A DNA stretch of 64,000 nt from Rebecca billardiae RCC1528. Its lineage: Eukaryota > Protista > Haptophyta. The position numbers and the translations under genes are program-made. The notes below the pieces were generated by a model, which saw nothing but the letters and a program-made list of their open reading frames with translations, was not told the origin of the DNA and made no database searches. Below, piece after piece: positions 1 to 64,000 of this stretch. Numbering within the stretch: position 1 is the stretch's first letter; each line of letters begins with the position of its first letter. The stretch covers positions 310,001 to 374,000 of the forward strand of contig OZ251241.1 in NCBI GenBank assembly GCA_965240325.2, in the 5' to 3' direction.

Positions 1-1276
1 GCCATCGCCGCCGCCGCCGCCGCCGCCGCCGCCGTCGCCCAGCCCGCCACCGCCCAGCCCGCCGCCGCCGAGCGTGCCGCCGAGCGCGCCGCCGGGCTCG
101 CCGCCGAGCGCGCCTCCCAGCCTGCCGCCGAGCCTGCCGCCGAGACCGCCGCCGAGCACGCCACCGAGCGCGCCGCCAAGCGCGCCGCCGAGCGCGCCGC
201 CGAGCCCGCCGCCCAGCCCGCCGCCCAGCCCGCCGCCCAGCCCGCCGCCAGACCCGCCGCAACGCCCGCCGCCTCCGAGCCCACCGCCTATCCCGCCCAG
301 CACGCCGCCCAGCACGCCGCCGAGCCCGCCACCCACTGCGCCGCCCGCCCTACCGCCTAGCCGACCGCCAGGCGCGCCGCCTGGCATGCCGCCCAGCGCG
401 CCTCCCGCCCCGCCTCCGACCCCTCCGCCACCGGCCGGGCCGCCGAGCCGGCCTCCGCCGCAGCCACCGCCATCCTCACCGCCACGGCGGCCGCCCTCGA
501 GGCCGCCACCACCCGCGCCGCCGCCGCCTTCGCCGCCGCCGCACCCGCCGCCGCCGTTGGCGCCGCCGCCGAGCGCGCCGCCGCGTCTCCCACCACGCCC
601 GCCGCCCACGCCCCCTCCATCGCCGCCGCCGCCGTACGTCGCAACAGGGAGCTCGGCCGTCGGCGCGACCGGCGGCGACGATGACGGCGACGGCAGCAGT
701 GGGCGCGGCGGCGCCTCCACCGGCACGTCGGGGCGCTCGCCGCTCGGCGGGGAGCCGTCGCAGGAGGCGTCTGCCGCTGGCGCGCAGGGCGCCACCCTGC
801 AGGCCATCGAGGCGCTTCTGGTCGTCCTCGCCGTGTGCGGCGCGCTGGCCGCGTGCGCCGTCTGCGCGTACCGGCTGCGGCTGCCGTCCATCCGCCGCCG
901 GCGCGCGCTCGAGGCGATGCGCGGCAGTGACGGCGAGCTGCCGACCGTCAGCGTTGACGGCGGCGCGGCCTCGCGCGAGCCGAGTGCGACCGACGGGAGC
1001 GGCGGCGGCTCCCAGTTGGCGCGCCGCCTGAGCGATGGCCTGGCGCACGCTGGCATCGGCGCGGCGGCCAACGCGCACGGCGGCGACGACGTGGGCACCT
1101 CGGCCGTGCGCTGCTCGCCGGTCGAGCCCGCCGCAGCGAGCCAGGCGGCGCACCGGCCCGACCCGGCGGGCGCGCCGCCGCCAGGCGAGGCGCACGCGAC
1201 GAGCGAGATCGAGCTCGCCGATCTGCACGGCGGGCGGCAGCGCGGGCTCGCGCAGGCTGGGTGGAGGCCGCCCTGA
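1..1276 (+). CDS. Proline/serine-rich (extensin-like) single-pass membrane protein, 5' partial
   Basis: Frame is open from the window edge (CCA TCG CCG...). Long SPPP/PPS repeats, then a hydrophobic segment ALLVVLAVCGALAACAVCAY followed by basic RLRLPSIRRRR (stop-transfer). Stop at 1276. Confidence 0.7.
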   Translation, partial: PSPPPPPPPPPSPSPPPPSPPPPSVPPSAPPGSPPSAPPSLPPSLPPRPPPSTPPSAPPSAPPSAPPSPPPSPPPSPPPSPPPDPPQRPPPPSPPPIPPSTPPSTPPSPPPTAPPALPPSRPPGAPPGMPPSAPPAPPPTPPPPAGPPSRPPPQPPPSSPPRRPPSRPPPPAPPPPSPPPHPPPPLAPPPSAPPRLPPRPPPTPPPSPPPPYVATGSSAVGATGGDDDGDGSSGRGGASTGTSGRSPLGGEPSQEASAAGAQGATLQAIEALLVVLAVCGALAACAVCAYRLRLPSIRRRRALEAMRGSDGELPTVSVDGGAASREPSATDGSGGGSQLARRLSDGLAHAGIGAAANAHGGDDVGTSAVRCSPVEPAAASQAAHRPDPAGAPPPGEAHATSEIELADLHGGRQRGLAQAGWRPP

Positions 1277-2588
1277 CGGGGACGCTATCAGGCTGTCTCG
1301 GCCTCGGTCGAGCTTTGACCAACATCGACGACATGCGACTCTCGCACGGCGCACCGCGTGCTGCGAGCTGGGCGCAGGCGTGTGGCGCGTCGGCGCGATG
1401 TGCTACGCAACGAGCACGTCACGCAGGACGCGGCACGCGCCGGACGCCTGCTCGCACGGCAATGCGGTGCAGCCAGCGTCGGCACGAGGCCACTTATTTA
1501 TTTCTGTGCCGCACGGGTCACTCCCGCACACTCGGACGAGGACGCGAGGGTGCGGCCCGTGCACTCTGCCAGTCCGCGGTGGGGTCACGGATGACCGACA
1601 CCGATGGCGACCGGTGACCGGCGGTGCGGACGACCGCGCCGGCCCGCGCGCGCAGGGCCAGGCGCGGCGGCGCGCCATTCACGGCGCGTCTGACGACGCG
1701 ACTCGTCATCAGATCCGAATAAGTAAGCAGCAGGCAGCCTGATAGCCACCCGAGCCCTATCTACTGTACGTTATTCTATTATAATACTAGCAGTGCAGCG
1801 TGATACTGATTCAGTACGGCCTTAATAAATACGCGCTTATAATTAATACTACGACTACGACCGTGCTATATACATGATTCCGAATCCGAGGGCTCGGACT
1901 CTGAATTATTACGCCCGCGCGGTCGCGGCTGACAGTTCAACCGATGCAGAGACCGGACGACGGTTCCGCGAATGCCGGTTCACGCCGGGCAGTAGCTTAT
2001 ATATATACAGCACCAGGCTTTTTAATTTAAAAAAAGTATTAGAGAGCGTGATGGCGCGACTTTATTAATAATAATAATAATAATCGCGCGATGAGCAGCT
2101 GAGCTGACTCGCAGACTCCGTCTCGGTCTGCGGCAGCACGTCTCCTCACCGTCAGACCGCAGTAGCGCTCACTCTTAAAGTCACAGCCTGGGAGTTGCAC
2201 GTCGTCCTGCCGCCGGTCGTCCGTCTTACGGTGTGGCAGTGACTCCGAAGTCGGCGTGCCGCGCCCAGCCGGGGATCACAGCTGATGACACGTGGTGGCG
2301 AATCACCTTTGCGTGCGACTGCCTCACACGCTGCGAGGTGGGAGGCGCGAGGCAGCTGACTGCCTAACGCTGCTGCCAGCGCGGAGGCAGCCCAGCACGG
2401 CGGCCTGGGCGTCGGACCACCGCGATCAGAGCGCTTCGTCAGCCCCTGCGCGGCGGCGCCAGAGCGACGGCGGCGAGCGGTATGCGGACGTGTGATGTCT
2501 GCGCGCGCACACGGGCCGCCCGCCGCTTCACCGACCGGCGGAGGTTGGCCACAAGAAGGGACAGGAGCGTGGCCATCCGGTCGGCTTC

Positions 2589-2756
2589 CTAATGGTGCGG
2601 GTTGAGGTACTTTGAGTCCTTCTTGTCGCCGCCAGCGGCCATGGGCAGGATGCCGCACACGAATAGGCTGAAGGCGACGCCCGCCATCAGTGGCCACGCC
2701 ATCGGCCGGCCGGCCTCACGCATCGCGAACTGCATGAAGGTCTCGCGGGGCGCCAT
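2589..2756 (-). CDS. Mitochondrial ATP synthase small subunit (6-kDa / subunit i/j-like), 55 aa
   Basis: MAPRETFMQFAMREAGRPMAWPLMAGVAFSLFVCGILPMAAGGDKKDSKYLNPHH. The F..RE....WP...G.A, single TM and D.K.SK(Y/F)...H pattern matches the plant-type 6-kDa Fo subunit. It is the C-terminal end of the 2589..3386 ORF. Confidence 0.65.
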   Translation of the reverse strand: MAPRETFMQFAMREAGRPMAWPLMAGVAFSLFVCGILPMAAGGDKKDSKYLNPHH

Positions 2757-2901
2757 CTCCACCTGGCTCCTCGGCGTGATCACAGACAGCAGGTGCTCGC
2801 CCGATCGGCCTCCTGAGCTCTTGGTGCTTGCGCACCCGAGGCGCATCCGGACCGTCGCCCGCGCACCGGACCTCCGCCCTCCACGCGCCGAGTCGGCATC
2901 G

Positions 2902-5685
2902 ATGGCGTCGTCCGGCGTGTCGTCGCGGCTGAGATGGCGGCTACCAAGCTGGAGGTTAGCGCCGGCTCGCGCCGCGATGTCCGTGCGGCCTGCCGTGAGC
3001 TGGCCAATGTGCCGCCACGCCGCCACGCTGGCATCACGGCGCAGCCCAGCCCCGCCGCAGCAGGACGTGCTGGCGCTGAGCGCTCGACTCGAGACGGCGC
3101 TCGAGACGGTGGCACAGGCAGGGCCGCGGCGGTGCCACGACGAGGCACACAGCCTCCTGCGCGCGCTTGAGACGGCGATGGTGAAGAAGCGCGTACACGC
3201 GCCGCGGCTCGTGGAGATGCTGCACTCTGCGCGCGCCGTCGCTGACCTCGCCGACGCGCACAGCGCCGACGCGGACGGCCCGGCCACGGTGGCCAGCTCT
3301 GTCTCCAACGCGCATCTGTTCCGCAACGTGCTCAAGCGGAGCGTGCCGTCGATGCGCTCGCTGATGCCGAGCATGCCGCCGCACACGGCCGCGCGGCTCG
3401 TCGCGCTCTACGCCGAGCTCCCTGTCTGTCACGCGCGCGACGACTTCACGCGCATCGCGTGCGGCGCGGTGCCCGATCTCGGGAGATGCGATCTGGACGC
3501 GCTCGCCTCGAGCCTCGAGGTGCTGGACGGCCGGCTGGCGAGCAACCCGTGCCGAGACTACGCGACGCGGGTCACCTCGCACGTGGCGCACGCGCCCGAG
3601 CGCGGCGTGCTCAGCTACGCCGCGTACGGCGCGTTTGTGCGCAGCTCGATCGAACTCATCGCGCACGCGGAGCGGCGGCGCGCGTCCACGGTGCAGGCTG
3701 TCTCGGAGCAGGCGAGGCGCGACTCGCTCACGGCGCGGCAGGCGCTCGATGCCGCGCTCATCTCGGCCAACGGGCGTGTGCGCAAGATGCGCGTGCGCGC
3801 AGCCGGCTCGACCGCGCCGGACGTCGAGGCGCAGCAGCTGGTCGGGCTGGTGCACGCGTGCCTGCCGCTGCTCGAGGGAGAGCCGCGCGCCGCCGGCGGT
3901 GTTGACCGTGGCGCCGCTGCGGCTGGCGGCGGCGGCGAGCTCGGCTTGCCCGCGGTGCGCGCGCAGTCCTCGCGCCACGCGGCGACCCTCACGCGCAACA
4001 TCGTCTCGTACGTGCTGCCCCTCCGGCAGACGCTCGACTTTGGCGCGCTGCTCACGCTCGTGCGCGCGGCGCCGGCCGCGGGCCGCGAGCTGGGCGCTGA
4101 GCGCGAGGGCGGCGGCAAGGAGGCGGACGGTGCGCCGGCGCCGTACGTGCTGCACCGCGAGGCGGCGCGGCGGGAGCTCTCCGGCGTGCCGGTGGACGGC
4201 CTGCTCGCCTTCCTCGACGCGCCCGGTCTCGACCCCCTCAGTGCTGAGCCGGTCCTGCTCGAGGCGGCGACGCGGTGCGAGGCTGAGCTGGCGCAGCTGC
4301 GCGCGAGCGCGCCCGCGCCGCCCGCGCCGCCCGCCGCGGCCGCGGCCACCGGCGCGCAGGCCGCGTCGGCCGGCGTGAGCGCGCGGCGCGCGCACGCGCT
4401 GATCACGCGGCTGCAGCGCACCTCGCTCGCGCGCGACCAGCGCTGGCTCCGCGGCGTGCAGCCGGGCGCGGACCGGCGGCTGCTCGAGGCGACGCTCTCG
4501 TTTGCGCGCGCCTTCTCCGAGAGCCTCGTGCAGCACGGCGCGTTCGGCCGCGCGCTCGACGCGCCGCAGCGCGTCGACGCCCTCGACGCGCTCGTGCACA
4601 TCGGCGTGGGCTCGCTCGACGCCGTGCACGTGTGCACCGAGCTGCTGCGCGCGTCGGGCGACATCGCGCGCCTCGACCTGCCGACGGTCTCACGGCTGAT
4701 GTGGGCGCTCTCGCGCATCGGGTACGTGGGGCATCGGCCGCACGGGCTGTGGTCGGCGCTCAGCGGCCGCGCCGCCGCCGCCGCCGCGGCGGAGCACGCC
4801 GACGCGCACTCGGTGCTGAACGCGCTCTCGGCGGTGTGCCGCGTCGGCCTGTACGAGACGCGCGCCGTGCGCACGCTGCTCGACCACGCGCTCCGCCACT
4901 TCGACGACGTGCGGCTGCTGCGCGGCGCGGCGCTGGCGGGGCGCTCGGACAGCGCGCCGGGCGCGCGGCAGCGCGAGCAAGACGTGGCCAAGCTCTTCGA
5001 GTGCCTCGGCGCGCTCGACATCGAGGCGCCGGCGCTCGCCGCGCACGTGCCGACCGAGACGCTCGAGGCCCTGTTCGCGCGGTACGCGCTGCGCCGGCCG
5101 AGCAACCCGATCGTCTCCGACCTGCAGCGCGAGGTGGGGACGGCGCTGCGGCACATCGGCGCGCGCTGCCTGGTCGAGCCGGTCCTCGAGCTGCCCGTGC
5201 GCGGCGGCGCGCTGCGCTACCGCGCAGACTTCGTGCTCGAGGGCCTGCCGGTGGTCCTCGAGGTGCAGGGCGCGCCGCACTACCTCTTCTCGCTCACGGC
5301 CGCGTACTGCTCCATGCGCAACAGGCTGCTGCGCCGGCGCGGCTTTGCGGTGATCGAGGTGCCGCACGAGACGTGGAACCAGCTGCGCGCGCGCGGCGGT
5401 GGGCTGGCGTCGCTCGGCAAGTTCTTGCTGCGCAGGATCAGCCAGGCGGGCGTGCTGCTGCCGACGCCGGCGCGAGCCCCCGGCGAGGGCGAGGGCGCCG
5501 CATCGGGCGGCGCGGCCGCGGCCGCCGGCTCCGCCTGGCACGACGACGACGAGCTCGACATGCTCGAGGTCGTGCGCGCAGCCACGCCCCCATTCATCGT
5601 GCAGCCGACGCGCTCGGGCTCAGCAGATGCCGACCGGCGACGGCGCGGCGGGCCGTTGTGGGCAGAGGATTTCCGCAGATGGTGA
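2902..5685 (+). CDS. Helical-repeat protein with C-terminal RAP domain (FASTK/OPR-like organellar RNA-binding protein)
   Basis: C-terminal SDLQREVGTAL...E...YRADF...VVLEVQGAPHY...RNRLLRRRGFAVIEVPHETW is a RAP (PD-(D/E)XK-like) motif. Preceded by OPR-like helices (LPTVSRLMWALSRIGY). Arg/Ser-rich N-terminus. Start uncertain (2902, 2977 or 3008). Confidence 0.75.
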   Translation: MASSGVSSRLRWRLPSWRLAPARAAMSVRPAVSWPMCRHAATLASRRSPAPPQQDVLALSARLETALETVAQAGPRRCHDEAHSLLRALETAMVKKRVHAPRLVEMLHSARAVADLADAHSADADGPATVASSVSNAHLFRNVLKRSVPSMRSLMPSMPPHTAARLVALYAELPVCHARDDFTRIACGAVPDLGRCDLDALASSLEVLDGRLASNPCRDYATRVTSHVAHAPERGVLSYAAYGAFVRSSIELIAHAERRRASTVQAVSEQARRDSLTARQALDAALISANGRVRKMRVRAAGSTAPDVEAQQLVGLVHACLPLLEGEPRAAGGVDRGAAAAGGGGELGLPAVRAQSSRHAATLTRNIVSYVLPLRQTLDFGALLTLVRAAPAAGRELGAEREGGGKEADGAPAPYVLHREAARRELSGVPVDGLLAFLDAPGLDPLSAEPVLLEAATRCEAELAQLRASAPAPPAPPAAAAATGAQAASAGVSARRAHALITRLQRTSLARDQRWLRGVQPGADRRLLEATLSFARAFSESLVQHGAFGRALDAPQRVDALDALVHIGVGSLDAVHVCTELLRASGDIARLDLPTVSRLMWALSRIGYVGHRPHGLWSALSGRAAAAAAAEHADAHSVLNALSAVCRVGLYETRAVRTLLDHALRHFDDVRLLRGAALAGRSDSAPGARQREQDVAKLFECLGALDIEAPALAAHVPTETLEALFARYALRRPSNPIVSDLQREVGTALRHIGARCLVEPVLELPVRGGALRYRADFVLEGLPVVLEVQGAPHYLFSLTAAYCSMRNRLLRRRGFAVIEVPHETWNQLRARGGGLASLGKFLLRRISQAGVLLPTPARAPGEGEGAASGGAAAAAGSAWHDDDELDMLEVVRAATPPFIVQPTRSGSADADRRRRGGPLWAEDFRRW

Positions 5686-5837
5686 CACTGATGCTGCTAT
5701 AGTTGGCGGCGGTGACATCTCTGGCGGCGCGATTGGCGCGCGCACTATACTGTCATATCCTAGCAGACGAATAAGTAATATATATATATGTGTGATGTGA
5801 ACTGGCGTCTAATTCTAAATTAATCGGACATGATGAA

Positions 5838-5886
5838 TTATATATATATTAAATTATATATAATTTAATATATATATATATTATAT
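5838..5886. repeat. Interrupted (TA)n microsatellite in AT-rich spacer
   Basis: TATATA runs between convergent gene ends. Confidence 0.8.
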
Positions 5887-6011
5887 CTGCGGCGCGCCGT
5901 ACTTTGACTAGATACGTACGCGAGTCGCGACGCGCGACGAAGTCAGACGTCCGCAGCCGGCGCCACTCGGCCGCCAGGATCCGAGTTGCTGACACATACG
6001 TGAATCACGCC

Positions 6012-7568
6012 TCACGCAGGCTGATGCTGACGGCGCTGCCAATCGTTAGGCTGGCCCACGTAGTGCGAAGAGACCAAGGCCACCCTCGTCGTCTCGTTGT
6101 CTCGGTCGTTGTCGGCATCATCGGGGAAATCGTCAGCTGCATCGGTGTGCTCGCCTGCTGGATGTGGCAGCCAGCGTTCGAGAGCGCGCAGCGCGGGTCG
6201 CCAGACGCCCGGCTTGCCATCGGTCAGGAGCTGGGTGAGGGCTCGCACAGCGCCAGCGGCCTCGAGGGCCGGGCGCAGAGCGTCCGAGGCGCCAAGCTGG
6301 GCGATGGTGCATGCGGCGCAATACTGCGCCGACAGCTCGTTCGACGGGCTCAGCAGAGCAAGGAGGCGCTCGGCGACTGTGTGTGAGAGAGCGGGATTTG
6401 TGGTCAGCCTCGTGCGCACTGCGTCAAAGCCTGCGACCTTCTCGAGCGCCTCCGCCGCCAGGGCGCACAGCTCAGCCCTCGACGGCTGGAGCAGCGGGAG
6501 CAAGGCATCCACGACCCCCAGATTCGCCAGGCGCGAGCCGATACGATCCGCGCCGGGCACCGCGCCAGAGCTCGCGCCGCCTGCCAGGTGCGCCACACCG
6601 AGGAGAGCAAACGTGACGATCTGCGCGTCGAGACGCCCCGCGTGTGCACCCTCGGCACGGAGCAGCTCGAGCAGCGGCGGGAGCGCCCACTCGCACAGCT
6701 GCGCGCGCTGCGCAGGCTCGCGGGCGAGATTCGCCACGGCCCGTGTCGTATGCCACAGTAAGGAGGCGGCGTGTGCGTCGCCAGCCGCCTTGCTGGCTCC
6801 GCTCTCGAGCACAGCCGACAGGTGCGCGCGCACGCTGTCCGCAGCGATCCGTTCAACGCCAGCATCCGAGGCGCCGCCTGCGAGGTTGGCAAGCACGCCA
6901 AGTGCCAGGACATGCGTGCTTTTCGAGCGCGAGCCACCGTGCGCATCTGCTGTGCTTGAGCCGGGGCTCGTCCCATCCCCCGGGCCCATCATGCGCGCAA
7001 GTGGCCGCAGCAGCTGCGCGTCCAGAAGCTGATCGCACAGCTCAGCACCCGCCTGCGCAAGGGAAGTCAGCGCATGGCTCGCGGACGATTGCCTGTCGAT
7101 GTCGTCGTCATCGAGCATCGCAACCAATGCTGGCAGCGCGCCAGCCTGCACGACAGCAGGCGCGAGCTCAGCCACATCCAGCAGCACGATGTTGTTCAAA
7201 GCCCCCGCTGCATCGTCCGCGCTCTCGGTCGCGAGCATGCGCGCAAGTGGTGCAATCAATGTGAGCGGCTCCGGCAAGTCCGCGAGCGCACCGAGCGCAC
7301 CCAGCTGCCACGTGGCCACTGCGGCACGAGCGTGCTGCGATTCAAGCAGCTCTGCGAGCAACTTGTACACTTCGTCCATGCTGATGCCGAGCTCGTCCTC
7401 GACTTGGTCGAGCAGCGCCTCGAGGTGTTCGTCGTCGAGCTGCTCATTGAGGGCAACGGGCGCGTAGGCCGCTATGATCTCCAGTAGTTTGTCAATCGCC
7501 GTTTTATTGTGTCTGCGCATGTGCGACACCCTGGTGGCCGCCTCGCGGCCCGGCCGGCGGCCCGACAT
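6012..7568 (-). CDS. Armadillo-repeat protein
   Basis: Repeated ARM signatures: AAGALNNI, VVQAGALPALVAML, ALGVLANLA, RAVANLA, LEAAGAVRALTQLL. Confidence 0.75.
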   Translation of the reverse strand: MSGRRPGREAATRVSHMRRHNKTAIDKLLEIIAAYAPVALNEQLDDEHLEALLDQVEDELGISMDEVYKLLAELLESQHARAAVATWQLGALGALADLPEPLTLIAPLARMLATESADDAAGALNNIVLLDVAELAPAVVQAGALPALVAMLDDDDIDRQSSASHALTSLAQAGAELCDQLLDAQLLRPLARMMGPGDGTSPGSSTADAHGGSRSKSTHVLALGVLANLAGGASDAGVERIAADSVRAHLSAVLESGASKAAGDAHAASLLWHTTRAVANLAREPAQRAQLCEWALPPLLELLRAEGAHAGRLDAQIVTFALLGVAHLAGGASSGAVPGADRIGSRLANLGVVDALLPLLQPSRAELCALAAEALEKVAGFDAVRTRLTTNPALSHTVAERLLALLSPSNELSAQYCAACTIAQLGASDALRPALEAAGAVRALTQLLTDGKPGVWRPALRALERWLPHPAGEHTDAADDFPDDADNDRDNETTRVALVSSHYVGQPNDWQRRQHQPA

Positions 7569-7687
7569 CGATGCCGCGGCCCCCGCTCGGCGGCAAGTTC
7601 ACGAGTTGCCGGTACTCGCCGCCTGCCCGCCCCGGCCGGCGCGGCTGCCGCGGCACGGGACTCGCGCTCGGCCCGTGTCGCACAAAG

Positions 7688-8956
7688 ATGGCGACTTCAC
7701 GTCCGCGCCGCGCGAGCGGGCGCCTCGCAGCCGACGCATGGCATTTCCCGGCCTTCTCGGAGCTGCGCCTAGAACTCTCGCCCGCTGGAAAGGTCGAGCC
7801 CCGACGCGGCGAGAACGCCGCCGAGGGCCAGGCGCGCTTGCAATGCTTCAGCGCGCCCGAGGTCGACCGCGGCCGATTGTGTCACCTCTACGAGCTGCTG
7901 CTGCGCCCTTCGTCGAGCGGAAGCCTGGCGGACGCAGCCGCAATCGCACCGCCCGTCGTGAGCCTCGACCCGACGGGCACCATGCGGCGTGCACTTGACG
8001 CCGCCATCACTTCGTCGGACGGGCGCGAGCTGTGGACGCTCTGCGAGCAGCTGGCTCTGGCTCACCACCACCGCATTGCGCACACGCACACCGAGTACGT
8101 GTGCTGGTGGCTGGCACTTGAGCCCACGGCCGGAGAGACACAGGAGCTGCACGAGGTGCTCGACGTGGGTGGGGATCCCCATCAGATCGTGGATTTGCGC
8201 GAGGGCCAGCCCCAGCGCTCCGGCGGCACGCGAGGAGCAGCGGGCGCGCAGCACCCAGGGCGCAGGAGCTCCAAGCGCCCTCGTGCAGCAGCGCCTCGGC
8301 TGATGAAGCTGGAGGAGGGCCAGGACGGCGAGGTTTCCGAGGATGAGATGGGGGATGAGGCGGAGGAGGAGTCTGAGGAGTCTGAGGAGATGGACGAGGA
8401 CGAGGACGAGGACAGGCTTGCCCACCTGGCGTCAAGGCCGTTGTTGGATGCCGAGCAGCGGATGTGGGACGCGGACGACGACCCCTTCGACGCCTTCCGC
8501 GATTTCCGCACACTGCAGCGGATGTTCACCCACCCCGCGCTGCCGGAGCGGGCGCGCCTGCGCGCGTGCCGCCGGCTGAGCTGGGCCATCCAGTCGGGAG
8601 CGGAGGAGCTGCTTCTCGCGGACGGTCGCGTGTGGTCCGACATTGGGCCCAAGCTGCAGCCCATCATCTCGAAGGAGTACCGCAAGGTGTCCGAGGCGTG
8701 CGCGCGGCCGGGTGGCGTGCAGCAAACCGCGCAACGATTGGCAAGGGTTGGCTCCGCAGAGAGCCCCGACATTCAGGAGGCTGCAAAGGACCTGCTCACT
8801 GCGATCGACGACTGGAACCATGTTCTCAAGGCCCTCGACGAGCTTCCAATCGATGAGTTCGATTATGAACCTGACGACAATGGCGACGGCCCGCTCGAGA
8901 TGGCTGGCCGTTGGATTGCGGGCGGCTCCGGGCCTCACCGCCTTCGGCCTCACTGA
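7688..8956 (+). CDS. Hypothetical protein with central acidic tract
   Basis: Long ORF with coding-like codon use, an acidic EEESEESEEMDEDEDED tract and a putative NLS (RRSSKRPR). No family recognised. Confidence 0.6.
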   Translation: MATSRPRRASGRLAADAWHFPAFSELRLELSPAGKVEPRRGENAAEGQARLQCFSAPEVDRGRLCHLYELLLRPSSSGSLADAAAIAPPVVSLDPTGTMRRALDAAITSSDGRELWTLCEQLALAHHHRIAHTHTEYVCWWLALEPTAGETQELHEVLDVGGDPHQIVDLREGQPQRSGGTRGAAGAQHPGRRSSKRPRAAAPRLMKLEEGQDGEVSEDEMGDEAEEESEESEEMDEDEDEDRLAHLASRPLLDAEQRMWDADDDPFDAFRDFRTLQRMFTHPALPERARLRACRRLSWAIQSGAEELLLADGRVWSDIGPKLQPIISKEYRKVSEACARPGGVQQTAQRLARVGSAESPDIQEAAKDLLTAIDDWNHVLKALDELPIDEFDYEPDDNGDGPLEMAGRWIAGGSGPHRLRPH

Positions 8957-9700
8957 ACTCGGCCAGCGCGCTGGTACTCGTCGGCTACTCTGCAGTCCGA
9001 TACTCTGGCACTGCCGTCAAGCGGCGTCGTTACACGGGCAATGCTGCCAGCATATGAGTAATCGTCCGTCGACAGACGACTGAATCTGAACGGCAACGGG
9101 CCGCGGCCAGCAGCAGAGCTTCGCCTCGACGGTATCTTCTACTACGACTATACAACGGCGGTTTGCCGAGACCCGAGTGACCGCAGGGCTCATCAGGCTG
9201 CGAAGTCGGCCGCGCACCGACTATGATGACGACACGCGGGCTCACCGCTCAGCGCGGACGTCGGAGTTCGCGCGGACAGCCCGACAGTCGGCCGGACATC
9301 CGACAATGTGAGACTGAGAGAGTGATGACGACGCGCGACATATCGTCATTAGAGTGGCGGTCGACGACGGCCGTGCAGAGTATAGTCGTATAGTAGTTAT
9401 TCGAACTTATTCCGGGCTAAGGCCGATGATTCAGCATGTACGACTGTGACGGTCAGGCGCTGCTCACTCAATCACCAGTGGGCAGCACGCTGCGCTCAGT
9501 TGACTCAGTGGCGGCGCACGCCGTTTAACAAATAACACTAAGTCCACTGGCCCGGGAGTCCCGCAACCGGACCTCAGCCAGCCCGCCCATCTCGCAGAGC
9601 TTGCTGGGTGCGACTCGACGTACTAGACAGGCGGCACGATCAGAGGAGGTCCGAGATGCGCTCACACTCGCCGCCACGTTGAGCACACGGAGCAGCTTGC

Positions 9701-10246
9701 TCAGTTGATACTGACCTGCTCAGTGGGTACTGGGAAAGCGGGCGCGGTCGGGTTCTGCGGCACCTTGCGGATGAGCGACACATCATAGCCCTGCGACTTG
9801 ACACCATCCACAAGACGGTTGTACTCCGCGTCGGGCAGTGTTGGCGAGCGCGCCATGATCCAAAGGTAGGCTCGGTTCGGATAGCCGACGACAATGTTGG
9901 ACGCATCCTGCGCCATGTCGATGATTAGGTACGACATCCGCAACGGCGTGTACCCGATCAGCGGTAGCTTTGGCGACACGCGCAGATCGGTGAATGTTGA
10001 CTTGTTATGAATGAACCCGCGCTGGTACGACTCATTGATCGACCCATCCGCGCTGCCCTCGTTGAACACGTACTTGACGCTGAACCTTTGGTACTTCGGC
10101 TCCCATGCGTACGTCTCCACGGCGTTGTATGCGTTCTTCTCCACGAATATTGGAATGTGCGCAATCACGTACCAGCTCCCCATGAACTTGGAGAAGTCGA
10201 TTGGGCGGTCCATCGCCGTGAGCGGCGGGACCTTGACGCCACCCAT
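9701..10246 (-). CDS. Lipocalin (Blc/ApoD/TIL-like)
   Basis: SCR1 motif IDFSKFMGSWYVIAHIP and SCR3 motif YLWIMARSPTL...GYDVS. Start taken at MGGVKVPP. Confidence 0.85.
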   Translation of the reverse strand: MGGVKVPPLTAMDRPIDFSKFMGSWYVIAHIPIFVEKNAYNAVETYAWEPKYQRFSVKYVFNEGSADGSINESYQRGFIHNKSTFTDLRVSPKLPLIGYTPLRMSYLIIDMAQDASNIVVGYPNRAYLWIMARSPTLPDAEYNRLVDGVKSQGYDVSLIRKVPQNPTAPAFPVPTEQVSIN

Positions 10247-10523
10247 GTCTGTCCGCGTCGTTGATGGCGGGGATGTCGATTCCCGTCTGCGCCCAGCCGC
10301 CCAGCGCCGCGATTGGTCGCCGTTCGGCGCTCTCATCGAAGCTTCGCGCTGCTCTGGAACTGACGACATATGACCATCTTCAGCCCTTTATTTTCGGGCC
10401 TTTGGCCTTTTGCTGATTTGTTTCTCAAAGACCGCCAGTGACAATGTCGGCGGTCGTCAGCGCCAATGCAGATTGCAGGCGGTCTCGATCATTGACGACG
10501 ATCATTGACGGTGTGAAGTCGGG

Positions 10524-11296
10524 TCAGCCACGTCGACGGCCCCGCCTGCGCCGATGCACCCAGTGGCTGGGCAACGGCCCCAGCCCCGGTATCCGCCAGG
10601 GCGGCGGGAACGGCGGCGGAGTTGGCGGCAGTGACGGCTGCGGCGGTGGCCGCGGGCTCGGGCTCGGGCTCGGCGGTGGATGTGGCGGAGGGTGCAGCGG
10701 CGGATGCGAGGGCGGCAGAAATGGCGGCGGCGGCGGCATTGACGGCGGCTGCGAGGGCGGCGGTGGGCGCGGCGAGGGCGGCAGGCTTGGCGAGGGCGGC
10801 GGTGGGTGTGGCGGCGGCGACGAGGGCGGCGGAGGCGAGGGAGGTGGCGGCGGCGCCGGCAGCGGCGGCGGTGGGGCTGGCGGCGGCGGCGGCGGCGGGA
10901 ATGGTGGCGGCGGCGACGGCGGCGGCGGCGGCGCGGGCGACGGTGGCGGCGGCGATGGAGGCGGTGGCGGCGAAGGCGACGGTGGCGGCGGCAACGGAGG
11001 CGGCGGCGGCGCTGGTGAGGGCGGTGGTGGCGACGGAGGCGGCGGCGGTGCTGGAGACGGCGGTGGCGGCGATGGTGGCGGTGGCGGCTCTGGGGACGGC
11101 GGCGGCGCGAGCGGCGGCGGTGGTGGCGACGGCGACGGCGGCGGTGCCAGCGGTGGCGGAGGTGGCGTGGGCGAGGGTGGCGGCGGGTGCTCAGGCGGCG
11201 GTGGCGAGGGCGAGGGTGGCGGCGGCGGCGGCGAGGGCGGCGGGCTCGGCGACGGCGGCGGCGGCGGCGGCGAGGGTGGCGGGCTCGGCGACGGCG

Positions 11297-11329
<33 letters not shown>

Positions 11330-12260
11330 ATGGCGGCGGTGGTCGCGGCGACGGCGGCGGCGGGCTCGGCGGCGGTGGCTCAGACGGGGGCGGCGGCTTC
11401 GACGGCGGCGGGTGGGGCGGTGGCGGGCTGGGAGGCGGGCCGGGCGGTGGCGGCGGTGTGGGCGGCGGTGGCGGCGGTGGGCTCGGAGGCGGGCTCGGCG
11501 GCGGCGGGCTCGGCGGCGGTGGCGGCGGCGGGCTCGGCGGCGGCGGCGGCTCCCGAGGCGGGAAGGGACTCGGCGGCGGCGGCGAGCCCAGCAGCACGGC
11601 CGTCTCACCGTGTCCGAGCCAGGTGCCCAGCCGGTTGGTCGTGCGCGACCTGGCATCGCCGAGCTCGCCGGTGCACGGGCTCGTGCTCCTGAGCCCGCGC
11701 GTCGGGTGGGTGCAAGCGCCCCACTGGCCGCACGCGACGAGGCTCCAGCGGTACGTGGTCCCGCACCGCAGCCCGCGCACGGTCGCCTGCGCGCAGTCGA
11801 TGTCGAGGGCGTACTCGGCGGCGATGCGGGGGGCTTCCGCCTCGGCGTACGCGAGCGTGCACCTCGCGACCAGGTCCGCCAGCCTCGGCGGCACCACCGC
11901 CCAGAAGCGCAGCGCGTGCCGGCCATACGGCATCACGTCGACGACGAGCAGCTCGCTCGTGAGCATCGCGTCGGGGCGCGGGGATGGCGGCGCGGGCGCG
12001 GGCGGCGGCGGGCTGAGCGGCGGCGGAGGCGGCGATGGCTCGAGCTGGCGAAGCGCATGCTGCACCGCGCGGGCGCCCAGCACTCCGCCGACGCACGCGA
12101 CGACCGAGAGGCAGCACACCACCGCCCACGGTATGCCAGTACATCTTCGCCGTCTCGGCGGCGGCGGCTCTGACAACTCACTCCAGCCCTCGGATACGTC
12201 GTCCTCCGTGAACGACGCGCCATCCTCGTCGTGCATGCGGGACCATCCGCCCTCTGACAT
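10524..12260 (-). CDS. Type II membrane protein with small FN3-like module and long Ser-Pro(n) extensin-like stalk
   Basis: Acidic N-terminus, RRRRR, TM (IPWAVVCCLSVVACVGGVLGA), ATVRGLRCGTTYRWSLVA (FN3-like), then about 330 aa of SPPPP repeats. Confidence 0.65.
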
Positions 12261-12521
12261 CCCGCCACTCCAAGGGTGGCTCAAGCCTTGCTTCGCCTTG
12301 AGTAGGGCGCTGCCATCTCCCGGCGGCGACAAGCCAACGGTAGCTGCCCGATCGAGCTCGATGCTGGGAAAGCAGCGCACTCAAATCCGATCGATGGGGA
12401 AATCACGACACGACAACCCGGCACGATGGCTGCCGCCGGCTTGGCGCGGCCGCTCAGCGCTCTCTCCAGAGGACACACAACGCCAAGTGCAATACTTCTC
12501 AGCTCACTCAGACTGTCATCT

Positions 12522-13077
12522 ACAGTTTACTAAGAATAAGAGACGCACACAGCTCAGGCAGGCGAGATCACAGTACATGCCTCACACGCTACTGATTCGG
12601 GCTACACTCCGACGCGGCACATCGGCAGTCCGACTTGAGGCACTGGTCAACCTGGGCTCAGACACTCAGACAGCATGACTCATGAGGGGGAGTTGTGCGC
12701 ATGACCAAGCTTCAGCCAGATGTTGCAGGAGTGTGATCTGCAGCTACCACCGCTCTTGCTCGACGCAGGCCTTGCCCACCACATCGCGCGGTGCACTCTG
12801 CAGCCAGAGCCAGAGGCGGTGCGGTACTGAAGTTGCGGCCACATGGCCCGCCGGGCGCGGCGGGCGCCGGCTTATGACAGTGTGGCGGCTGTCCGATGCG
12901 CCAATTCAGGTCACTGCGCCCTGGCGCAGAGGAGATCTCATTTGGCACATGCGACATGGTCTTGGAATTTGTGTACGTACTCACACTGGTGAGGGCGGGC
13001 CTCGGACTGCAACTGCAAGCCTGCAAGGTGTGCCAGTCACTGTCACAGTTTACTAAGAATATGAGACGCACACAGCT
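12522..13077. repeat. 33-bp direct repeat pair (12522-12554 and 13045-13077)
   Basis: ACAGTTTACTAAGAATA(A/T)GAGACGCACACAGCT occurs twice, 523 bp apart, with one mismatch. Confidence 0.8.
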
Positions 13078-13319
13078 AGTCGGACCTAGTCACTCAGTGT
13101 CACTGATTGCAGTATCGGAATTACAGGCGCGCAGTAGCTGCTGCTCCCGGTGAGCAGTGTACACTTCCAGGCTGTTCCATCCATGTCCGGCCGTCGTGCA
13201 ACGAGTCAACGACCCTTGCCGCCGTGGCCGTGGCCTGTCGCCAGCCGAAATTCGACTCGAAAATAAGATCGCCAAGATGGGGCGGGACACGTGGCGCGCG
13301 CGCCTCAGCGCGCCCTCGC

Positions 13320-13631
13320 GGCCCCGCCGCCGAGCGCGCGCTGCTCGGCACCATGCGGCGCGAGCTGGGCATGCGCTGCCTGCGTGGCCAGGCCAAGATG
13401 CTCATCGCCCGCGCGCGCATGGCGCACGTGCGCCCGGGGGCACGCGCCCGCGGGGGCGCTGCGTACGACGACGACTTCGAGACGACGGCTGAAAACGCGT
13501 GGCACCGCGACCACCGCGGTGGCGCCGCGCGCGTCGACGCCAGACTCGCCCAGACGGTGCGTCGAGCTTCCGCTCGGCGATGGAGTGATGGGCGGCTACG
13601 AGGGGGGGGGGACGACGGCGAGGAGCGCTGA
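13320..13631 (+). mobile_element. Possible 3' fragment of a CRE-like non-LTR retrotransposon ORF
   Basis: LLGTMRRELGMRCLRGQAKMLIARA...VRPGA resembles the RR.L/W....R.NA..L..R C-terminus of REL-endonuclease retroelements. No RT motifs seen. Confidence 0.3.
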
Positions 13632-14068
13632 TCCTGGTGTTTGTCTCTGCTGCTCGATCTGCTGCTACAGCTTGCTGACTCTGACGGCCTGCCGGCGTTG
13701 CATACCCATTCTATGATCTAACGACACAGGTACTCTAGGTAGGACGGCGCAGGTCTCCTCGGATTCGTCGGGCGGCAGTGCCCGATCGTCGACACGAAGT
13801 CGGCGCTGGTGGCAGAGCATAGCCTGAACCGCGATCGAATGGCTTGAGCGAGACCTTGAGCTGCTGGAGCGCGATCCACCTGCGCTGCGCGGCTACCACG
13901 TCGTTAGGAGAAAATCTGAAAATGTAGGGGCGGATTTTCCGGCGACGACGACGACTTTTCTGCGAGCAGAAAACAATTCCCGCCTTTGTTGCGTGGAGTC
14001 CGGATGATCGTCCCCGGAGCCACGCGCCCACAGAGATCCGCACCGCTCGCCTGGCCTGTTCGGCAGCG

Positions 14069-14413
14069 ATGATGAAGCAGATCATCGTCCTCGTGGCGGC
14101 ACTCTTCGTCGCAGCGGACGCTGCGGCGCCGGCGTCGGCCTTCGGCTCGGCGACTGCCCCTCGCATGCTCGCACGCCAGGCCCCCGCCACGTCGTCCATC
14201 CGCATGGAGCACATCCACCGCGCGCAGGTGTCGGTGGGCGAGAACGAGCCGATCGAGGCGGCTGTGAAGCGCTTCCGCCGGGAGGTGTCGCGATCAGGCC
14301 ACCTGCCCACGCTCCGCGCGCGCAAGCGCTTCATCAGCAACGCGGAGAAGCGCCAGGACGTCCTCAAGAAGGAGAAGCGGCGCCTCCGCTTCACGCCGCC
14401 TCACCTGCGCTAA
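14069..14413 (+). CDS. rps21: Nucleus-encoded plastid ribosomal protein bS21
   Basis: Signal peptide, ASAF motif and transit peptide, then VSVGENEPIEAAVKRFRREVSRSGHL...RARKRF...EKR (S21 signature). Confidence 0.85.
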   Translation: MMKQIIVLVAALFVAADAAAPASAFGSATAPRMLARQAPATSSIRMEHIHRAQVSVGENEPIEAAVKRFRREVSRSGHLPTLRARKRFISNAEKRQDVLKKEKRRLRFTPPHLR

Positions 14414-15182
14414 GCGCGGAGAAGTGCTCCCGGAACGCACGGTGGCCCCCTGGAACGCACGGTGGCCCCTGCGGCCGCCGTGTGTCTGGCGCTCGCTAGC
14501 GGGATTTGACGCCGGTGAAACACCGCCCGCGCAGGGCATACAATCGCCATGACGCGCAGTGCAGCGCGCAGGGTCCGCCATCGCCTCAGAACAGGCCTCG
14601 CTCGAGGGCGATGGCCGCGATCACGCTCTGCGTGCAGCCGGACTTTGACATGGGCTGAGCCTTTTTACGACTGGCCGCTGCGATGGGCGGCGTGTGCGGG
14701 CGCCTGATATGGGCGGGCACCCGCTGGCCTCGCTTGCTGCCTTCTGGATCAGTGCCGGGGCCAGACACGGGCCGACGGCGCGCAAGTCCGGCTTCCGTGG
14801 TCGACACTGTACGGCTGCGGCCCGTCGGAGGCGCTGGCGTCGGACTGCCGACGACAGTATTATCGGCCGACTCTGCATGATTGCCAGCACGGTCGGACGC
14901 AGTCGACCGGCAGTGCGTCTGTCAGGTGCCAGGCTTCAACGACATTAAATCATATCAACTGATCGGCCCCGGCCGCACCGCACGCATGGCGGAGCGCTGG
15001 CCGGGTGGCCCCGGGCGGAGTGGCTGGCCGAAAAATATCAAGACGATGACGCCGCGCGTGATTTATTTCATTTTCATCTGGTCCGCGCGCGGCGTTTCGG
15101 GCTTTTTCATCTTACGGCGATCGACCCGGCGACGACGCTTCTGTCGACGAGGGCGTGGCCGGCCGCGGCAAAGCACCCACCC

Positions 15183-15953
15183 ATGGCTCGCGCACTCGTC
15201 GCATACGTCGCGCTGGCCGCTCTCGTGCATGTAGCGGCAGCACACGTGCTACTCGATTCGTCCAAAGCCCTACCGCTCCGACGCCATGCTTCGGCAACTA
15301 CCAGCCCACTGCGCGTGGCGCGCGCGCCGTCCGCGCATGTGATCACACTGCGTGGCGGTGCAGCGAGCTTCCCAGGGGAATCGCAGTGGAACGCGTACCT
15401 GAAGGCTCTTGAGAATCGGCCGATCCCGACCAAGATGGCCACGGCCGCCGTGCTGTCGGCACTCGGCGACGTGATCGCGCAGTCCCTCTCGGATGGTCCC
15501 TTTGTCTTGCGGCGCATGCTTGTGCTCGTGGCTGTGAACGTGCTGTACATCGCGCCCCTCCTGCACGGGTGGTACAACGCCTTCGAGTGGTTCACAGAGA
15601 AGAAGCTTCGCCTTACGCCGGGCACTTGGAAGTGCACGCTCACCATGCTCTGCTGCGACCAGCTGGTCAACTCGCCGACCACCATCGCGTGCTTCTTTGC
15701 CATCTTTGGTGTGGCAAACGCGCTGGCGGATGCAGCTGTTGGGCAGCCGCTGCCAGCTGCCGGCGCGCTCGTGTCGTCCATCGGCGAGAAGCTCCGCGTG
15801 GAGTACGTGCACTCACTCATCGCGAACTGGAAGGTGTGGGTGCTGCCTCAGCTCTTGAACTTTGGATTCGTCCCACCGCCTCTGCGCGTGGGCTTTGCCA
15901 ACATCGTGGCCGTGGTGTGGAATACCATCCTCTCTATCATCGCCAATCGCTAG
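15183..15953 (+). CDS. Mpv17/PMP22 family membrane protein with N-terminal signal/transit peptide
   Basis: YLKALENRPIPTKMATAAVLSALGDVIAQ, DQLV..P, ANWKVWVLPQLLNFGFVPPPLRV.FANIVAVVWNTILS. Confidence 0.9.
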   Translation: MARALVAYVALAALVHVAAAHVLLDSSKALPLRRHASATTSPLRVARAPSAHVITLRGGAASFPGESQWNAYLKALENRPIPTKMATAAVLSALGDVIAQSLSDGPFVLRRMLVLVAVNVLYIAPLLHGWYNAFEWFTEKKLRLTPGTWKCTLTMLCCDQLVNSPTTIACFFAIFGVANALADAAVGQPLPAAGALVSSIGEKLRVEYVHSLIANWKVWVLPQLLNFGFVPPPLRVGFANIVAVVWNTILSIIANR

Positions 15954-17085
15954 CCGGCAGCCAGCCGCACAGCAGCCGCAAGAGTAAGTACGCACTACCT
16001 CCACGCGACCCAGCCGTAATCTTGAGCACGGGCGCCTGCTCAGTGATCATGACCGCGGCATCGTGCTGAACTCAGATTCGCTGCTCACGCTCCCTCGGAG
16101 TCGGAGTCGATCGTCAGTCGGAGGCGGCTTAGCGACAGCCGGACAGCGACAGCGTGCGGCCGTGCGCTCGCCGCTCCTGACGAGATCATAATCATATTGG
16201 CACGGTCCGCTCAGAAAGAATAAGCGCGCGCGCGCAGCATGCGGTAATTGCGGCCGGGCCCGGGGCCCGGCCTCTGGGGCAGTCGGACTAGCCACTAGGT
16301 GCGCCATTATACAGCATATAGTAATTATGGCGCATTATCCGCCGCGGCGGTCATTATTATCCGCCTGGGGCGGGTACTCGGAGCCAGTGATGAGCAACGG
16401 CCCGAACGCCGACGAACGTGGCACGACTCGTCCGTAATTTAGATTTTAGTCTGTAGTCACGCAGTCTATTTTAAGTGAAGTGTCAAGTGCTAGCAGCGCG
16501 TGTCTAGTCACGGTCTAATGACTAATAATATTTATTATTAGTAATTAGTTAGTCAGTGACTTGAACTAGCTTATAAAATATCGATCTACCGAGCGAATAC
16601 CGCGGGCGGCGGCGCGCGGGCCGCGCGGCGGGGTCCTGGTCACGGTGGTCCACCGCGTCCGCGACGCGGCGACGGCGACGGCGGCGTCGCACCGTGGCGG
16701 CGCACGGCACCAGTACGCCAGGGTACGGTCGACGAAGACGTCACCGACAGATGACACTGACCTACTCGCCTCACGGCGGCGCAGCAGCGCCAGCAGGCCG
16801 CGGGCGCGGGGCACTCGGACCGAGTCACGCCCGAGTCAGCCTCTGAGGGAGCCCCTGCGGACTACGCGGTACGTAGACAGACCGTCGACGGTTCATCGGA
16901 TTTCGTCGTGTAAATATTATACGCGTTATATATACGAAATCGTGCTGGCGGTTATTATTATTCACTGCCAATGGTCGGTTCCGGGCCGGTTCGGCAGGTG
17001 CCAGTGTCATCAGGTCACAGGTGGCAGCAGGCGGAGTGCCAGCAGGCAGCAGCACCGTAGCAGGTTATCGCCGGGCTGGCACAAG

Positions 17086-17991
17086 TCACGTCCGCTTCAT
17101 GAGTGCGGCGCTCGTACGCTCGACGACAACCTCGACTTGGTATCGCACCAGAGCTTCTGGGCTCGGCGCGACCACCCACACGCCCGCTATCTCGCCCGCA
17201 TCGGGCTCGAGCGAGGCCACTGGCACTGTCGCCCAGCCAATCGGTGTTGCTGCGCGACCGCCAATGCCTCGCCAATACAAATGCACGGATGCCGAGGTAG
17301 CGCGGCTCGAAAGGAGTTCTCCAAACACGAATGTCATGGACGAGGGGCGCAAGCCCGTCGAGAGGGACCGCCCGCTGTCGATAGAGACTCTCACGTCCAT
17401 GAGGCCGGCATCTGCCGACGGCACGCGCACGATGCGCACGAGCAGCACTGAGTACTCGGCTCCGAGCATGACCTTGCCGTCGCTGAGGATTCGGGGATCG
17501 TGTGCAGAGGCGTCCACGAGTCTGATGCCGCTAGGCATCGGATCGAGCAGCCACCTCCATGTGGCAAACGCACGCATGGTGGCCACAAGCTCCGAGGCTT
17601 CTGCAAGCGTCTCCAGGCGTGCTCCATGCCGCGCAGCAATGTAGTGTGCAAACGAATCGCCGTGCGTGGAGATGGCCGAGCGTTTAGAGAGCCATGCCGG
17701 TCGGTGTGTCAGGACCGCGTTATGCATGGTTTCACGCAGCACCTCTGTGGAAGACGCCCCCTCGAGCTGGAGAGATCGCGCGCGCGCGGCCGCTGGTCGT
17801 GCCCACGTGGGCCGGGTGCTCGTGCTCGCAGTGGGCACTGACGCGCGTGTCGCAGCGTCGTTGGGCCGGGCAGCTAGGGCACGCCAGTGCGTGAGAGCCA
17901 CGCCAAGCTGGAGCTGCTCGATTGACACTACCGCCGCCACCACCTTCTCTGCGATCATCCCCATAAGCGTGTCCGCATACTGCTCCTCCAT
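17086..17991 (-). CDS. Hypothetical protein, possible C-terminal C2-like beta domain
   Basis: 301-aa ATG ORF. C-terminus has alternating beta strands and PIGWATVPVASL, similar to C2 domain ends. Confidence 0.5.
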   Translation of the reverse strand: MEEQYADTLMGMIAEKVVAAVVSIEQLQLGVALTHWRALAARPNDAATRASVPTASTSTRPTWARPAAARARSLQLEGASSTEVLRETMHNAVLTHRPAWLSKRSAISTHGDSFAHYIAARHGARLETLAEASELVATMRAFATWRWLLDPMPSGIRLVDASAHDPRILSDGKVMLGAEYSVLLVRIVRVPSADAGLMDVRVSIDSGRSLSTGLRPSSMTFVFGELLSSRATSASVHLYWRGIGGRAATPIGWATVPVASLEPDAGEIAGVWVVAPSPEALVRYQVEVVVERTSAALMKRT

Positions 17992-18237
17992 GCTGCGGGT
18001 TGCTCCGTTGCTGCCGCCGCGGGTTAGGGTGCGGCAACCAACGGTCGTAGTTCCACGACCAAATCTCCTCGTGAGAAATAGAATAGATAGCAGTAATAGC
18101 CGAATGGGTAACTGTACAGTTTATTTGTTTTAACGTGCGTAAGGTACAGTTTACTATGTTTTAACGTGCACAGTATTAGAATCTCGTCATCGTCTGACAG
18201 GCGACCAGTCTCAAGTCGACCACGCTGTCCACGCAGC

Positions 18238-19569
18238 ATGCCGTCCACGTCTCCCGGCGCCCGACGGACAGCGTGCCTGTCACTCGCCGCGCCCCCCGGC
18301 GTGGGCGCAGCTGCCCTCGAAGGCGCTGTCCGCACCTGCAGCTGGCCAGAGCGCGCTCTGCGCTGGCACGATGCCAAAGCGCCGGGGCGGGGAAGCGGCT
18401 TCTCCGCAGGTGACCTGTTCCCGGAGTCATCGCTGTATGACGAGGCGGCCGCTGGGTCGACGCCGTGGCTGCGAGCCGTGCCGGGGCAGCCACCAGAAGC
18501 CGTAAGCGCGGGGAAGCGCGGCCTCTCCCCGCGGGTCGCACTCGTCGTGTGCGCCTCCGCCGAGAGCCACGAGGCCGAGGCCGCGCACGCCTTTGCTGCG
18601 CAGCTAGTGCAGCAGCTGCTGGCACAGCTGGGCGCTGGTGCCGAGACGCTGCTCGCCGCGGCGCGGTGCGAGCTCGTGTCGGACGCCAAGCGCATTCCCA
18701 TCATGCCAGTCGATCACGGCCTCGAGGCCGTGTGCGTGCCGGCGCACGAGCTCACCAGCTCGCGCGGCTGCGACCACCTCGCCCGCGAAGGGCTCTTCCT
18801 CGTGCCCGGCGCCATCTGCGCGCGGGACGCAGCCGCGCTGCGCGAGCTCGTCGCCGCGCGCGTGGCCGACATGGAGGAGGCGATGCAGCAGCAGGGCGAA
18901 CGACTCGGCGGCGATGGCAAGTACTCCTTCGCCGAGGTCGTCCACCGTGGCTCCGAGCGATGGGACATGTCGCTCCACCGCGAAGGCGAGGCGGTCGGCT
19001 CGGCGCGCGCTGCTGCCGACCCACGGCTCGCTGTCCTCAAGCGTGTTGCCGCCGAGGGGCCGTGGGTGCCGACCGTGCGGACGGTACTCGACGAGCACAA
19101 GTGGGAGGCGGGCGCCGTGGTGAGCCGCCCGGGCGCGCGTGGGCAGGGCTGGCACGCCGACGGCGTGCACTCCAAATACGACTATGGCGGCGAGTCTGGC
19201 CCACCGCCCGCGCTGTGCGTGTTCATCCCGCTGGTCGACCTGCTCGCGCCCGCGCGGGCAGCTGACGGGGCAGTCGAGGCGCATGGGCGGGGCTGCACCG
19301 CCTTCTGGCCCGGCAGTCACCGCATGCGGCAGTGCGCGCATCTGGGCGCCATTGCGGCCGAGCGGCTCGACGTCGGCGTGCTCGCTGCCCCGCTCACGGC
19401 CGGCTCCGCTGTTGTGTACGACCTGCGCGTGGTGCACTGCGGCACACCCAACGACGCGTTCGAGCTTGCTGGCGCCGAGCGCGACCGGCCGATCCTGCAG
19501 ATCACGTACCATCGCACGGGGACGCGGAAGGGCAACTTCTACGGCTACGACGAGCTGTTTCGAATGTAG
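18238..19569 (+). CDS. Phytanoyl-CoA dioxygenase (PhyH)-like 2OG-Fe(II) oxygenase
   Basis: PGARGQGWHADG (HxD), VFIPLVDL, GCTAFWPGSH, AGSAVVYDLRVVHCGTPN, RPILQITY. Confidence 0.85.
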   Translation: MPSTSPGARRTACLSLAAPPGVGAAALEGAVRTCSWPERALRWHDAKAPGRGSGFSAGDLFPESSLYDEAAAGSTPWLRAVPGQPPEAVSAGKRGLSPRVALVVCASAESHEAEAAHAFAAQLVQQLLAQLGAGAETLLAAARCELVSDAKRIPIMPVDHGLEAVCVPAHELTSSRGCDHLAREGLFLVPGAICARDAAALRELVAARVADMEEAMQQQGERLGGDGKYSFAEVVHRGSERWDMSLHREGEAVGSARAAADPRLAVLKRVAAEGPWVPTVRTVLDEHKWEAGAVVSRPGARGQGWHADGVHSKYDYGGESGPPPALCVFIPLVDLLAPARAADGAVEAHGRGCTAFWPGSHRMRQCAHLGAIAAERLDVGVLAAPLTAGSAVVYDLRVVHCGTPNDAFELAGAERDRPILQITYHRTGTRKGNFYGYDELFRM

Positions 19570-20019
19570 CTTCAAGCTTGTGAGCAACAGTCACAGTGGC
19601 GACAGAGTCAGAGCGCTGAGCGGCGGCATCAGATCTGTGACGGATATTGCTGTCAGCATGATCAGGAGATGATCCATCAGTGGCCAGTAAGTAATGTCGT
19701 CCACTCGGAGGGACCGCCTGGGGTGGTCTAGGTCTAGGAGCTATATTTTGTATTATTCACTATATAAATTATTGTACGTAGATTATCATCAGCAGAGGCG
19801 GCTGATCCCGCCGCGACTGCCGACTTATTTACTTTCGGGATAGGCACTGGCACCCTCTTTCTCCAGCCGGCCGCCGGCTGCATCGCCTCGGGGGGCGATG
19901 CAGCAGGTGGACGCCGCTGCACCCATCTGGCCCTTGGCGCTGGCCTCCTCGGTGCCCCACACTCCACCCTAGGTGGGGCAGGGGGTGCAGGGTGTGACGC
20001 GCCCGGGGGCCAGGTTCCC

Positions 20020-20387
20020 CAGCATCAAGCACTGCATCTGCAGCAGCCCGCCGGCGGGCCGGGCTGCGACATCGACTACAACCTCATCTGCTTCATCGCC
20101 CAGAGCGCGCTAGGCGGCGCGCTCACTCTCCAAGCCCCTCTTCTGCAGCTGCGCGCCGCTTGGCCAGCGCGCGGCGACGCGTACTACGACCTCATCCTCA
20201 TCCAGGCGCCCACGCGGGCGCACGGGGGCGACAGCCGCGGCTGCCGCTTGCCGGAGCTACTCGCCGCTAGGTCGGCGGGCGGCGACATCGACTACGACCT
20301 CACCCTCATCCAAGTGCTCCGGAAGTCGCTCGGCCGCGGCGGCATCTGCCGTCGCCGCCGCGTGCCCCAGGCCGAGGCGGTGCTCCA
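20020..20387 (-). pseudogene. Degenerate repeat-protein ORF with in-frame TAG stops
   Basis: Minus frame from ATG near 20387 reads ...LDEGEVVVDVAARRPSGE*L...LDEDEVVVRVAARWPSGAQL...*...DEADEVVVDVAARPAGGL: three imperfect repeats interrupted by TAG. Confidence 0.4.
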
Positions 20388-21016
20388 TAAATAGTCAGTC
20401 CATTCCGGCCCCGCTCCCGTAGCGGGGCAGGGCTGCGGGTGGCGCACTGTCTGACCTGGACGGAAGGCGCGGACGCATTCTATGTGTCTGTTGCACTCTG
20501 AGCCTGACGCTTGTCCGATGCTGCCACGTCGTTAAATATATATATATATTATTTGCAGCATGTCAAGATGTATAACGCTCCAGTGACCGGACCGGGGGGC
20601 GGGGTGGACCGAAGCCGGAGCGCCGCTCAGCGCCTAGTACTCTGACGAGTACTAACTACTATTACTCGAGTACAATACTAGCAGTTAGTCGATCTTATTT
20701 ATTTAAATATTTTTAAACTACGAATATAATAAGCAGAAACTCCGGCGCCGCTTAAATAATGCAGCGCATCATCGGCATGTGGTCATTACTTCCTAGCCGT
20801 AGCCAAGTCGCCTGCCGGCGCCGCCGCGCGTGGATCGATCCTTGGAATGGTCATCATGCATGGCGAGCCTGCCTGGTCCGTGGTCGTGCCACCAAACGGT
20901 GGTCATCGTGCTGATGGCGCCTGCTCCATCGTGGTCTCACACACTCGCCACGATCAAAGTGTCGGCGGCCAAACGGCGCTCGGCGTGATGCGTACGCCTC
21001 AAAAGCTCGGCGCGCA

Positions 21017-22246
21017 TCAAGCTCCCTCCGACGCCGTCGCTCGAGCGATGCCCTCGAGCGTGCCCGTCACCGCGAGCGCGGTGCTCGCGAGCAGGATCAC
21101 AGCACACCAGAGCTTGGTCGCTGCACTGGCCTCGTGGCCGAGCGAGCGCAAGTAGCCACACACCGGCACGATCAGCGCTATGAGGCAGGAGACACTTGTC
21201 CCCGTCACCTGAAGCACGGTGAAGAGGAGGTCCTTGAAGGCGAATGCGCAGCCGACCATCGCAATCGACGTGCCCGCCAGGCATGCCGCGCGCACGGCGC
21301 GCGCGCCGAGCGCGTCCGCCGCCTGCGATGGCAGTAGCGCCACGAGCACATCTGTGAGCGCGCCGAGGCAGAGCGGCAGCGTCGAGACGAGCTTGGCCGT
21401 GACCGCTGTCAGCGCGACGAGAGACATGGCGCCGGAGGGCACGTTGTCCAGGAATGACGGCGCGAGCTCGCTCCCGAAGAGGTAGTAGCCGAGCGCGCCC
21501 ACTGCGGCATAGATTGCAAGCATCGCGCCGTACGCGCGTGAGAGGGCGGCCGCGCACACACTCGGCTCGCGTGCGCCGGCGACGATGCTGGGAATGGTGG
21601 AGTGCGCACTGAAGCAGAGCATCACCGTCCCAAACGCACCGCCCATCCGCTCGGGCATCAGCCACGCGCGCCCGCCCGCCAGCGCCGCTCGCGTGGCCGC
21701 TGGCTGGCTCACGCCAGCTGCCAGCAGGACTGCGACCTCCAGCCCGATGTTGACGAGGCCGAGCGCGGAGACGGCGGAGAGGATGCTCGTGTCGGCCATG
21801 CACAGGGCAAGCATGGCGCCCGCGGCGGCGAGGATGCCCCGCTCCCGCGCCATGCCGCTCGCCGCGTGGCAATTGCCGCCTATCAGCACCAGCATGGCCA
21901 CGCACGCCATGAACAGTTCGGCCGTTTGCAGTGCTGTCGCGACAGCTGCCCCGGCAGGGCCAAACGCCCGGCGACCGATGACGTCGTAGCCCAGGGGCGC
22001 AGTGGGCACGCTATCGCGCTTCTTCTTCACGCGCGACGCCTCGTCCTCGAGCATGCGCGCCATCATCAGGCCAGTCGAGAGGGCCATTGCCGCGCACAGC
22101 GCGCACAGCGCGAGCGCGCCCCATCCCACGAGCTTGAAGACGTACGGCATCCCGAGGAGGCCGATGCCAACGGCAGAGTTGACCAGCGTGAGCGCCGTCT
22201 GCCCGACGCCCAGGTTCCCGCCCTCGCCGCCCTCGCCGCGGCCCAT
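21017..22246 (-). CDS. Amino-acid transporter, Aa_trans (AAAP/AVT1-like)
   Basis: QTALTLVNSAVGIGLLGMPYVFKLVGW, YDVIGRRAFG, FSAHSTIPSI, YAAVGALGYYLFG; about 11 TM helices. Confidence 0.9.
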   Translation of the reverse strand: MGRGEGGEGGNLGVGQTALTLVNSAVGIGLLGMPYVFKLVGWGALALCALCAAMALSTGLMMARMLEDEASRVKKKRDSVPTAPLGYDVIGRRAFGPAGAAVATALQTAELFMACVAMLVLIGGNCHAASGMARERGILAAAGAMLALCMADTSILSAVSALGLVNIGLEVAVLLAAGVSQPAATRAALAGGRAWLMPERMGGAFGTVMLCFSAHSTIPSIVAGAREPSVCAAALSRAYGAMLAIYAAVGALGYYLFGSELAPSFLDNVPSGAMSLVALTAVTAKLVSTLPLCLGALTDVLVALLPSQAADALGARAVRAACLAGTSIAMVGCAFAFKDLLFTVLQVTGTSVSCLIALIVPVCGYLRSLGHEASAATKLWCAVILLASTALAVTGTLEGIARATASEGA

Positions 22247-22519
22247 GCTGGCGAGTAAGACGATGGACGGGGTCGCCGAGTCGCGCGTGGGATTAATTCA
22301 TGAAGTTTATGAATTCGCGACGACAGGAAAAATGAAAGCAAGGTCCTTGCAAGCATCCAGACGCGGAGTCGGACGCGTTCTTTCCGGACTGGGCAGCCAA
22401 TGGGCAGCCGATGGGCAGCCGCGGCCCGCGGGAACCGATATGTCTTTGATGAGTGAGCAACGATGACGCGCGACTTTATTGTATAATATGAGAAAGCCTG
22501 AAGGTGATGGCCGCCTAAC

Positions 22520-23626
22520 CAAGGGTAGTAAGGGTGAGCAACTCCGCTGGCGACAGCCGCGAAGGTCGGCAGCCCTCTGTTTGCCGCGACGGCGGAGCGG
22601 AGCGAGTGCTATCAGCGGCGGAGGGCGCTGAGGCCGCGCACGGCGTGAGGCGCGGCGTCGGCCGAGTCGGTCCGCGGAGGATGCGCGGCGCTCGGCCCGC
22701 TGCGCAGCGGCAGTGCGCCTCACTTTGCCCCGAGCGCCGTCCGCCGCGTCGCCTCCTTCCCGCCTTGGAGCAGCACGCATGTGCGCGCCGCCACCTTGAA
22801 GGCGGCACGGGCTTGCTCAGACGACCGCGCGCGCGTGGCGCGCGACTTGGTCGGCTGCGCGCGCGCGCCGCCGCGGTGCAAGGTAGCGCCGCTGCATGCG
22901 CGCGCCGTGCCAGCGCGAGAGCGTGTGCGCGGACCTGAGTGCGACCTCACACACATGTCGAATGCTGCTTGGCATCCGACTTGCGGACTGACGGGAAGCT
23001 GGAAAAGACAGCGGCGTGAGTGTTGGTACCATCGATGCGGAGCCTTAGCGTCCACTTGCATTCGTGCTGAGAAGGAATAGACAAGACTAGGCCTTCGTCC
23101 TGGGTATCCAATGTCACTCAACACCTCGCTGATCGACCCGACGAGTGCCAGCGTGAGGCACAGCAAATCATTCGTGAGAGCAAGCAGACAAGCGAGCACC
23201 ACGCTCATGAGATGGCCGTGAGCAAAGGCTCGCGCGGGCACGGCGCGCGCATGTGGTGGCGCTACCTTGCACCGCGGCGGCGCGCGCGCGCAGCCGACCA
23301 AGTCGCGCGCCACGCGCGCGCGGTCGTCTGAGCAAGCCCGTGCCGCCTTCAAGGTGGCGGCGCGCACATGCGTGCTGCTCCAAGGCGGGAAGGAGGCGAC
23401 GCGGAGGACGGCGCTCGGGGCAAAGTGAGGCGCACTGCCGCTGCGCAGCGGGCCGAGCGCCGCGCATCCTCCGCGGACCGACTCGGCCGACGCCGCGCCT
23501 CACGCCGTGCGCGGCCTCAGCGCCCTCCGCCGCTGATAGCACTCGCTCCGCTCCGCTCGCGGCAAACAGAGGGCTGCCGACCTTCGCGGCTGTCGCCAGC
23601 GGAGTTGCTCACCCTTACTACCCTTG
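22520..23626. mobile_element. Foldback non-autonomous DNA transposon FB-1 (long TIRs, 7-bp TSD)
   Basis: Inverted arms 22520-22919 and 23229-23626, nearly identical, with a 309-bp spacer. Ends CAAGGGTAGTAAGGG...CCCTTACTACCCTTG. GCCTAAC directly repeated at 22513-22519 and 23627-23633. Confidence 0.85.
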
Positions 23627-23839
23627 GCCTAACCACCCGAGTGTAAAGCAAGGCCATCAGGTCTCCCGCGAGAGGCGGTGGCACCGGAGGTGACTGCCGC
23701 GGCGGCCGCACCCAGCCCCGCGCGTGCCGGCCCCGCCGCGTGTGCGCGCGTGCCGCGGGCCGGCGCTCGTACGCGCTCACACACCTTGCGTCGCGCCCTC
23801 TGGCCCGCCTGCTCCTCGCGGCAGCGCGCACCGCGCACG

Positions 23840-24785
23840 ATGACAGCCAGCGGAGAAGAGAGCTTGTACGACCTGCTCGGGGTCGACCGCACAGCTAGTA
23901 AGGGCGAGATCCGGAGAGCGTACCACAGACTCGCGGTTGTGTGCCACCCCGATAGGCACCCGGAGGACGAGCACGCGCAAGAGCGCTACGACGCACTGCA
24001 GCACATCAAGGTGTGCGCGCGTGCACCACTTTCCTCGCCCTGCCTGGTCGCTGAGCGCGCGTTCGGCGCGCCGTGTGCGTGCGCGCGGTCCGGCCGCGGC
24101 CGGCGTCCCGGCGTCGCAGGCGTGTCTGCTTGACGACGAGAGACGGGCGATCTACGACGAGACCGGCATCATCGACGAGGAGGACGGCTTTGATGCGTCG
24201 CAGTTTGAGGGCGAGCCGTTCCGCGCCCTGTTCGAGTGGTTCGGCGAGGCGGAGAGGGCAGTCGAGGCGGACGAGGTGCTCGTGGACGAGTTCGAGGTGG
24301 AGTACCGGGGAAGCGTGGACGAGCTCGCCGACCTCGTCGCCTTCTACCTGCAGTTCGGCGGGCGGATGGACGGCGTTGTCGACTACATCCCGTATGCGGA
24401 CGACTCCGACCTCGCACGGTTCAGAGCGATTCTTGACGACGAGATCAGCGGCGGCAGGCTGCAGCCGACAAAGGCGTACCGCGCGTTCGAGCCGCCCGAC
24501 GGGCCAACGACCGCCAAGGTCGTCGCGCGCGCCAAGGCCAAGCTGGCTGCGGCGAAGCGCGCGCGCGCGTCCGCGCTCAAGGCGGCCGAGGAGGCGGAGG
24601 GCCCCCCGGCAGATGTGTTCGCGCTCATCCAGGACAGGCAAGTGCCGCGCGACAAAGTGGCGGTCGTCGCGAACAGCAACAACAACGCGGACGCCGTAGA
24701 GACCTCCAAGAACGCCAAGAAGGAAGGGAAGGCCGCCGGGAGGGGCCTTGGCAGCAAGAAGAGCAAGGCCAAGGCGGCGGCCTAG
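23840..24785 (+). CDS. DnaJ-domain protein, DNAJC9-like (exons 23840-24010 and 24120-24785)
   Basis: LYDLLGV...EIRRAYHRLAVVCHPDR (HPD motif). A GT-AG intron at 24011-24119 joins to LLDDERRAIYDETG...FEVEYRGSVDELADL..FY....G.M (DNAJC9 pattern). Confidence 0.85.
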
Positions 24786-25123
24786 GCGCACAGTCCGTCA
24801 CTCAGCATCGGAAAGATTCGATTGCTGGTGGCGCGAAAGCTGCGCACGGGCGCGGACGCAGGCCTGCGCCCCAATAAGTTATTCACTCCGGTCTTGCGTC
24901 GCCTCGCGAGAGCGCAGCTGCTCGGCGTGGCGCGCGGCTGCGGCACACGTCGATCGATGTGCCATCCTGAGCGACCAACGGTGTCCGTGCGGGGCGCGGG
25001 GCACGTCGCGGCGCTGCTGCCACGGACGGTCCGCGGGACTTTGAGCTAGGGCTTAGGCAAGCCATATCAGATACGATGATGCATTAGTTAGGTGCCAGCA
25101 AGCCACATCATGGCGATCGACAT

Positions 25124-25125
25124 AT

Positions 25126-25170
<45 letters not shown>

Positions 25171-25176
25171 TATATA
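25124..25176. repeat. (TA)n/(TACA) microsatellite
   Basis: Direct inspection. Confidence 0.9.
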
Positions 25177-26884
25177 CAGGGGTCTCAACAATTCACTGAA
25201 ACGTCACATTCTGACTGAGCTGCACGCCACTGCTCACCCTGCCCCCCTGGGCTGATCCAGGCGGCCCCCACGGCCCGTGCACGACGGTTTCGACCCAGCG
25301 CGTCAGCCCCAGCGCGCGTGGGCTGGAGTTGGGCACACCAGCAGGTCACACGGCTGCAGGCGTACAGCCTGTCGCAGCTGGCCAGATCCTGCCGCAGGCT
25401 TGTCGTCACTGGTCGCGGGCAGTGTGCCCACACAGACCAGGCCTAAATTGTGCTTGGCAGTGGATCTGGTACCCCCTAGGGAGGGCTGCATGCCACATGG
25501 GGGGGAGCTCATGGGATGCAGCTGCAGTGGCACAGTGCCCAATCCCGCGCCCCCACCTGCGCAAGGACCTGTCGCGGGTCAGCTCCCCTGCACTGGGAGG
25601 CCAGCAGCAGCACCCGCTGACACACCCAGAGGGTGCGGCCAGCCACCCGACTTGAGGGGGCTGGAGTGGGGCTGGTGCAGCCAAGAGCTCTGCAGCCTAG
25701 CTGCTGGTGGCTGGCCTGCATGGATTTTCAAGCTGACCACCCACTGCTGCCTGCCGCACCCGGCCTCGCTGCACCCACCTGGGCTGCTGCACATGCTCAA
25801 TGCGCACTCTGGATTGACCAAGGGCGCGAAAGGGGGTCGCTCGCTAAGCCCCACCCGCTCCGGCCAGCATGGCTGCCTGGCCGGCGGCGGCGTGCTCAAG
25901 CGAGCCGTAAGCCGGGAATCCACGCGCTGGCGGTGCGGTTTTGGCGGCGCAGGTGGCCTCGCAGGTCGCCTGCAGGTATGCTCAGAGCCTTAGGACAGGT
26001 TGGTGGCCCCCAACCCCAGGCTCCTTGTCGCTGCTTGCCGACTGCAAGCGATCACGCGTCGACCGTGCAATCCCGCGTGCACGCGGCCCAACGTAGGGTG
26101 CTGCACATGCTAGCAGATGGTGAAGGGGGGTCGCCCGCCACGCAGACGTCCTCGGAGAGGACGTCGACCCCCGTGCGTCGTCTCGATCCCGACCTCTCCA
26201 GCCCAGGCTTGCGTGCTTCCTAATATGCAATGACATACGAACAACCATAGGCATTTCAAAATGTTATCTCGACTTTTGGGCTAGAACTTCACATTGTCCG
26301 TGGCTCTCTGGGCAGCAGGCCTTCAGCGACTCCTTGCGGGACAACGCCCAATCAAGGCGACGCACGGGGGTCGACGTCCTCTCCGAGGACGTCTGCGTGG
26401 CGGGCGACCCCGCTTCACCATCTGCTGGCATGTGCAGCACCCTACGTTGGGCCGCGTGCAACGCGGGACCGCACGGTCGACGCGTGATCGCTTGCAGTCG
26501 GCAAGCAGCGACAAGGAGCCGGGGTTGCGGGCCACCAAGCTGTCCTAAGGCCCTGAGCATACCTGCAGGCGACCTGCGAGGCCACCTGCGCCGCCAAAAC
26601 CGCACCGCCAGCGCGTGGATTCCCGGCTTACGGCTCGCTTGAGCACGCCGCCGCCGGCCAGGCAGCCATGCTGGCCGGAGCGGGTGGGGCTTAGCGAGCG
26701 ACCCCCTTTCGCGCCCTTGGTCAATGGCACCACAGCCCAGCATGGAGAGCTGGCCAAGCAGCCACCCACTCGTCAGAATGGCCAGGGAGTGGGCTGTGCT
26801 AGACCACATCTAGCCAGGCAATCAAGTGCTCACATGCCTGTCCAGCGGCACAAACAGAGATACAGCTAATTGTTGAGACCCCGC

Positions 26885-26887
<3 letters not shown>
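25177..26887. mobile_element. Tc1/mariner-type non-autonomous element inserted in (TA)n, carrying nested FB-2
   Basis: TIRs CAGGGGTCTCAACAATT (25177) and AATTGTTGAGACCCCGCCTG (to 26887), with TA repeats on both sides. No transposase ORF. Confidence 0.7.
25819..26719. mobile_element. Foldback element FB-2 (same CAAGGG-terminus family)
   Basis: Inverted arms about 25819-26187 and 26351-26719 with a spacer of about 163 bp. Ends CAAGGGCGCGAAAGGG...CCCTTTCGCGCCCTTG. Confidence 0.8.

Positions 26888-26967
<80 letters not shown>
26888..26967. repeat. (TA)n microsatellite, about 40 units
   Basis: Direct inspection. Confidence 0.95.
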
Positions 26968-26970
<3 letters not shown>

Positions 26971-28666
26971 ATGACAGTGTTATAATTATAATATTACTAT
27001 ACTGAGCGCAGGACGCGGCTACGGAGGCGATGGGGGCCGCGCGCTTGGGCCGCTTGAAGTCCAGTGCGCTACCGGCCACTGCATGTATATACGGCTGCGA
27101 GTTAATTCTCCTGCTGCTACTACTGCGCGCGGCCGCGGTACCTAAGTCACGCGCTATTAAGTATAAGCAGTGGTCTGATCAGCTTTAGCTTAGTAGGTCC
27201 AACGCACCAGGCCGGCAGCGGCCGCGGCGCGGTCACTTAGCACTCAATTAGCAGACTCAGTCAGTCAGCACCGGGACGTTTAATAAATTCGTTTAGGCTT
27301 ATAGCTTAATTCCAGGGTGAAGAATCCGCCTGTGCCAATTTGAATTTCAGATCGTCTGATCGACTGCCAAAATGTGATCTATCATAGGGCTCCGCGGTGC
27401 GATTCTGGTACAAATAGCGAGATCACCTTGATGGAGATCGTATATCTCCACTACTAATGTTGCCGAGATCGCGTCAGAGATTCGGAGGTCGTATATCTCC
27501 ATAGCGTATGTTTATATATAAATTATGTGACGACATTTTTTCGTCGCAAAACTTGTCGTCAGCGTGACCCCAGGTCATTATTATTTTAGGCGCGGCGAAT
27601 ATTATTGACATCCCGAAGTTTGCCAGAGCCTCATCTCAATCAAGACGACTCCGACACAAAGTTATATTGGATTTTGGGCCATGCACACACGACCCCACAC
27701 TGGCCATGTTGGGGCTCTGATGACCCCGCAGCCTCTACTATATATATTCACTAGCTAGAGAGAGAGAGACTAGAGAGAGAGAGTAGTAGTCGCGTATACT
27801 ATACTGTTACTGCTGCGTAATAATAACACCTCCGTATATATAGTAGTAGCTAACGACTGCTATACGTACTGCTATAGTTATAGTATATAGTTCTGATGAT
27901 GCTGCGTCTCGGACTCGGTATCGGCGCCAGCGCCCCGAGTACAGGCAATCGCGGGCAATAAGGAGCTGTCACGTTAAGAAACTGGGGCTTGCTATCTGCG
28001 GATCTGGCCTAGAAACTGAGACTAGCGATTGGCTGGTTCGCTATACGCATAGTCACACTAAGAAACCGGGACTATGTCGTCGCGGCTGACGAGTGGTCCG
28101 CCGCTGAGGCGCAGTGCCCATGGGACCGGCGGCGCGCGGCCCGACTACGAGTACAGGCCAAGGATTCCCGACGACTTCTCCTGATGACTGACTCCTGCCC
28201 CTGGCCAGTGCACCGCAGCATCCATGCAACATCATGCCAGATTTGCTCCAAAATGGCCCAGCATCAAATGTTTTCTTCGGCCTCGCCGGCCGGGCCTAAA
28301 GACTCAGCGGGGGCGGCTCAGCCCCCCTGCACCCCCCGCGCCTGCGCGGCGGGCGGACCTAGCTAAGAAACTGAGACTCCGTAGGCGGTCGGGCTACCGA
28401 ACGGCTATAAGAAACCGAGACTAGCCGTGAGATCTCTGACTTCTTATATACTACTTATTGCCCGCGATTGCCTGTAGCGTCATCATCGATTCCGTCCGAT
28501 ATCGACTACGCTGGCTCGTCAGATCGTCATCTATATTCTATCCCTGGCCCCGGGTATCCCGGGGCGCTATATAGCGCTAGCTACTTAAGTGCCGACGAAA
28601 GGGCAAAGGCGCGCGCGCTTAAGGAGCGGATAGCGCATCCGATGATCAGTAGACAGTGCAGCCGCA

Positions 28667-31033
28667 CTACTGCTCTGCTGACTCCATATCGTCCATCTGT
28701 GCCTGCAGCGCCTCGATGCGCCGCGTGAGCTCGGACTGGACGTGCGTGTGCTGCTCGACAGTCGCGCGCCGGTCGACGAGGCTGACCTCCGCCATGTAGT
28801 CGACGCGCGACGTCGACGTGATGGCGGGCAGCCGCCCGCTGCTGCCCGCCGTCTGCACCGACGGCCCCTCAGACCGTCGCGCAGCAGGCTTGGGCGAGGG
28901 CATGCCCCGAGGCGAGCGGAGCGGCTCGTCCTCGTCGTCGGTGTTCCCGAACGCGCCGTTGAGCAGCACCGACTCCTCGAGGGCCACGCGCGTGCGCGAC
29001 TCGTCCGGCGCGCCCTCGTCCGGCGCGCGCGTCTCGCGTGTCGCCACGTCCGTCAGCAGCGACTCGGCGCGCGACGGCAGGACTGGGTCGAAGTGGTCCG
29101 CTGCCTGCAGGGCCGCGTCAGAGCCTAGCCTCAGGGCCGCCGGGCCCGCGTTCGACGCCGAGCGCGCAGACTCAGCGGTGCTCGCCGTGGTCGCCGCCGC
29201 GCCGGTCGCACGCGCGCCACCCGCCGTGGCATGCGCATCGTCAGGAGGCGCGCCGCCCTTGGCCGCGCGCGACGACGACACGCGCTCGAGAGCCGTGTTG
29301 GCCGCAGCGGCGTTGGTGGCGGCCGAGGGCTCCGAGCCACGCCGCTCGGAGCCACGTCGCTTGGCGACGGCCGGGGAGGACTCGGCGCCCGCGCCGCCCC
29401 GGGCGGGCGGGCTCGCCGTGGGCGCCGCAGGCGCGCCATCCGACGGTGCCTGCTGCTGCTGCTGCGGCGGCGGCGGCGGCACGGCTGGCACAGAGGAGCG
29501 CTTGCGTGCGAGCCGGCCCGCCGGCGCAGAGGCAGAGGCGGTCGCCGCGGCCGCGCCACCCGGCTGCGACGTCTGCACGGTGGCCACGAGCGAGGCGCGG
29601 CCTTTGCCCACCGCCGGGAGCTTGGCGCCGCCGGCGGGCGCCGTGCCGTGCATCGGCTTGCCCTCCTGCTTGGCGGCCGTGCCAGCCGGGGCGGCGCGCG
29701 TCACGCGACGCTCCGGCCAGCCCGGCTCGTGCGTCGCCCATGGGCGCGGCGGTGGCGCCGGCGGCAGCGGGTGACAGCCGGGGAGCGCGAGGTGCGGCAT
29801 GGCGAGCGCGCGCGCGAGGAGCGCCTCGGCGCTCAGAGCCGGCTCGCGCTTCGCCCCGCGCCGCGCCGCCGCGCCCTTGCCCCCCTGTGCCCCCGCCGAG
29901 CCGCCCACGCCCCCCTCCTGCCGCCCGGTGCCGTCCGCCGGGCGGCCACCATCGGGCTCCGAGCCGAAGGAGGCGTGGGCGCGGACGGAGGAATCCATCG
30001 ACGTGGCGGCGAACTCGAGCGAGCACTCGACGCACACGCCGACGGCCTGCTGCAGGAAGTACGGCGACGACTCCTTGCGCAGCCGCTTGTACTTGCCGCG
30101 GTTGAGCGCGATGCCGCCGAGCTGCGGCGCGCCGCCCGCCGCCTCGGCCGCCGCCTGCTCGGCGCCCGCCGCCAGCAGCGCATACACCGCCTCTTCAAGC
30201 GGGTCGTCCAGCCGGTCGTCGAGGTAGTCCGAGTCCGGGTCGGCGCGGCGCGAGCGGAAGCTCGCCGCGCCGTTCGCGCGCCGCGCGTGCGAGCCGAACG
30301 AGCGCGAGCCCGCCGCGCCGAAGACAGCGCGCGCCTCCAGCTCTCGGTCCCACTGCCGGCGCGCGCCGCCCGCCGAGGTGAGCGCGGTGCGCGCGGAGCC
30401 GTGCAGCGAGCGGCGGTGGGTGCCGCTGTCCACGCTGTCGGCGACGGTCGCCATGTCCGACATGGTGATGGCGGAGCCGGCGACCGAGCTCTGCCGCTTG
30501 AAGCCGAGCAGCTGCCCGTCCGCGCCGCCGCCCCCGCTGTGCGAGCTGCCATCCGCGCTGCCGCTCGCGCCCTCGCCGCCGTCGTCGACCAGAATACCTG
30601 GCGCGCCCGCTGCCGAAGCTGCCTGGCCGGCGCCCTTGCCGTGCGAGTAGGACAGGCGGCGCGAGAGGCGCTCCTTCTTGCTGCGCAGCTTGCGCTTGGG
30701 CGCGCCGCCCGCGCTGCCGGCGAGGAGCGCGTCGGCGCGCGAGGTGAGCACATCGAGCTGGCCCACCGCTCCCTCAGTCAGGAGTGCGGGCGCGGGCGCG
30801 GCGCTCGGCGCGGGCTGATGGTCGGCGGGCATGGCGGCGGCCGCGGCGGGAGCGGAGCTGCCCGCCGGGTCGTCGGTAGCGGCCGAGGCGGCGGGCGCCG
30901 ACGCCTCGGCAGCAGCGGGGCCATCGGCAGCCGCGGCTGGGCTCCCTTGCCCCTTCGAACGATCGGCGATCAGCGCGTCCACCGACCTGGGCCCGGCCGT
31001 GCGCTCGGCGCCGCCGCCGGCCCAGCTCGGGGA

Positions 31034-31080
<47 letters not shown>

Positions 31081-33226
31081 TGGCATCCGGCCCGACGCCG
31101 AACACGGCGGCAGCGGCGTTGGCGTCGCCCAGGCTCGCGCCGCCGTCCGCGAGCATCCCGTCCGGCACCTCCGCGTCCGTGTGCGGGCCGATCGACGGCG
31201 CGACCCTCGAGAGAAACGCCACGGTGCGCGGCACGTCCGCGGTGCGAATCGAGAGCTGGCCACGCCGCTTGGGGGAGGAGGCGCGAGCGCCGCCGCGCGC
31301 GGACGCGACGCTCGGCGTCGGCGGCACGGCCGGCGGCGCGGCGTCGGGCGGGAGGAGCGTGAGCGCGCTCGTCCTTGCCGGCGCGTCGCCGCCGCCGCCG
31401 CCGCCCGCCTCGTGCGCCGCGTCCTCGCCGACCGCCTCGTCGTCCGCGCCGCCGCCCGCGCTCTGCAGCGCGGCCGCGACCGTGTGCACGTGGGTGATCG
31501 CGGTGGCGTAGCTCACCTCGCAGCGCCAGGTCGACCGGAACACGTTGGCGCAGACGGGGCAGCGGTAGTACGTGGGCGGCAGCCGGCAGAGCGGCGAGAA
31601 TTGCGGGTCCTGCCGCGAGCGCGCGCGCGGCCGACGCACGGCGGGCGGGGTGGCGGCGGGCGCGCGGCGTGAGCGGCGGGCGCGAGCGCGCAGAGGCGCG
31701 CGCGCGGCGCGCGCCGTGCGCTCGCGCGCGGCGCGGCGCGCTCGCGCACCCGCGCGTGCGCCGTGCTCGGCCGCCGCTCGTTCGGGTGCACCAGCTCGTC
31801 CACGTCGACGCGCGTGAGCTGCAGGTCGGGGCAGTAGAGGAAGCGCAGCGAGCCGTCTGCCGAGGGCGCGTAGTAGGAAGTCATCGAGTGCACGCGGTAC
31901 TGCGACGGGAGCAGCGCGTTCACGTGGCGCTCGAGGGACGCGGCGCAGCGCAGGGCCTGCCGGCGGACGGAGGACTGCGGCTGCAGCTCCACCAGCCTCG
32001 AGCCGTGCGCGTGCCCGTCGAAGGTCGCGCACCGGTCGACGAGCGGCAGCCGGCGGTTACTCAGGTGTGCGTGCGCGACGCGGTTCTCAATCGTCGTGAG
32101 CGCGCCGGACTTGACCGCGCGCACCACGGTCGCGCGCCCGCCGGGCGGCGGCTCGAACGTCTGCAGCAGGCCGTTGTGCACCTTCTGCCGGTTGTAGATG
32201 AAGTCGCGCAGCGTCTCCTGCGCGGTGGACGGCGCGCGCGGCGCGTGCGAGGGCGCGGGCGAGTGCTCAGCTCAGCAGCGCGCGAGAAGCCCACGCCGTG
32301 CCGGCCACCCCTTGGCGTGCAGCTCGGCGGCCCGATCGCGCGCGGCGGGCACGCTCGCGCCCTCTCCGTGCGACAGGCACGCCGCCCCTCCGCCCCGCCC
32401 GTTGGCGCGCCGCGCGTGCGCGCGTGCGCCCTCCGCCCGCCCTCCGCCCGCCCTCCGCCCGCCCTCCGCCCGCCCTCCGCCCGCCCTCCGCCCGCCCTCC
32501 GCCCGGCCGCACCTCGTCAAAGTACTCGGTGACGACGCGCGCGCGCGCGGTCGAGCCGGCGGGCGGGAGGACGGTGTACACGTACAGCGCGCAGACGTCG
32601 CTCTTGTGCGCGCGCGCCGCGTCGCGGAACGCGCGCATCACCGCGCCCGGGTCGATCCCCTCCGACTGCACGAGCTGCAGCGCGCCGGACCCGTCTGAGG
32701 CCGGCTGGTACCAGCAGTGGGGCCGCATGAAGCGGAAGGTGACGGTCTCGGCGCACTTGACGCCGGCGGAGGTGCGCGCGCTGGAGGTGGAGATGTACCG
32801 GTACAGCTCCTCCAGCCACGACACGTGCTCCACCGCCGCGCCCATCGGCACCTTCGTCTTCCGGCTCGCGGCGGCGAGGCCGAGGCCTTCCATGAAGTCA
32901 AACACACCCTCCTTGTCGCCGTCGAGCGCGCTGAGCTCGTGCACGTACGCGTTCTGGGTGCGCGGCTCGGAGAGCTGGCGCCGCTGCGACACGCTCCCGC
33001 CCGAGCGCGAGTCGATCCGTCGGCCCGGCACGATCGCGCTGTCGCGCTCCTGCATCACGCCGCGGTACCGGCGGAACGACGCCGTCCCTTCCGGGTCGAC
33101 GCGGCTCTGGCGGTCGCCGGCCGAGCGCGCGCCCACCCGCGCGGACGCGTCCATCGTCGTCGACGCGAATGATGCGCGCGCGCCGCCGCCGTGCTGCGCT
33201 TCGGGTGGCGGCGCTTCCGTCGCCAT
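28667..33226 (-). CDS. Large uncharacterised protein, 3 exons (33226-32513, 32217-31750, 31609-28667)
   Basis: Phase-0 GT-AG introns at 32512-32218 and 31749-31610 join three ORF segments in frame (VVTEYFDE|ETLRDFIYNRQKVHNGLLQTFEPP...|DPQFSPL). Cys motifs CPVC and VCVEC; low-complexity C-terminus. Confidence 0.7.
32428..32504. repeat. 11-bp intronic minisatellite (GCCCTCCGCCC)x7
   Basis: Tandem copies just inside the 5' end of intron 1. Confidence 0.9.
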
Positions 33227-33500
33227 GCGCCGTGGACGCCTCGCCCCTACCACGAGCGTGGGCCCATAGCCATCGTCATGGCCACAGCTTATGCAACACA
33301 CCTCCGGAGTGCCGGCGAGTAACAGCTCGCGCGCGCCGGACTCTCGCCGCCGCGGTGGCAGAAAATGGTTCGCGTTTTTTTTTTGGTGGCGCGATTGGGC
33401 GCGAAGCTCAGGGGCGTTCCCCGCATCGGTCATACGCCAAATTGAACCGTCTTCCTATTGGAACGGGCTTCGTCCATTTGAAGCGGGTACATTGAATACG

Positions 33501-33539
33501 GAAAAAGGCAAAGCCCCCCCAGGGGGGGCTTTGCTTTTC
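33501..33539. promoter_or_regulatory. Palindrome in divergent promoter
   Basis: GCAAAGCCCCCCC-A-GGGGGGGCTTTGC (33508-33534), extended by GAAAA/TTTTC, between starts at 33226(-) and 33644(+). Function is inferred only. Confidence 0.4.
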
Positions 33540-33643
33540 GGGAGCGTGTGGCAGGATCCCGGGAACGCCCTTGCTCGGCGGCACGCTTTCAGCTTGCCGA
33601 GCGAGCGCCGAGCGGCGGCGGTCTCGGACGCGCCGCACGAGCC

Positions 33644-35210
33644 ATGTCGATCTCCCGCCACGCGCTGCTGGGCGCGGTGCTCGCCGCGCTCGCGTGGGGC
33701 GGCGCGCACGCCGTCGTGGCCGGTGGGCGTGGCGTGCGCCGGCCGGTCGGCGCGCCGCGCGCCGCCGTGCGGCAGGAGGCCACCGCCGTGTCCGAGTACA
33801 ACTCGATTGCGTTCGACAAGGTGGTGATGCGCACGTACAACCGCTTCCCGATCGCGATGTCGCGCGGCGCGGGGTGCGAGCTGTGGGACACGACGGGCAA
33901 GCGGTACCTCGACTTTGCGGCCGGCATCGCCACCGCCTGCCTCGGCCACGCGCACCCCGCGCTCTCCGACGCCATCGCCGAGCAGGCGAAGCGCGTCTGC
34001 CACGTGTCCAACCTCTACTACATCCCCGAGCAGGGCGAGCTGGCGGCGGAGCTGGTGAAGCGCTCGTTCGCGGACAAGGTGTTCTTCTGCAACTCGGGCG
34101 CCGAGGCGAACGAGGCGTCGATCAAGCTCGCGCGCAAGCACGCGCGCACTAAGCACGGCATCGAGCGGCCGGTGATCGTCTCGGCGGTCAACTCCTTCCA
34201 CGGGCGCACGCTCGCCACCATCGCCGCGACCGGCCAGCCCAAGTACCAGGCGCCTTTCCTGCCGATGCCGGTGCGCGCGCGCGCGCGCGCGCGCACGCGC
34301 ATGCCGAGTGGGACGCACGCCCGTCCTCGCCGCCACGCGCGCGCCCCCTGCGCTCGCGCTCCGCGCGCCTCTCATCGCGCGCGCCCTCGCCGCCGCGCGC
34401 GCGCCACCGCGCGCGCGTCTGCGCCGTGCCTCGCAGGAGGGCTTCGTGCACACGCCGTACAACGACGTGGACGCGCTGCGCAAGACGATCCAGCGGCTGG
34501 AGCGCGCGCCGCCCTTCGGGCTGCGCCGGCGCAAGCGCCTCGCCGCCATCCTCCTCGAGCCTCTGCAGGGCGAGGGCGGCATCACGCCGGGCGACAAGGC
34601 CTTCTTCCAGGCCGCGCGCGAGATCTGCGACGAGAAGGGTGCGCTGCTCATGTTCGACGAGGTGCAGACGGGCGTGGGGCGGACGGGGACGTTCTGGGCG
34701 CACGAGCAGCTCGGCGTCACGCCCGACGTGCTCTCCTGCGCCAAGGCCCTCGGCGGCGGCGTGCCCATCGGCGCGATGATGTGCTCGGACGAGGCGGACG
34801 TCTTCGCGCCGGGCGACCACGCGACCACGTACGGAGGCAACTTCCTCGCGTGCGCGGCCGGGCTAGCGGTCGTGCAGGAGATGGAGCGCAGCCGCATCCT
34901 CGACAACGTCAAGGCGCGCGGCGAGCAGCTGCAGTCCAAGCTGCGCGCGATCGTCGGCGAGTCCAACGGCGTGCTCACCGAGGTGCGCGGCATGGGCCTC
35001 ATCGTCGGCGTGCAGCTCGGAGACGCGGCGGGCGTGAGCGCGGCCGAGGTGTGCGGCGCCGCCTCGCGCCTCGGCCTGCTGCTGGTGCCGGCCGGCCCGA
35101 TGGTTGTGCGCTTCGTGCCGCCGCTGGTAGTCAGCGAGGCGGAGGTGGATGAGGCGGTGGACATCTTCCAGGCGGCGCTTGCCTCCGCGCGCGAAAACGC
35201 AAAGGCCTGA
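33644..35210 (+). CDS. argD: Acetylornithine aminotransferase, plastid-targeted (exons 33644-34270 and 34437-35210)
   Basis: YLDFAAGIATACLGH, FFCNSGAEANE, SFHGRT, EPLQGEGG, FDEVQTGVGRTG, AKALGGGVPIGA (PLP Lys), HATTYGGN. Intron 34271-34436. Signal plus transit peptide. Confidence 0.92.
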
Positions 35211-36187
35211 ATGGCGCCGCCAGACGATCGGACCCGAGTCAGAGTGGCCCGGCGCAGCGCGTCGGTGCGAGTGGCTCCCACCCGGTCTCAGGGCCGACAG
35301 CCACTCCCATCTCCACACTCCGACCACGACCTTCACCCGGTCTTGCACTCGGACTGCCGGAGGCAATCGCCACCCTCGCCGACCTGCTACGAGTTTGGCC
35401 GCGACTCGGCGCGAGTTCGGCGGCTTCCGCAACTCGGTAGTCGGTGTCGGCGGCCCTGTGGCGTGTAAGTGTCTGCACGGCCCGCGTGTGGCGTGTAAGT
35501 GTAACTCCGCCGCCCTGAGCGGTGAGGGGCCTACGCAACGACTCACGGTCGTTACTCATTTAATAAGCTATATATATCATCATTATCGTCAAGTACTTTT
35601 ATTAATTTATGGCGCACGGCCCCCCCCCCGAAAGGTCTGAGCGTGAGCGAAAGCCGGGGGGGGGCGGCGCACGTGCTCCGCAAAATCAAAAAGAGGATGC
35701 GCGCAGGATTTTGGGGATTTTTCGGTAGGTGGCCACCGCGTATGAGTGGATATCGCTGCCGCAATGATTGCGTTTGTAGTAGATGCTAATTTTAACGATA
35801 GTAACACTTAGGGGAATGCAGGGTGGAATAGCACATAACACCAGCCGTGTGTTAGAACATTCCGTCATAGTAAGATGCCTGAATTGTAAGAGCCTGAAAC
35901 AGCTCGCCAACCATAGAAACGATAGGTTGGGTCGTCAGCTTTGATTCACGCGCTTCTGAAAAACAGCGTTTTAGATTAGACGCATCCCTCTTCTCTTAAG
36001 AGAACTGCGCTAGAATAGTGTGGTGAGTGTGTCCTGGACAGCCTGAGCGGAAAGGTCAATAATCACGGTTGTGATTCAAGATTCCTCACCCCGTATTGCC
36101 AACTGATTCAAAGCCAATGCGGGTATGAATCGACGCGTTTGTGCTCTATCTGCGATCAATAAGAGCTCTCTGATTCAAATGGGTGTA

Positions 36188-36781
36188 CAGGTGGATACGG
36201 GCTAACTGGACACAGGGGCTATCTGGACACTCAGCGGGCGGCGGGCCTCGTGGCGAGGGCTCGTGGGCGAACGAGCACGAGCGCCCACTGGCGGGTCGCC
36301 ACGACGGCGCACGATGTTCGCTGAACTCACCTGGTCGTGAGACGTCGTCTGCGCACGCGCCAGGTCGCGCTTCTCGCCGCCTTCGCCTTGTTTCGTGAGT
36401 CCCGCGCACAAGGGCGAACGCCAGCGTTTCAAGCCGCAAGGCGCGTGCGCGGACTCAGGAAGGGCGGACTCCGAGGCAAGGCGCGGTTGCGCTGGCGTGG
36501 GTAGGTCCCAGAGCAACCGTCCGAGCCGCTGCACACGCTTTTCCTCCGCGCGCGCGTCTCTGAGCTCGATTCCCATGCCTCAGCCAGTGCCAGGGGCTAA
36601 TTGGACAGTGCCATTGCGGCCGCCACGCGCGGAGACGGGCCCGCAGCGCAGAAAGCGCGCTGCGGCGGAACTCCAGGGACCCCCTGAAGTCCGTCCCTGG
36701 CGCCCCTTCGACCCCAATGCTCCCAGGGAGGCCTCCGCGTGAGTTGGGTCGGCCACTGTCCAGATCACCCGTATCCACCTG
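36188..36781. mobile_element. MITE, Tc1/mariner(pogo)-type, TA TSD
   Basis: TA|CAGGTGGATACGGGCTAACTGGACA ... TGTCCAGATCACCCGTATCCACCTG|TA. Internal GGGGCTA(T/A)(C/T)TGGACA subrepeats near 36215 and 36594. Confidence 0.8.
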
Positions 36782-36841
36782 TACGCTGTCCTGGACAGAC
36801 TCTGATCAATAATGATGATCGGCACGAAAAGTTGCGCGTGA

Positions 36842-38156
36842 CGGCTCGGTGACGACGATCCAACGGCAAAGTGCCGCGGGTGCGGCGGTCGCGTCGGTGC
36901 GGCGGAGGCGGAGGCGGAGGCGTCGGGGGAGGCGGCTGAAGGGAGCGAGGGCGATGGTGGCGGCGCAGTCGAGGGAGGTGCGCCGAATGGCATGTCCGTC
37001 CTCACCCTCGCCGGCGGCGGCCGCCCGCGTGCCGCCGCCGCCGCGGCTCCGCGGCTTGCTGGCGACCGGACTGCACGGGTGATGCGACCGGACGCGCCGA
37101 TGCTGCGCGCGTACGGGGTGGCGCAGCTGCTGCTCGAGGTGATCGCGCACTGCGCGCTCGACCCCGCCGAGCCCGCCGCATGCGCCACCCTCTCCGCAGG
37201 CTGCGTCGCAAATCTGACCTATCCGGTCGACAGGCGTCTGCACTCGGACCGCGCGGCGGTGCGGCGCGAGGCCGAGCGCGGGAGCCTGGGCGGCGGCGGG
37301 CGCGCGGCGGGGCATGTGCTGCCCGAGAGGCTGGCGCACTCGCCCAGCGCCGCCGCGCACACCGCCGCCGACCTCGCGCGCACGACCTCCGTCAACTCCT
37401 CCGTCAGCGGCGGAGAGCGCGTCGCGTCACGCCGCCCACGCGGCTGGTCTCTGCCGCCCAGCCGGTTCGTCATCCGAGCGCAGTCGCCCGGCGGCGGCGG
37501 GGCGGATCGGAGGCGGCGGCGTCGGAGGGCGGCGTCGGAGGGCGGCGTCGGAGGGCGGCGTCGGAGGGCGGCGTCGGAGGGCGGAGCGGAGGGCGGCGGC
37601 GCGCCGCCGCCGCCGCCCGACGGGCTGCCGCGATCGCCGCTCGCCGCCGCGATCGCCGCCGCCGACGGCAGCGGCGGCGCGCGGGCGCCCGCAGCGCGCG
37701 CCGGGCCGGTCGCCGCCTGGGTGGTGGGACCGCCGCTGGGGGGCGGGGCGGGCGGAGGAGATGGCGGTGGCGAAGGAGGACGCGGTGGTGGACGTGGACG
37801 TCACGCAGTCCGGGCTGCACTGGCTCATCCACCTCCTCTCCGCACTCGACCCGCCGCCGTCACCGACGGCGCAGCAGCTGGCGGCGGCGCGACGGACGGT
37901 GGCGGGCGCGGCCGCGGCCGAAGCGGGCGCGCGCCGCGCGCGCCGCTGCGGCGGCGTGGAGCGGCGGGAGCTGAGCGGCGCGCTGCTGCACACGCAGTCA
38001 CGCTGCGCTTACGTGCTGCAGGACGCTGTGCGAGCGCGCCACCGCCGACGCCGTCGCGCCGCCGCTGCCCCCGCCGCACCGGCACCGTCCGACCGTCCGA
38101 CCGTGTCGTCACAAGCCGCGGCTGCTGCTCACATTCACAAGCTGCGTGATCGGTGA
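36842..38156 (+). pseudogene. 5'-truncated or frameshifted ARM-like gene fragment
   Basis: LRAYGVAQLLLEVI...SAGCVANLT lies in one frame and MAVAKEDAVV...GLHWLIHLL in another. Coding-like sequence runs upstream of the first Met to a TGA near the MITE. Confidence 0.45.
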
Positions 38157-38233
38157 CTCTGAGCACTAGCCACTAGGGCCGTGCGCCCCCAACTTCGTTG
38201 TTCACTACCCGAAGATCGGCGTAGCCGATCATA
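37338..38233 (+). repeat. 896-bp segment, copy A of inverted duplication
   Basis: Reverse complement of 46381-47276; only one difference noticed (near 37450). Contains a 13-bp tandem repeat GGAGGGCGGCGTC. Confidence 0.9.
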
Positions 38234-38662
38234 ATACTGATTAGGCATTAGCAGCAGAGTACAGCACGGGCTGAGTGGCTGAAGACTTAGGCTCTCAAGT
38301 AGAACGGTCAGACGCGATTTATGACGGCACAGGCGGCACTCGGATCGCCATGCTGCGCCACTGGCAGCGCCGCTGCCACATCGTGCGAGCTCCGCCCGCT
38401 CCGGTCGCCCACGATCACGGAGCACGGCCGCCGATGGACATCAAGTTGCTGACCAGCAGACGCTGTCCGAAGCAGTAGCCAGTCGTGGAACGTGCACCGT
38501 GATGATCGCCCATGGTGATGCAGCATTGGCAGCCGCTGCTGCGCTCCCAGCGCGCGCACTCCGCACGGAGCAGGCACGCAGCGAGCAGCTCGGGCTGCGA
38601 GCGGCTGCAGCAGGCGGGTGCTGAGCATGGCCTCGCGGGGCGGTTTTTAATGCGCCGCGCCG

Positions 38663-39526
38663 TCACGAGGCCAGATCGGGCTCCGCCCCCGCGGGCATGC
38701 ATGCGCTGCGCATCTCGTCGTCGGCTGCTCTCCCCTTCGCGTCGGGCGGGACGGGGGCCACGGCCGTCAGCCCGCCCGCCGCCTCGGCCGCCCACTGCTC
38801 GAGGGCTGCGACCAGCTCGGCGCGCCCCGCCTGTAGCTCCTGCGCGTGGAAGCGCGCGCGCGCCACGCTGCCCGCGTGCGAGAAGCGCAGCTCCAGCTCG
38901 TCGTTCAGACCACCCATGGGGTTGAACTCGCGGTACTCCGCCGCCGCGATGAACGTGGACGCCGGGATGACCAGCGCGCTGCCGGGCCGGCTGCGCAGGC
39001 GCAGGACGAGGCACGGCTCGTGGGGCTCGAGCCCGAGCGCGCTCCGCGGCACGAGGAAGAGGCCGAGGCGGAAGTGGCCGCGCGCGAGGAGGTAGCGCTC
39101 GTACATCGCGTGCGCTGCGCGCCATGTGACGAGTGCGGACGCCAGCAGCAGCGCGCTCGCCGCGAAGAGTCCGATGGGCGTGCGAACGCTCGCCACCGTC
39201 TGCCGTTGCGATGGCACCAGCTCTGCGCGGATGGCAACCACCGCGCAGGTAACGAAGAGCGGCACGATCAAGGCGCATACCGATGTGATGAGCACGATGT
39301 GCACGCCCTTCGGGATGAAGCGCACGCTGGCAGGCAGCGGCGTCGTGCCATCGGCGCACGCGGAGACGACGGCCTCCCACTTCGCCACAGCTGCGCCGTC
39401 ATCGGTTGCCGTCTGGCCGGCCACGCCGCTCGATTTGAAGAGCGCGTCGTAGCCGCGCGGGCGGCGCGCGAGACGACGATCGTACGTCGCTCGCCGACGT
39501 GCGCGCGCACTCGCCACCGCCTGCAT
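38663..39526 (-). CDS. Hypothetical two-TM membrane protein
   Basis: Two hydrophobic helices (IVLITSVCALIVPLFVTCAVVAI; IGLFAASALLLASALVTW) followed by a soluble beta-rich domain. Confidence 0.65.
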   Translation of the reverse strand: MQAVASARARRRATYDRRLARRPRGYDALFKSSGVAGQTATDDGAAVAKWEAVVSACADGTTPLPASVRFIPKGVHIVLITSVCALIVPLFVTCAVVAIRAELVPSQRQTVASVRTPIGLFAASALLLASALVTWRAAHAMYERYLLARGHFRLGLFLVPRSALGLEPHEPCLVLRLRSRPGSALVIPASTFIAAAEYREFNPMGGLNDELELRFSHAGSVARARFHAQELQAGRAELVAALEQWAAEAAGGLTAVAPVPPDAKGRAADDEMRSACMPAGAEPDLAS

Positions 39527-39786
39527 GTGCGCGTGTGGACGCCCTGGAGGAGGGGGCTCCGCCCACCGAGCAGTTGCGCGACGACCCACCCTTTTCGCTT
39601 TTGCCTGTGCGGCGGCAAGGAGGGCGAGGGGCTCTGACCGGCGCCGGACTCAAGCCAGCCGCCGCCGTCGTCGGTCGGTAACGTCGCCCGGCGAAGGTAA
39701 CGATGCGACAAATCACCCCGATTATTGAGAACGCGAATCGGCATCGGCGCGCCAGAGAAGAAGACGCGACGACGCCCCCGATCAGC

Positions 39787-40530
39787 ATGGCCTGGGCGTG
39801 GGCGCTCCTCGCCTCCATGGCGAGCGCGAGCGCCAGCACGGATCTTGCCGCCTTTCGGCGCGCGCTCTTCGATGACATGCGTGCAAGGCATGGCGCAGCA
39901 AGTCCCGGCTCACCACTACGCGTTCGAGTGCAGCCGGCGCCGCCCGTCGGCTCTGCGGCCGCGGAGCTTGACGCTGTGCGCGTCGCACGCCTCGACGCGC
40001 TGCGTGACGAGGTCTTCGGCTCCGCCGAGGTCATGCGCGCGCGTGCTCGCGCGCTGGACGCCGACTTGCAGCTTGCCCGCGCGGAAGCCGCAGAGTCCCG
40101 CGCCCGCAACGCCGAGCTCGAGGCGGAGGTGCACGAGGCGCGTGAGCTGCTCGACGCAGGAGATGAGCGGAGCGCCGTGCTGCAGGCGCTGCTGGGCGAG
40201 ATGCGCCCGCAGCTCGACGGCGCGCGCGCGGAGCTCTCGAGCGCACACGAGCAGCTCGATGCCGCGCGCGCCGAGCTCGAGCTCACGCGCGCCGAGCTCG
40301 AGAGCGCGCGGGCGGCTGCGCGCGAGCAAGAGCAGCGAGCGCACGGGCTCGATGCCGAGCTGAGCGCCGCCAACGCCGCCAAGGGCGAGCTGGTCGTGCA
40401 GATCGCGCAGGCCGACCGCGAGGCGCGGCAGTTGCAGGAGCGACTGCGCGATGTGGAGGCCGAGGCCCAGGCCGCACGCGACAGCCTCTCGCGGGCCATG
40501 AGCACACCCGATGATGTGCCAGGCTACTGA
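39787..40530 (+). CDS. Coiled-coil protein with N-terminal signal peptide
   Basis: MAWAWALLASMASASA signal, then heptad-rich ELEAEVHEARELL...ELELTRAELESA. Confidence 0.7.
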   Translation: MAWAWALLASMASASASTDLAAFRRALFDDMRARHGAASPGSPLRVRVQPAPPVGSAAAELDAVRVARLDALRDEVFGSAEVMRARARALDADLQLARAEAAESRARNAELEAEVHEARELLDAGDERSAVLQALLGEMRPQLDGARAELSSAHEQLDAARAELELTRAELESARAAAREQEQRAHGLDAELSAANAAKGELVVQIAQADREARQLQERLRDVEAEAQAARDSLSRAMSTPDDVPGY

Positions 40531-41110
40531 GCTGCTGAGCTGCAGCACAGAGCGGCGCCGAAGCGGCTGCAGTCCAAGCCGCTGTGCCGTGGCATTGATG
40601 GCGCCTCGTGAGTCGTGACCTGGGGTCACCGAGCTAAGTGCAGAACCAGGCGGTGACTGAGCCGTCCGTGCTGGCAAGGCTTCTCCACCTGCGTCCCGTG
40701 TCCGCGCATTGCGACGCGTGTGATGCATCTATGCTTATTGCTTCATGAGCGTGTCGTCGATGATTTTTCTCGGGCGCGGTTCGTCAGAAGCGCAATTATG
40801 TAAGCGCGGGCGCAAAATTCGCTGGCTGGCGGTTTGCGCACGCTTTTTCACAAAATTAGACGGAGATCGATGAATTCGTCATTGATTGTCGGCGGACTGT
40901 CCGGTTTTCATCCCAAGAGGCCAAGATCGGCGTTCGGCGGTCCGGCCGAAATCGATCGTCCCTCGTCGCAATTTCGGTCGGCTGAGCGGAAGTCGATCAC
41001 GCAAGCACGCGGCGACCCGCGGCCCAACCTCCAAGCAGGTGCTCGCAAAGCGAGGCCAAACTCGGATCCAACAATGGTGAGCGGCTGCTGAGGGCAGAAT
41101 GTGCGGCTCC

Positions 41111-41899
41111 ATGAAGATGCTCAAGCCGCACGGGCGCAGGGTGACGGCGCTGCCGCCCATTCGCAGGCGCGACTTCATCACACGCGGGCAGTTTAGGAAG
41201 CTGGTCAAGCACACGTGCGCGCCCGCGCCCGCGCCCTGGTCTCAGATGCAGCGCGCGCCACCAGCCGCCGATGCGCAGCGCATCCTCCGCAATCACGCGC
41301 CAACCCGTCCCAACCCCCGCCGCGGCGTGCTCCCGCCGCAGGCTGGACCACCTCGAACCCCATCTCTCCGCCAGTCAGCGGCAGTTCCTCGCGTCGGTGC
41401 TGGTGCGCGCACGTGCGAGGCTGCGACCACATTCTGTGCGATCGAAATTCGGCGAGCTCATTTTCCCTCCGCCCGCGCGCGCGCACGCAGACAAAGCGGC
41501 GTACGTCGCTGGTAGGACTGTGGGGCATTTTGCCACACGTGGTGGGTGCGTTTGCGTTCGTGGAAGCTGTGCAGCGGGCTCACTGGCAGCTGCAGCTCGA
41601 GCAGCCGTCATCAGGTGTGCAGCGCGAGCGCGCGCGCATGCATGTGCCTCCTCAATTGCGATCGTGCGCTTGCGCCCCTTGGAGGGTGCAGCGGTCGGCG
41701 TGCGCCGGTGCGCATCGCTGTGCTGCCATGCGTGCCTCACCGTGCCTCTCCATGTACCCTCCCGCCGCCCCTCCCCCGCGCGGCAGACGGGCGTGCAGAT
41801 AGCGGCACAACAGCCGCAGCAGACACACCTTCGGACAGCGACGCGCAGGCCGGCGCGGAGGGTGCCGGCAGCACGAGCGAAAGCCACTTGCCCTGTTAG
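41111..41899 (+). CDS. Small 4-exon protein (129 aa), possibly RST-domain-like
   Basis: Exons 41111-41214, 41342-41402, 41491-41614 and 41799-41899, joined by GTG(C/T)GC...GCAG introns, give a continuous frame: ...FRKLVKHTLDHLEPHLSASQRQFLASVLTKRRTSLVGLWGILPHVVGAFAFVEAVQRAHW... Confidence 0.55.
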
Positions 41900-42582
41900 C
41901 ACGGCATGGATCCGATGGTGACGCAGCCCACGCGGATGACGGGTGACGGGCGCACGGCATGCTCCTGTGGCCTCGAGTGACAACGGCGGGCGCGCACGTG
42001 CCCGTCGGCGTGATCGTCGGCGGAGGCGTCGCAGACGTGTGTCGCGCACGTTGGCGGAAGGCGGCATCTCGTTCACGAGCGGTGGCGGCGTCATTCCTCG
42101 CGCTGCCAGTCGTGGCCGATCCCGGCGAGGTCTACCCCGCCCTATTTATACCTGTGAAGGCCCGGCCCTGCCCCTCGCGCTGCGAACTGTGCGCCTGCTC
42201 AGCAGCGCGCACGCCGCTGGCGATGCTGGGCCGTCGTGCCGCCACAGCGCTCAACGCCGATCACCGTGCTCGTCACCTTCCGCAGAAGCTGCCATGTTCC
42301 GCCTCGTCCTCTTCCTGTTCGGACTCGCTTGGCATCGGCGGCCGCTCGCACGGGGACGACTTCGTCTCGGCCCGCTGTAGCATCCCGCGGCCGTGGCGAC
42401 GAAACCAGCTGTCACAAGGTCATCGAGCCGACGGCCGACACGCCCGTGGCTCGCGGGCCACTGTGGCCCATGCGGCATGCCAGCGCCGGTGGCAGTGCCG
42501 CACTACTGGGCGGCGCGTGACATCATAGATCATCATCATCGTAGTAGCAGCTGCTCTAGCTTCCAAGGCAGCTCGGTCAGAC

Positions 42583-42694
<112 letters not shown>

Positions 42695-43434
42695 CACACA
42701 GCGCAGGATCGCCCGCCAGCCACGACCGTAAGCTAATTCGGCGAACCCATTAAAAAAATGCGATAACTGCCGACCCGGCTCCCTCGCCGGCAGTTGGACG
42801 CGGCCGGCGGACGGCCGGAGGCGAATTGGTCGAGCGCTTCGCGATGTCGTCGAAATCGCCCATCGCGCGACGAACGTCGCCAGCTGGCGTCGGCCTGGGA
42901 CCGAGCGGCTTGGCTGGGCCGCGATGGTGCGTGCGCTTCAGCTGCGCAATACAGTTCCCCGCATTTGCGGCGCGGCGCAGGCATCGCTCCGCCGCATCCA
43001 TCGTCCACCTGCACCCCGTTTGCACGCGCGGCCATGATTTGAACATTCGCGCGCGCGGAGGCGCGCACAGCGCCGAGCCCCTTGGAGATGCGGGTCTGGC
43101 GAATAAGTGGCGATGGGCGGGATCGGAGTGTAGATGCCCAAAATGCGCATCACGTATCCTGCATCTGACGCGTTCACCATGCACGCGCGCCCTTTCTGCC
43201 GCTCGCCTGCATTTGGTCGCATCTGCCCGCCGCCGCGGATCGCCGCGCGCGCAGACACTTGGCGTGAAAGAAGGGCGGGGAGAAGGACGTGCGAGGTCTA
43301 ATGCCGCATACGAAGGGCCCCTCGATGCATTTTCACCGGTACACCAACCAGATCACACAGCAGAGCGTGCTCGCGCGGCAGAAGCGCACTGTTTGTGGAG
43401 CTCGCGCGAGGCGGTCGAGGCGGCATGGCAGGCG

Positions 43435-44581
43435 ATGTGTGGGTCTGGTAGCGCTCTGGCGACGGCGATGAACGCGTTGCACGTCGCGCACCTCGCTATC
43501 TGCATGTCCGCGTGCAGCGCCGCCCTCTTCGTCGCGCAGGTGCGCAAGATTCATGAGCGGCTGCGGCGTGACTCGGCGACGTGACCGGCAGGCGGCAAGC
43601 GGCTTGACTGCTGCGTTCCTGCACGAGGCACTGTGTGCGCCCGAGTTCGTCGCGCTCGGCGGTATGGAGGTGGTGGAGCAGAACGTCCGCTCGGTGTGCA
43701 CCGTCGCCTGCAGTACCGTTCCTGAGAACCCAGCCTTCCTCGGCCTCGACGCACGCGGCGAGGCGTGCCGAACAGACTTGGTCTGCTCGTTCAGCGCGGT
43801 CATCTCGCTCAAGTTCATGCACAACGGCGAGGTCGTACTTGCGCTCGTCAACCTCACCACGGCCGTGTCCGAGCCCAACGTGCAGCCCGTGACGACCGTT
43901 GCCGCTCGGCGGGACGGTCCGGCATCCCGTGTCACAGCTCAGCCGCTCTGTGCCCGGACCGCGCGGGCCGCGCGGCTCGCCGCCGTTGAAGCTCCGCCGC
44001 CGCAGCAGCCAGCGCAGCAGTCGGCGGCGCGACGGCTGCCGCCGCTGCCGCCGGCGCCGCGGCTCGCTCGCTGCACGAGACAGACAGAAGTCGGCGCGCG
44101 CCACCAGTCGTCGCAGCGGTCCGTACCGGCGCGATCCTCGCGTGAGGCCATCATGAGAGCTGACTACGGGGACTCTCACTCGCCGCCGGGTCACACTGAT
44201 GGCCCGGAGCGGCCGCGGCCGCGGCAGGGCGGGTCACCGGTGGCGCGGGTGCCAGTAGCTACCGCCCGGGTGCCAGTAGCTACTGGCACCCGGGGCCTAG
44301 CTAGTATCTATAGTATAGCTACTGGCACCCGCGCGCCCGGGCCCGGCCGCGGCGTCACGCAGTCAGCACGGCTCACACTACGATATGACCGGTTACTCAC
44401 CGATGAGCTCGGACGGACCGGGTCTGTCCGGTTGGACGTCGAGTTTCATTGCGGACTACGCCGTACGCGGCTGACCGCCCGACGATCGGCCGGCCCCGCG
44501 GCGGAGGCGGCAGCGGGCGCGGAGGCTGACCGGAGGCGCGGAGCGGGTCGGGCGCAGCTGACTCAGCAGCCTCCGCGATGA
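43435..44581 (+). CDS. Hypothetical protein (probable intron 43540-43591), weak PAS-like segment
   Basis: A GTGCGC...GCAG intron joins ...SAALFVAQ to AASGLTAAFLHEAL...SFSAVISLKFMHNGEVVLALVNLT in frame. Start and true 3' end uncertain. Confidence 0.4.
44243..44334. repeat. Nested palindromic mini-element
   Basis: Perfect 30-bp palindrome CCCGGGTGCCAGTAGCTACTGGCACCCGGG (44265-44294) inside 19-bp outer inverted repeats of the same motif (44243-44261 and 44316-44334). Confidence 0.85.
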
Positions 44582-45003
44582 CTCTCACGACGTACGGTCC
44601 TACTGGTCGATAACACGACTCTCACTTGGTCAGGCGACTGCTACTACTTACTAGTACCGTACACTCTACAGTGAGCCGCGCGGGCCCGGGCTGACCGCGC
44701 GCACCGCCGGGCGCGGCTGCTGCCACAAGTCACGACTCAGCGCCGGACGATGACCGGGACCGGGACTCAGTCCGACAGCTGCGTGGCAGGCCGTGACCGA
44801 CGTGAACGGTGAATCCGACTCCGAGCTTTGAAGCACTTCATCACTGCTCGTCCGACTGGATGGCGCGGCTGCTCGCTGCTCGTGCGCCGCACCGCCGCCA
44901 CCGCCTCCGCCGCGCTCTCGTGCGCGGAGGCTTGGCGCCGAGTCCTTCGCGCGCGAGCTCGAGCTTGCACGCGCCTGGGACGCGCGCCCGCACCCCGCAC
45001 GTG

Positions 45004-45591
45004 TCACCTCGTGCGCAGGAGCCAGGTCCGCTTCGAGCCGCCCAAGCTCCTCCGCGCCTTCCTCGCGCGCGGCAGCGCGCTCGGCCTGACGGCCACGTGC
45101 GCGCGCGCCTCACGCCGAGCAGCAGCGGCAAGCGCGAACGCAGCGGTTTGCCGAGCAGGCTTGCTCGCGGCGGCATCGGCCGAGGCTGCGCGCCACTTGG
45201 CCTCGGCCACGCCGAGCAGCACCCTAAGTGCAGCCATCGTCTCGGCGGCCGCCGCCGTCCGTTCGGCTGCTGCAGCGTGCTCCGCGTGCAGCTGCTTCTC
45301 GAGTCTCGGCACGGCGCTCAGCTCGCAGCTCTTGCGCACGTTCGCCTCCGACAGTTCGGCAACGTGGATCGCGAGCAGGTCGGCGCTGCCGTCCACGGCA
45401 GCAATGCTTGCCGCCGAGAGCTGCGTGCCGTGCGGCGGGCGCCGCGGCGCGGGCGGGCGGGTGGCGGGCGATGAGCGATGGGCCGGGCCAGCGATCGGCG
45501 TCTCGTCGACGAGTGCGGGCAGCTGGTGGCGAGCTCCGGCTTGCACGGGCAGCAGGGAGGTGGAAGGGTGAGGGCAGCGGGCAGTCGGCAC
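45004..45591 (-). CDS. Probable exon of a hypothetical helical/coiled-coil protein
   Basis: ADLLAIHVAELSEANVRKSCELSAVPRLEKQL...LRVLLGVAEAKW looks coding. Exon structure unresolved. Confidence 0.3.
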   Translation of the reverse strand: MPTARCPHPSTSLLPVQAGARHQLPALVDETPIAGPAHRSSPATRPPAPRRPPHGTQLSAASIAAVDGSADLLAIHVAELSEANVRKSCELSAVPRLEKQLHAEHAAAAERTAAAAETMAALRVLLGVAEAKWRAASADAAASKPARQTAAFALAAAARREARAHVAVRPSALPRARKARRSLGGSKRTWLLRTR

Positions 45592-46339
45592 GGCCAGGCG
45601 GCGGTAGTGACACGACGGCGGTCAACACGGAGGGGTCGAGCCGCGGGCACGTGGTCTCGGCAGCTGCCGCGCGGGCAGCTGGGTCATGCGGGGCGGCGCT
45701 GCAGGTTGCACCCGCCGTGTGAGGCGTCGAGCCGCATCCGCTCTGAGGGCTCGATCTGGGCGGTGGACACGAACGCCGTAAGCGGAGTGCTGCAGGCGGG
45801 GCCGCGAGAGGCGGGGCCGCAACAACTTCCGCCGTTATCGCCGGGCGGCGACGCCTAGTCGCCGCCCTCCTCGCGCGCCATCGCAGTGATCTGACCCCAC
45901 ACGCCTGGCATCATCGCCTCGGAGAAGTGCTAGTGCCGCGCAGCTCCAAACTCGAGCGGCGTGCGTGCTCGGAGCAGCAGCCGGCTGCGGATCAGGCTTC
46001 AGTCGAATGCATACGCACCTGTGGCTGCCGTGCATGGCCTCCTCACCGAGGAAGAAGGGTGTTCTGTGGCCATCCATAAAAAAAGGTGCGCACTGGCGCC
46101 CGAGCCGCCCGCGCGGCACGCGACCTCAACTGCACCTGTTCCGATCTCGAGCTGTGGGCAGGGCGGGGTGTCTTGGATCGATGGGGAGACGCTCGGGGAA
46201 ATTCGTCGGGGTAGTCTGGGACTGCGCGCGCACGCTCCCCGCCCTTCAGCGCGCCGCGCGTCGCCATGCTGAATTTCCGCGAGCGGGCGGGTGCAGGGGG
46301 GGGCCCGTAACGACATCTTTTCCGAAATCTTGCGCTGTG

Positions 46340-46340
<1 letters not shown>

Positions 46341-46383
<43 letters not shown>
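46341..46383. repeat. (TA)n microsatellite abutting duplication copy B
   Basis: Direct inspection. Confidence 0.95.
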
Positions 46384-46386
<3 letters not shown>

Positions 46387-47276
46387 CGGCTACGCCGATC
46401 TTCGGGTAGTGAACAACGAAGTTGGGGGCGCACGGCCCTAGTGGCTAGTGCTCAGAGTCACCGATCACGCAGCTTGTGAATGTGAGCAGCAGCCGCGGCT
46501 TGTGACGACACGGTCGGACGGTCGGACGGTGCCGGTGCGGCGGGGGCAGCGGCGGCGCGACGGCGTCGGCGGTGGCGCGCTCGCACAGCGTCCTGCAGCA
46601 CGTAAGCGCAGCGTGACTGCGTGTGCAGCAGCGCGCCGCTCAGCTCCCGCCGCTCCACGCCGCCGCAGCGGCGCGCGCGGCGCGCGCCCGCTTCGGCCGC
46701 GGCCGCGCCCGCCACCGTCCGTCGCGCCGCCGCCAGCTGCTGCGCCGTCGGTGACGGCGGCGGGTCGAGTGCGGAGAGGAGGTGGATGAGCCAGTGCAGC
46801 CCGGACTGCGTGACGTCCACGTCCACCACCGCGTCCTCCTTCGCCACCGCCATCTCCTCCGCCCGCCCCGCCCCCCAGCGGCGGTCCCACCACCCAGGCG
46901 GCGACCGGCCCGGCGCGCGCTGCGGGCGCCCGCGCGCCGCCGCTGCCGTCGGCGGCGGCGATCGCGGCGGCGAGCGGCGATCGCGGCAGCCCGTCGGGCG
47001 GCGGCGGCGGCGCGCCGCCGCCCTCCGCTCCGCCCTCCGACGCCGCCCTCCGACGCCGCCCTCCGACGCCGCCCTCCGACGCCGCCCTCCGACGCCGCCG
47101 CCTCCGATCCGCCCCGCCGCCGCCGGGCGACTGCGCTCGGATGACGAACCGGCTGGGCGGCAGCGACCAGCCGCGTGGGCGGCGTGACGCGACGCGCTCT
47201 CCGCCGCTGACGGAGGAGTTGACGGAGGTCGTGCGCGCGAGGTCGGCGGCGGTGTGCGCGGCGGCGCTGGGCGAGT
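46381..47276 (-). repeat. 896-bp segment, copy B (inverted partial gene duplicate) flanked by TA runs
   Basis: Reverse complement of 37338-38233. (TA)n on the left, TATATATATAATT on the right. Confidence 0.9.
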
Positions 47277-47738
47277 ATATATATAATTTCTCGCCACTGA
47301 TTATTAAATATATCGGCGGACGCCATCGCAGACGGTGACGAGAGTCAGATACCAATTGTATGCGCGCGCAGACGAATACGATGAACGGCCGGTGAGAGCC
47401 CGCTGAGATGCATGCAGCATCATGGCGGCGGATGCGCCATGCGGAGCGGCGCTGCCACAGTCAGCCAGCAGCGCGGCCCGCACGGTCCGGCTCAGGTTCT
47501 AGTCCTCGCCGCATGCAACGGGTGCATGTGTGGATCTCAGCGACGACAGCTCGAGCCGACGCGCCGGCCATCCCATCAGCCACCCACACCTGCTCAAGCG
47601 CGCAGCCGGCTGCCGTACCTGCGTACGGTATCGCCTGATCGGTCTGCCGTGCACGGCGCCAAGCCGCTCAGCTCGCGACGCTGTGTGCAGCCTTCGCTGC
47701 GCGACTTGTTCGGACGTGTGGCCGGGGCGTGGCGGCGG

Positions 47739-48812
47739 TCATAGCTCCACGGGCTCCGCGGCCACCTTCTGGAGCAGGTCCTGCAGCTGCCGCGCCGTGT
47801 CGGCGATCGTCTGCACCTGCGGGAACGACTCGAGCGCCGACTTGAGCACAGGCAGCGCGCCCGCGTCGACCGCGTGGTGGCGCAGGCCGCGCATGTCCAC
47901 GTCCGGCACCTCCTGCATGCAGTCGTACAGCACGCCGAGCCCCTGCAGCTGCGTCTCGACGTGCGCCGGCACGAGCGTGAGCGAGCGCAGCAGCCGGCGC
48001 ACCCCGTCCGCGCGCACGACGAGCGCATTCTTCGCCTCGCCGTGCCTGTAGCACACGTGCAGCAGCGTGCGCAGCGCAATCGGCGCCACCTTCTCGTGCA
48101 CCTCCTCCCACTTGGCGACCAGCTCGAGCGAGGCGGCGATGGCCTCGGGCACGCCGAGCTCGGCCGCGCCGTCCTGCATCTCGGGGTTGCCGTCGGCCAG
48201 CGCGCCGAGCACCATCAGCCCGCGCACGAAGAGCGTCGGCTCGGGCGGCTTCTCCTTGGTCGCGCCCTTGGCCGCCGCCATCCACGTGTGCAGCGGCGCG
48301 AGGACGGAGCCCATCAGCGAGTCCTCGTTGAACGAGGCGAGGGCGGCCTTCTTCGACTCGGGAGCCCCCAGCACGCGGTACAGGAGCTGGTACGCGGGCA
48401 CGACGAAGCTCGACTCCTGCGGGTGCTGCACGAGCCCCTCGCACACCGCGTGCAGCCCGCGCTCGCGCACAATCTCCTCGAGCGTCTCGCCACGCTTGGA
48501 CGCACCCGAGCGCGTGAGGTCGAGGAAGGAGATGATCGACTCCATCTGCTCCGCAGGGTCGGTGAGGTTGTCGTTCATGTGCTTCACGATTCGTGCCGTG
48601 CCAACGATGTTGAGCACATGCGGCTTCGGCTTGTTCGCCTCAATGTGTGCGATTGCCGCAGCGATGAGCAGGATCACGCACGCGACGCCGCGGAAATGCC
48701 AGTAGTACACCTCGCCCACGGCGAAGGTGAAGAGCACGGGCGGCGTCAGCTTGAGCCACGAGAACGGCACCGGCTGGTTCTTCTTCGACTTTGGGATCTT
48801 TGGCATCGACAT
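47739..48812 (-). CDS. Membrane-anchored ARM-repeat protein
   Basis: MSMPKIPK start, two N-terminal TMs, then ARM-like repeats (IVRERGLHAVCEGLVQHP, AVDAGALPVLKSALESFP). Confidence 0.7.
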   Translation of the reverse strand: MSMPKIPKSKKNQPVPFSWLKLTPPVLFTFAVGEVYYWHFRGVACVILLIAAAIAHIEANKPKPHVLNIVGTARIVKHMNDNLTDPAEQMESIISFLDLTRSGASKRGETLEEIVRERGLHAVCEGLVQHPQESSFVVPAYQLLYRVLGAPESKKAALASFNEDSLMGSVLAPLHTWMAAAKGATKEKPPEPTLFVRGLMVLGALADGNPEMQDGAAELGVPEAIAASLELVAKWEEVHEKVAPIALRTLLHVCYRHGEAKNALVVRADGVRRLLRSLTLVPAHVETQLQGLGVLYDCMQEVPDVDMRGLRHHAVDAGALPVLKSALESFPQVQTIADTARQLQDLLQKVAAEPVEL

Positions 48813-48983
48813 GGCGACTCCGCCTGTGGCGCGCCCTCGCGACCGGCGACGACGAAATGTCTGGACCGCGGCAGCCCTCCTCGGTCGCTCGGCTCCGCCC
48901 AATGACGATGGATGAGTACCAGGAAACGGCCGCATTCCGCCCACTGTGGGCGCCGCGGCGGCGTTGTAACGTCATCATTCGGA

Positions 48984-50276
48984 ATGGGCGCGCGCGATGG
49001 CGGGACCCTCCGGGCACTGGGGACGGTGCTTCTGGCGACCGTGGCAAACGAAATGGCGCGCGGCGAGCCACGCGATCCGCACGCCGAGCATCTAACGCGC
49101 GCAGCGGTCGCCGCCTCCACGGGCGCCCCCGCCCTGTTGTATGAACGCGACGACCACGCGTGGCTGGCGACCGCGCGTGGCGACTACCTCGCGCTGGCCG
49201 CTGAGTTCAACAGGCACAGCCTGAACGCGCGCGGCGCGGCGCACAGCGAGTACACGCCGGCCGTCGCAGACGGCCCTGCCGCGCGCATGCACTACCTCAG
49301 CGGCCGGCTCGCGTGCTACTTTGGTCACGCCGCGAACGCGACACGCTCGCTGCGCCACTCGCTCAGCCTCGAGCCAGCGCAGTTCAGCGTGCACGTCACG
49401 CTGGCGAAGATCGCGCTGGGTCAGGGAAAATGGGAGGAGGCGCAGGAGGCACTCGCTGGCGCGATGGCTCTCGAGCCGCGCCACTGGCAGCCGCAGTTGC
49501 TCTGGGCATACGCGCGCCGCCGCGCTCGCGCGCATCGGGATGCGCGCGATGAGGCGGCGGAGCGCGCAGCGTGTGCGCACCTCGACGCGGCTGCGAAGCA
49601 CGGCATAAAGGGGCCGGCGCGTGGGCTCGCGCGCGTGTGCACGGAGCGCGGCGCGCTGCCGCCCGCCGACGATCCGGAGCTCGGCCCTGCAGCGGACGCG
49701 GACGCCGCGCACGCAGCGTTTGCGCAGCACAAGTATGCGCTTGTGCGCGCACTGCTGCCGTCCAGGCTGGCACGCACCGTGCGCGCGTGGCTCGCGCACC
49801 TGCTCAGGAAGGAGCGGCGCGAGCCGGGCTCGGCCGCGAGCTTCCAGCCAAAGTCTGGCCGGTGGGAGCTGCACCCCGAGCCGCTGAGCACGCTCCTGAA
49901 CTGCCTGCTTGCCGAGTGGGCCTCGGCTGCCACGGGCGAGGACCTCGTACCCACGTACCCGTTCCCGATTGCTTACGAGCGCGGCGGCTCCATACACCCG
50001 CACCTGGACGTGGAGGACAACAACATCTCGCTCACGTACCAGGTGGCGATTCGGCCGGCAGGCGCGGTGTGGCCACTCTACTTCCTCGACCCACGCGGTG
50101 CAGACCTGACCGCGCTCGACGCTTCCGATGCGCACGCTCTTGCGCTTGCAGACAACGATGGCGTGCTGTACCGCGGGCCGCAGCTGGTGCACTGGCGTGA
50201 GCCAAGGCAGCTCAACCTCACGCAGGTCGTCTTTGGCTTTCGGCGCGTCGACGAGAACTCGTGCAACAACCAGTAG
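48984..50276 (+). CDS. TPR plus 2OG-Fe(II) oxygenase-like protein, probably secretory
   Basis: TPR helices (SLSLEPAQFSVHVTLAKIALGQGKWEEA...AMALEP), then LVPTYPFPIAYERGGSIHPHLD (HxD)...WPLY...DGVLYRG..LVHWREP. Confidence 0.75.
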   Translation: MGARDGGTLRALGTVLLATVANEMARGEPRDPHAEHLTRAAVAASTGAPALLYERDDHAWLATARGDYLALAAEFNRHSLNARGAAHSEYTPAVADGPAARMHYLSGRLACYFGHAANATRSLRHSLSLEPAQFSVHVTLAKIALGQGKWEEAQEALAGAMALEPRHWQPQLLWAYARRRARAHRDARDEAAERAACAHLDAAAKHGIKGPARGLARVCTERGALPPADDPELGPAADADAAHAAFAQHKYALVRALLPSRLARTVRAWLAHLLRKERREPGSAASFQPKSGRWELHPEPLSTLLNCLLAEWASAATGEDLVPTYPFPIAYERGGSIHPHLDVEDNNISLTYQVAIRPAGAVWPLYFLDPRGADLTALDASDAHALALADNDGVLYRGPQLVHWREPRQLNLTQVVFGFRRVDENSCNNQ

Positions 50277-50742
50277 TATGCGCGTACTCGTGGCAAGCAG
50301 CCACCCGTCGCATCATCGCTCTGCGGCACCCAGACGATGGATGACGACAACGCGACGCGCGCCGCCGTCATATTTCGTCACGCAGCGTCGCGTCGGCGGC
50401 TCCGGCATGACCGGATGGCAATGGCGCGACGCGCGCGGCCATCATGATCATATCAGCAGCAGTCTGCGACTGTCAAAATGATGCGTAGCGACGATGTAAC
50501 TACGACTACAGTAGTTACTGCTGATGATGTGTCTCACGCTGAGTGAACCGTGAGTGACGAGCGGCCCCGGACTGGAGCAGCCTGCGGCGGTCGAGTGTCG
50601 ATCTTGGCCGGTATGTGCCGCCCGATCACGCTGCTGATCCCGCGCGGTCGCGGAGCCCGTAGTGCACTAGAATCACTAGATGCTGAGCTGATCGTACCGA
50701 TGCCGCCCCGGGGCCGGGCCTGCTGCTCATCAGCTTCAGAGA

Positions 50743-53700
50743 TCATGCTGCTTGCTGCTGCTGCTTGACGAGGACGCTGATGACCGCCGCTTGCTGCTCG
50801 AAAGCGCGGAGTGCCGCGGCCGAGACGACACCAGCGACCGCGCAGCCGCGCCCGTCTTCGACGGCGTCAGCGGGCTCGGAGGCACTCGCGCCGGCCGCCG
50901 CCTCAGGCAGCGCCCGCGTGCTCGGAGCCGGATCAGAGTCGTCCGCGCCACCGCGGTCGTCTTCCTCCGCGCCAGGCGCGAGCTGCGCGACCAGAGCGGC
51001 AGCCTCGGCCGCGAGCGTGCTGGCTGGACGGCGCCGCGCGGCCGCGCCAAGCGCGCTGCGCTCGAGGTGCTCGACGAGGTGCGCGCACAGCGCTGGCGAC
51101 GCTCGCGTGCGAGCGCGCACGCACGCGAGCTTGGCGCTCAGCGTGCGGACGGTGCGCGCACTCGCCGGCAGCGCGGCGAGCAGCGCGCCGAGGCGCGCGC
51201 TGACGAGCGCGTCTGGCGCCGGCTGTGCGACCAGGGCCTTGGCGGCGTCCGCAGCGAGGGCGGCGACGTGTACGCCGTCGCTCGCCGACTCGAGCGTGGG
51301 CAGCGCGCGCTCGAGCACGCCGGCGAGGTGGTTGCCCACGCTCGAGCTCGGCTCGAGGCACGCGGCGAGCAGCGCGCGGCACAGCGCGCGGCCCACGCCA
51401 TCGTGTGCGCTGATCGTCTCGAGCACGCGCGTGCCCCGCTCGACCACGCTGGGCTCGGGGTCTGCCAGGGCGGGCAGCAGCAGCGACACGACCGGCCGAC
51501 AGCGGCGCACGCTGAAGAGCGCCTCGAGCAGCTCGAGCGCGCGCACGCGGCACGCGCCGCCCACGTCCGGCCCGGCCGGCAGCAGCGCTCGGTACAGCAG
51601 CCGCTCAGACTCGGCGTGGCCGAGCGCGCCCAGCTCGGCGCCGACGTCGAGGAGGCCGTGCACCGCCTCGATGGCGGCGAAGCGAACGCAGGCGTGCTCG
51701 GACGGGCGCTGCAGCACCGCTGCCAGGGCGCGCTCCGCCGTCGGATCGTAGTAGCGGTCCTCGGGCGCCGCCTCGGCCCAGCTCTGCAGCAGCGCGCCGA
51801 GCGCGCGCGTCGCGGCGACGCGGCAGCGCGGGTGCGAGCGCTCGTCTTCGAGTGACGAGGCGAGCAGCCGCGAGGCGGGCGCGCACGCGCGCTCGAGGTG
51901 CGCGCGCAGGGTCTCGCGCGCGCCCTTCTCGCGCTCGAGCCGCGCGATCTCCTCGCTCATGTAGTCCTCGTCCTCCAGCCCGCCGCCCACGTCGGCAGCG
52001 TCAGCGGCGCATGCGCCCACGCCTTGCGCATGCGCGCGCGCGCCGGTGCCGGCTGCCGCGTCGGCACCCGCCTCCATCGCGCCATCGACGGCGCTCGGCG
52101 CGCTCGAGATGAGCGCGAGCGCGGCGCACACGCTCGCGGACACCTGGCCGACCGCGGTCAGCAGGTTCGCGTGGCAGCGGCTCGCGGCGCGGCCGTCACC
52201 GTCTGCCAGCGCCTTGGCGGACGTCGCCTGCCTCCCGATGAAGCCCGCCAGCTGGTGCGCGACGCACACGGCCGCCTCCATCGCGAACGTGGCCTCGGGC
52301 GCGTTCGTCGCGGCGGGGATGGCGTCGAGCGGCGCGGGCACCGAGCAGCGCATGCACGCCCACGCCAGCGCCTCCGCCGTGTGCTGCGTCTCCCACGCGT
52401 CCATGCGCAGCAGGAAGCGCGCGGACGCGTGCAGGTGCAGCTCCCGCGCGATGGCGGCCGCGCTGCCTCGCTCGTGACACGACGCGGCCACGTGCCGCGC
52501 GAGCGCGAGGCCGAGCCTGCGCGCCTCGGCGTCCGGTGAGGCGCACGCGCCGAGCGCGAGCTGGCCCGCGCGCGAGAGCGTGGGCGGCGCGACGTCCGCC
52601 GCCTCGCAGCGCACGAGCAGCTCGAGCTCCGCCAGCCCAGCCGCCAGCGCGGCCGCGCTCCGGGGCTCGGCCGGCTGCGGCTGCTCGGGCGCGCTGCAGA
52701 GGCTCTCCCGCTCGAGCTGGTGCACGAGCTGCTCGACGCGGTGCTGCAGCAGCGCGGAAGGGCACTCGCGCAGCACGACCCCGGCGCCGTGCGTCACCGA
52801 GCGCGAGCGACTCGCGCGCACCGCGCCGGCCAGCGCGCTGACTCGCCGCGTGCGATCGACATGCGCCACGAGCGCGCGCCTGCAGTCCCGGCTCGTCACC
52901 GCGCCGCCCAGCAGCTGCGCGACGGCGTGGGAATGGAGGTTGGCGCGGCCGAGCACGCCGACGACCCGCCCGCGCGTCTCCTCGTCGGTCACCGCCGACG
53001 GCGCGGGCAGCAGCATCTGGATCAGCGCGCCGCTCATCTGCTCCGGCAGCGAGCGCTGCTGCGGCTCCAGCCGAGGCAGCGCGGCGCTCAGCGCGTCCAG
53101 GCACGCGACGCGCACGGTCTTGCTGGCCGAGTGCAGCGAGGATGCCTCGCGCGAGAGCTCGGTGAGGAGGAGCGACAGCGTCTCGTCGTCCCCGACGGCC
53201 GCGGCGATCGTGCCGAGCGAGGCGACGTACGGCGCACGCACCGTGCTGTCGACGCTCGCGCTCAGCGCGCAGTGCAGCGTGACGAGCGCGCGCGCATGCG
53301 CGGCGCCGTCCGCGCAGCTGCGGGCGGCGAGTGCGGCGGACGCGTCGATGAGCTTGCGCTTCGCACCGCCCTTCTTCGGCAGGCTGCCGAGCACGTCGCA
53401 CACGTGGCAGATCACCGGCGTGAGCGCGAGCGTGTCGATCTTGGTCGCGAGCTGCACGAAGAGCGCGCCGAGCAAAGTGCCCTGCTCGGCGCTACCCGCG
53501 ACGATCTCGCGCAGCACGGCGTCGAGCAGGACGTACACGCCGGCCAGAGTCTGCGCCGACACGTCGGCGGCGAGCGCGACAGCCGCCTCGACGACGCACT
53601 CACTGAGCGCGTTGGCCTTGGCACGCGAGAGCGCATGCACGACGCGACACACGTCGTCATCGCCCGCGGGGCGGCGCAGGAGCGCCGTGATCTCGCGCGT

Positions 53701-53781
53701 CGCCGCGTCGCGCTGCGCCTTGCTCAGCCGTCCGCCGTCATGCGCAAGCGCCGCCTCGACGGCCGTCGTCGCCGTCGCCAT
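50743..53781 (-). CDS. Large HEAT-repeat protein (possibly condensin non-SMC subunit-like)
   Basis: 1012-aa ORF with HEAT motifs (SKTVRVACLDAL, SPDAEARRLGL, LADPEPSVVERG). Specific family is a guess. Confidence 0.6.
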   Translation of the reverse strand: MATATTAVEAALAHDGGRLSKAQRDAATREITALLRRPAGDDDVCRVVHALSRAKANALSECVVEAAVALAADVSAQTLAGVYVLLDAVLREIVAGSAEQGTLLGALFVQLATKIDTLALTPVICHVCDVLGSLPKKGGAKRKLIDASAALAARSCADGAAHARALVTLHCALSASVDSTVRAPYVASLGTIAAAVGDDETLSLLLTELSREASSLHSASKTVRVACLDALSAALPRLEPQQRSLPEQMSGALIQMLLPAPSAVTDEETRGRVVGVLGRANLHSHAVAQLLGGAVTSRDCRRALVAHVDRTRRVSALAGAVRASRSRSVTHGAGVVLRECPSALLQHRVEQLVHQLERESLCSAPEQPQPAEPRSAAALAAGLAELELLVRCEAADVAPPTLSRAGQLALGACASPDAEARRLGLALARHVAASCHERGSAAAIARELHLHASARFLLRMDAWETQHTAEALAWACMRCSVPAPLDAIPAATNAPEATFAMEAAVCVAHQLAGFIGRQATSAKALADGDGRAASRCHANLLTAVGQVSASVCAALALISSAPSAVDGAMEAGADAAAGTGARAHAQGVGACAADAADVGGGLEDEDYMSEEIARLEREKGARETLRAHLERACAPASRLLASSLEDERSHPRCRVAATRALGALLQSWAEAAPEDRYYDPTAERALAAVLQRPSEHACVRFAAIEAVHGLLDVGAELGALGHAESERLLYRALLPAGPDVGGACRVRALELLEALFSVRRCRPVVSLLLPALADPEPSVVERGTRVLETISAHDGVGRALCRALLAACLEPSSSVGNHLAGVLERALPTLESASDGVHVAALAADAAKALVAQPAPDALVSARLGALLAALPASARTVRTLSAKLACVRARTRASPALCAHLVEHLERSALGAAARRRPASTLAAEAAALVAQLAPGAEEDDRGGADDSDPAPSTRALPEAAAGASASEPADAVEDGRGCAVAGVVSAAALRAFEQQAAVISVLVKQQQQAA

Positions 53782-53860
53782 CCGAGCAAGAAGGGCGTGG
53801 GGCAGCCGAACGCGTTCGTCCTCGAGCGCGCCCAGGCTTTGGTGCTCGCTTTGACTTGAC

Positions 53861-54968
53861 CAAGGGAGTCAAGGGTGCCCGCGCCCCAGTGGCGCGCTCG
53901 GCGGATGTTGGGATACACCTTTTTGCCCGCGGCCTGCGGCGGGCGGCGGCGAGGGCGTGCTCCGCTGGCGGGGCGAGCGCACGGGGCACGGCGCTGCGGG
54001 CGCGGATGTGCCCGCGAAGCCGGCGCGTGCAGACGGGCTGTTGCGGGAGAGTATTCGGCGCCCTCCTGCGCCGCGCGACTTGCGCCACGCCTCTTTCGCC
54101 TCGGCTCAGAGCAGCGCGCACGCTCGCGCCGCCTCAAGGCCAGCCTTGCCGCGCCGCAGCCGGCCGGCCGCGCGCCGTGCGCGGCGCGGTCGGGAAGGAA
54201 CGGGCGCTGCTGCCGGGCGAGATGGCAAACGCATGTGCGCACGCCATGCCGCCCCGCGGCGCCGCGAAAGAGCACGAGAACGGATCCGCACAGCTGTTGA
54301 CGAGTGCTGATCACTTGTCGTGCACGAAGCCAGACCTGAGCTCGCAGAAGATGATGAAAGAGCATCAGCGCGAGGAAAGCGTCGCACCCAGCACTTCTAC
54401 ATGAACACGCGGTGATGAACATGCATGTAAGAGTAGCCCGCGTGCCCGTCTGGCACTATTCTGTGTCTCAATGATCGTCCCAACAAGGGTCACGACCGCG
54501 CAGCCGTGCACACCATTTGTGACAAGTCGAAGAGGCATGCAAACAGACCGACGACACGCTCATCAAGGCGCCGCGGGGCGGCATGGCGTGCGCATATGCC
54601 TTTGCCATCTCGCCCGGCAGCAGCGCCCGTTCCTTCCCGACCGCGCCGCGCACGGCGCGCGCGCGGCCGGCTGCGGCGCGGCAAGGCTGGCCTTGAGGCG
54701 GCGCGTGCGTGCGCGCTGCTCTGAGCCGAGGCGAAAGAGGCGTGGCGCAAGTCGCGCGGCGCAGGAGGGCGCCGAATACTCTCCCGCAACAGCCCGTCTG
54801 CACGCGCCGGCTTCGCGGGCACATCCGCGCCCGCAGCGCCGTGCCCCGTGCGCTCGCCCCGCCAGCGGAGCACGCCCTCGCCGCCGCCCGCCGCAGGCCG
54901 CGGGCAAAAAGGTGTATCCTCACATCCGGCGAGCGCGCCACTGGGGCGCGGGCACCCTTGACTCCCTT
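53861..54968. mobile_element. Foldback element FB-3 (same CAAGGG-terminus family)
   Basis: Inverted arms 53861-54263 and 54567-54968 with a 303-bp spacer. Ends CAAGGGAGTCAAGGG...CCCTTGACTCCCTT. CTTGAC repeated at 53855-53860 and 54969-54974. Confidence 0.85.
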
Positions 54969-55347
54969 CTTGACACCGGGCGCGCTGTCGATCGTGCGAG
55001 CGCTGCCGCAAAACGCGCTGTCGACCGAATATCCGCAAACTCACATTCATTGACGAACTTCAAATCGCGAGCCTGATTTTATCAGGCTCGCCTTTTCATG
55101 GTGGGAATTGGAAACTGCTGATGAGCGCAGATTTGGCCTTTTCCGCTTTTTGAGCCTTTTTCCCATCAGGCGCCATCGTGGCGACATTGCCACCGTGCCA
55201 CGGGATCACGGCCGAGCGACCGAACAGGCACGTGCTCGGCGCGCGCCGCATCCCGCGGGCGGTCTCGGCCTTCGGTGGGCTCCGGGTCGGCGCCGCGCTG
55301 GTCCCTCGAGCGCTCCGAGCGGGGTAAATACACCCCTCCCCGGCGCC

Positions 55348-58300
55348 ATGGCCGACGAGGTCGCGCAGCACGTCTTTGTGAAGCGCACGCGCCGCGGTAA
55401 GATCCGTCGCGTCGTGCGCGAGCACTACCTGCGCGACGACCTGCTCAGCGGCTCGCCGCACATCGACCCGTCGCACACGGACCCGCGCCTCTCGGCGGAC
55501 GCGCCGCGCTACATCGTGCCCGACGCCAACGTCGTGCTGCACCAGCTCGACGTGCTCGAGCACGCGGCGATGCAGGACGTGGTGCTGCTGCAGACGGTGC
55601 TCGCCGAGGTGCGCCACCGGCGCGTCGCGCTGTACAACCGCGCGCGCGCGCTCGCGGCGGACTCGAACCGGCGGGTGGTGGTGTTCTGCAACGAGCACCA
55701 CCGCGAGACGTACGTGTCGCGCGCGCTCGGCGAGTCGCCCAACGACCACAACGACCGCGCGATCCGCACGGCGGTCGAGTGGTACGCGCGGCAGCTGCGC
55801 GGCGTGTGCGAGGTGCTGCTGCTGACCAACGACGTGGACAACCTGCGCAAGGCGCGCGCCGCCGGGCTGGCGGCGCAGACCGTGCACGAGTACGTCCACG
55901 GCACGCTGGGCGCGAGCCACCCGGAGCTCGCCGACCGGCTCGCGGCGGCGGACGTGCATGCCGACGGCGGCGGCGGCGGCGGCGGCGGTGCGTCCGACGA
56001 GCCGCGCAGCAAGCGCGCGCGCGCCGGCGGCGCGGGCGGCGGCGGCGCGGGCGGCGCGCTGTTCGAGGAGCACCTCCCCATGCCCGAGCTCCGCCGCGGG
56101 CTCGCGGCCAAGCGGCTGCACCAGGGCCGGCTGCGCGTCAACCGGCACAACCCGCGCGAGGGCTACGTGGCGATCGGCGGCGAGCGCGGCGCGGAGGGCT
56201 CCGACGTGCTCATCAGCGGACGCGAGCTCCTCAACCGCGCGGTGAACGGCGACACGGTGGTGGTCGAGGTGCTGCCGCGCGAGCAGTGGACCTCCTCGCG
56301 CGCGCTCGCCGTGCGCGCCGACGCCGACGCCGCGGGCGCGGACGACGACGCCGCGCAGGTCGCGGAGGGCGGCGCGAACGCGCGCGTGTTTGCGTCGGAG
56401 GCGGGCGCGCCTTGGGATGAGGAGGAGGAGGGCGGCGCCGCGCACGGCGGCGGCGCGGCGGGCGGCGCGGTGCCCGCGGCGGCGGGCGCGCGGCCGTGCG
56501 CCCGCGTCGTCGGCATCGTCAAGCGCGCGTGGCGCGCGTGCGTCGGCGTGCTCGACTTCTCCACGCAGCGCGGCTCCAACTTTCTGTTCGAGCCGGTCGA
56601 CGTGGTGCTGCCGCGCGCGTCGCTCTCGACGCGCCAGCCGGACGTGCTGCAGAACATGCTGATCGTCGCGGTGTACGACGGGTGGGAGCGGCACCAGCGG
56701 TACCCCACCGCGCACTACGTGCGCACGATCGGCCCGGTGGGCACCAAGCAGGCCGAGTCCGCCGCCATCCTCTTCGAGCACGACGTGCCCGTGCGCCCCT
56801 TCTCTGCGCAGGTGCAGGCGTGCCTCCCGCGCAAGGGGTGGCGGATTCCGGAGGACGAGGTGGCGCGGAGGCTCGACCTGCGCGAGTCGTGCGCCGTGTG
56901 CTCGGTCGACCCGCCGGGCTGCGTCGACATCGACGACGCGCTGCACGTGCGCCCGCTGCCCAACGGCCGCGTCGAGGTCGGCGTGCACATCGCCGACGTC
57001 GGCCACTTCATCAAGGCGAACACGCCGATCGACGAGGAGGCGGCCGCGCGCGCGACGACCGTGTACCTGGTCGAGCAGCGCATCGACATGGTGCCCAAGC
57101 GGCTCGGCGAGGACCTGTGCTCGCTGCACGCGGGCGTCGACCGGCTCGCGTTCTCAGTGCTCTGGGAGATGGACCCGAGCACCGCCGAGGTGCTCTCCAC
57201 CCGCTTCGCCAAGTGCGTCATCCGCTCGCGCGCGGCGTTCTCGTACGCGGACGCGCAGGCGCTGATCGACGACGGCTCCAAGCAGGACGCGCTCGCCACC
57301 GGCCTGCGCACGCTCAACGGGCTGGCGAAGCTGCTCACGAAGCGGCGGCGCGAGCGCGGCGCGCTCGTGCTCGCCTCGCCCGAGGTGCGCTTCAAGCTCG
57401 ACTCCGAGTCCTCCGACCCCTCCGACGTCGGCGTGTACGAGCACAAGGAGACGAACGCGATGGTGGAGGAGTTCATGCTGCTCGCCAACACGAGCGTCGC
57501 GCGCCAGATCACCGACCATTACCCGCAGTTTGCCGTGCTGCGCCGGCACCCGCCGCCGCGGCCGGGCGCGTTCGACCCGATCCAGCGCGCGCTGCACACG
57601 CGCGGCCTCGCGCTGCGCGTCAGCACCTCGCGCGAGCTCGCCGCCTCCCTCGACGAGGCCCTCGACCCGGCGGACCCGTACTTCAACAAGCTCGTGCGCA
57701 TCCTCGCGACGCGCTCGATGCAGCAGGCGGAGTACCTGCGCGCGGGCAGCATGCCGCCCACCGAGTACTGGCACTACGGCCTCGCGGCGGAGATCTACAC
57801 GCACTTCACCTCGCCCATCCGCCGGTACGCCGACCAGCTCGTCCACCGCCTCCTCGCCGCCACGCTCGGCCTCGAGACCCTCGACCCCGAGCTGCTGCAG
57901 CCCGAGCGGCTCGAGGCGCTCGTCGAGAACATGAACCGGAGGCACGTGAGCGCGCAGCACGCGGGGCGCGCGTCCGTCGGCGTGCACACGCTCTTCTTCT
58001 TCCGCGAGCGCAGCGTCGTCGAGGCCGGGTACGTGATCAAGGTCCGGCAGAACGGCGTGGTCGTGCTCGTGCCGCGCTACGGGATCGAGGTGCGCGCGCC
58101 GCGCGCGCGCCGCGCGCGCGCTTGCACGCGCGGCGCGCGCCCACCGCGACGCACCCGCTCCCTCGCGCGCCGCGCACACGTGCAGGCCATCGTCCGGCTG
58201 GGCGGCGGCACCACCGCCTCGCAGTACGTCTACTCCGAGGAGGCGTGCACGCTGCGCACGCCGGGCGGCACGCTGCGCGTCTTTCAGAAGGTCGAGGTGA

Positions 58301-58374
58301 GCATCGCGGTCGACATGAGCAAGCCACACCGGCCTAGACTCGCGGTCGCGCTCACCCGCCCCAAGATTGTCTGA
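55348..58374 (+). CDS. DIS3: Exosome catalytic subunit DIS3/RRP44 (PIN plus RNB), probable in-frame intron 58090-58185
   Basis: VFVKRTRRGKIRRVVREHYLRDD, PDANVVLHQLD, ESPNDHNDRAIR, SVDPPGCVDIDDALH, VEEFMLLAN, HYGLAAEIYTHFTSPIRRYAD. Confidence 0.95.
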   Translation: MADEVAQHVFVKRTRRGKIRRVVREHYLRDDLLSGSPHIDPSHTDPRLSADAPRYIVPDANVVLHQLDVLEHAAMQDVVLLQTVLAEVRHRRVALYNRARALAADSNRRVVVFCNEHHRETYVSRALGESPNDHNDRAIRTAVEWYARQLRGVCEVLLLTNDVDNLRKARAAGLAAQTVHEYVHGTLGASHPELADRLAAADVHADGGGGGGGGASDEPRSKRARAGGAGGGGAGGALFEEHLPMPELRRGLAAKRLHQGRLRVNRHNPREGYVAIGGERGAEGSDVLISGRELLNRAVNGDTVVVEVLPREQWTSSRALAVRADADAAGADDDAAQVAEGGANARVFASEAGAPWDEEEEGGAAHGGGAAGGAVPAAAGARPCARVVGIVKRAWRACVGVLDFSTQRGSNFLFEPVDVVLPRASLSTRQPDVLQNMLIVAVYDGWERHQRYPTAHYVRTIGPVGTKQAESAAILFEHDVPVRPFSAQVQACLPRKGWRIPEDEVARRLDLRESCAVCSVDPPGCVDIDDALHVRPLPNGRVEVGVHIADVGHFIKANTPIDEEAAARATTVYLVEQRIDMVPKRLGEDLCSLHAGVDRLAFSVLWEMDPSTAEVLSTRFAKCVIRSRAAFSYADAQALIDDGSKQDALATGLRTLNGLAKLLTKRRRERGALVLASPEVRFKLDSESSDPSDVGVYEHKETNAMVEEFMLLANTSVARQITDHYPQFAVLRRHPPPRPGAFDPIQRALHTRGLALRVSTSRELAASLDEALDPADPYFNKLVRILATRSMQQAEYLRAGSMPPTEYWHYGLAAEIYTHFTSPIRRYADQLVHRLLAATLGLETLDPELLQPERLEALVENMNRRHVSAQHAGRASVGVHTLFFFRERSVVEAGYVIKVRQNGVVVLVPRYGIEVRAPRARRARACTRGARPPRRTRSLARRAHVQAIVRLGGGTTASQYVYSEEACTLRTPGGTLRVFQKVEVSIAVDMSKPHRPRLAVALTRPKIV

Positions 58375-58831
58375 CGACTCTGACGCGCGAACGGCCCGAG
58401 AGGGCTCGTCACTCAGGGTCAGGCAGTGAGGCAGGTCGACGGCGACCGACTGCACCTTTGCGACTCGGGTGTGCCAGCAGCAGTGAGATTGACGATATAT
58501 TGGGTGACCGGGCGCCGTTAGTGCCTTCGGATAACGTGCATAGCCATATTCAGATATTGGCCGCGCCGGCGGCGTGACGCGCAGTCACGGACGGGCCTCG
58601 CGGCTCGGACTCGGAGCCTGGCACGCGCAACATACCGCGCCTCAGTCTGTCGTCGTCGCAGCGTCGCTGAACGATTAGGCGACTGTTCTTGTCACAGACA
58701 GCAAGACCAAGTACTCAGTACTGTATGTACAGTGTACACGTAAGCTACTAACCTAAGTCTGAGTACTGTGTGCAGTCGTCGTTTGCGGTTCCGCGAATCC
58801 GCGCCGCGGATTCTTGCGTCGTGTGGCATCC

Positions 58832-59860
58832 ATGATGGGCATGTTGAGCCTTGCAGCCGCGGTGGCAGCATGCGCCGCGGCCTTCTCGACCGCCATCCCA
58901 GACGTTGTGCTCAACACGGGCCAGCGCATGCCCCTCGTCGGCCTCGGAACGTCGAGCCTCGGCCTGAGCTGCAGGTGGTGCGACAAGCAGGTGGGCAGGG
59001 CGGTGCGCGCGGCGCTGCGCAGCGGCTGCCGGCATATCGACACGGCCGCACTCTACAAGAACGAGCAGCAGATCGGCAAGGCCATTCGAGCGGCTGTCCG
59101 CGCGGGCACCGTGCGCAGCCGCGCGGAGCTCTTCATCGCGACCAAGCTGGAGGGTAGCATGCACGGCCGCGTGCACGAGGCTTTCAACGCCTCGCTCCGG
59201 CAGCTCGGTCTTGGATATGTCGACTTGTACCTCGTGCACATGCCACCCGAGCTCACGCACGAGCGCATGGCGCCCCCGCCCATGAGCACGACGTGGGCGC
59301 AGATGGAGGCCGTGCACGCCACAGGCCGCGCGCGTGCAATCGGAGTTGCGAATTTCTCGCCGAATAGGCTCGAGCGCCTGCTTGCAAGCGCGCGCGTGGT
59401 GCCTGCTGTGAACCAGGTGGAGCTGCACCCGCTCTGGCGGAACGATGCACTCGTGGCGTATGCGCGGCGGAAAGGGATCCAGCTGACCGCCTATGCGCCG
59501 CTGGGCGCAGCGAGCGCCGCCGCGCACGCGGAGGCTCCCTTCAAGAGCGCGGGTGGCTCTCTGCGGCACCACCCGACCGTTGTCCGGATTGCAGAGCGGC
59601 TCGGCCGGACGCCGTCGCAGGTGCTGCTACGCTGGGGCTTGCAGCGCAACACGTCCGTCATCTTTGGCTCGCTGAGTCCGGAGCACATCCGCGAGAACCT
59701 TGCCCTTGCCGGCTGGGTGCTAGGAGAAGATGACATGCGCGCCCTCTCGACGCTGCCAGACAAGCAGCGCCGCCTGTACGACTTTGCGTGGGTGCTGGGG
59801 CGGAGGCCCAAAGCCCCGCCGCCCACCGCTGCTGAGTTGAGGCGCTTGTGGGACGAGTAA
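58832..59860 (+). CDS. Aldo-keto reductase with N-terminal signal peptide
   Basis: LNTGQRMPLVGLGT, HIDTAALYKNE, FIATKL, YVDLYLVH, RAIGVANF, PAVNQVELHP, TPSQVLLRWGLQR. Confidence 0.92.
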   Translation: MMGMLSLAAAVAACAAAFSTAIPDVVLNTGQRMPLVGLGTSSLGLSCRWCDKQVGRAVRAALRSGCRHIDTAALYKNEQQIGKAIRAAVRAGTVRSRAELFIATKLEGSMHGRVHEAFNASLRQLGLGYVDLYLVHMPPELTHERMAPPPMSTTWAQMEAVHATGRARAIGVANFSPNRLERLLASARVVPAVNQVELHPLWRNDALVAYARRKGIQLTAYAPLGAASAAAHAEAPFKSAGGSLRHHPTVVRIAERLGRTPSQVLLRWGLQRNTSVIFGSLSPEHIRENLALAGWVLGEDDMRALSTLPDKQRRLYDFAWVLGRRPKAPPPTAAELRRLWDE

Positions 59861-60181
59861 GGAACGCACCGACGTGCTGGCAGATGAGTGCGCGTGCGCC
59901 TATTCCTCGCTGCACGCTGTGCAGTATAGGACGCCGAGGAGACGACGAGCTAGTAAGTGATGAGAGTCAGAGACATCAGAGTAGCGGCAGCCGCGCACGT
60001 CGACGAGGTCGCCGTCGGCGTCAGGCGCGGCACGGCATCCCGCCGGGGGCTCATCCGCCCGCCCGCCGCGGATGCGCTGAATGAGCAATTGACGACGGAG
60101 CGGCGGCTATATATATATTATATATCATAGTGCGGCGGACCGCCGCAGCCCGCGCAGGTATTGTCGTCATCAATATCAATA

Positions 60182-62944
60182 TCAAGGCTGAAGGCGAGCA
60201 AGCTGTCCCCACGTGGCCCCCGCGCGCACGGTGACCGGCAGGCGCGCGCCGAGGTGCAAGGCGGCATCGGGGCCATCGAGCGTGACCCGCTCCATCGCGT
60301 CGAGCACGAGCGGTGCTGCGCGCTGCAGGTCGGCCGCGCAGTCGAGCTCGACGAGGAGCTCGTCGTGGATCTGCGCGACGAGGCGCACGCGGCCGCACAG
60401 CGCCGCTTCGCGCAGAGCGCGCTCGGCCAGCACCATCGCCGACTTGACGACGTCTGCCGCCGTGCCCTGGATGACCGAGTTGAGGCACTGCCGCTCGGCG
60501 CGCGCGCGCTCCTCTGCGCTCGCCGAGCGCACGGCTGGCAGCAGCCTGCGCCGCCCGCCGCGCGTCGTCACGAAGCCGTGCGCGCGCGCGCCCGCCTTGA
60601 CGCTCTCGATGAACGCACGCAGCGAGCCAAAGCGGCGGAGCACGTCCTCTCGCAGCCTCGCCGCGGACGCCGGCGTCACGTGCAGCTCGGCGGCCAGCCG
60701 CTCGTTGCCGAGGCCGTACAGCAGCCCGTAAATCAGCCGCTTGACCGTACCGCGCTCCGTGTCGCTCACGTCCGCGGCGCAGCGCTTGCCGAGCACGCGC
60801 GCGCCGATCGAGCGGAAGAGGTCGCCGCCCGCGCCGAGCTCGCGCAGCAATGTCGCGTCGCGCGAGAGGTGCGCGAGCAGCCGCACCTCGAGCTGCGCGT
60901 AGTCGAACGCGGCGAGCGCGCCGCCGGCCGTGGGCGCGACGAACGCGTCGCGCACGCTGAGCGGGCCTGCGCCATCGCCCAGCTCGTACACGATCGCGGA
61001 CACGTTCTGCACGTTCGGGTTGGACGACGCGAGGCGGCCGGTGGCGACGCCGATCGCGCTCCAGCGGGAGCGCAGCCGCGTGACGCCGCCGCCGCCACCG
61101 ACCGTCTCCGCCTCGGCGAACGCGACCAGCGGGTCGATGTACGTGCTCTTCAGCTTGGCGCACGTACGGAAGGCGAGGACGGTCTCCACGAACGCGAGCT
61201 GGCGCGAGCGCTCGTCCTCGCCGCCGGCCGGAGGCGCGGCGGCGGCGAGCTGCGCACGCAGCGACTCCGCGAGCGCGCGCAGCTGCGGCTCGCCCGTCGA
61301 GCGCGGAGGCGCGGCGCGCCCGCCCGCAGCGCGCGCGCCCGGCGGCGCCAGTCGGAACTCGTTGTACAGCACGACGGCGAGCTGGCTCGGGGACGCGAGG
61401 TTGAGCTCCTTGCTGCGCGCGAGCGCGCGCGCGCGCGCCGTGTGCTCGTGCAGCCTCGCGTCTGCGCTGGCGGCGGCGGCGGCGAGGCTGCGCGCGTCGA
61501 GGCACATGCCGCGCAGCTCGAGCGAGGCGAGGAGCGGCGCGCACGCCATCTCACGCGCGACGATGCCGCGCACCAGCCTCGCGTCGCCCGCGCGCGAGGC
61601 GAGCAGCTGCGCGTACAACAGGTCGCACATTTGCCAGACGTCAGCGCACGTGGGCTCTGCACCGGCGGGCGCGGCAGGCGCGGTGGCGGCGGAGGACGGG
61701 CAATGGCGGCGCCAGAGCTCGGCGAGCGAGTCGGTGGCGTGGTCCGGGTCGAGCAGCCAGCCGAGCACGAGCGGGTCGAGCACGCTGCGCGTGTCGAGCG
61801 CATGCGCCGGCAGCGCAGGCCGCAGCCCCTCGCTGCTGAGCAGCGCGCGCATGCCCGCCTGGCACGCGGGCCAGAGTTTCATAGCACCGCCGAGCAGGAC
61901 GTCGCGGACGAGGGCCCATGAGCGCGCGACGAGCCCAGCGGCATCGCCGGGCGCGTGCTCCGCCACGCTCGCCACGCCGAGCGCGAGGAACGCCTGCATG
62001 CTCCCGCCGCCACGGCCGTCCGCGCCGGCCGTCGAGTGTGCAAAGAGGGAGACGCCGAGCAGCGCGCCATCGCTCGCGCCGGAGGCGCCGCCGCCTGCGC
62101 TCGGCGGCGCGACATGCACGCGCAAGACGACGGCCTGCTGGGCTGGCCAGCCCGATACCTCGGCCTCGCGAAGCGCCGCGGCCGACATGAGTGGCGCGTC
62201 GGGCTCGGCAGCGCCAGCAGTGCCGACGGAGAGCGCTCGTGGCTTCTTGGGCGCAGGCCCCGCAGAGGGCTGCGAAGCCGGCCTTGCCGCCGCCGCCGCC
62301 ATGAGCGCGTCGGTGCACGAGCGCTCGGGCGGGGCAACGGCAGCACGAGTGCCCGCGACCCGCGCCTCGCCGACTGCGCGCTGCGTGTGCTCCGCGGAGC
62401 GCTGCGAGGCGCTTGCGCGCGCGTGCTCAGCTTGCGGCGGTGTGCTCGCACACCAGCCGTCCAGCGGTCCGTCGAAGAGCTCCGGCGGACCGGGCGCCGG
62501 CAGAAGTGCGTGGTGTGGCGTACATATGCGTGCGTGCGACGCAGCAGCCGGCACCGCGGCGGCACTCCTGTGGCTTGCATCCGCGCTTGCGCACATCGGC
62601 GCCGTCGAGGCGTCGGCCGATCGCATCGCATGCAGCCGCGCGCTGGCCGCAGGAAGTGCGGGAGGAGCGCTCTCGTCGACCGGGCGCAGGAAGCGTACGA
62701 AGTTGTGGCCGTGGCGGCTGATCAGCTCGAACGGCACGGGCGGCGGCCGTGGCGCGTACCGGAGCAGCGCGCCCTCACCCGTCGCGTGCGTCATGAGCAC
62801 CGGTGGCGCTCGCGTTGGGCCAACCGTGGTTACCGTGCGACCCACGCTCCTGGCGCAGACGCGCAGTCCTTGGTGAACGACTGACTCGTGAGTCGTCAGT
62901 CCGGGTGCAGAGCTACCTCGGGCGGTCCGGTGCCTCCGGAACAT
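60182..62944 (-). CDS. Family A DNA polymerase, Pol theta/nu-like, no helicase domain
   Basis: ATGRLASSNPNVQNV; motif A FDYAQLEVRLLAHLSRD; motif B RGTVKRLIYGLLYGLG; ERQCLNSVIQGTAAD; motif C QIHDEL. Start uncertain (62944 or 62794). Confidence 0.85.
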   Translation of the reverse strand: MFRRHRTARGSSAPGLTTHESVVHQGLRVCARSVGRTVTTVGPTRAPPVLMTHATGEGALLRYAPRPPPVPFELISRHGHNFVRFLRPVDESAPPALPAASARLHAMRSADASTAPMCASADASHRSAAAVPAAASHARICTPHHALLPAPGPPELFDGPLDGWCASTPPQAEHARASASQRSAEHTQRAVGEARVAGTRAAVAPPERSCTDALMAAAAARPASQPSAGPAPKKPRALSVGTAGAAEPDAPLMSAAALREAEVSGWPAQQAVVLRVHVAPPSAGGGASGASDGALLGVSLFAHSTAGADGRGGGSMQAFLALGVASVAEHAPGDAAGLVARSWALVRDVLLGGAMKLWPACQAGMRALLSSEGLRPALPAHALDTRSVLDPLVLGWLLDPDHATDSLAELWRRHCPSSAATAPAAPAGAEPTCADVWQMCDLLYAQLLASRAGDARLVRGIVAREMACAPLLASLELRGMCLDARSLAAAAASADARLHEHTARARALARSKELNLASPSQLAVVLYNEFRLAPPGARAAGGRAAPPRSTGEPQLRALAESLRAQLAAAAPPAGGEDERSRQLAFVETVLAFRTCAKLKSTYIDPLVAFAEAETVGGGGGVTRLRSRWSAIGVATGRLASSNPNVQNVSAIVYELGDGAGPLSVRDAFVAPTAGGALAAFDYAQLEVRLLAHLSRDATLLRELGAGGDLFRSIGARVLGKRCAADVSDTERGTVKRLIYGLLYGLGNERLAAELHVTPASAARLREDVLRRFGSLRAFIESVKAGARAHGFVTTRGGRRRLLPAVRSASAEERARAERQCLNSVIQGTAADVVKSAMVLAERALREAALCGRVRLVAQIHDELLVELDCAADLQRAAPLVLDAMERVTLDGPDAALHLGARLPVTVRAGATWGQLARLQP

Positions 62945-63024
62945 CAATAACCTTCGCGCGGATTCTCCCGTTCTTGGCCAGCAGATCCATCCCGTCCTTG
63001 CGCGCAGCGCCAACCCCCGGCGAC

Positions 63025-64000
63025 ATGTCGCATCTTCGCGGCCTTCTGCGCGGAGCGGGGCTCGTCGCGGAGCAGCTGCGGCAGCAGGCGGCGCCCGAGC
63101 TACGAAACGCAGCGCTTCTGGCCTCTCAGCGCGCCGTACCGCGCTCGACTCCCGGGTCGGTGCCCAGCGCAGATGCTGACAGCGGCGCGGCTGCCAAGCG
63201 CCGCGCGACGGACTCAGTGCGCGCACCCGCGGCGGAATCGGCGCACGCGCAGCCGTCCGTGGTCGCAGCAGAGGCGCCAGTTGCCGACCCGCAGCCTGCA
63301 CCACCGCCGCCCGCCGCGCCGGCAGCCGACGAGGAGCCGGAGCAGCCGCAGCGGCTGCACACGTCGGCGTCCGACGCTGCAGATTCGCCCAGGCTCGTCG
63401 TGAGCGAGGCGGTGCCCGCGAGCTCGTTCGCGCGGGCGTTCGAGTTTGGAAAGCTGGGCGCCTCGGTGATGTTCTCCGGCGCGCGCGAGGTCACGCGCCG
63501 CCGCCTCGCCAAGCTGACCGGCAGCTCGGACGGCGCGGACGAGGCGACGCGCACCGCGTTTGTGAACGAGGAGAATGCGGAGCGGATGGCGTCGACGCTG
63601 ACCAAGCTGCGCGGCGCGGCGCTGAAGCTGGGGCAGATCCTGTCGCTGCAGGACGACGCGGCCGTTCCGCCGCAGCTCCAGGCCGTCTTCAACCGCGTGC
63701 GCGCCTCCGCGCACATCATGCCCCCCGAGCAGCTGCACAGCACGCTGCACGCGGAGCTGGGCGAGGACTGGCGCTCGCGCGTGCGCTCGTTCGCCGAGGC
63801 GCCGATCGCGTCGGCGTCGATCGGGCAGGTGCACCGCGCGGTGCTGCCGGACGGCCGGCTGTGCGCGCTCAAGGTGCAGTACCCGGGCGTCGCCACCTCC
63901 GTCGAGTCCGACCTGGCCAACCTGAAGCGGCTGGCGACGTACACGGGCGCGCTGCCCAAGCGCATGTTTGTCGACAACATCATCGCGTCTGCGCGCGACG
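63025..64000 (+). CDS. COQ8: Atypical kinase COQ8/ABC1 (mitochondrial), 3' partial
   Basis: Absent from the ORF track because it runs off the window. MSHLRGLLRGAGLVAE...NAERMASTLTKLRGAALKLGQILSLQD (KxGQ)...PIASASIGQVHRA...KVQYPGVATSVESDL. Confidence 0.9.
   Translation, partial: MSHLRGLLRGAGLVAEQLRQQAAPELRNAALLASQRAVPRSTPGSVPSADADSGAAAKRRATDSVRAPAAESAHAQPSVVAAEAPVADPQPAPPPPAAPAADEEPEQPQRLHTSASDAADSPRLVVSEAVPASSFARAFEFGKLGASVMFSGAREVTRRRLAKLTGSSDGADEATRTAFVNEENAERMASTLTKLRGAALKLGQILSLQDDAAVPPQLQAVFNRVRASAHIMPPEQLHSTLHAELGEDWRSRVRSFAEAPIASASIGQVHRAVLPDGRLCALKVQYPGVATSVESDLANLKRLATYTGALPKRMFVDNIIASARD

Follow-up and report, generated by a model that had tools for sequence, protein, structure and literature searches.

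Three long foldback elements, FB-1, FB-2 and FB-3, lie in the window, by which we mean the whole 64 kb stretch of DNA analysed. Each is built of two arms of about 370-400 bp flanking a short unique spacer and, (TA)n tracts aside, they are the window's only inverted repeats of at least 60 nt with an identity above about 87%. The arms (400/398, about 369 and 403/402 nt) and spacers (309, 163 and 303 nt) of the original prediction were all reproduced, at the following positions.

22513..22519, + strand: FB-1 left target-site duplication (TSD), GCCTAAC, by direct reading
22520..23626, no strand: FB-1 foldback, complete, 1107 bp, CAAGGGTAGTAAGGGTG ... CACCCTTACTACCCTTG, by inverted-repeat search and direct reading
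22520..22919, + strand: FB-1 left arm, 400 nt, 75% GC
22920..23228, + strand: FB-1 spacer, 309 nt, 57% GC, same orientation as the homologous FB-3 spacer
23229..23626, - strand: FB-1 right arm, 398 nt
23627..23633, + strand: FB-1 right TSD, GCCTAAC, by direct reading
25813..25818, + strand: FB-2 left flank, ATTGAC, inverted across the element, no direct repeat
25819..26719, no strand: FB-2 foldback, 901 bp, CAAGGGCGCGAAAGGGGG ... CCCCCTTTCGCGCCCTTG
25819..26187, + strand: FB-2 left arm, 369 nt, 69% GC
26188..26350, + strand: FB-2 spacer, 163 nt, 53% GC
26351..26719, - strand: FB-2 right arm, 369 nt
26720..26725, + strand: FB-2 right flank, GTCAAT, reverse complement of the ATTGAC on the left
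53855..53860, + strand: FB-3 left TSD, CTTGAC, a single CTTGAC in the empty-site contigs
53861..54968, no strand: FB-3 foldback, 1108 bp, CAAGGGAGTCAAGGGTG ... CACCCTTGACTCCCTT
53861..54263, + strand: FB-3 left arm, 403 nt, 77% GC
54264..54566, + strand: FB-3 spacer, 303 nt, 55% GC
54567..54968, - strand: FB-3 right arm, 402 nt
54969..54974, + strand: FB-3 right TSD, CTTGAC, by comparison with the empty site

The two arms of FB-1 are 98% alike, with 5 substitutions, one 2-nt indel and identical outer 70 nt; those of FB-3 are also 98% alike, differing by 8 substitutions and the terminal base, and those of FB-2 are 97% alike, with 11 differences, every one at arm position 168 or beyond. The predicted fold of FB-3, whose right end is without the final G, is a near-perfect hairpin of ~400 bp (-720 kcal/mol as DNA). 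An end module, CAAGGG-N4-5-AAGGG, is found at five of the six element ends, and the sixth (FB-3 right) falls short of it by the terminal base only; its two AAGGG blocks are spaced about one helical turn apart. The slightly looser pattern CAAGGG-N3-6-AAGGG has five matches in the window, all at element ends, where 0.01 would be expected. YTRAC adjoins the left end of all three elements as duplicated or flanking target, and YTRAC joined to CAAGGG occurs four times in the window, again against 0.01 expected. A blastn search (word size 9) found no further copies in the 64 kb, and the known copies number three, all within one window, with no autonomous copy among them.

The elements are inserted units with defined ends. 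FB-1 is bounded by a perfect 7-bp TSD, GCCTAAC, and its junctions recur in independent short-read data, the Logan contigs L001-L005: the left junction is contained in L001 and L002 and the right junction in L005, the contigs ending 23 nt within each arm, as is expected at an inverted repeat. The search for empty sites proposed with the original prediction succeeded at FB-3, where contigs L003 (ERR14847148) and L004 (ERR14847151) join position 53860 straight to 54969, leaving one CTTGAC, and elsewhere match the window at 99.9% identity or more across 6.6 kb. This makes FB-3 an insertion of exactly 1108 bp between clean 6-bp direct repeats, polymorphic for presence and absence, and its absence from independent reads of this organism indicates that the family moved recently. 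Both Logan runs may derive from one culture, in which case the empty site would be a technical and not a biological replicate. FB-3 would be accounted for by either of two histories: a stagger of 6 bp plus a missing terminal G, or a stagger of 7 bp plus the loss of 2 bp at the junction. In principle, an empty site could also arise from a polymerase skipping the hairpin between short direct repeats, but FB-1 was not skipped in the same libraries.

At FB-2 there is no direct duplication; the six flanking bases are inverted instead (ATTGAC/GTCAAT), and the inverted repeat including these flanks runs from 25813 to 26725. We sought inverted repeats in the flanks of the elements, as an extended palindromic target would produce; none reached past the 6 bp at FB-2, and such a target was rejected on that ground. 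TSD lengths consequently vary, and the uniform 7-bp TSD originally predicted is found at FB-1 only, FB-3 having 6 bp by comparison with its empty site and FB-2 none. Of the features that define class II transposons, conserved terminal inverted repeats are common to the copies, and a TSD with an empty site is present at FB-3 (at FB-1, the TSD) and lacking at FB-2. The central expectation, that these are non-autonomous elements whose terminal inverted repeats (TIRs) are very long and have an end module in common, was borne out, with mobility following from the FB-3 empty site.

FB-1 and FB-3 had been thought to share nothing but their ends. We find that their arms and spacers are collinear and run the same way, at 58% identity in the arms and 50% in the spacer. 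Their arms align with a score of 149, whereas GC-matched segments of the window score 41.7 +/- 19.4 (maximum 93) and the reverse complement scores 37. The spacers score 12, against -58 +/- 15.5 for controls (maximum -20, z=4.5), and the similarity exceeds all 200 GC-matched controls. The claim that arms of different elements are unrelated thus fails for these collinear homologues, but it stands for FB-2, which cannot be aligned beyond the ends and whose similarity to FB-1 and FB-3 was detected only there (z<1 against GC-matched controls). Since FB-1 and FB-3 are homologous, their equal size is due to common descent; the notion of a size held constant while arm sequence turns over took the two to be unrelated, and it falls with that premise. 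Likewise, the fixed geometry that was proposed describes this homologous pair and does not extend to FB-2 (369/163).

At 150 alignment columns both arms agree within FB-1 and within FB-3, yet the two elements differ, whereas the arms within each element differ at only 5 and 8 positions. The paired arms evolve in concert. The flanks of FB-3 are less than 0.1% different from the empty allele and its arms differ by 2%, so the mismatches between its arms are older than the insertion. Arm identity between FB-1 and FB-3 is 59.5, 61.1 and 56.6% at the three codon positions, and coding arms were rejected because divergence is without codon periodicity. The very deep divergence among copies whose own two arms remain 98% identical is a clean natural case of concerted evolution in long TIRs.

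None of the open reading frames (ORFs) inside the elements contains a Pfam domain, and no transposase domain, of the THAP/P type or any other, was found in the 64 kb window. An ORF in the FB-3 arm matched nothing at E<=0.001 among 5.8 billion proteins, and one in the FB-1 arm, compared with 1.84 billion representatives, yielded no more than two matches, both weak, broken into several stretches and confined to short segments of long proteins; exact FB-2-related ORFs had no match in the Logan samples searched. When metagenomes were scanned for CAAGGGNNNNAAGGGTG-N11-14-TGGCG, at least 120 loci were found, none of those listed with an inverted partner (the best among them had 11/40 mismatches), and the listed loci were rejected as relatives, being chance matches. 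The host is an alga-like eukaryote whose DNA is rich in GC and densely packed with mostly single-exon genes, in a genome style that is haptophyte-like and Pavlovales-like. Among named matches, the Dis3 of the window is closest to the one from Prymnesium, a haptophyte. Each of the three copies lies between genes, with FB-1 and FB-3 each at the centre of a divergent promoter region some 450-480 bp long, and their right ends do not finish in AG. Introner-like elements lie within genes and carry or create splice sites, and were rejected on both counts.

We conclude that FB-1, FB-2 and FB-3 are very probably non-coding, non-autonomous class II transposons of the cut-and-paste type, in the foldback or "two-TIR" style. 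The family is new, but the kind of element is already familiar. As no transposase was found, we assign it to no superfamily; the leading candidate, ahead of a P/Galileo enzyme, is a hAT-like enzyme. Classic hAT elements make 8-bp TSDs and were rejected at FB-1 and FB-3, where the flanking 8-mers do not match (at FB-1, CGCCTAAC and GCCTAACC) and the empty site shows a duplication of 6 bp. The FB end CAAGG would fit (C/T)A(A/G)NG, the putative end consensus of hAT elements. The 6-bp TSD of FB-3 is that of hAT6 and the 7-bp TSD of FB-1 that of hAT7 or hATv; hAT groups with 5-, 6- and 7-bp TSDs have been described (PMC12730594). The haptophyte-only hATv family Shanks has a TSD of 7 bp, and its non-autonomous copies, 0.5-3 kb long, are mobile; in Tisochrysis lutea it moves in culture strains (PMC10138859). 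A T. lutea deletion sequence annotated as Shanks reads TAGGGCGG just after a 7-bp repeat, apparently the Shanks end, which is not CAAGGG and resembles it weakly. Shanks TIRs are 26 bp long and non-identical (PMC10138859), in contrast to the ~400-bp near-identical FB arms. More generally, hAT TIRs are usually 10-25 bp, against 400 here, and no hAT-type protein was found in our material. The IS3EU group is similar to the FBs in its 6-bp TSD and TIRs of >30 bp; its ends, however, are TAYGG..CCRTA rather than CAAGG..CCTTG, and its IS3-type transposase was not seen here (PMC12730594).

An origin in the P superfamily, in which a THAP-domain P-like transposase would mobilise foldback derivatives with CA...TG ends and 7-bp duplications, had been the favoured assignment, and we now regard it as unlikely. 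TSDs in this superfamily are 7 bp (Galileo) or 8 bp (P), and full-length copies encode a THAP-domain P-type transposase. FB-1 agrees with Galileo in its CA...TG-type ends and perfect 7-bp TSD, but the premise of the assignment, a uniform 7-bp TSD, holds at that element alone, FB-3 having 6 bp (7 only if 2 bp had gone at the junction) and FB-2 none, and 7-bp TSDs are shared by the hAT7 and hATv groups. Galileo has TIRs of 0.3-1.2 kb, a 7-bp TSD and "two-TIR" (2T) derivatives, non-autonomous copies that are, like the FBs, nearly all very long TIR, as well as diverged subfamilies within one genome (PMC3573991); TIR length, however, is not a reliable classifier (PMC3573991). Galileo copies without matching TSDs occur, as with FB-2, but the divergence between FB copies is much deeper (58% identity, versus ~77% among Galileo subfamilies). 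Further differences are the haptophyte-like algal host, the lack of any P or THAP transposase in the window, and arms without internal tandem repeats, in which TRF gives only trivial micro-repeats of 2-3 copies.

It is also conceivable, but very unlikely, that these are immobile host hairpin loci, either palindromic duplications or long-hairpin RNA genes serving small RNAs or promoter regulation. Near-perfect hairpins of ~400 bp, strong arm covariation between FB-1 and FB-3, and the position of two of the three elements in divergent promoters would all suit such loci; presence/absence of FB-3 with target duplication, together with the FB-1 TSD, are instead signatures of insertion, and the window has no Rfam match. 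A structured RNA family or a tRNA target was likewise rejected, a tRNA search of the window having also found no match. Host-hairpin and transposon readings are compatible in one respect: inserted hairpins could also give rise to siRNAs.

More improbable still is a MULE or Drosophila-Foldback-type family. MULE/Mutator-like elements, which generate TSDs of 9-11 bp, commonly have long TIRs and sites upstream of genes, and Drosophila Foldback (FB) and Tetris resemble our elements in having long inverted arms around a short middle and, in most copies, no coding capacity. Arms of Drosophila FB and Tetris are, however, made of tandem subrepeats, whereas those of FB-1, FB-2 and FB-3 are unique sequence, and the TSD of Drosophila FB is 9 bp, against 6-7 bp here. 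The MULE-like alternative offered by the original prediction is contradicted by the unmatched flanking 9-mers of FB-1 and FB-3 and by the 6 bp of the empty site, which exclude a 9-11-bp duplication at both elements, although foldback elements have been linked to Mutator (PMC3169594). We give almost no credence to an assembly artefact, that is, foldback chimeras of long reads, which would fit the absence of FB-3 from both short-read contig sets but is effectively ruled out for FB-1 by its two junctions in independent contigs from the same samples, while at FB-3 no read chimera could yield a diverged FB-1 homologue with the same ends and an exact 6-bp duplication, its arms and spacer being unique and unrelated to its flanks.

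For the non-autonomous class II elements that we favour, we propose that the terminal double-AAGGG module is bound by a transposase whose gene lies at another place in the genome. This enzyme would cut at CA...TG and insert the element with a stagger of 6-7 bp, with a preference for open DNA between genes. Conservation would be needed only in the last ~16 bp, and this short end requirement may allow old lineages (FB-1 and FB-3, with arms 58% identical, and the unalignable FB-2) to stay mobilisable. Recurrent arm-to-arm conversion, rather than regeneration from one arm at each jump, may keep the arms alike. In a more specific version, which we consider unlikely, the transposase reads only the ~16-bp double-AAGGG end, leaving all of the interior at liberty to vary, and repair of one-ended cuts off the other arm restores identity. 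Such repair might sometimes overshoot into the flank, giving the exactly 6-bp inverted flank of FB-2; it would leave outer arm segments better preserved, and could found new foldback families, starting from one end alone. If this were true, a small, compact algal genome would become a tractable system for the birth of foldbacks and the upkeep of their symmetry.

Essentially nothing has been described of the DNA transposons in haptophytes that are Pavlovales-like and extremely GC-rich; in one genome paper, the classified repeats are LTR and LINE elements only (PMC8379373). Polymorphism of the FB family between near-identical genomes implies an active transposase, and since divergent promoters surround two of the three copies, these elements could change gene expression and serve for tagging. 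They are also relevant to quality control of assemblies, as they break short-read contigs ~23 nt into each arm.

Three long inverted repeats, recovered by inverted-repeat detection at exactly the positions originally predicted, are, (TA)n tracts aside, the sole substantial ones in the 64 kb. Each is a foldback element in which long arms surround a short spacer:

22520-23626, FB-1, arms 400/398 nt, spacer 309
25819-26719, FB-2, arms about 369 nt, spacer 163
53861-54968, FB-3, arms 403/402 nt, spacer 303

The two arms of each element are 97-98% identical, and on folding a single strand of FB-3 forms a near-perfect hairpin of ~400 bp. No additional full or partial copy is present in the 64-kb window. 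These elements constitute a real family of mobile DNA.

Direct evidence of movement comes from the host genes that flank the elements, three of which were placed by domain annotation of the window ORFs:

21017-22246, (-) strand, amino-acid transporter gene
about 23840-24785, (+) strand, DnaJ/DNAJC9-like gene
55348-58374, (+) strand, Dis3/Rrp44 gene

Looking up the flanking proteins in public assemblies led to Logan short-read contigs from runs ERR14847148 and ERR14847151. One contig from each run (L003, 7.6 kb, and L004, 6.8 kb, respectively) extends from within Dis3, over the intergenic region, into the gene of a 1012-aa ORF and further, matching the window at 55988/55127-54969 and 53860-47247 with 99.9-100% identity. 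The two matching blocks share exactly six bases, CTTGAC, and FB-3 and one copy of this repeat are therefore precisely absent from both contigs. The junction has the form expected of an unoccupied target site, without an excision footprint, so that the empty-site search proposed with the original prediction succeeded for FB-3 in two Logan runs. Both samples nevertheless carry FB-1: contigs L001 and L002 enter its left arm, and L005 its right arm, by 23 nt and then stop (at 22542 and 23604), the usual outcome when a de Bruijn assembler meets an inverted repeat. The presence of FB-1 junctions in samples that lack FB-3 argues against assembly artefact, and against skipping of hairpins by polymerases, as general explanations for the elements. 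Such stops are also a practical marker, since elements of this kind break up short-read assemblies and may go under-reported in them.

Divergence between the Logan contigs and the window is <0.1%, made up of a 2-bp deletion common to the two runs and a few other variants (47514-47515, 47329-47330, 47315 and 22278). One run shows a second 2-bp deletion plus a SNP, and a 1-bp deletion lies upstream of the transporter gene. The reads thus represent a haplotype or strain that is near-identical to the assembly but slightly different from it, and the lack of FB-3 in so close a relative indicates that its insertion is young.

The P/Galileo-like affiliation originally suggested depended on a uniform 7-bp target-site duplication (TSD). 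FB-1 is indeed flanked by a perfect 7-bp direct repeat, GCCTAAC, but the repeat at FB-3 is 6 bp long (CTTGAC) and FB-2 has no direct repeat. The six bases flanking FB-2 are instead inverted (left ATTGAC, right GTCAAT), and its inverted repeat ends exactly at these bases. This arrangement, itself of moderate interest, could have arisen if the duplication on the right was destroyed by a one-ended cut on that side and repair synthesis templated by the left arm then ran six bases into the left flank, a process that would homogenise the arms as well. Alternatively, it may reflect an inverted duplication around one end.

The arms of different elements had been described as unrelated despite a fixed geometry, a puzzle that largely dissolves on closer comparison. 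FB-1 and FB-3 align globally in a collinear manner with few gaps, with 58% identity between arms and 50% between spacers. With 200 GC-matched real window segments as controls, the arm-arm score is 149 versus 41.7 +/- 19.4 (maximum 93; reverse-complement control 37) and the spacer-spacer score, in the same orientation, is 12 versus -58 +/- 15.5 (maximum -20). The two elements are homologous, and their near-equal size (1107 and 1108 bp) is accordingly attributable to common descent rather than to independent constraint. Unrelatedness holds for FB-2, which shows no similarity to the other two past the first ~16 nt (z<1) and differs in geometry as well.

Comparison of the four arms of FB-1 and FB-3 reveals strong concerted evolution. 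In an alignment of 390 ungapped columns, 227 are invariant and 150 distinguish FB-1 from FB-3 with both arms agreeing within each element, as against 5 that differ within FB-1 and 8 within FB-3; homogenisation must therefore have acted on the arms long after FB-1 and FB-3 diverged. The arms of FB-3 differ by 2% while its flanks differ from the empty allele by <0.1%, showing that the mismatches were already present in the donor copy, and hence that arms are not rebuilt from one arm at each transposition. We infer that occasional arm-to-arm conversion is the better explanation. Arm mismatches number 5, 9 and 12 by third from outer to inner, a trend that is not significant. Concerted evolution of such long terminal inverted repeats (TIRs), in lineages that are very diverged yet still mobile, is of moderate interest.

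The element ends share a conserved module, CAAGGG followed by 4-5 nt and AAGGG, which spaces the AAGGG pair by about one turn of the helix. The window contains five matches to CAAGGG-N3-6-AAGGG (0.01 expected), every one at an element end. The predicted terminus is accordingly intact at five of six ends, and the right end of FB-3, which reads ...CCCTT, is short of the outermost base only, a final G. With target context included, YTRAC+CAAGGG is found four times versus 0.01 expected, and YTRAC adjoins the left end of all three elements, in keeping with the AC noted there originally. The double-AAGGG module is likely to be the site of transposase binding and cleavage. CAAGG/CCTTG also recurs within the arms, where it is ~4-7x over-represented overall, including at a homologous site:

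~22794-22804, FB-1, arm positions 275-285
~54135-54148, FB-3, arm positions 275-288

These internal motifs give a weak hint of putative secondary transposase-binding sites.

No ORF inside the elements has a Pfam match, divergence between FB-1 and FB-3 arms lacks codon periodicity, and the arms are unique sequence free of tandem subrepeats. In protein space, one large search with an arm ORF returned nothing related at E<=0.001, and in a second the only two matches were weak, split into several stretches and confined to short segments of long proteins. The elements are thus TIR transposons in the foldback or 'two-TIR' style, non-coding and non-autonomous, and must be mobilised in trans.

As to superfamily, our tentative ranking of candidates places hAT-like ahead of P/Galileo-like, and both ahead of others. 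The CAAGG end fits (C/T)A(A/G)NG, which we take to be the hAT end pattern. Classic hAT elements, with an 8-bp TSD, are excluded at FB-1 and FB-3 by duplication length; hAT groups with 6-bp (hAT6) and 7-bp (hAT7) duplications exist (PMC12730594). Shanks, an hATv family of the haptophyte Tisochrysis lutea, has a 7-bp TSD, 26-bp TIRs, proteins without a Pfam match and non-autonomous copies of 0.5-3 kb that are mobile in culture (PMC10138859). A Shanks-annotated sequence in the supplement of that paper reads TAGGGCGG... directly after its 7-bp repeat, and this apparent Shanks end only loosely resembles CAAGGG. Galileo, the affiliation originally favoured, is matched by the combination of CA...TG ends, very long TIRs and a duplication of 7 bp (PMC3573991), but that length is found at FB-1 alone, and the label is premature for the family. 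IS3EU elements have a 6-bp duplication and TAYGG ends (PMC12730594). MULE/FB elements (9-11-bp TSD) are excluded at FB-1 and FB-3 by duplication length. The family is most likely undescribed, though of a known kind.

The host region has a GC content of ~70% throughout and is dense with ORFs that are long, for the most part uninterrupted, and encode ordinary eukaryotic domains, among them family-A DNA polymerase, aldo-keto reductase, Mpv17, and RAP and ARM proteins; the 64-kb window yielded no transposase domain, tRNA or Rfam family. This style matches the published description of the pavlovophyte Diacronema lutheri (73% GC, 45% single-exon genes, 61% coding; PMC8379373). The closest named relative of the Dis3 protein is from the haptophyte Prymnesium parvum (52%), and unnamed marine sequences reach 62%. 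For several ORFs of 600-1100 aa, no Pfam domain passes the gathering cutoff:

28667-32032, (-) strand
10438-12678, (+) strand
33455-35281, (-) strand
50743-53781, (-) strand

These may be lineage-specific genes, unrecognised element proteins being less likely. The 1012-aa ORF, one of these, is predicted in identical form from the Logan contigs, and its sole domain signal is a weak HEAT match.

FB-1 and FB-3 each lie mid-way in the promoter region, about 450-480 bp long, of a divergent gene pair. The distance from FB-1 is 273 nt to the ATG of the transporter gene and ~210 nt to the DnaJ ORF; from FB-3 it is 79 nt to the 1012-aa ORF and 379 nt to the ATG of Dis3. The part of the promoter region that separates the transporter gene from FB-1 contains an 11-nt tandem repeat, TGGGCAGCCGA x2.9, at 22390-22421. 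FB-2 is located in a gene-free stretch of 3.9 kb and has microsatellites on both sides, an imperfect (AT)27 (25122-25176) and a perfect (TA)40 (26888-26968). To its right, 26900-27900 is ORF-free with 37-46% GC; it may represent an island prone to recombination or free of nucleosomes, or else what is left of another element. Finally, a 1.4-kb contig, possibly a transcript (L006; JGI 3300016936, Ga0186282_102917), carries a DNAJC9-like gene with 76% nucleotide and 71% protein identity to window 23839-24631. This suggests that a related species is represented in public data, and its genomic sequence, if existing, could show the orthologous site of FB-1 in its empty state.
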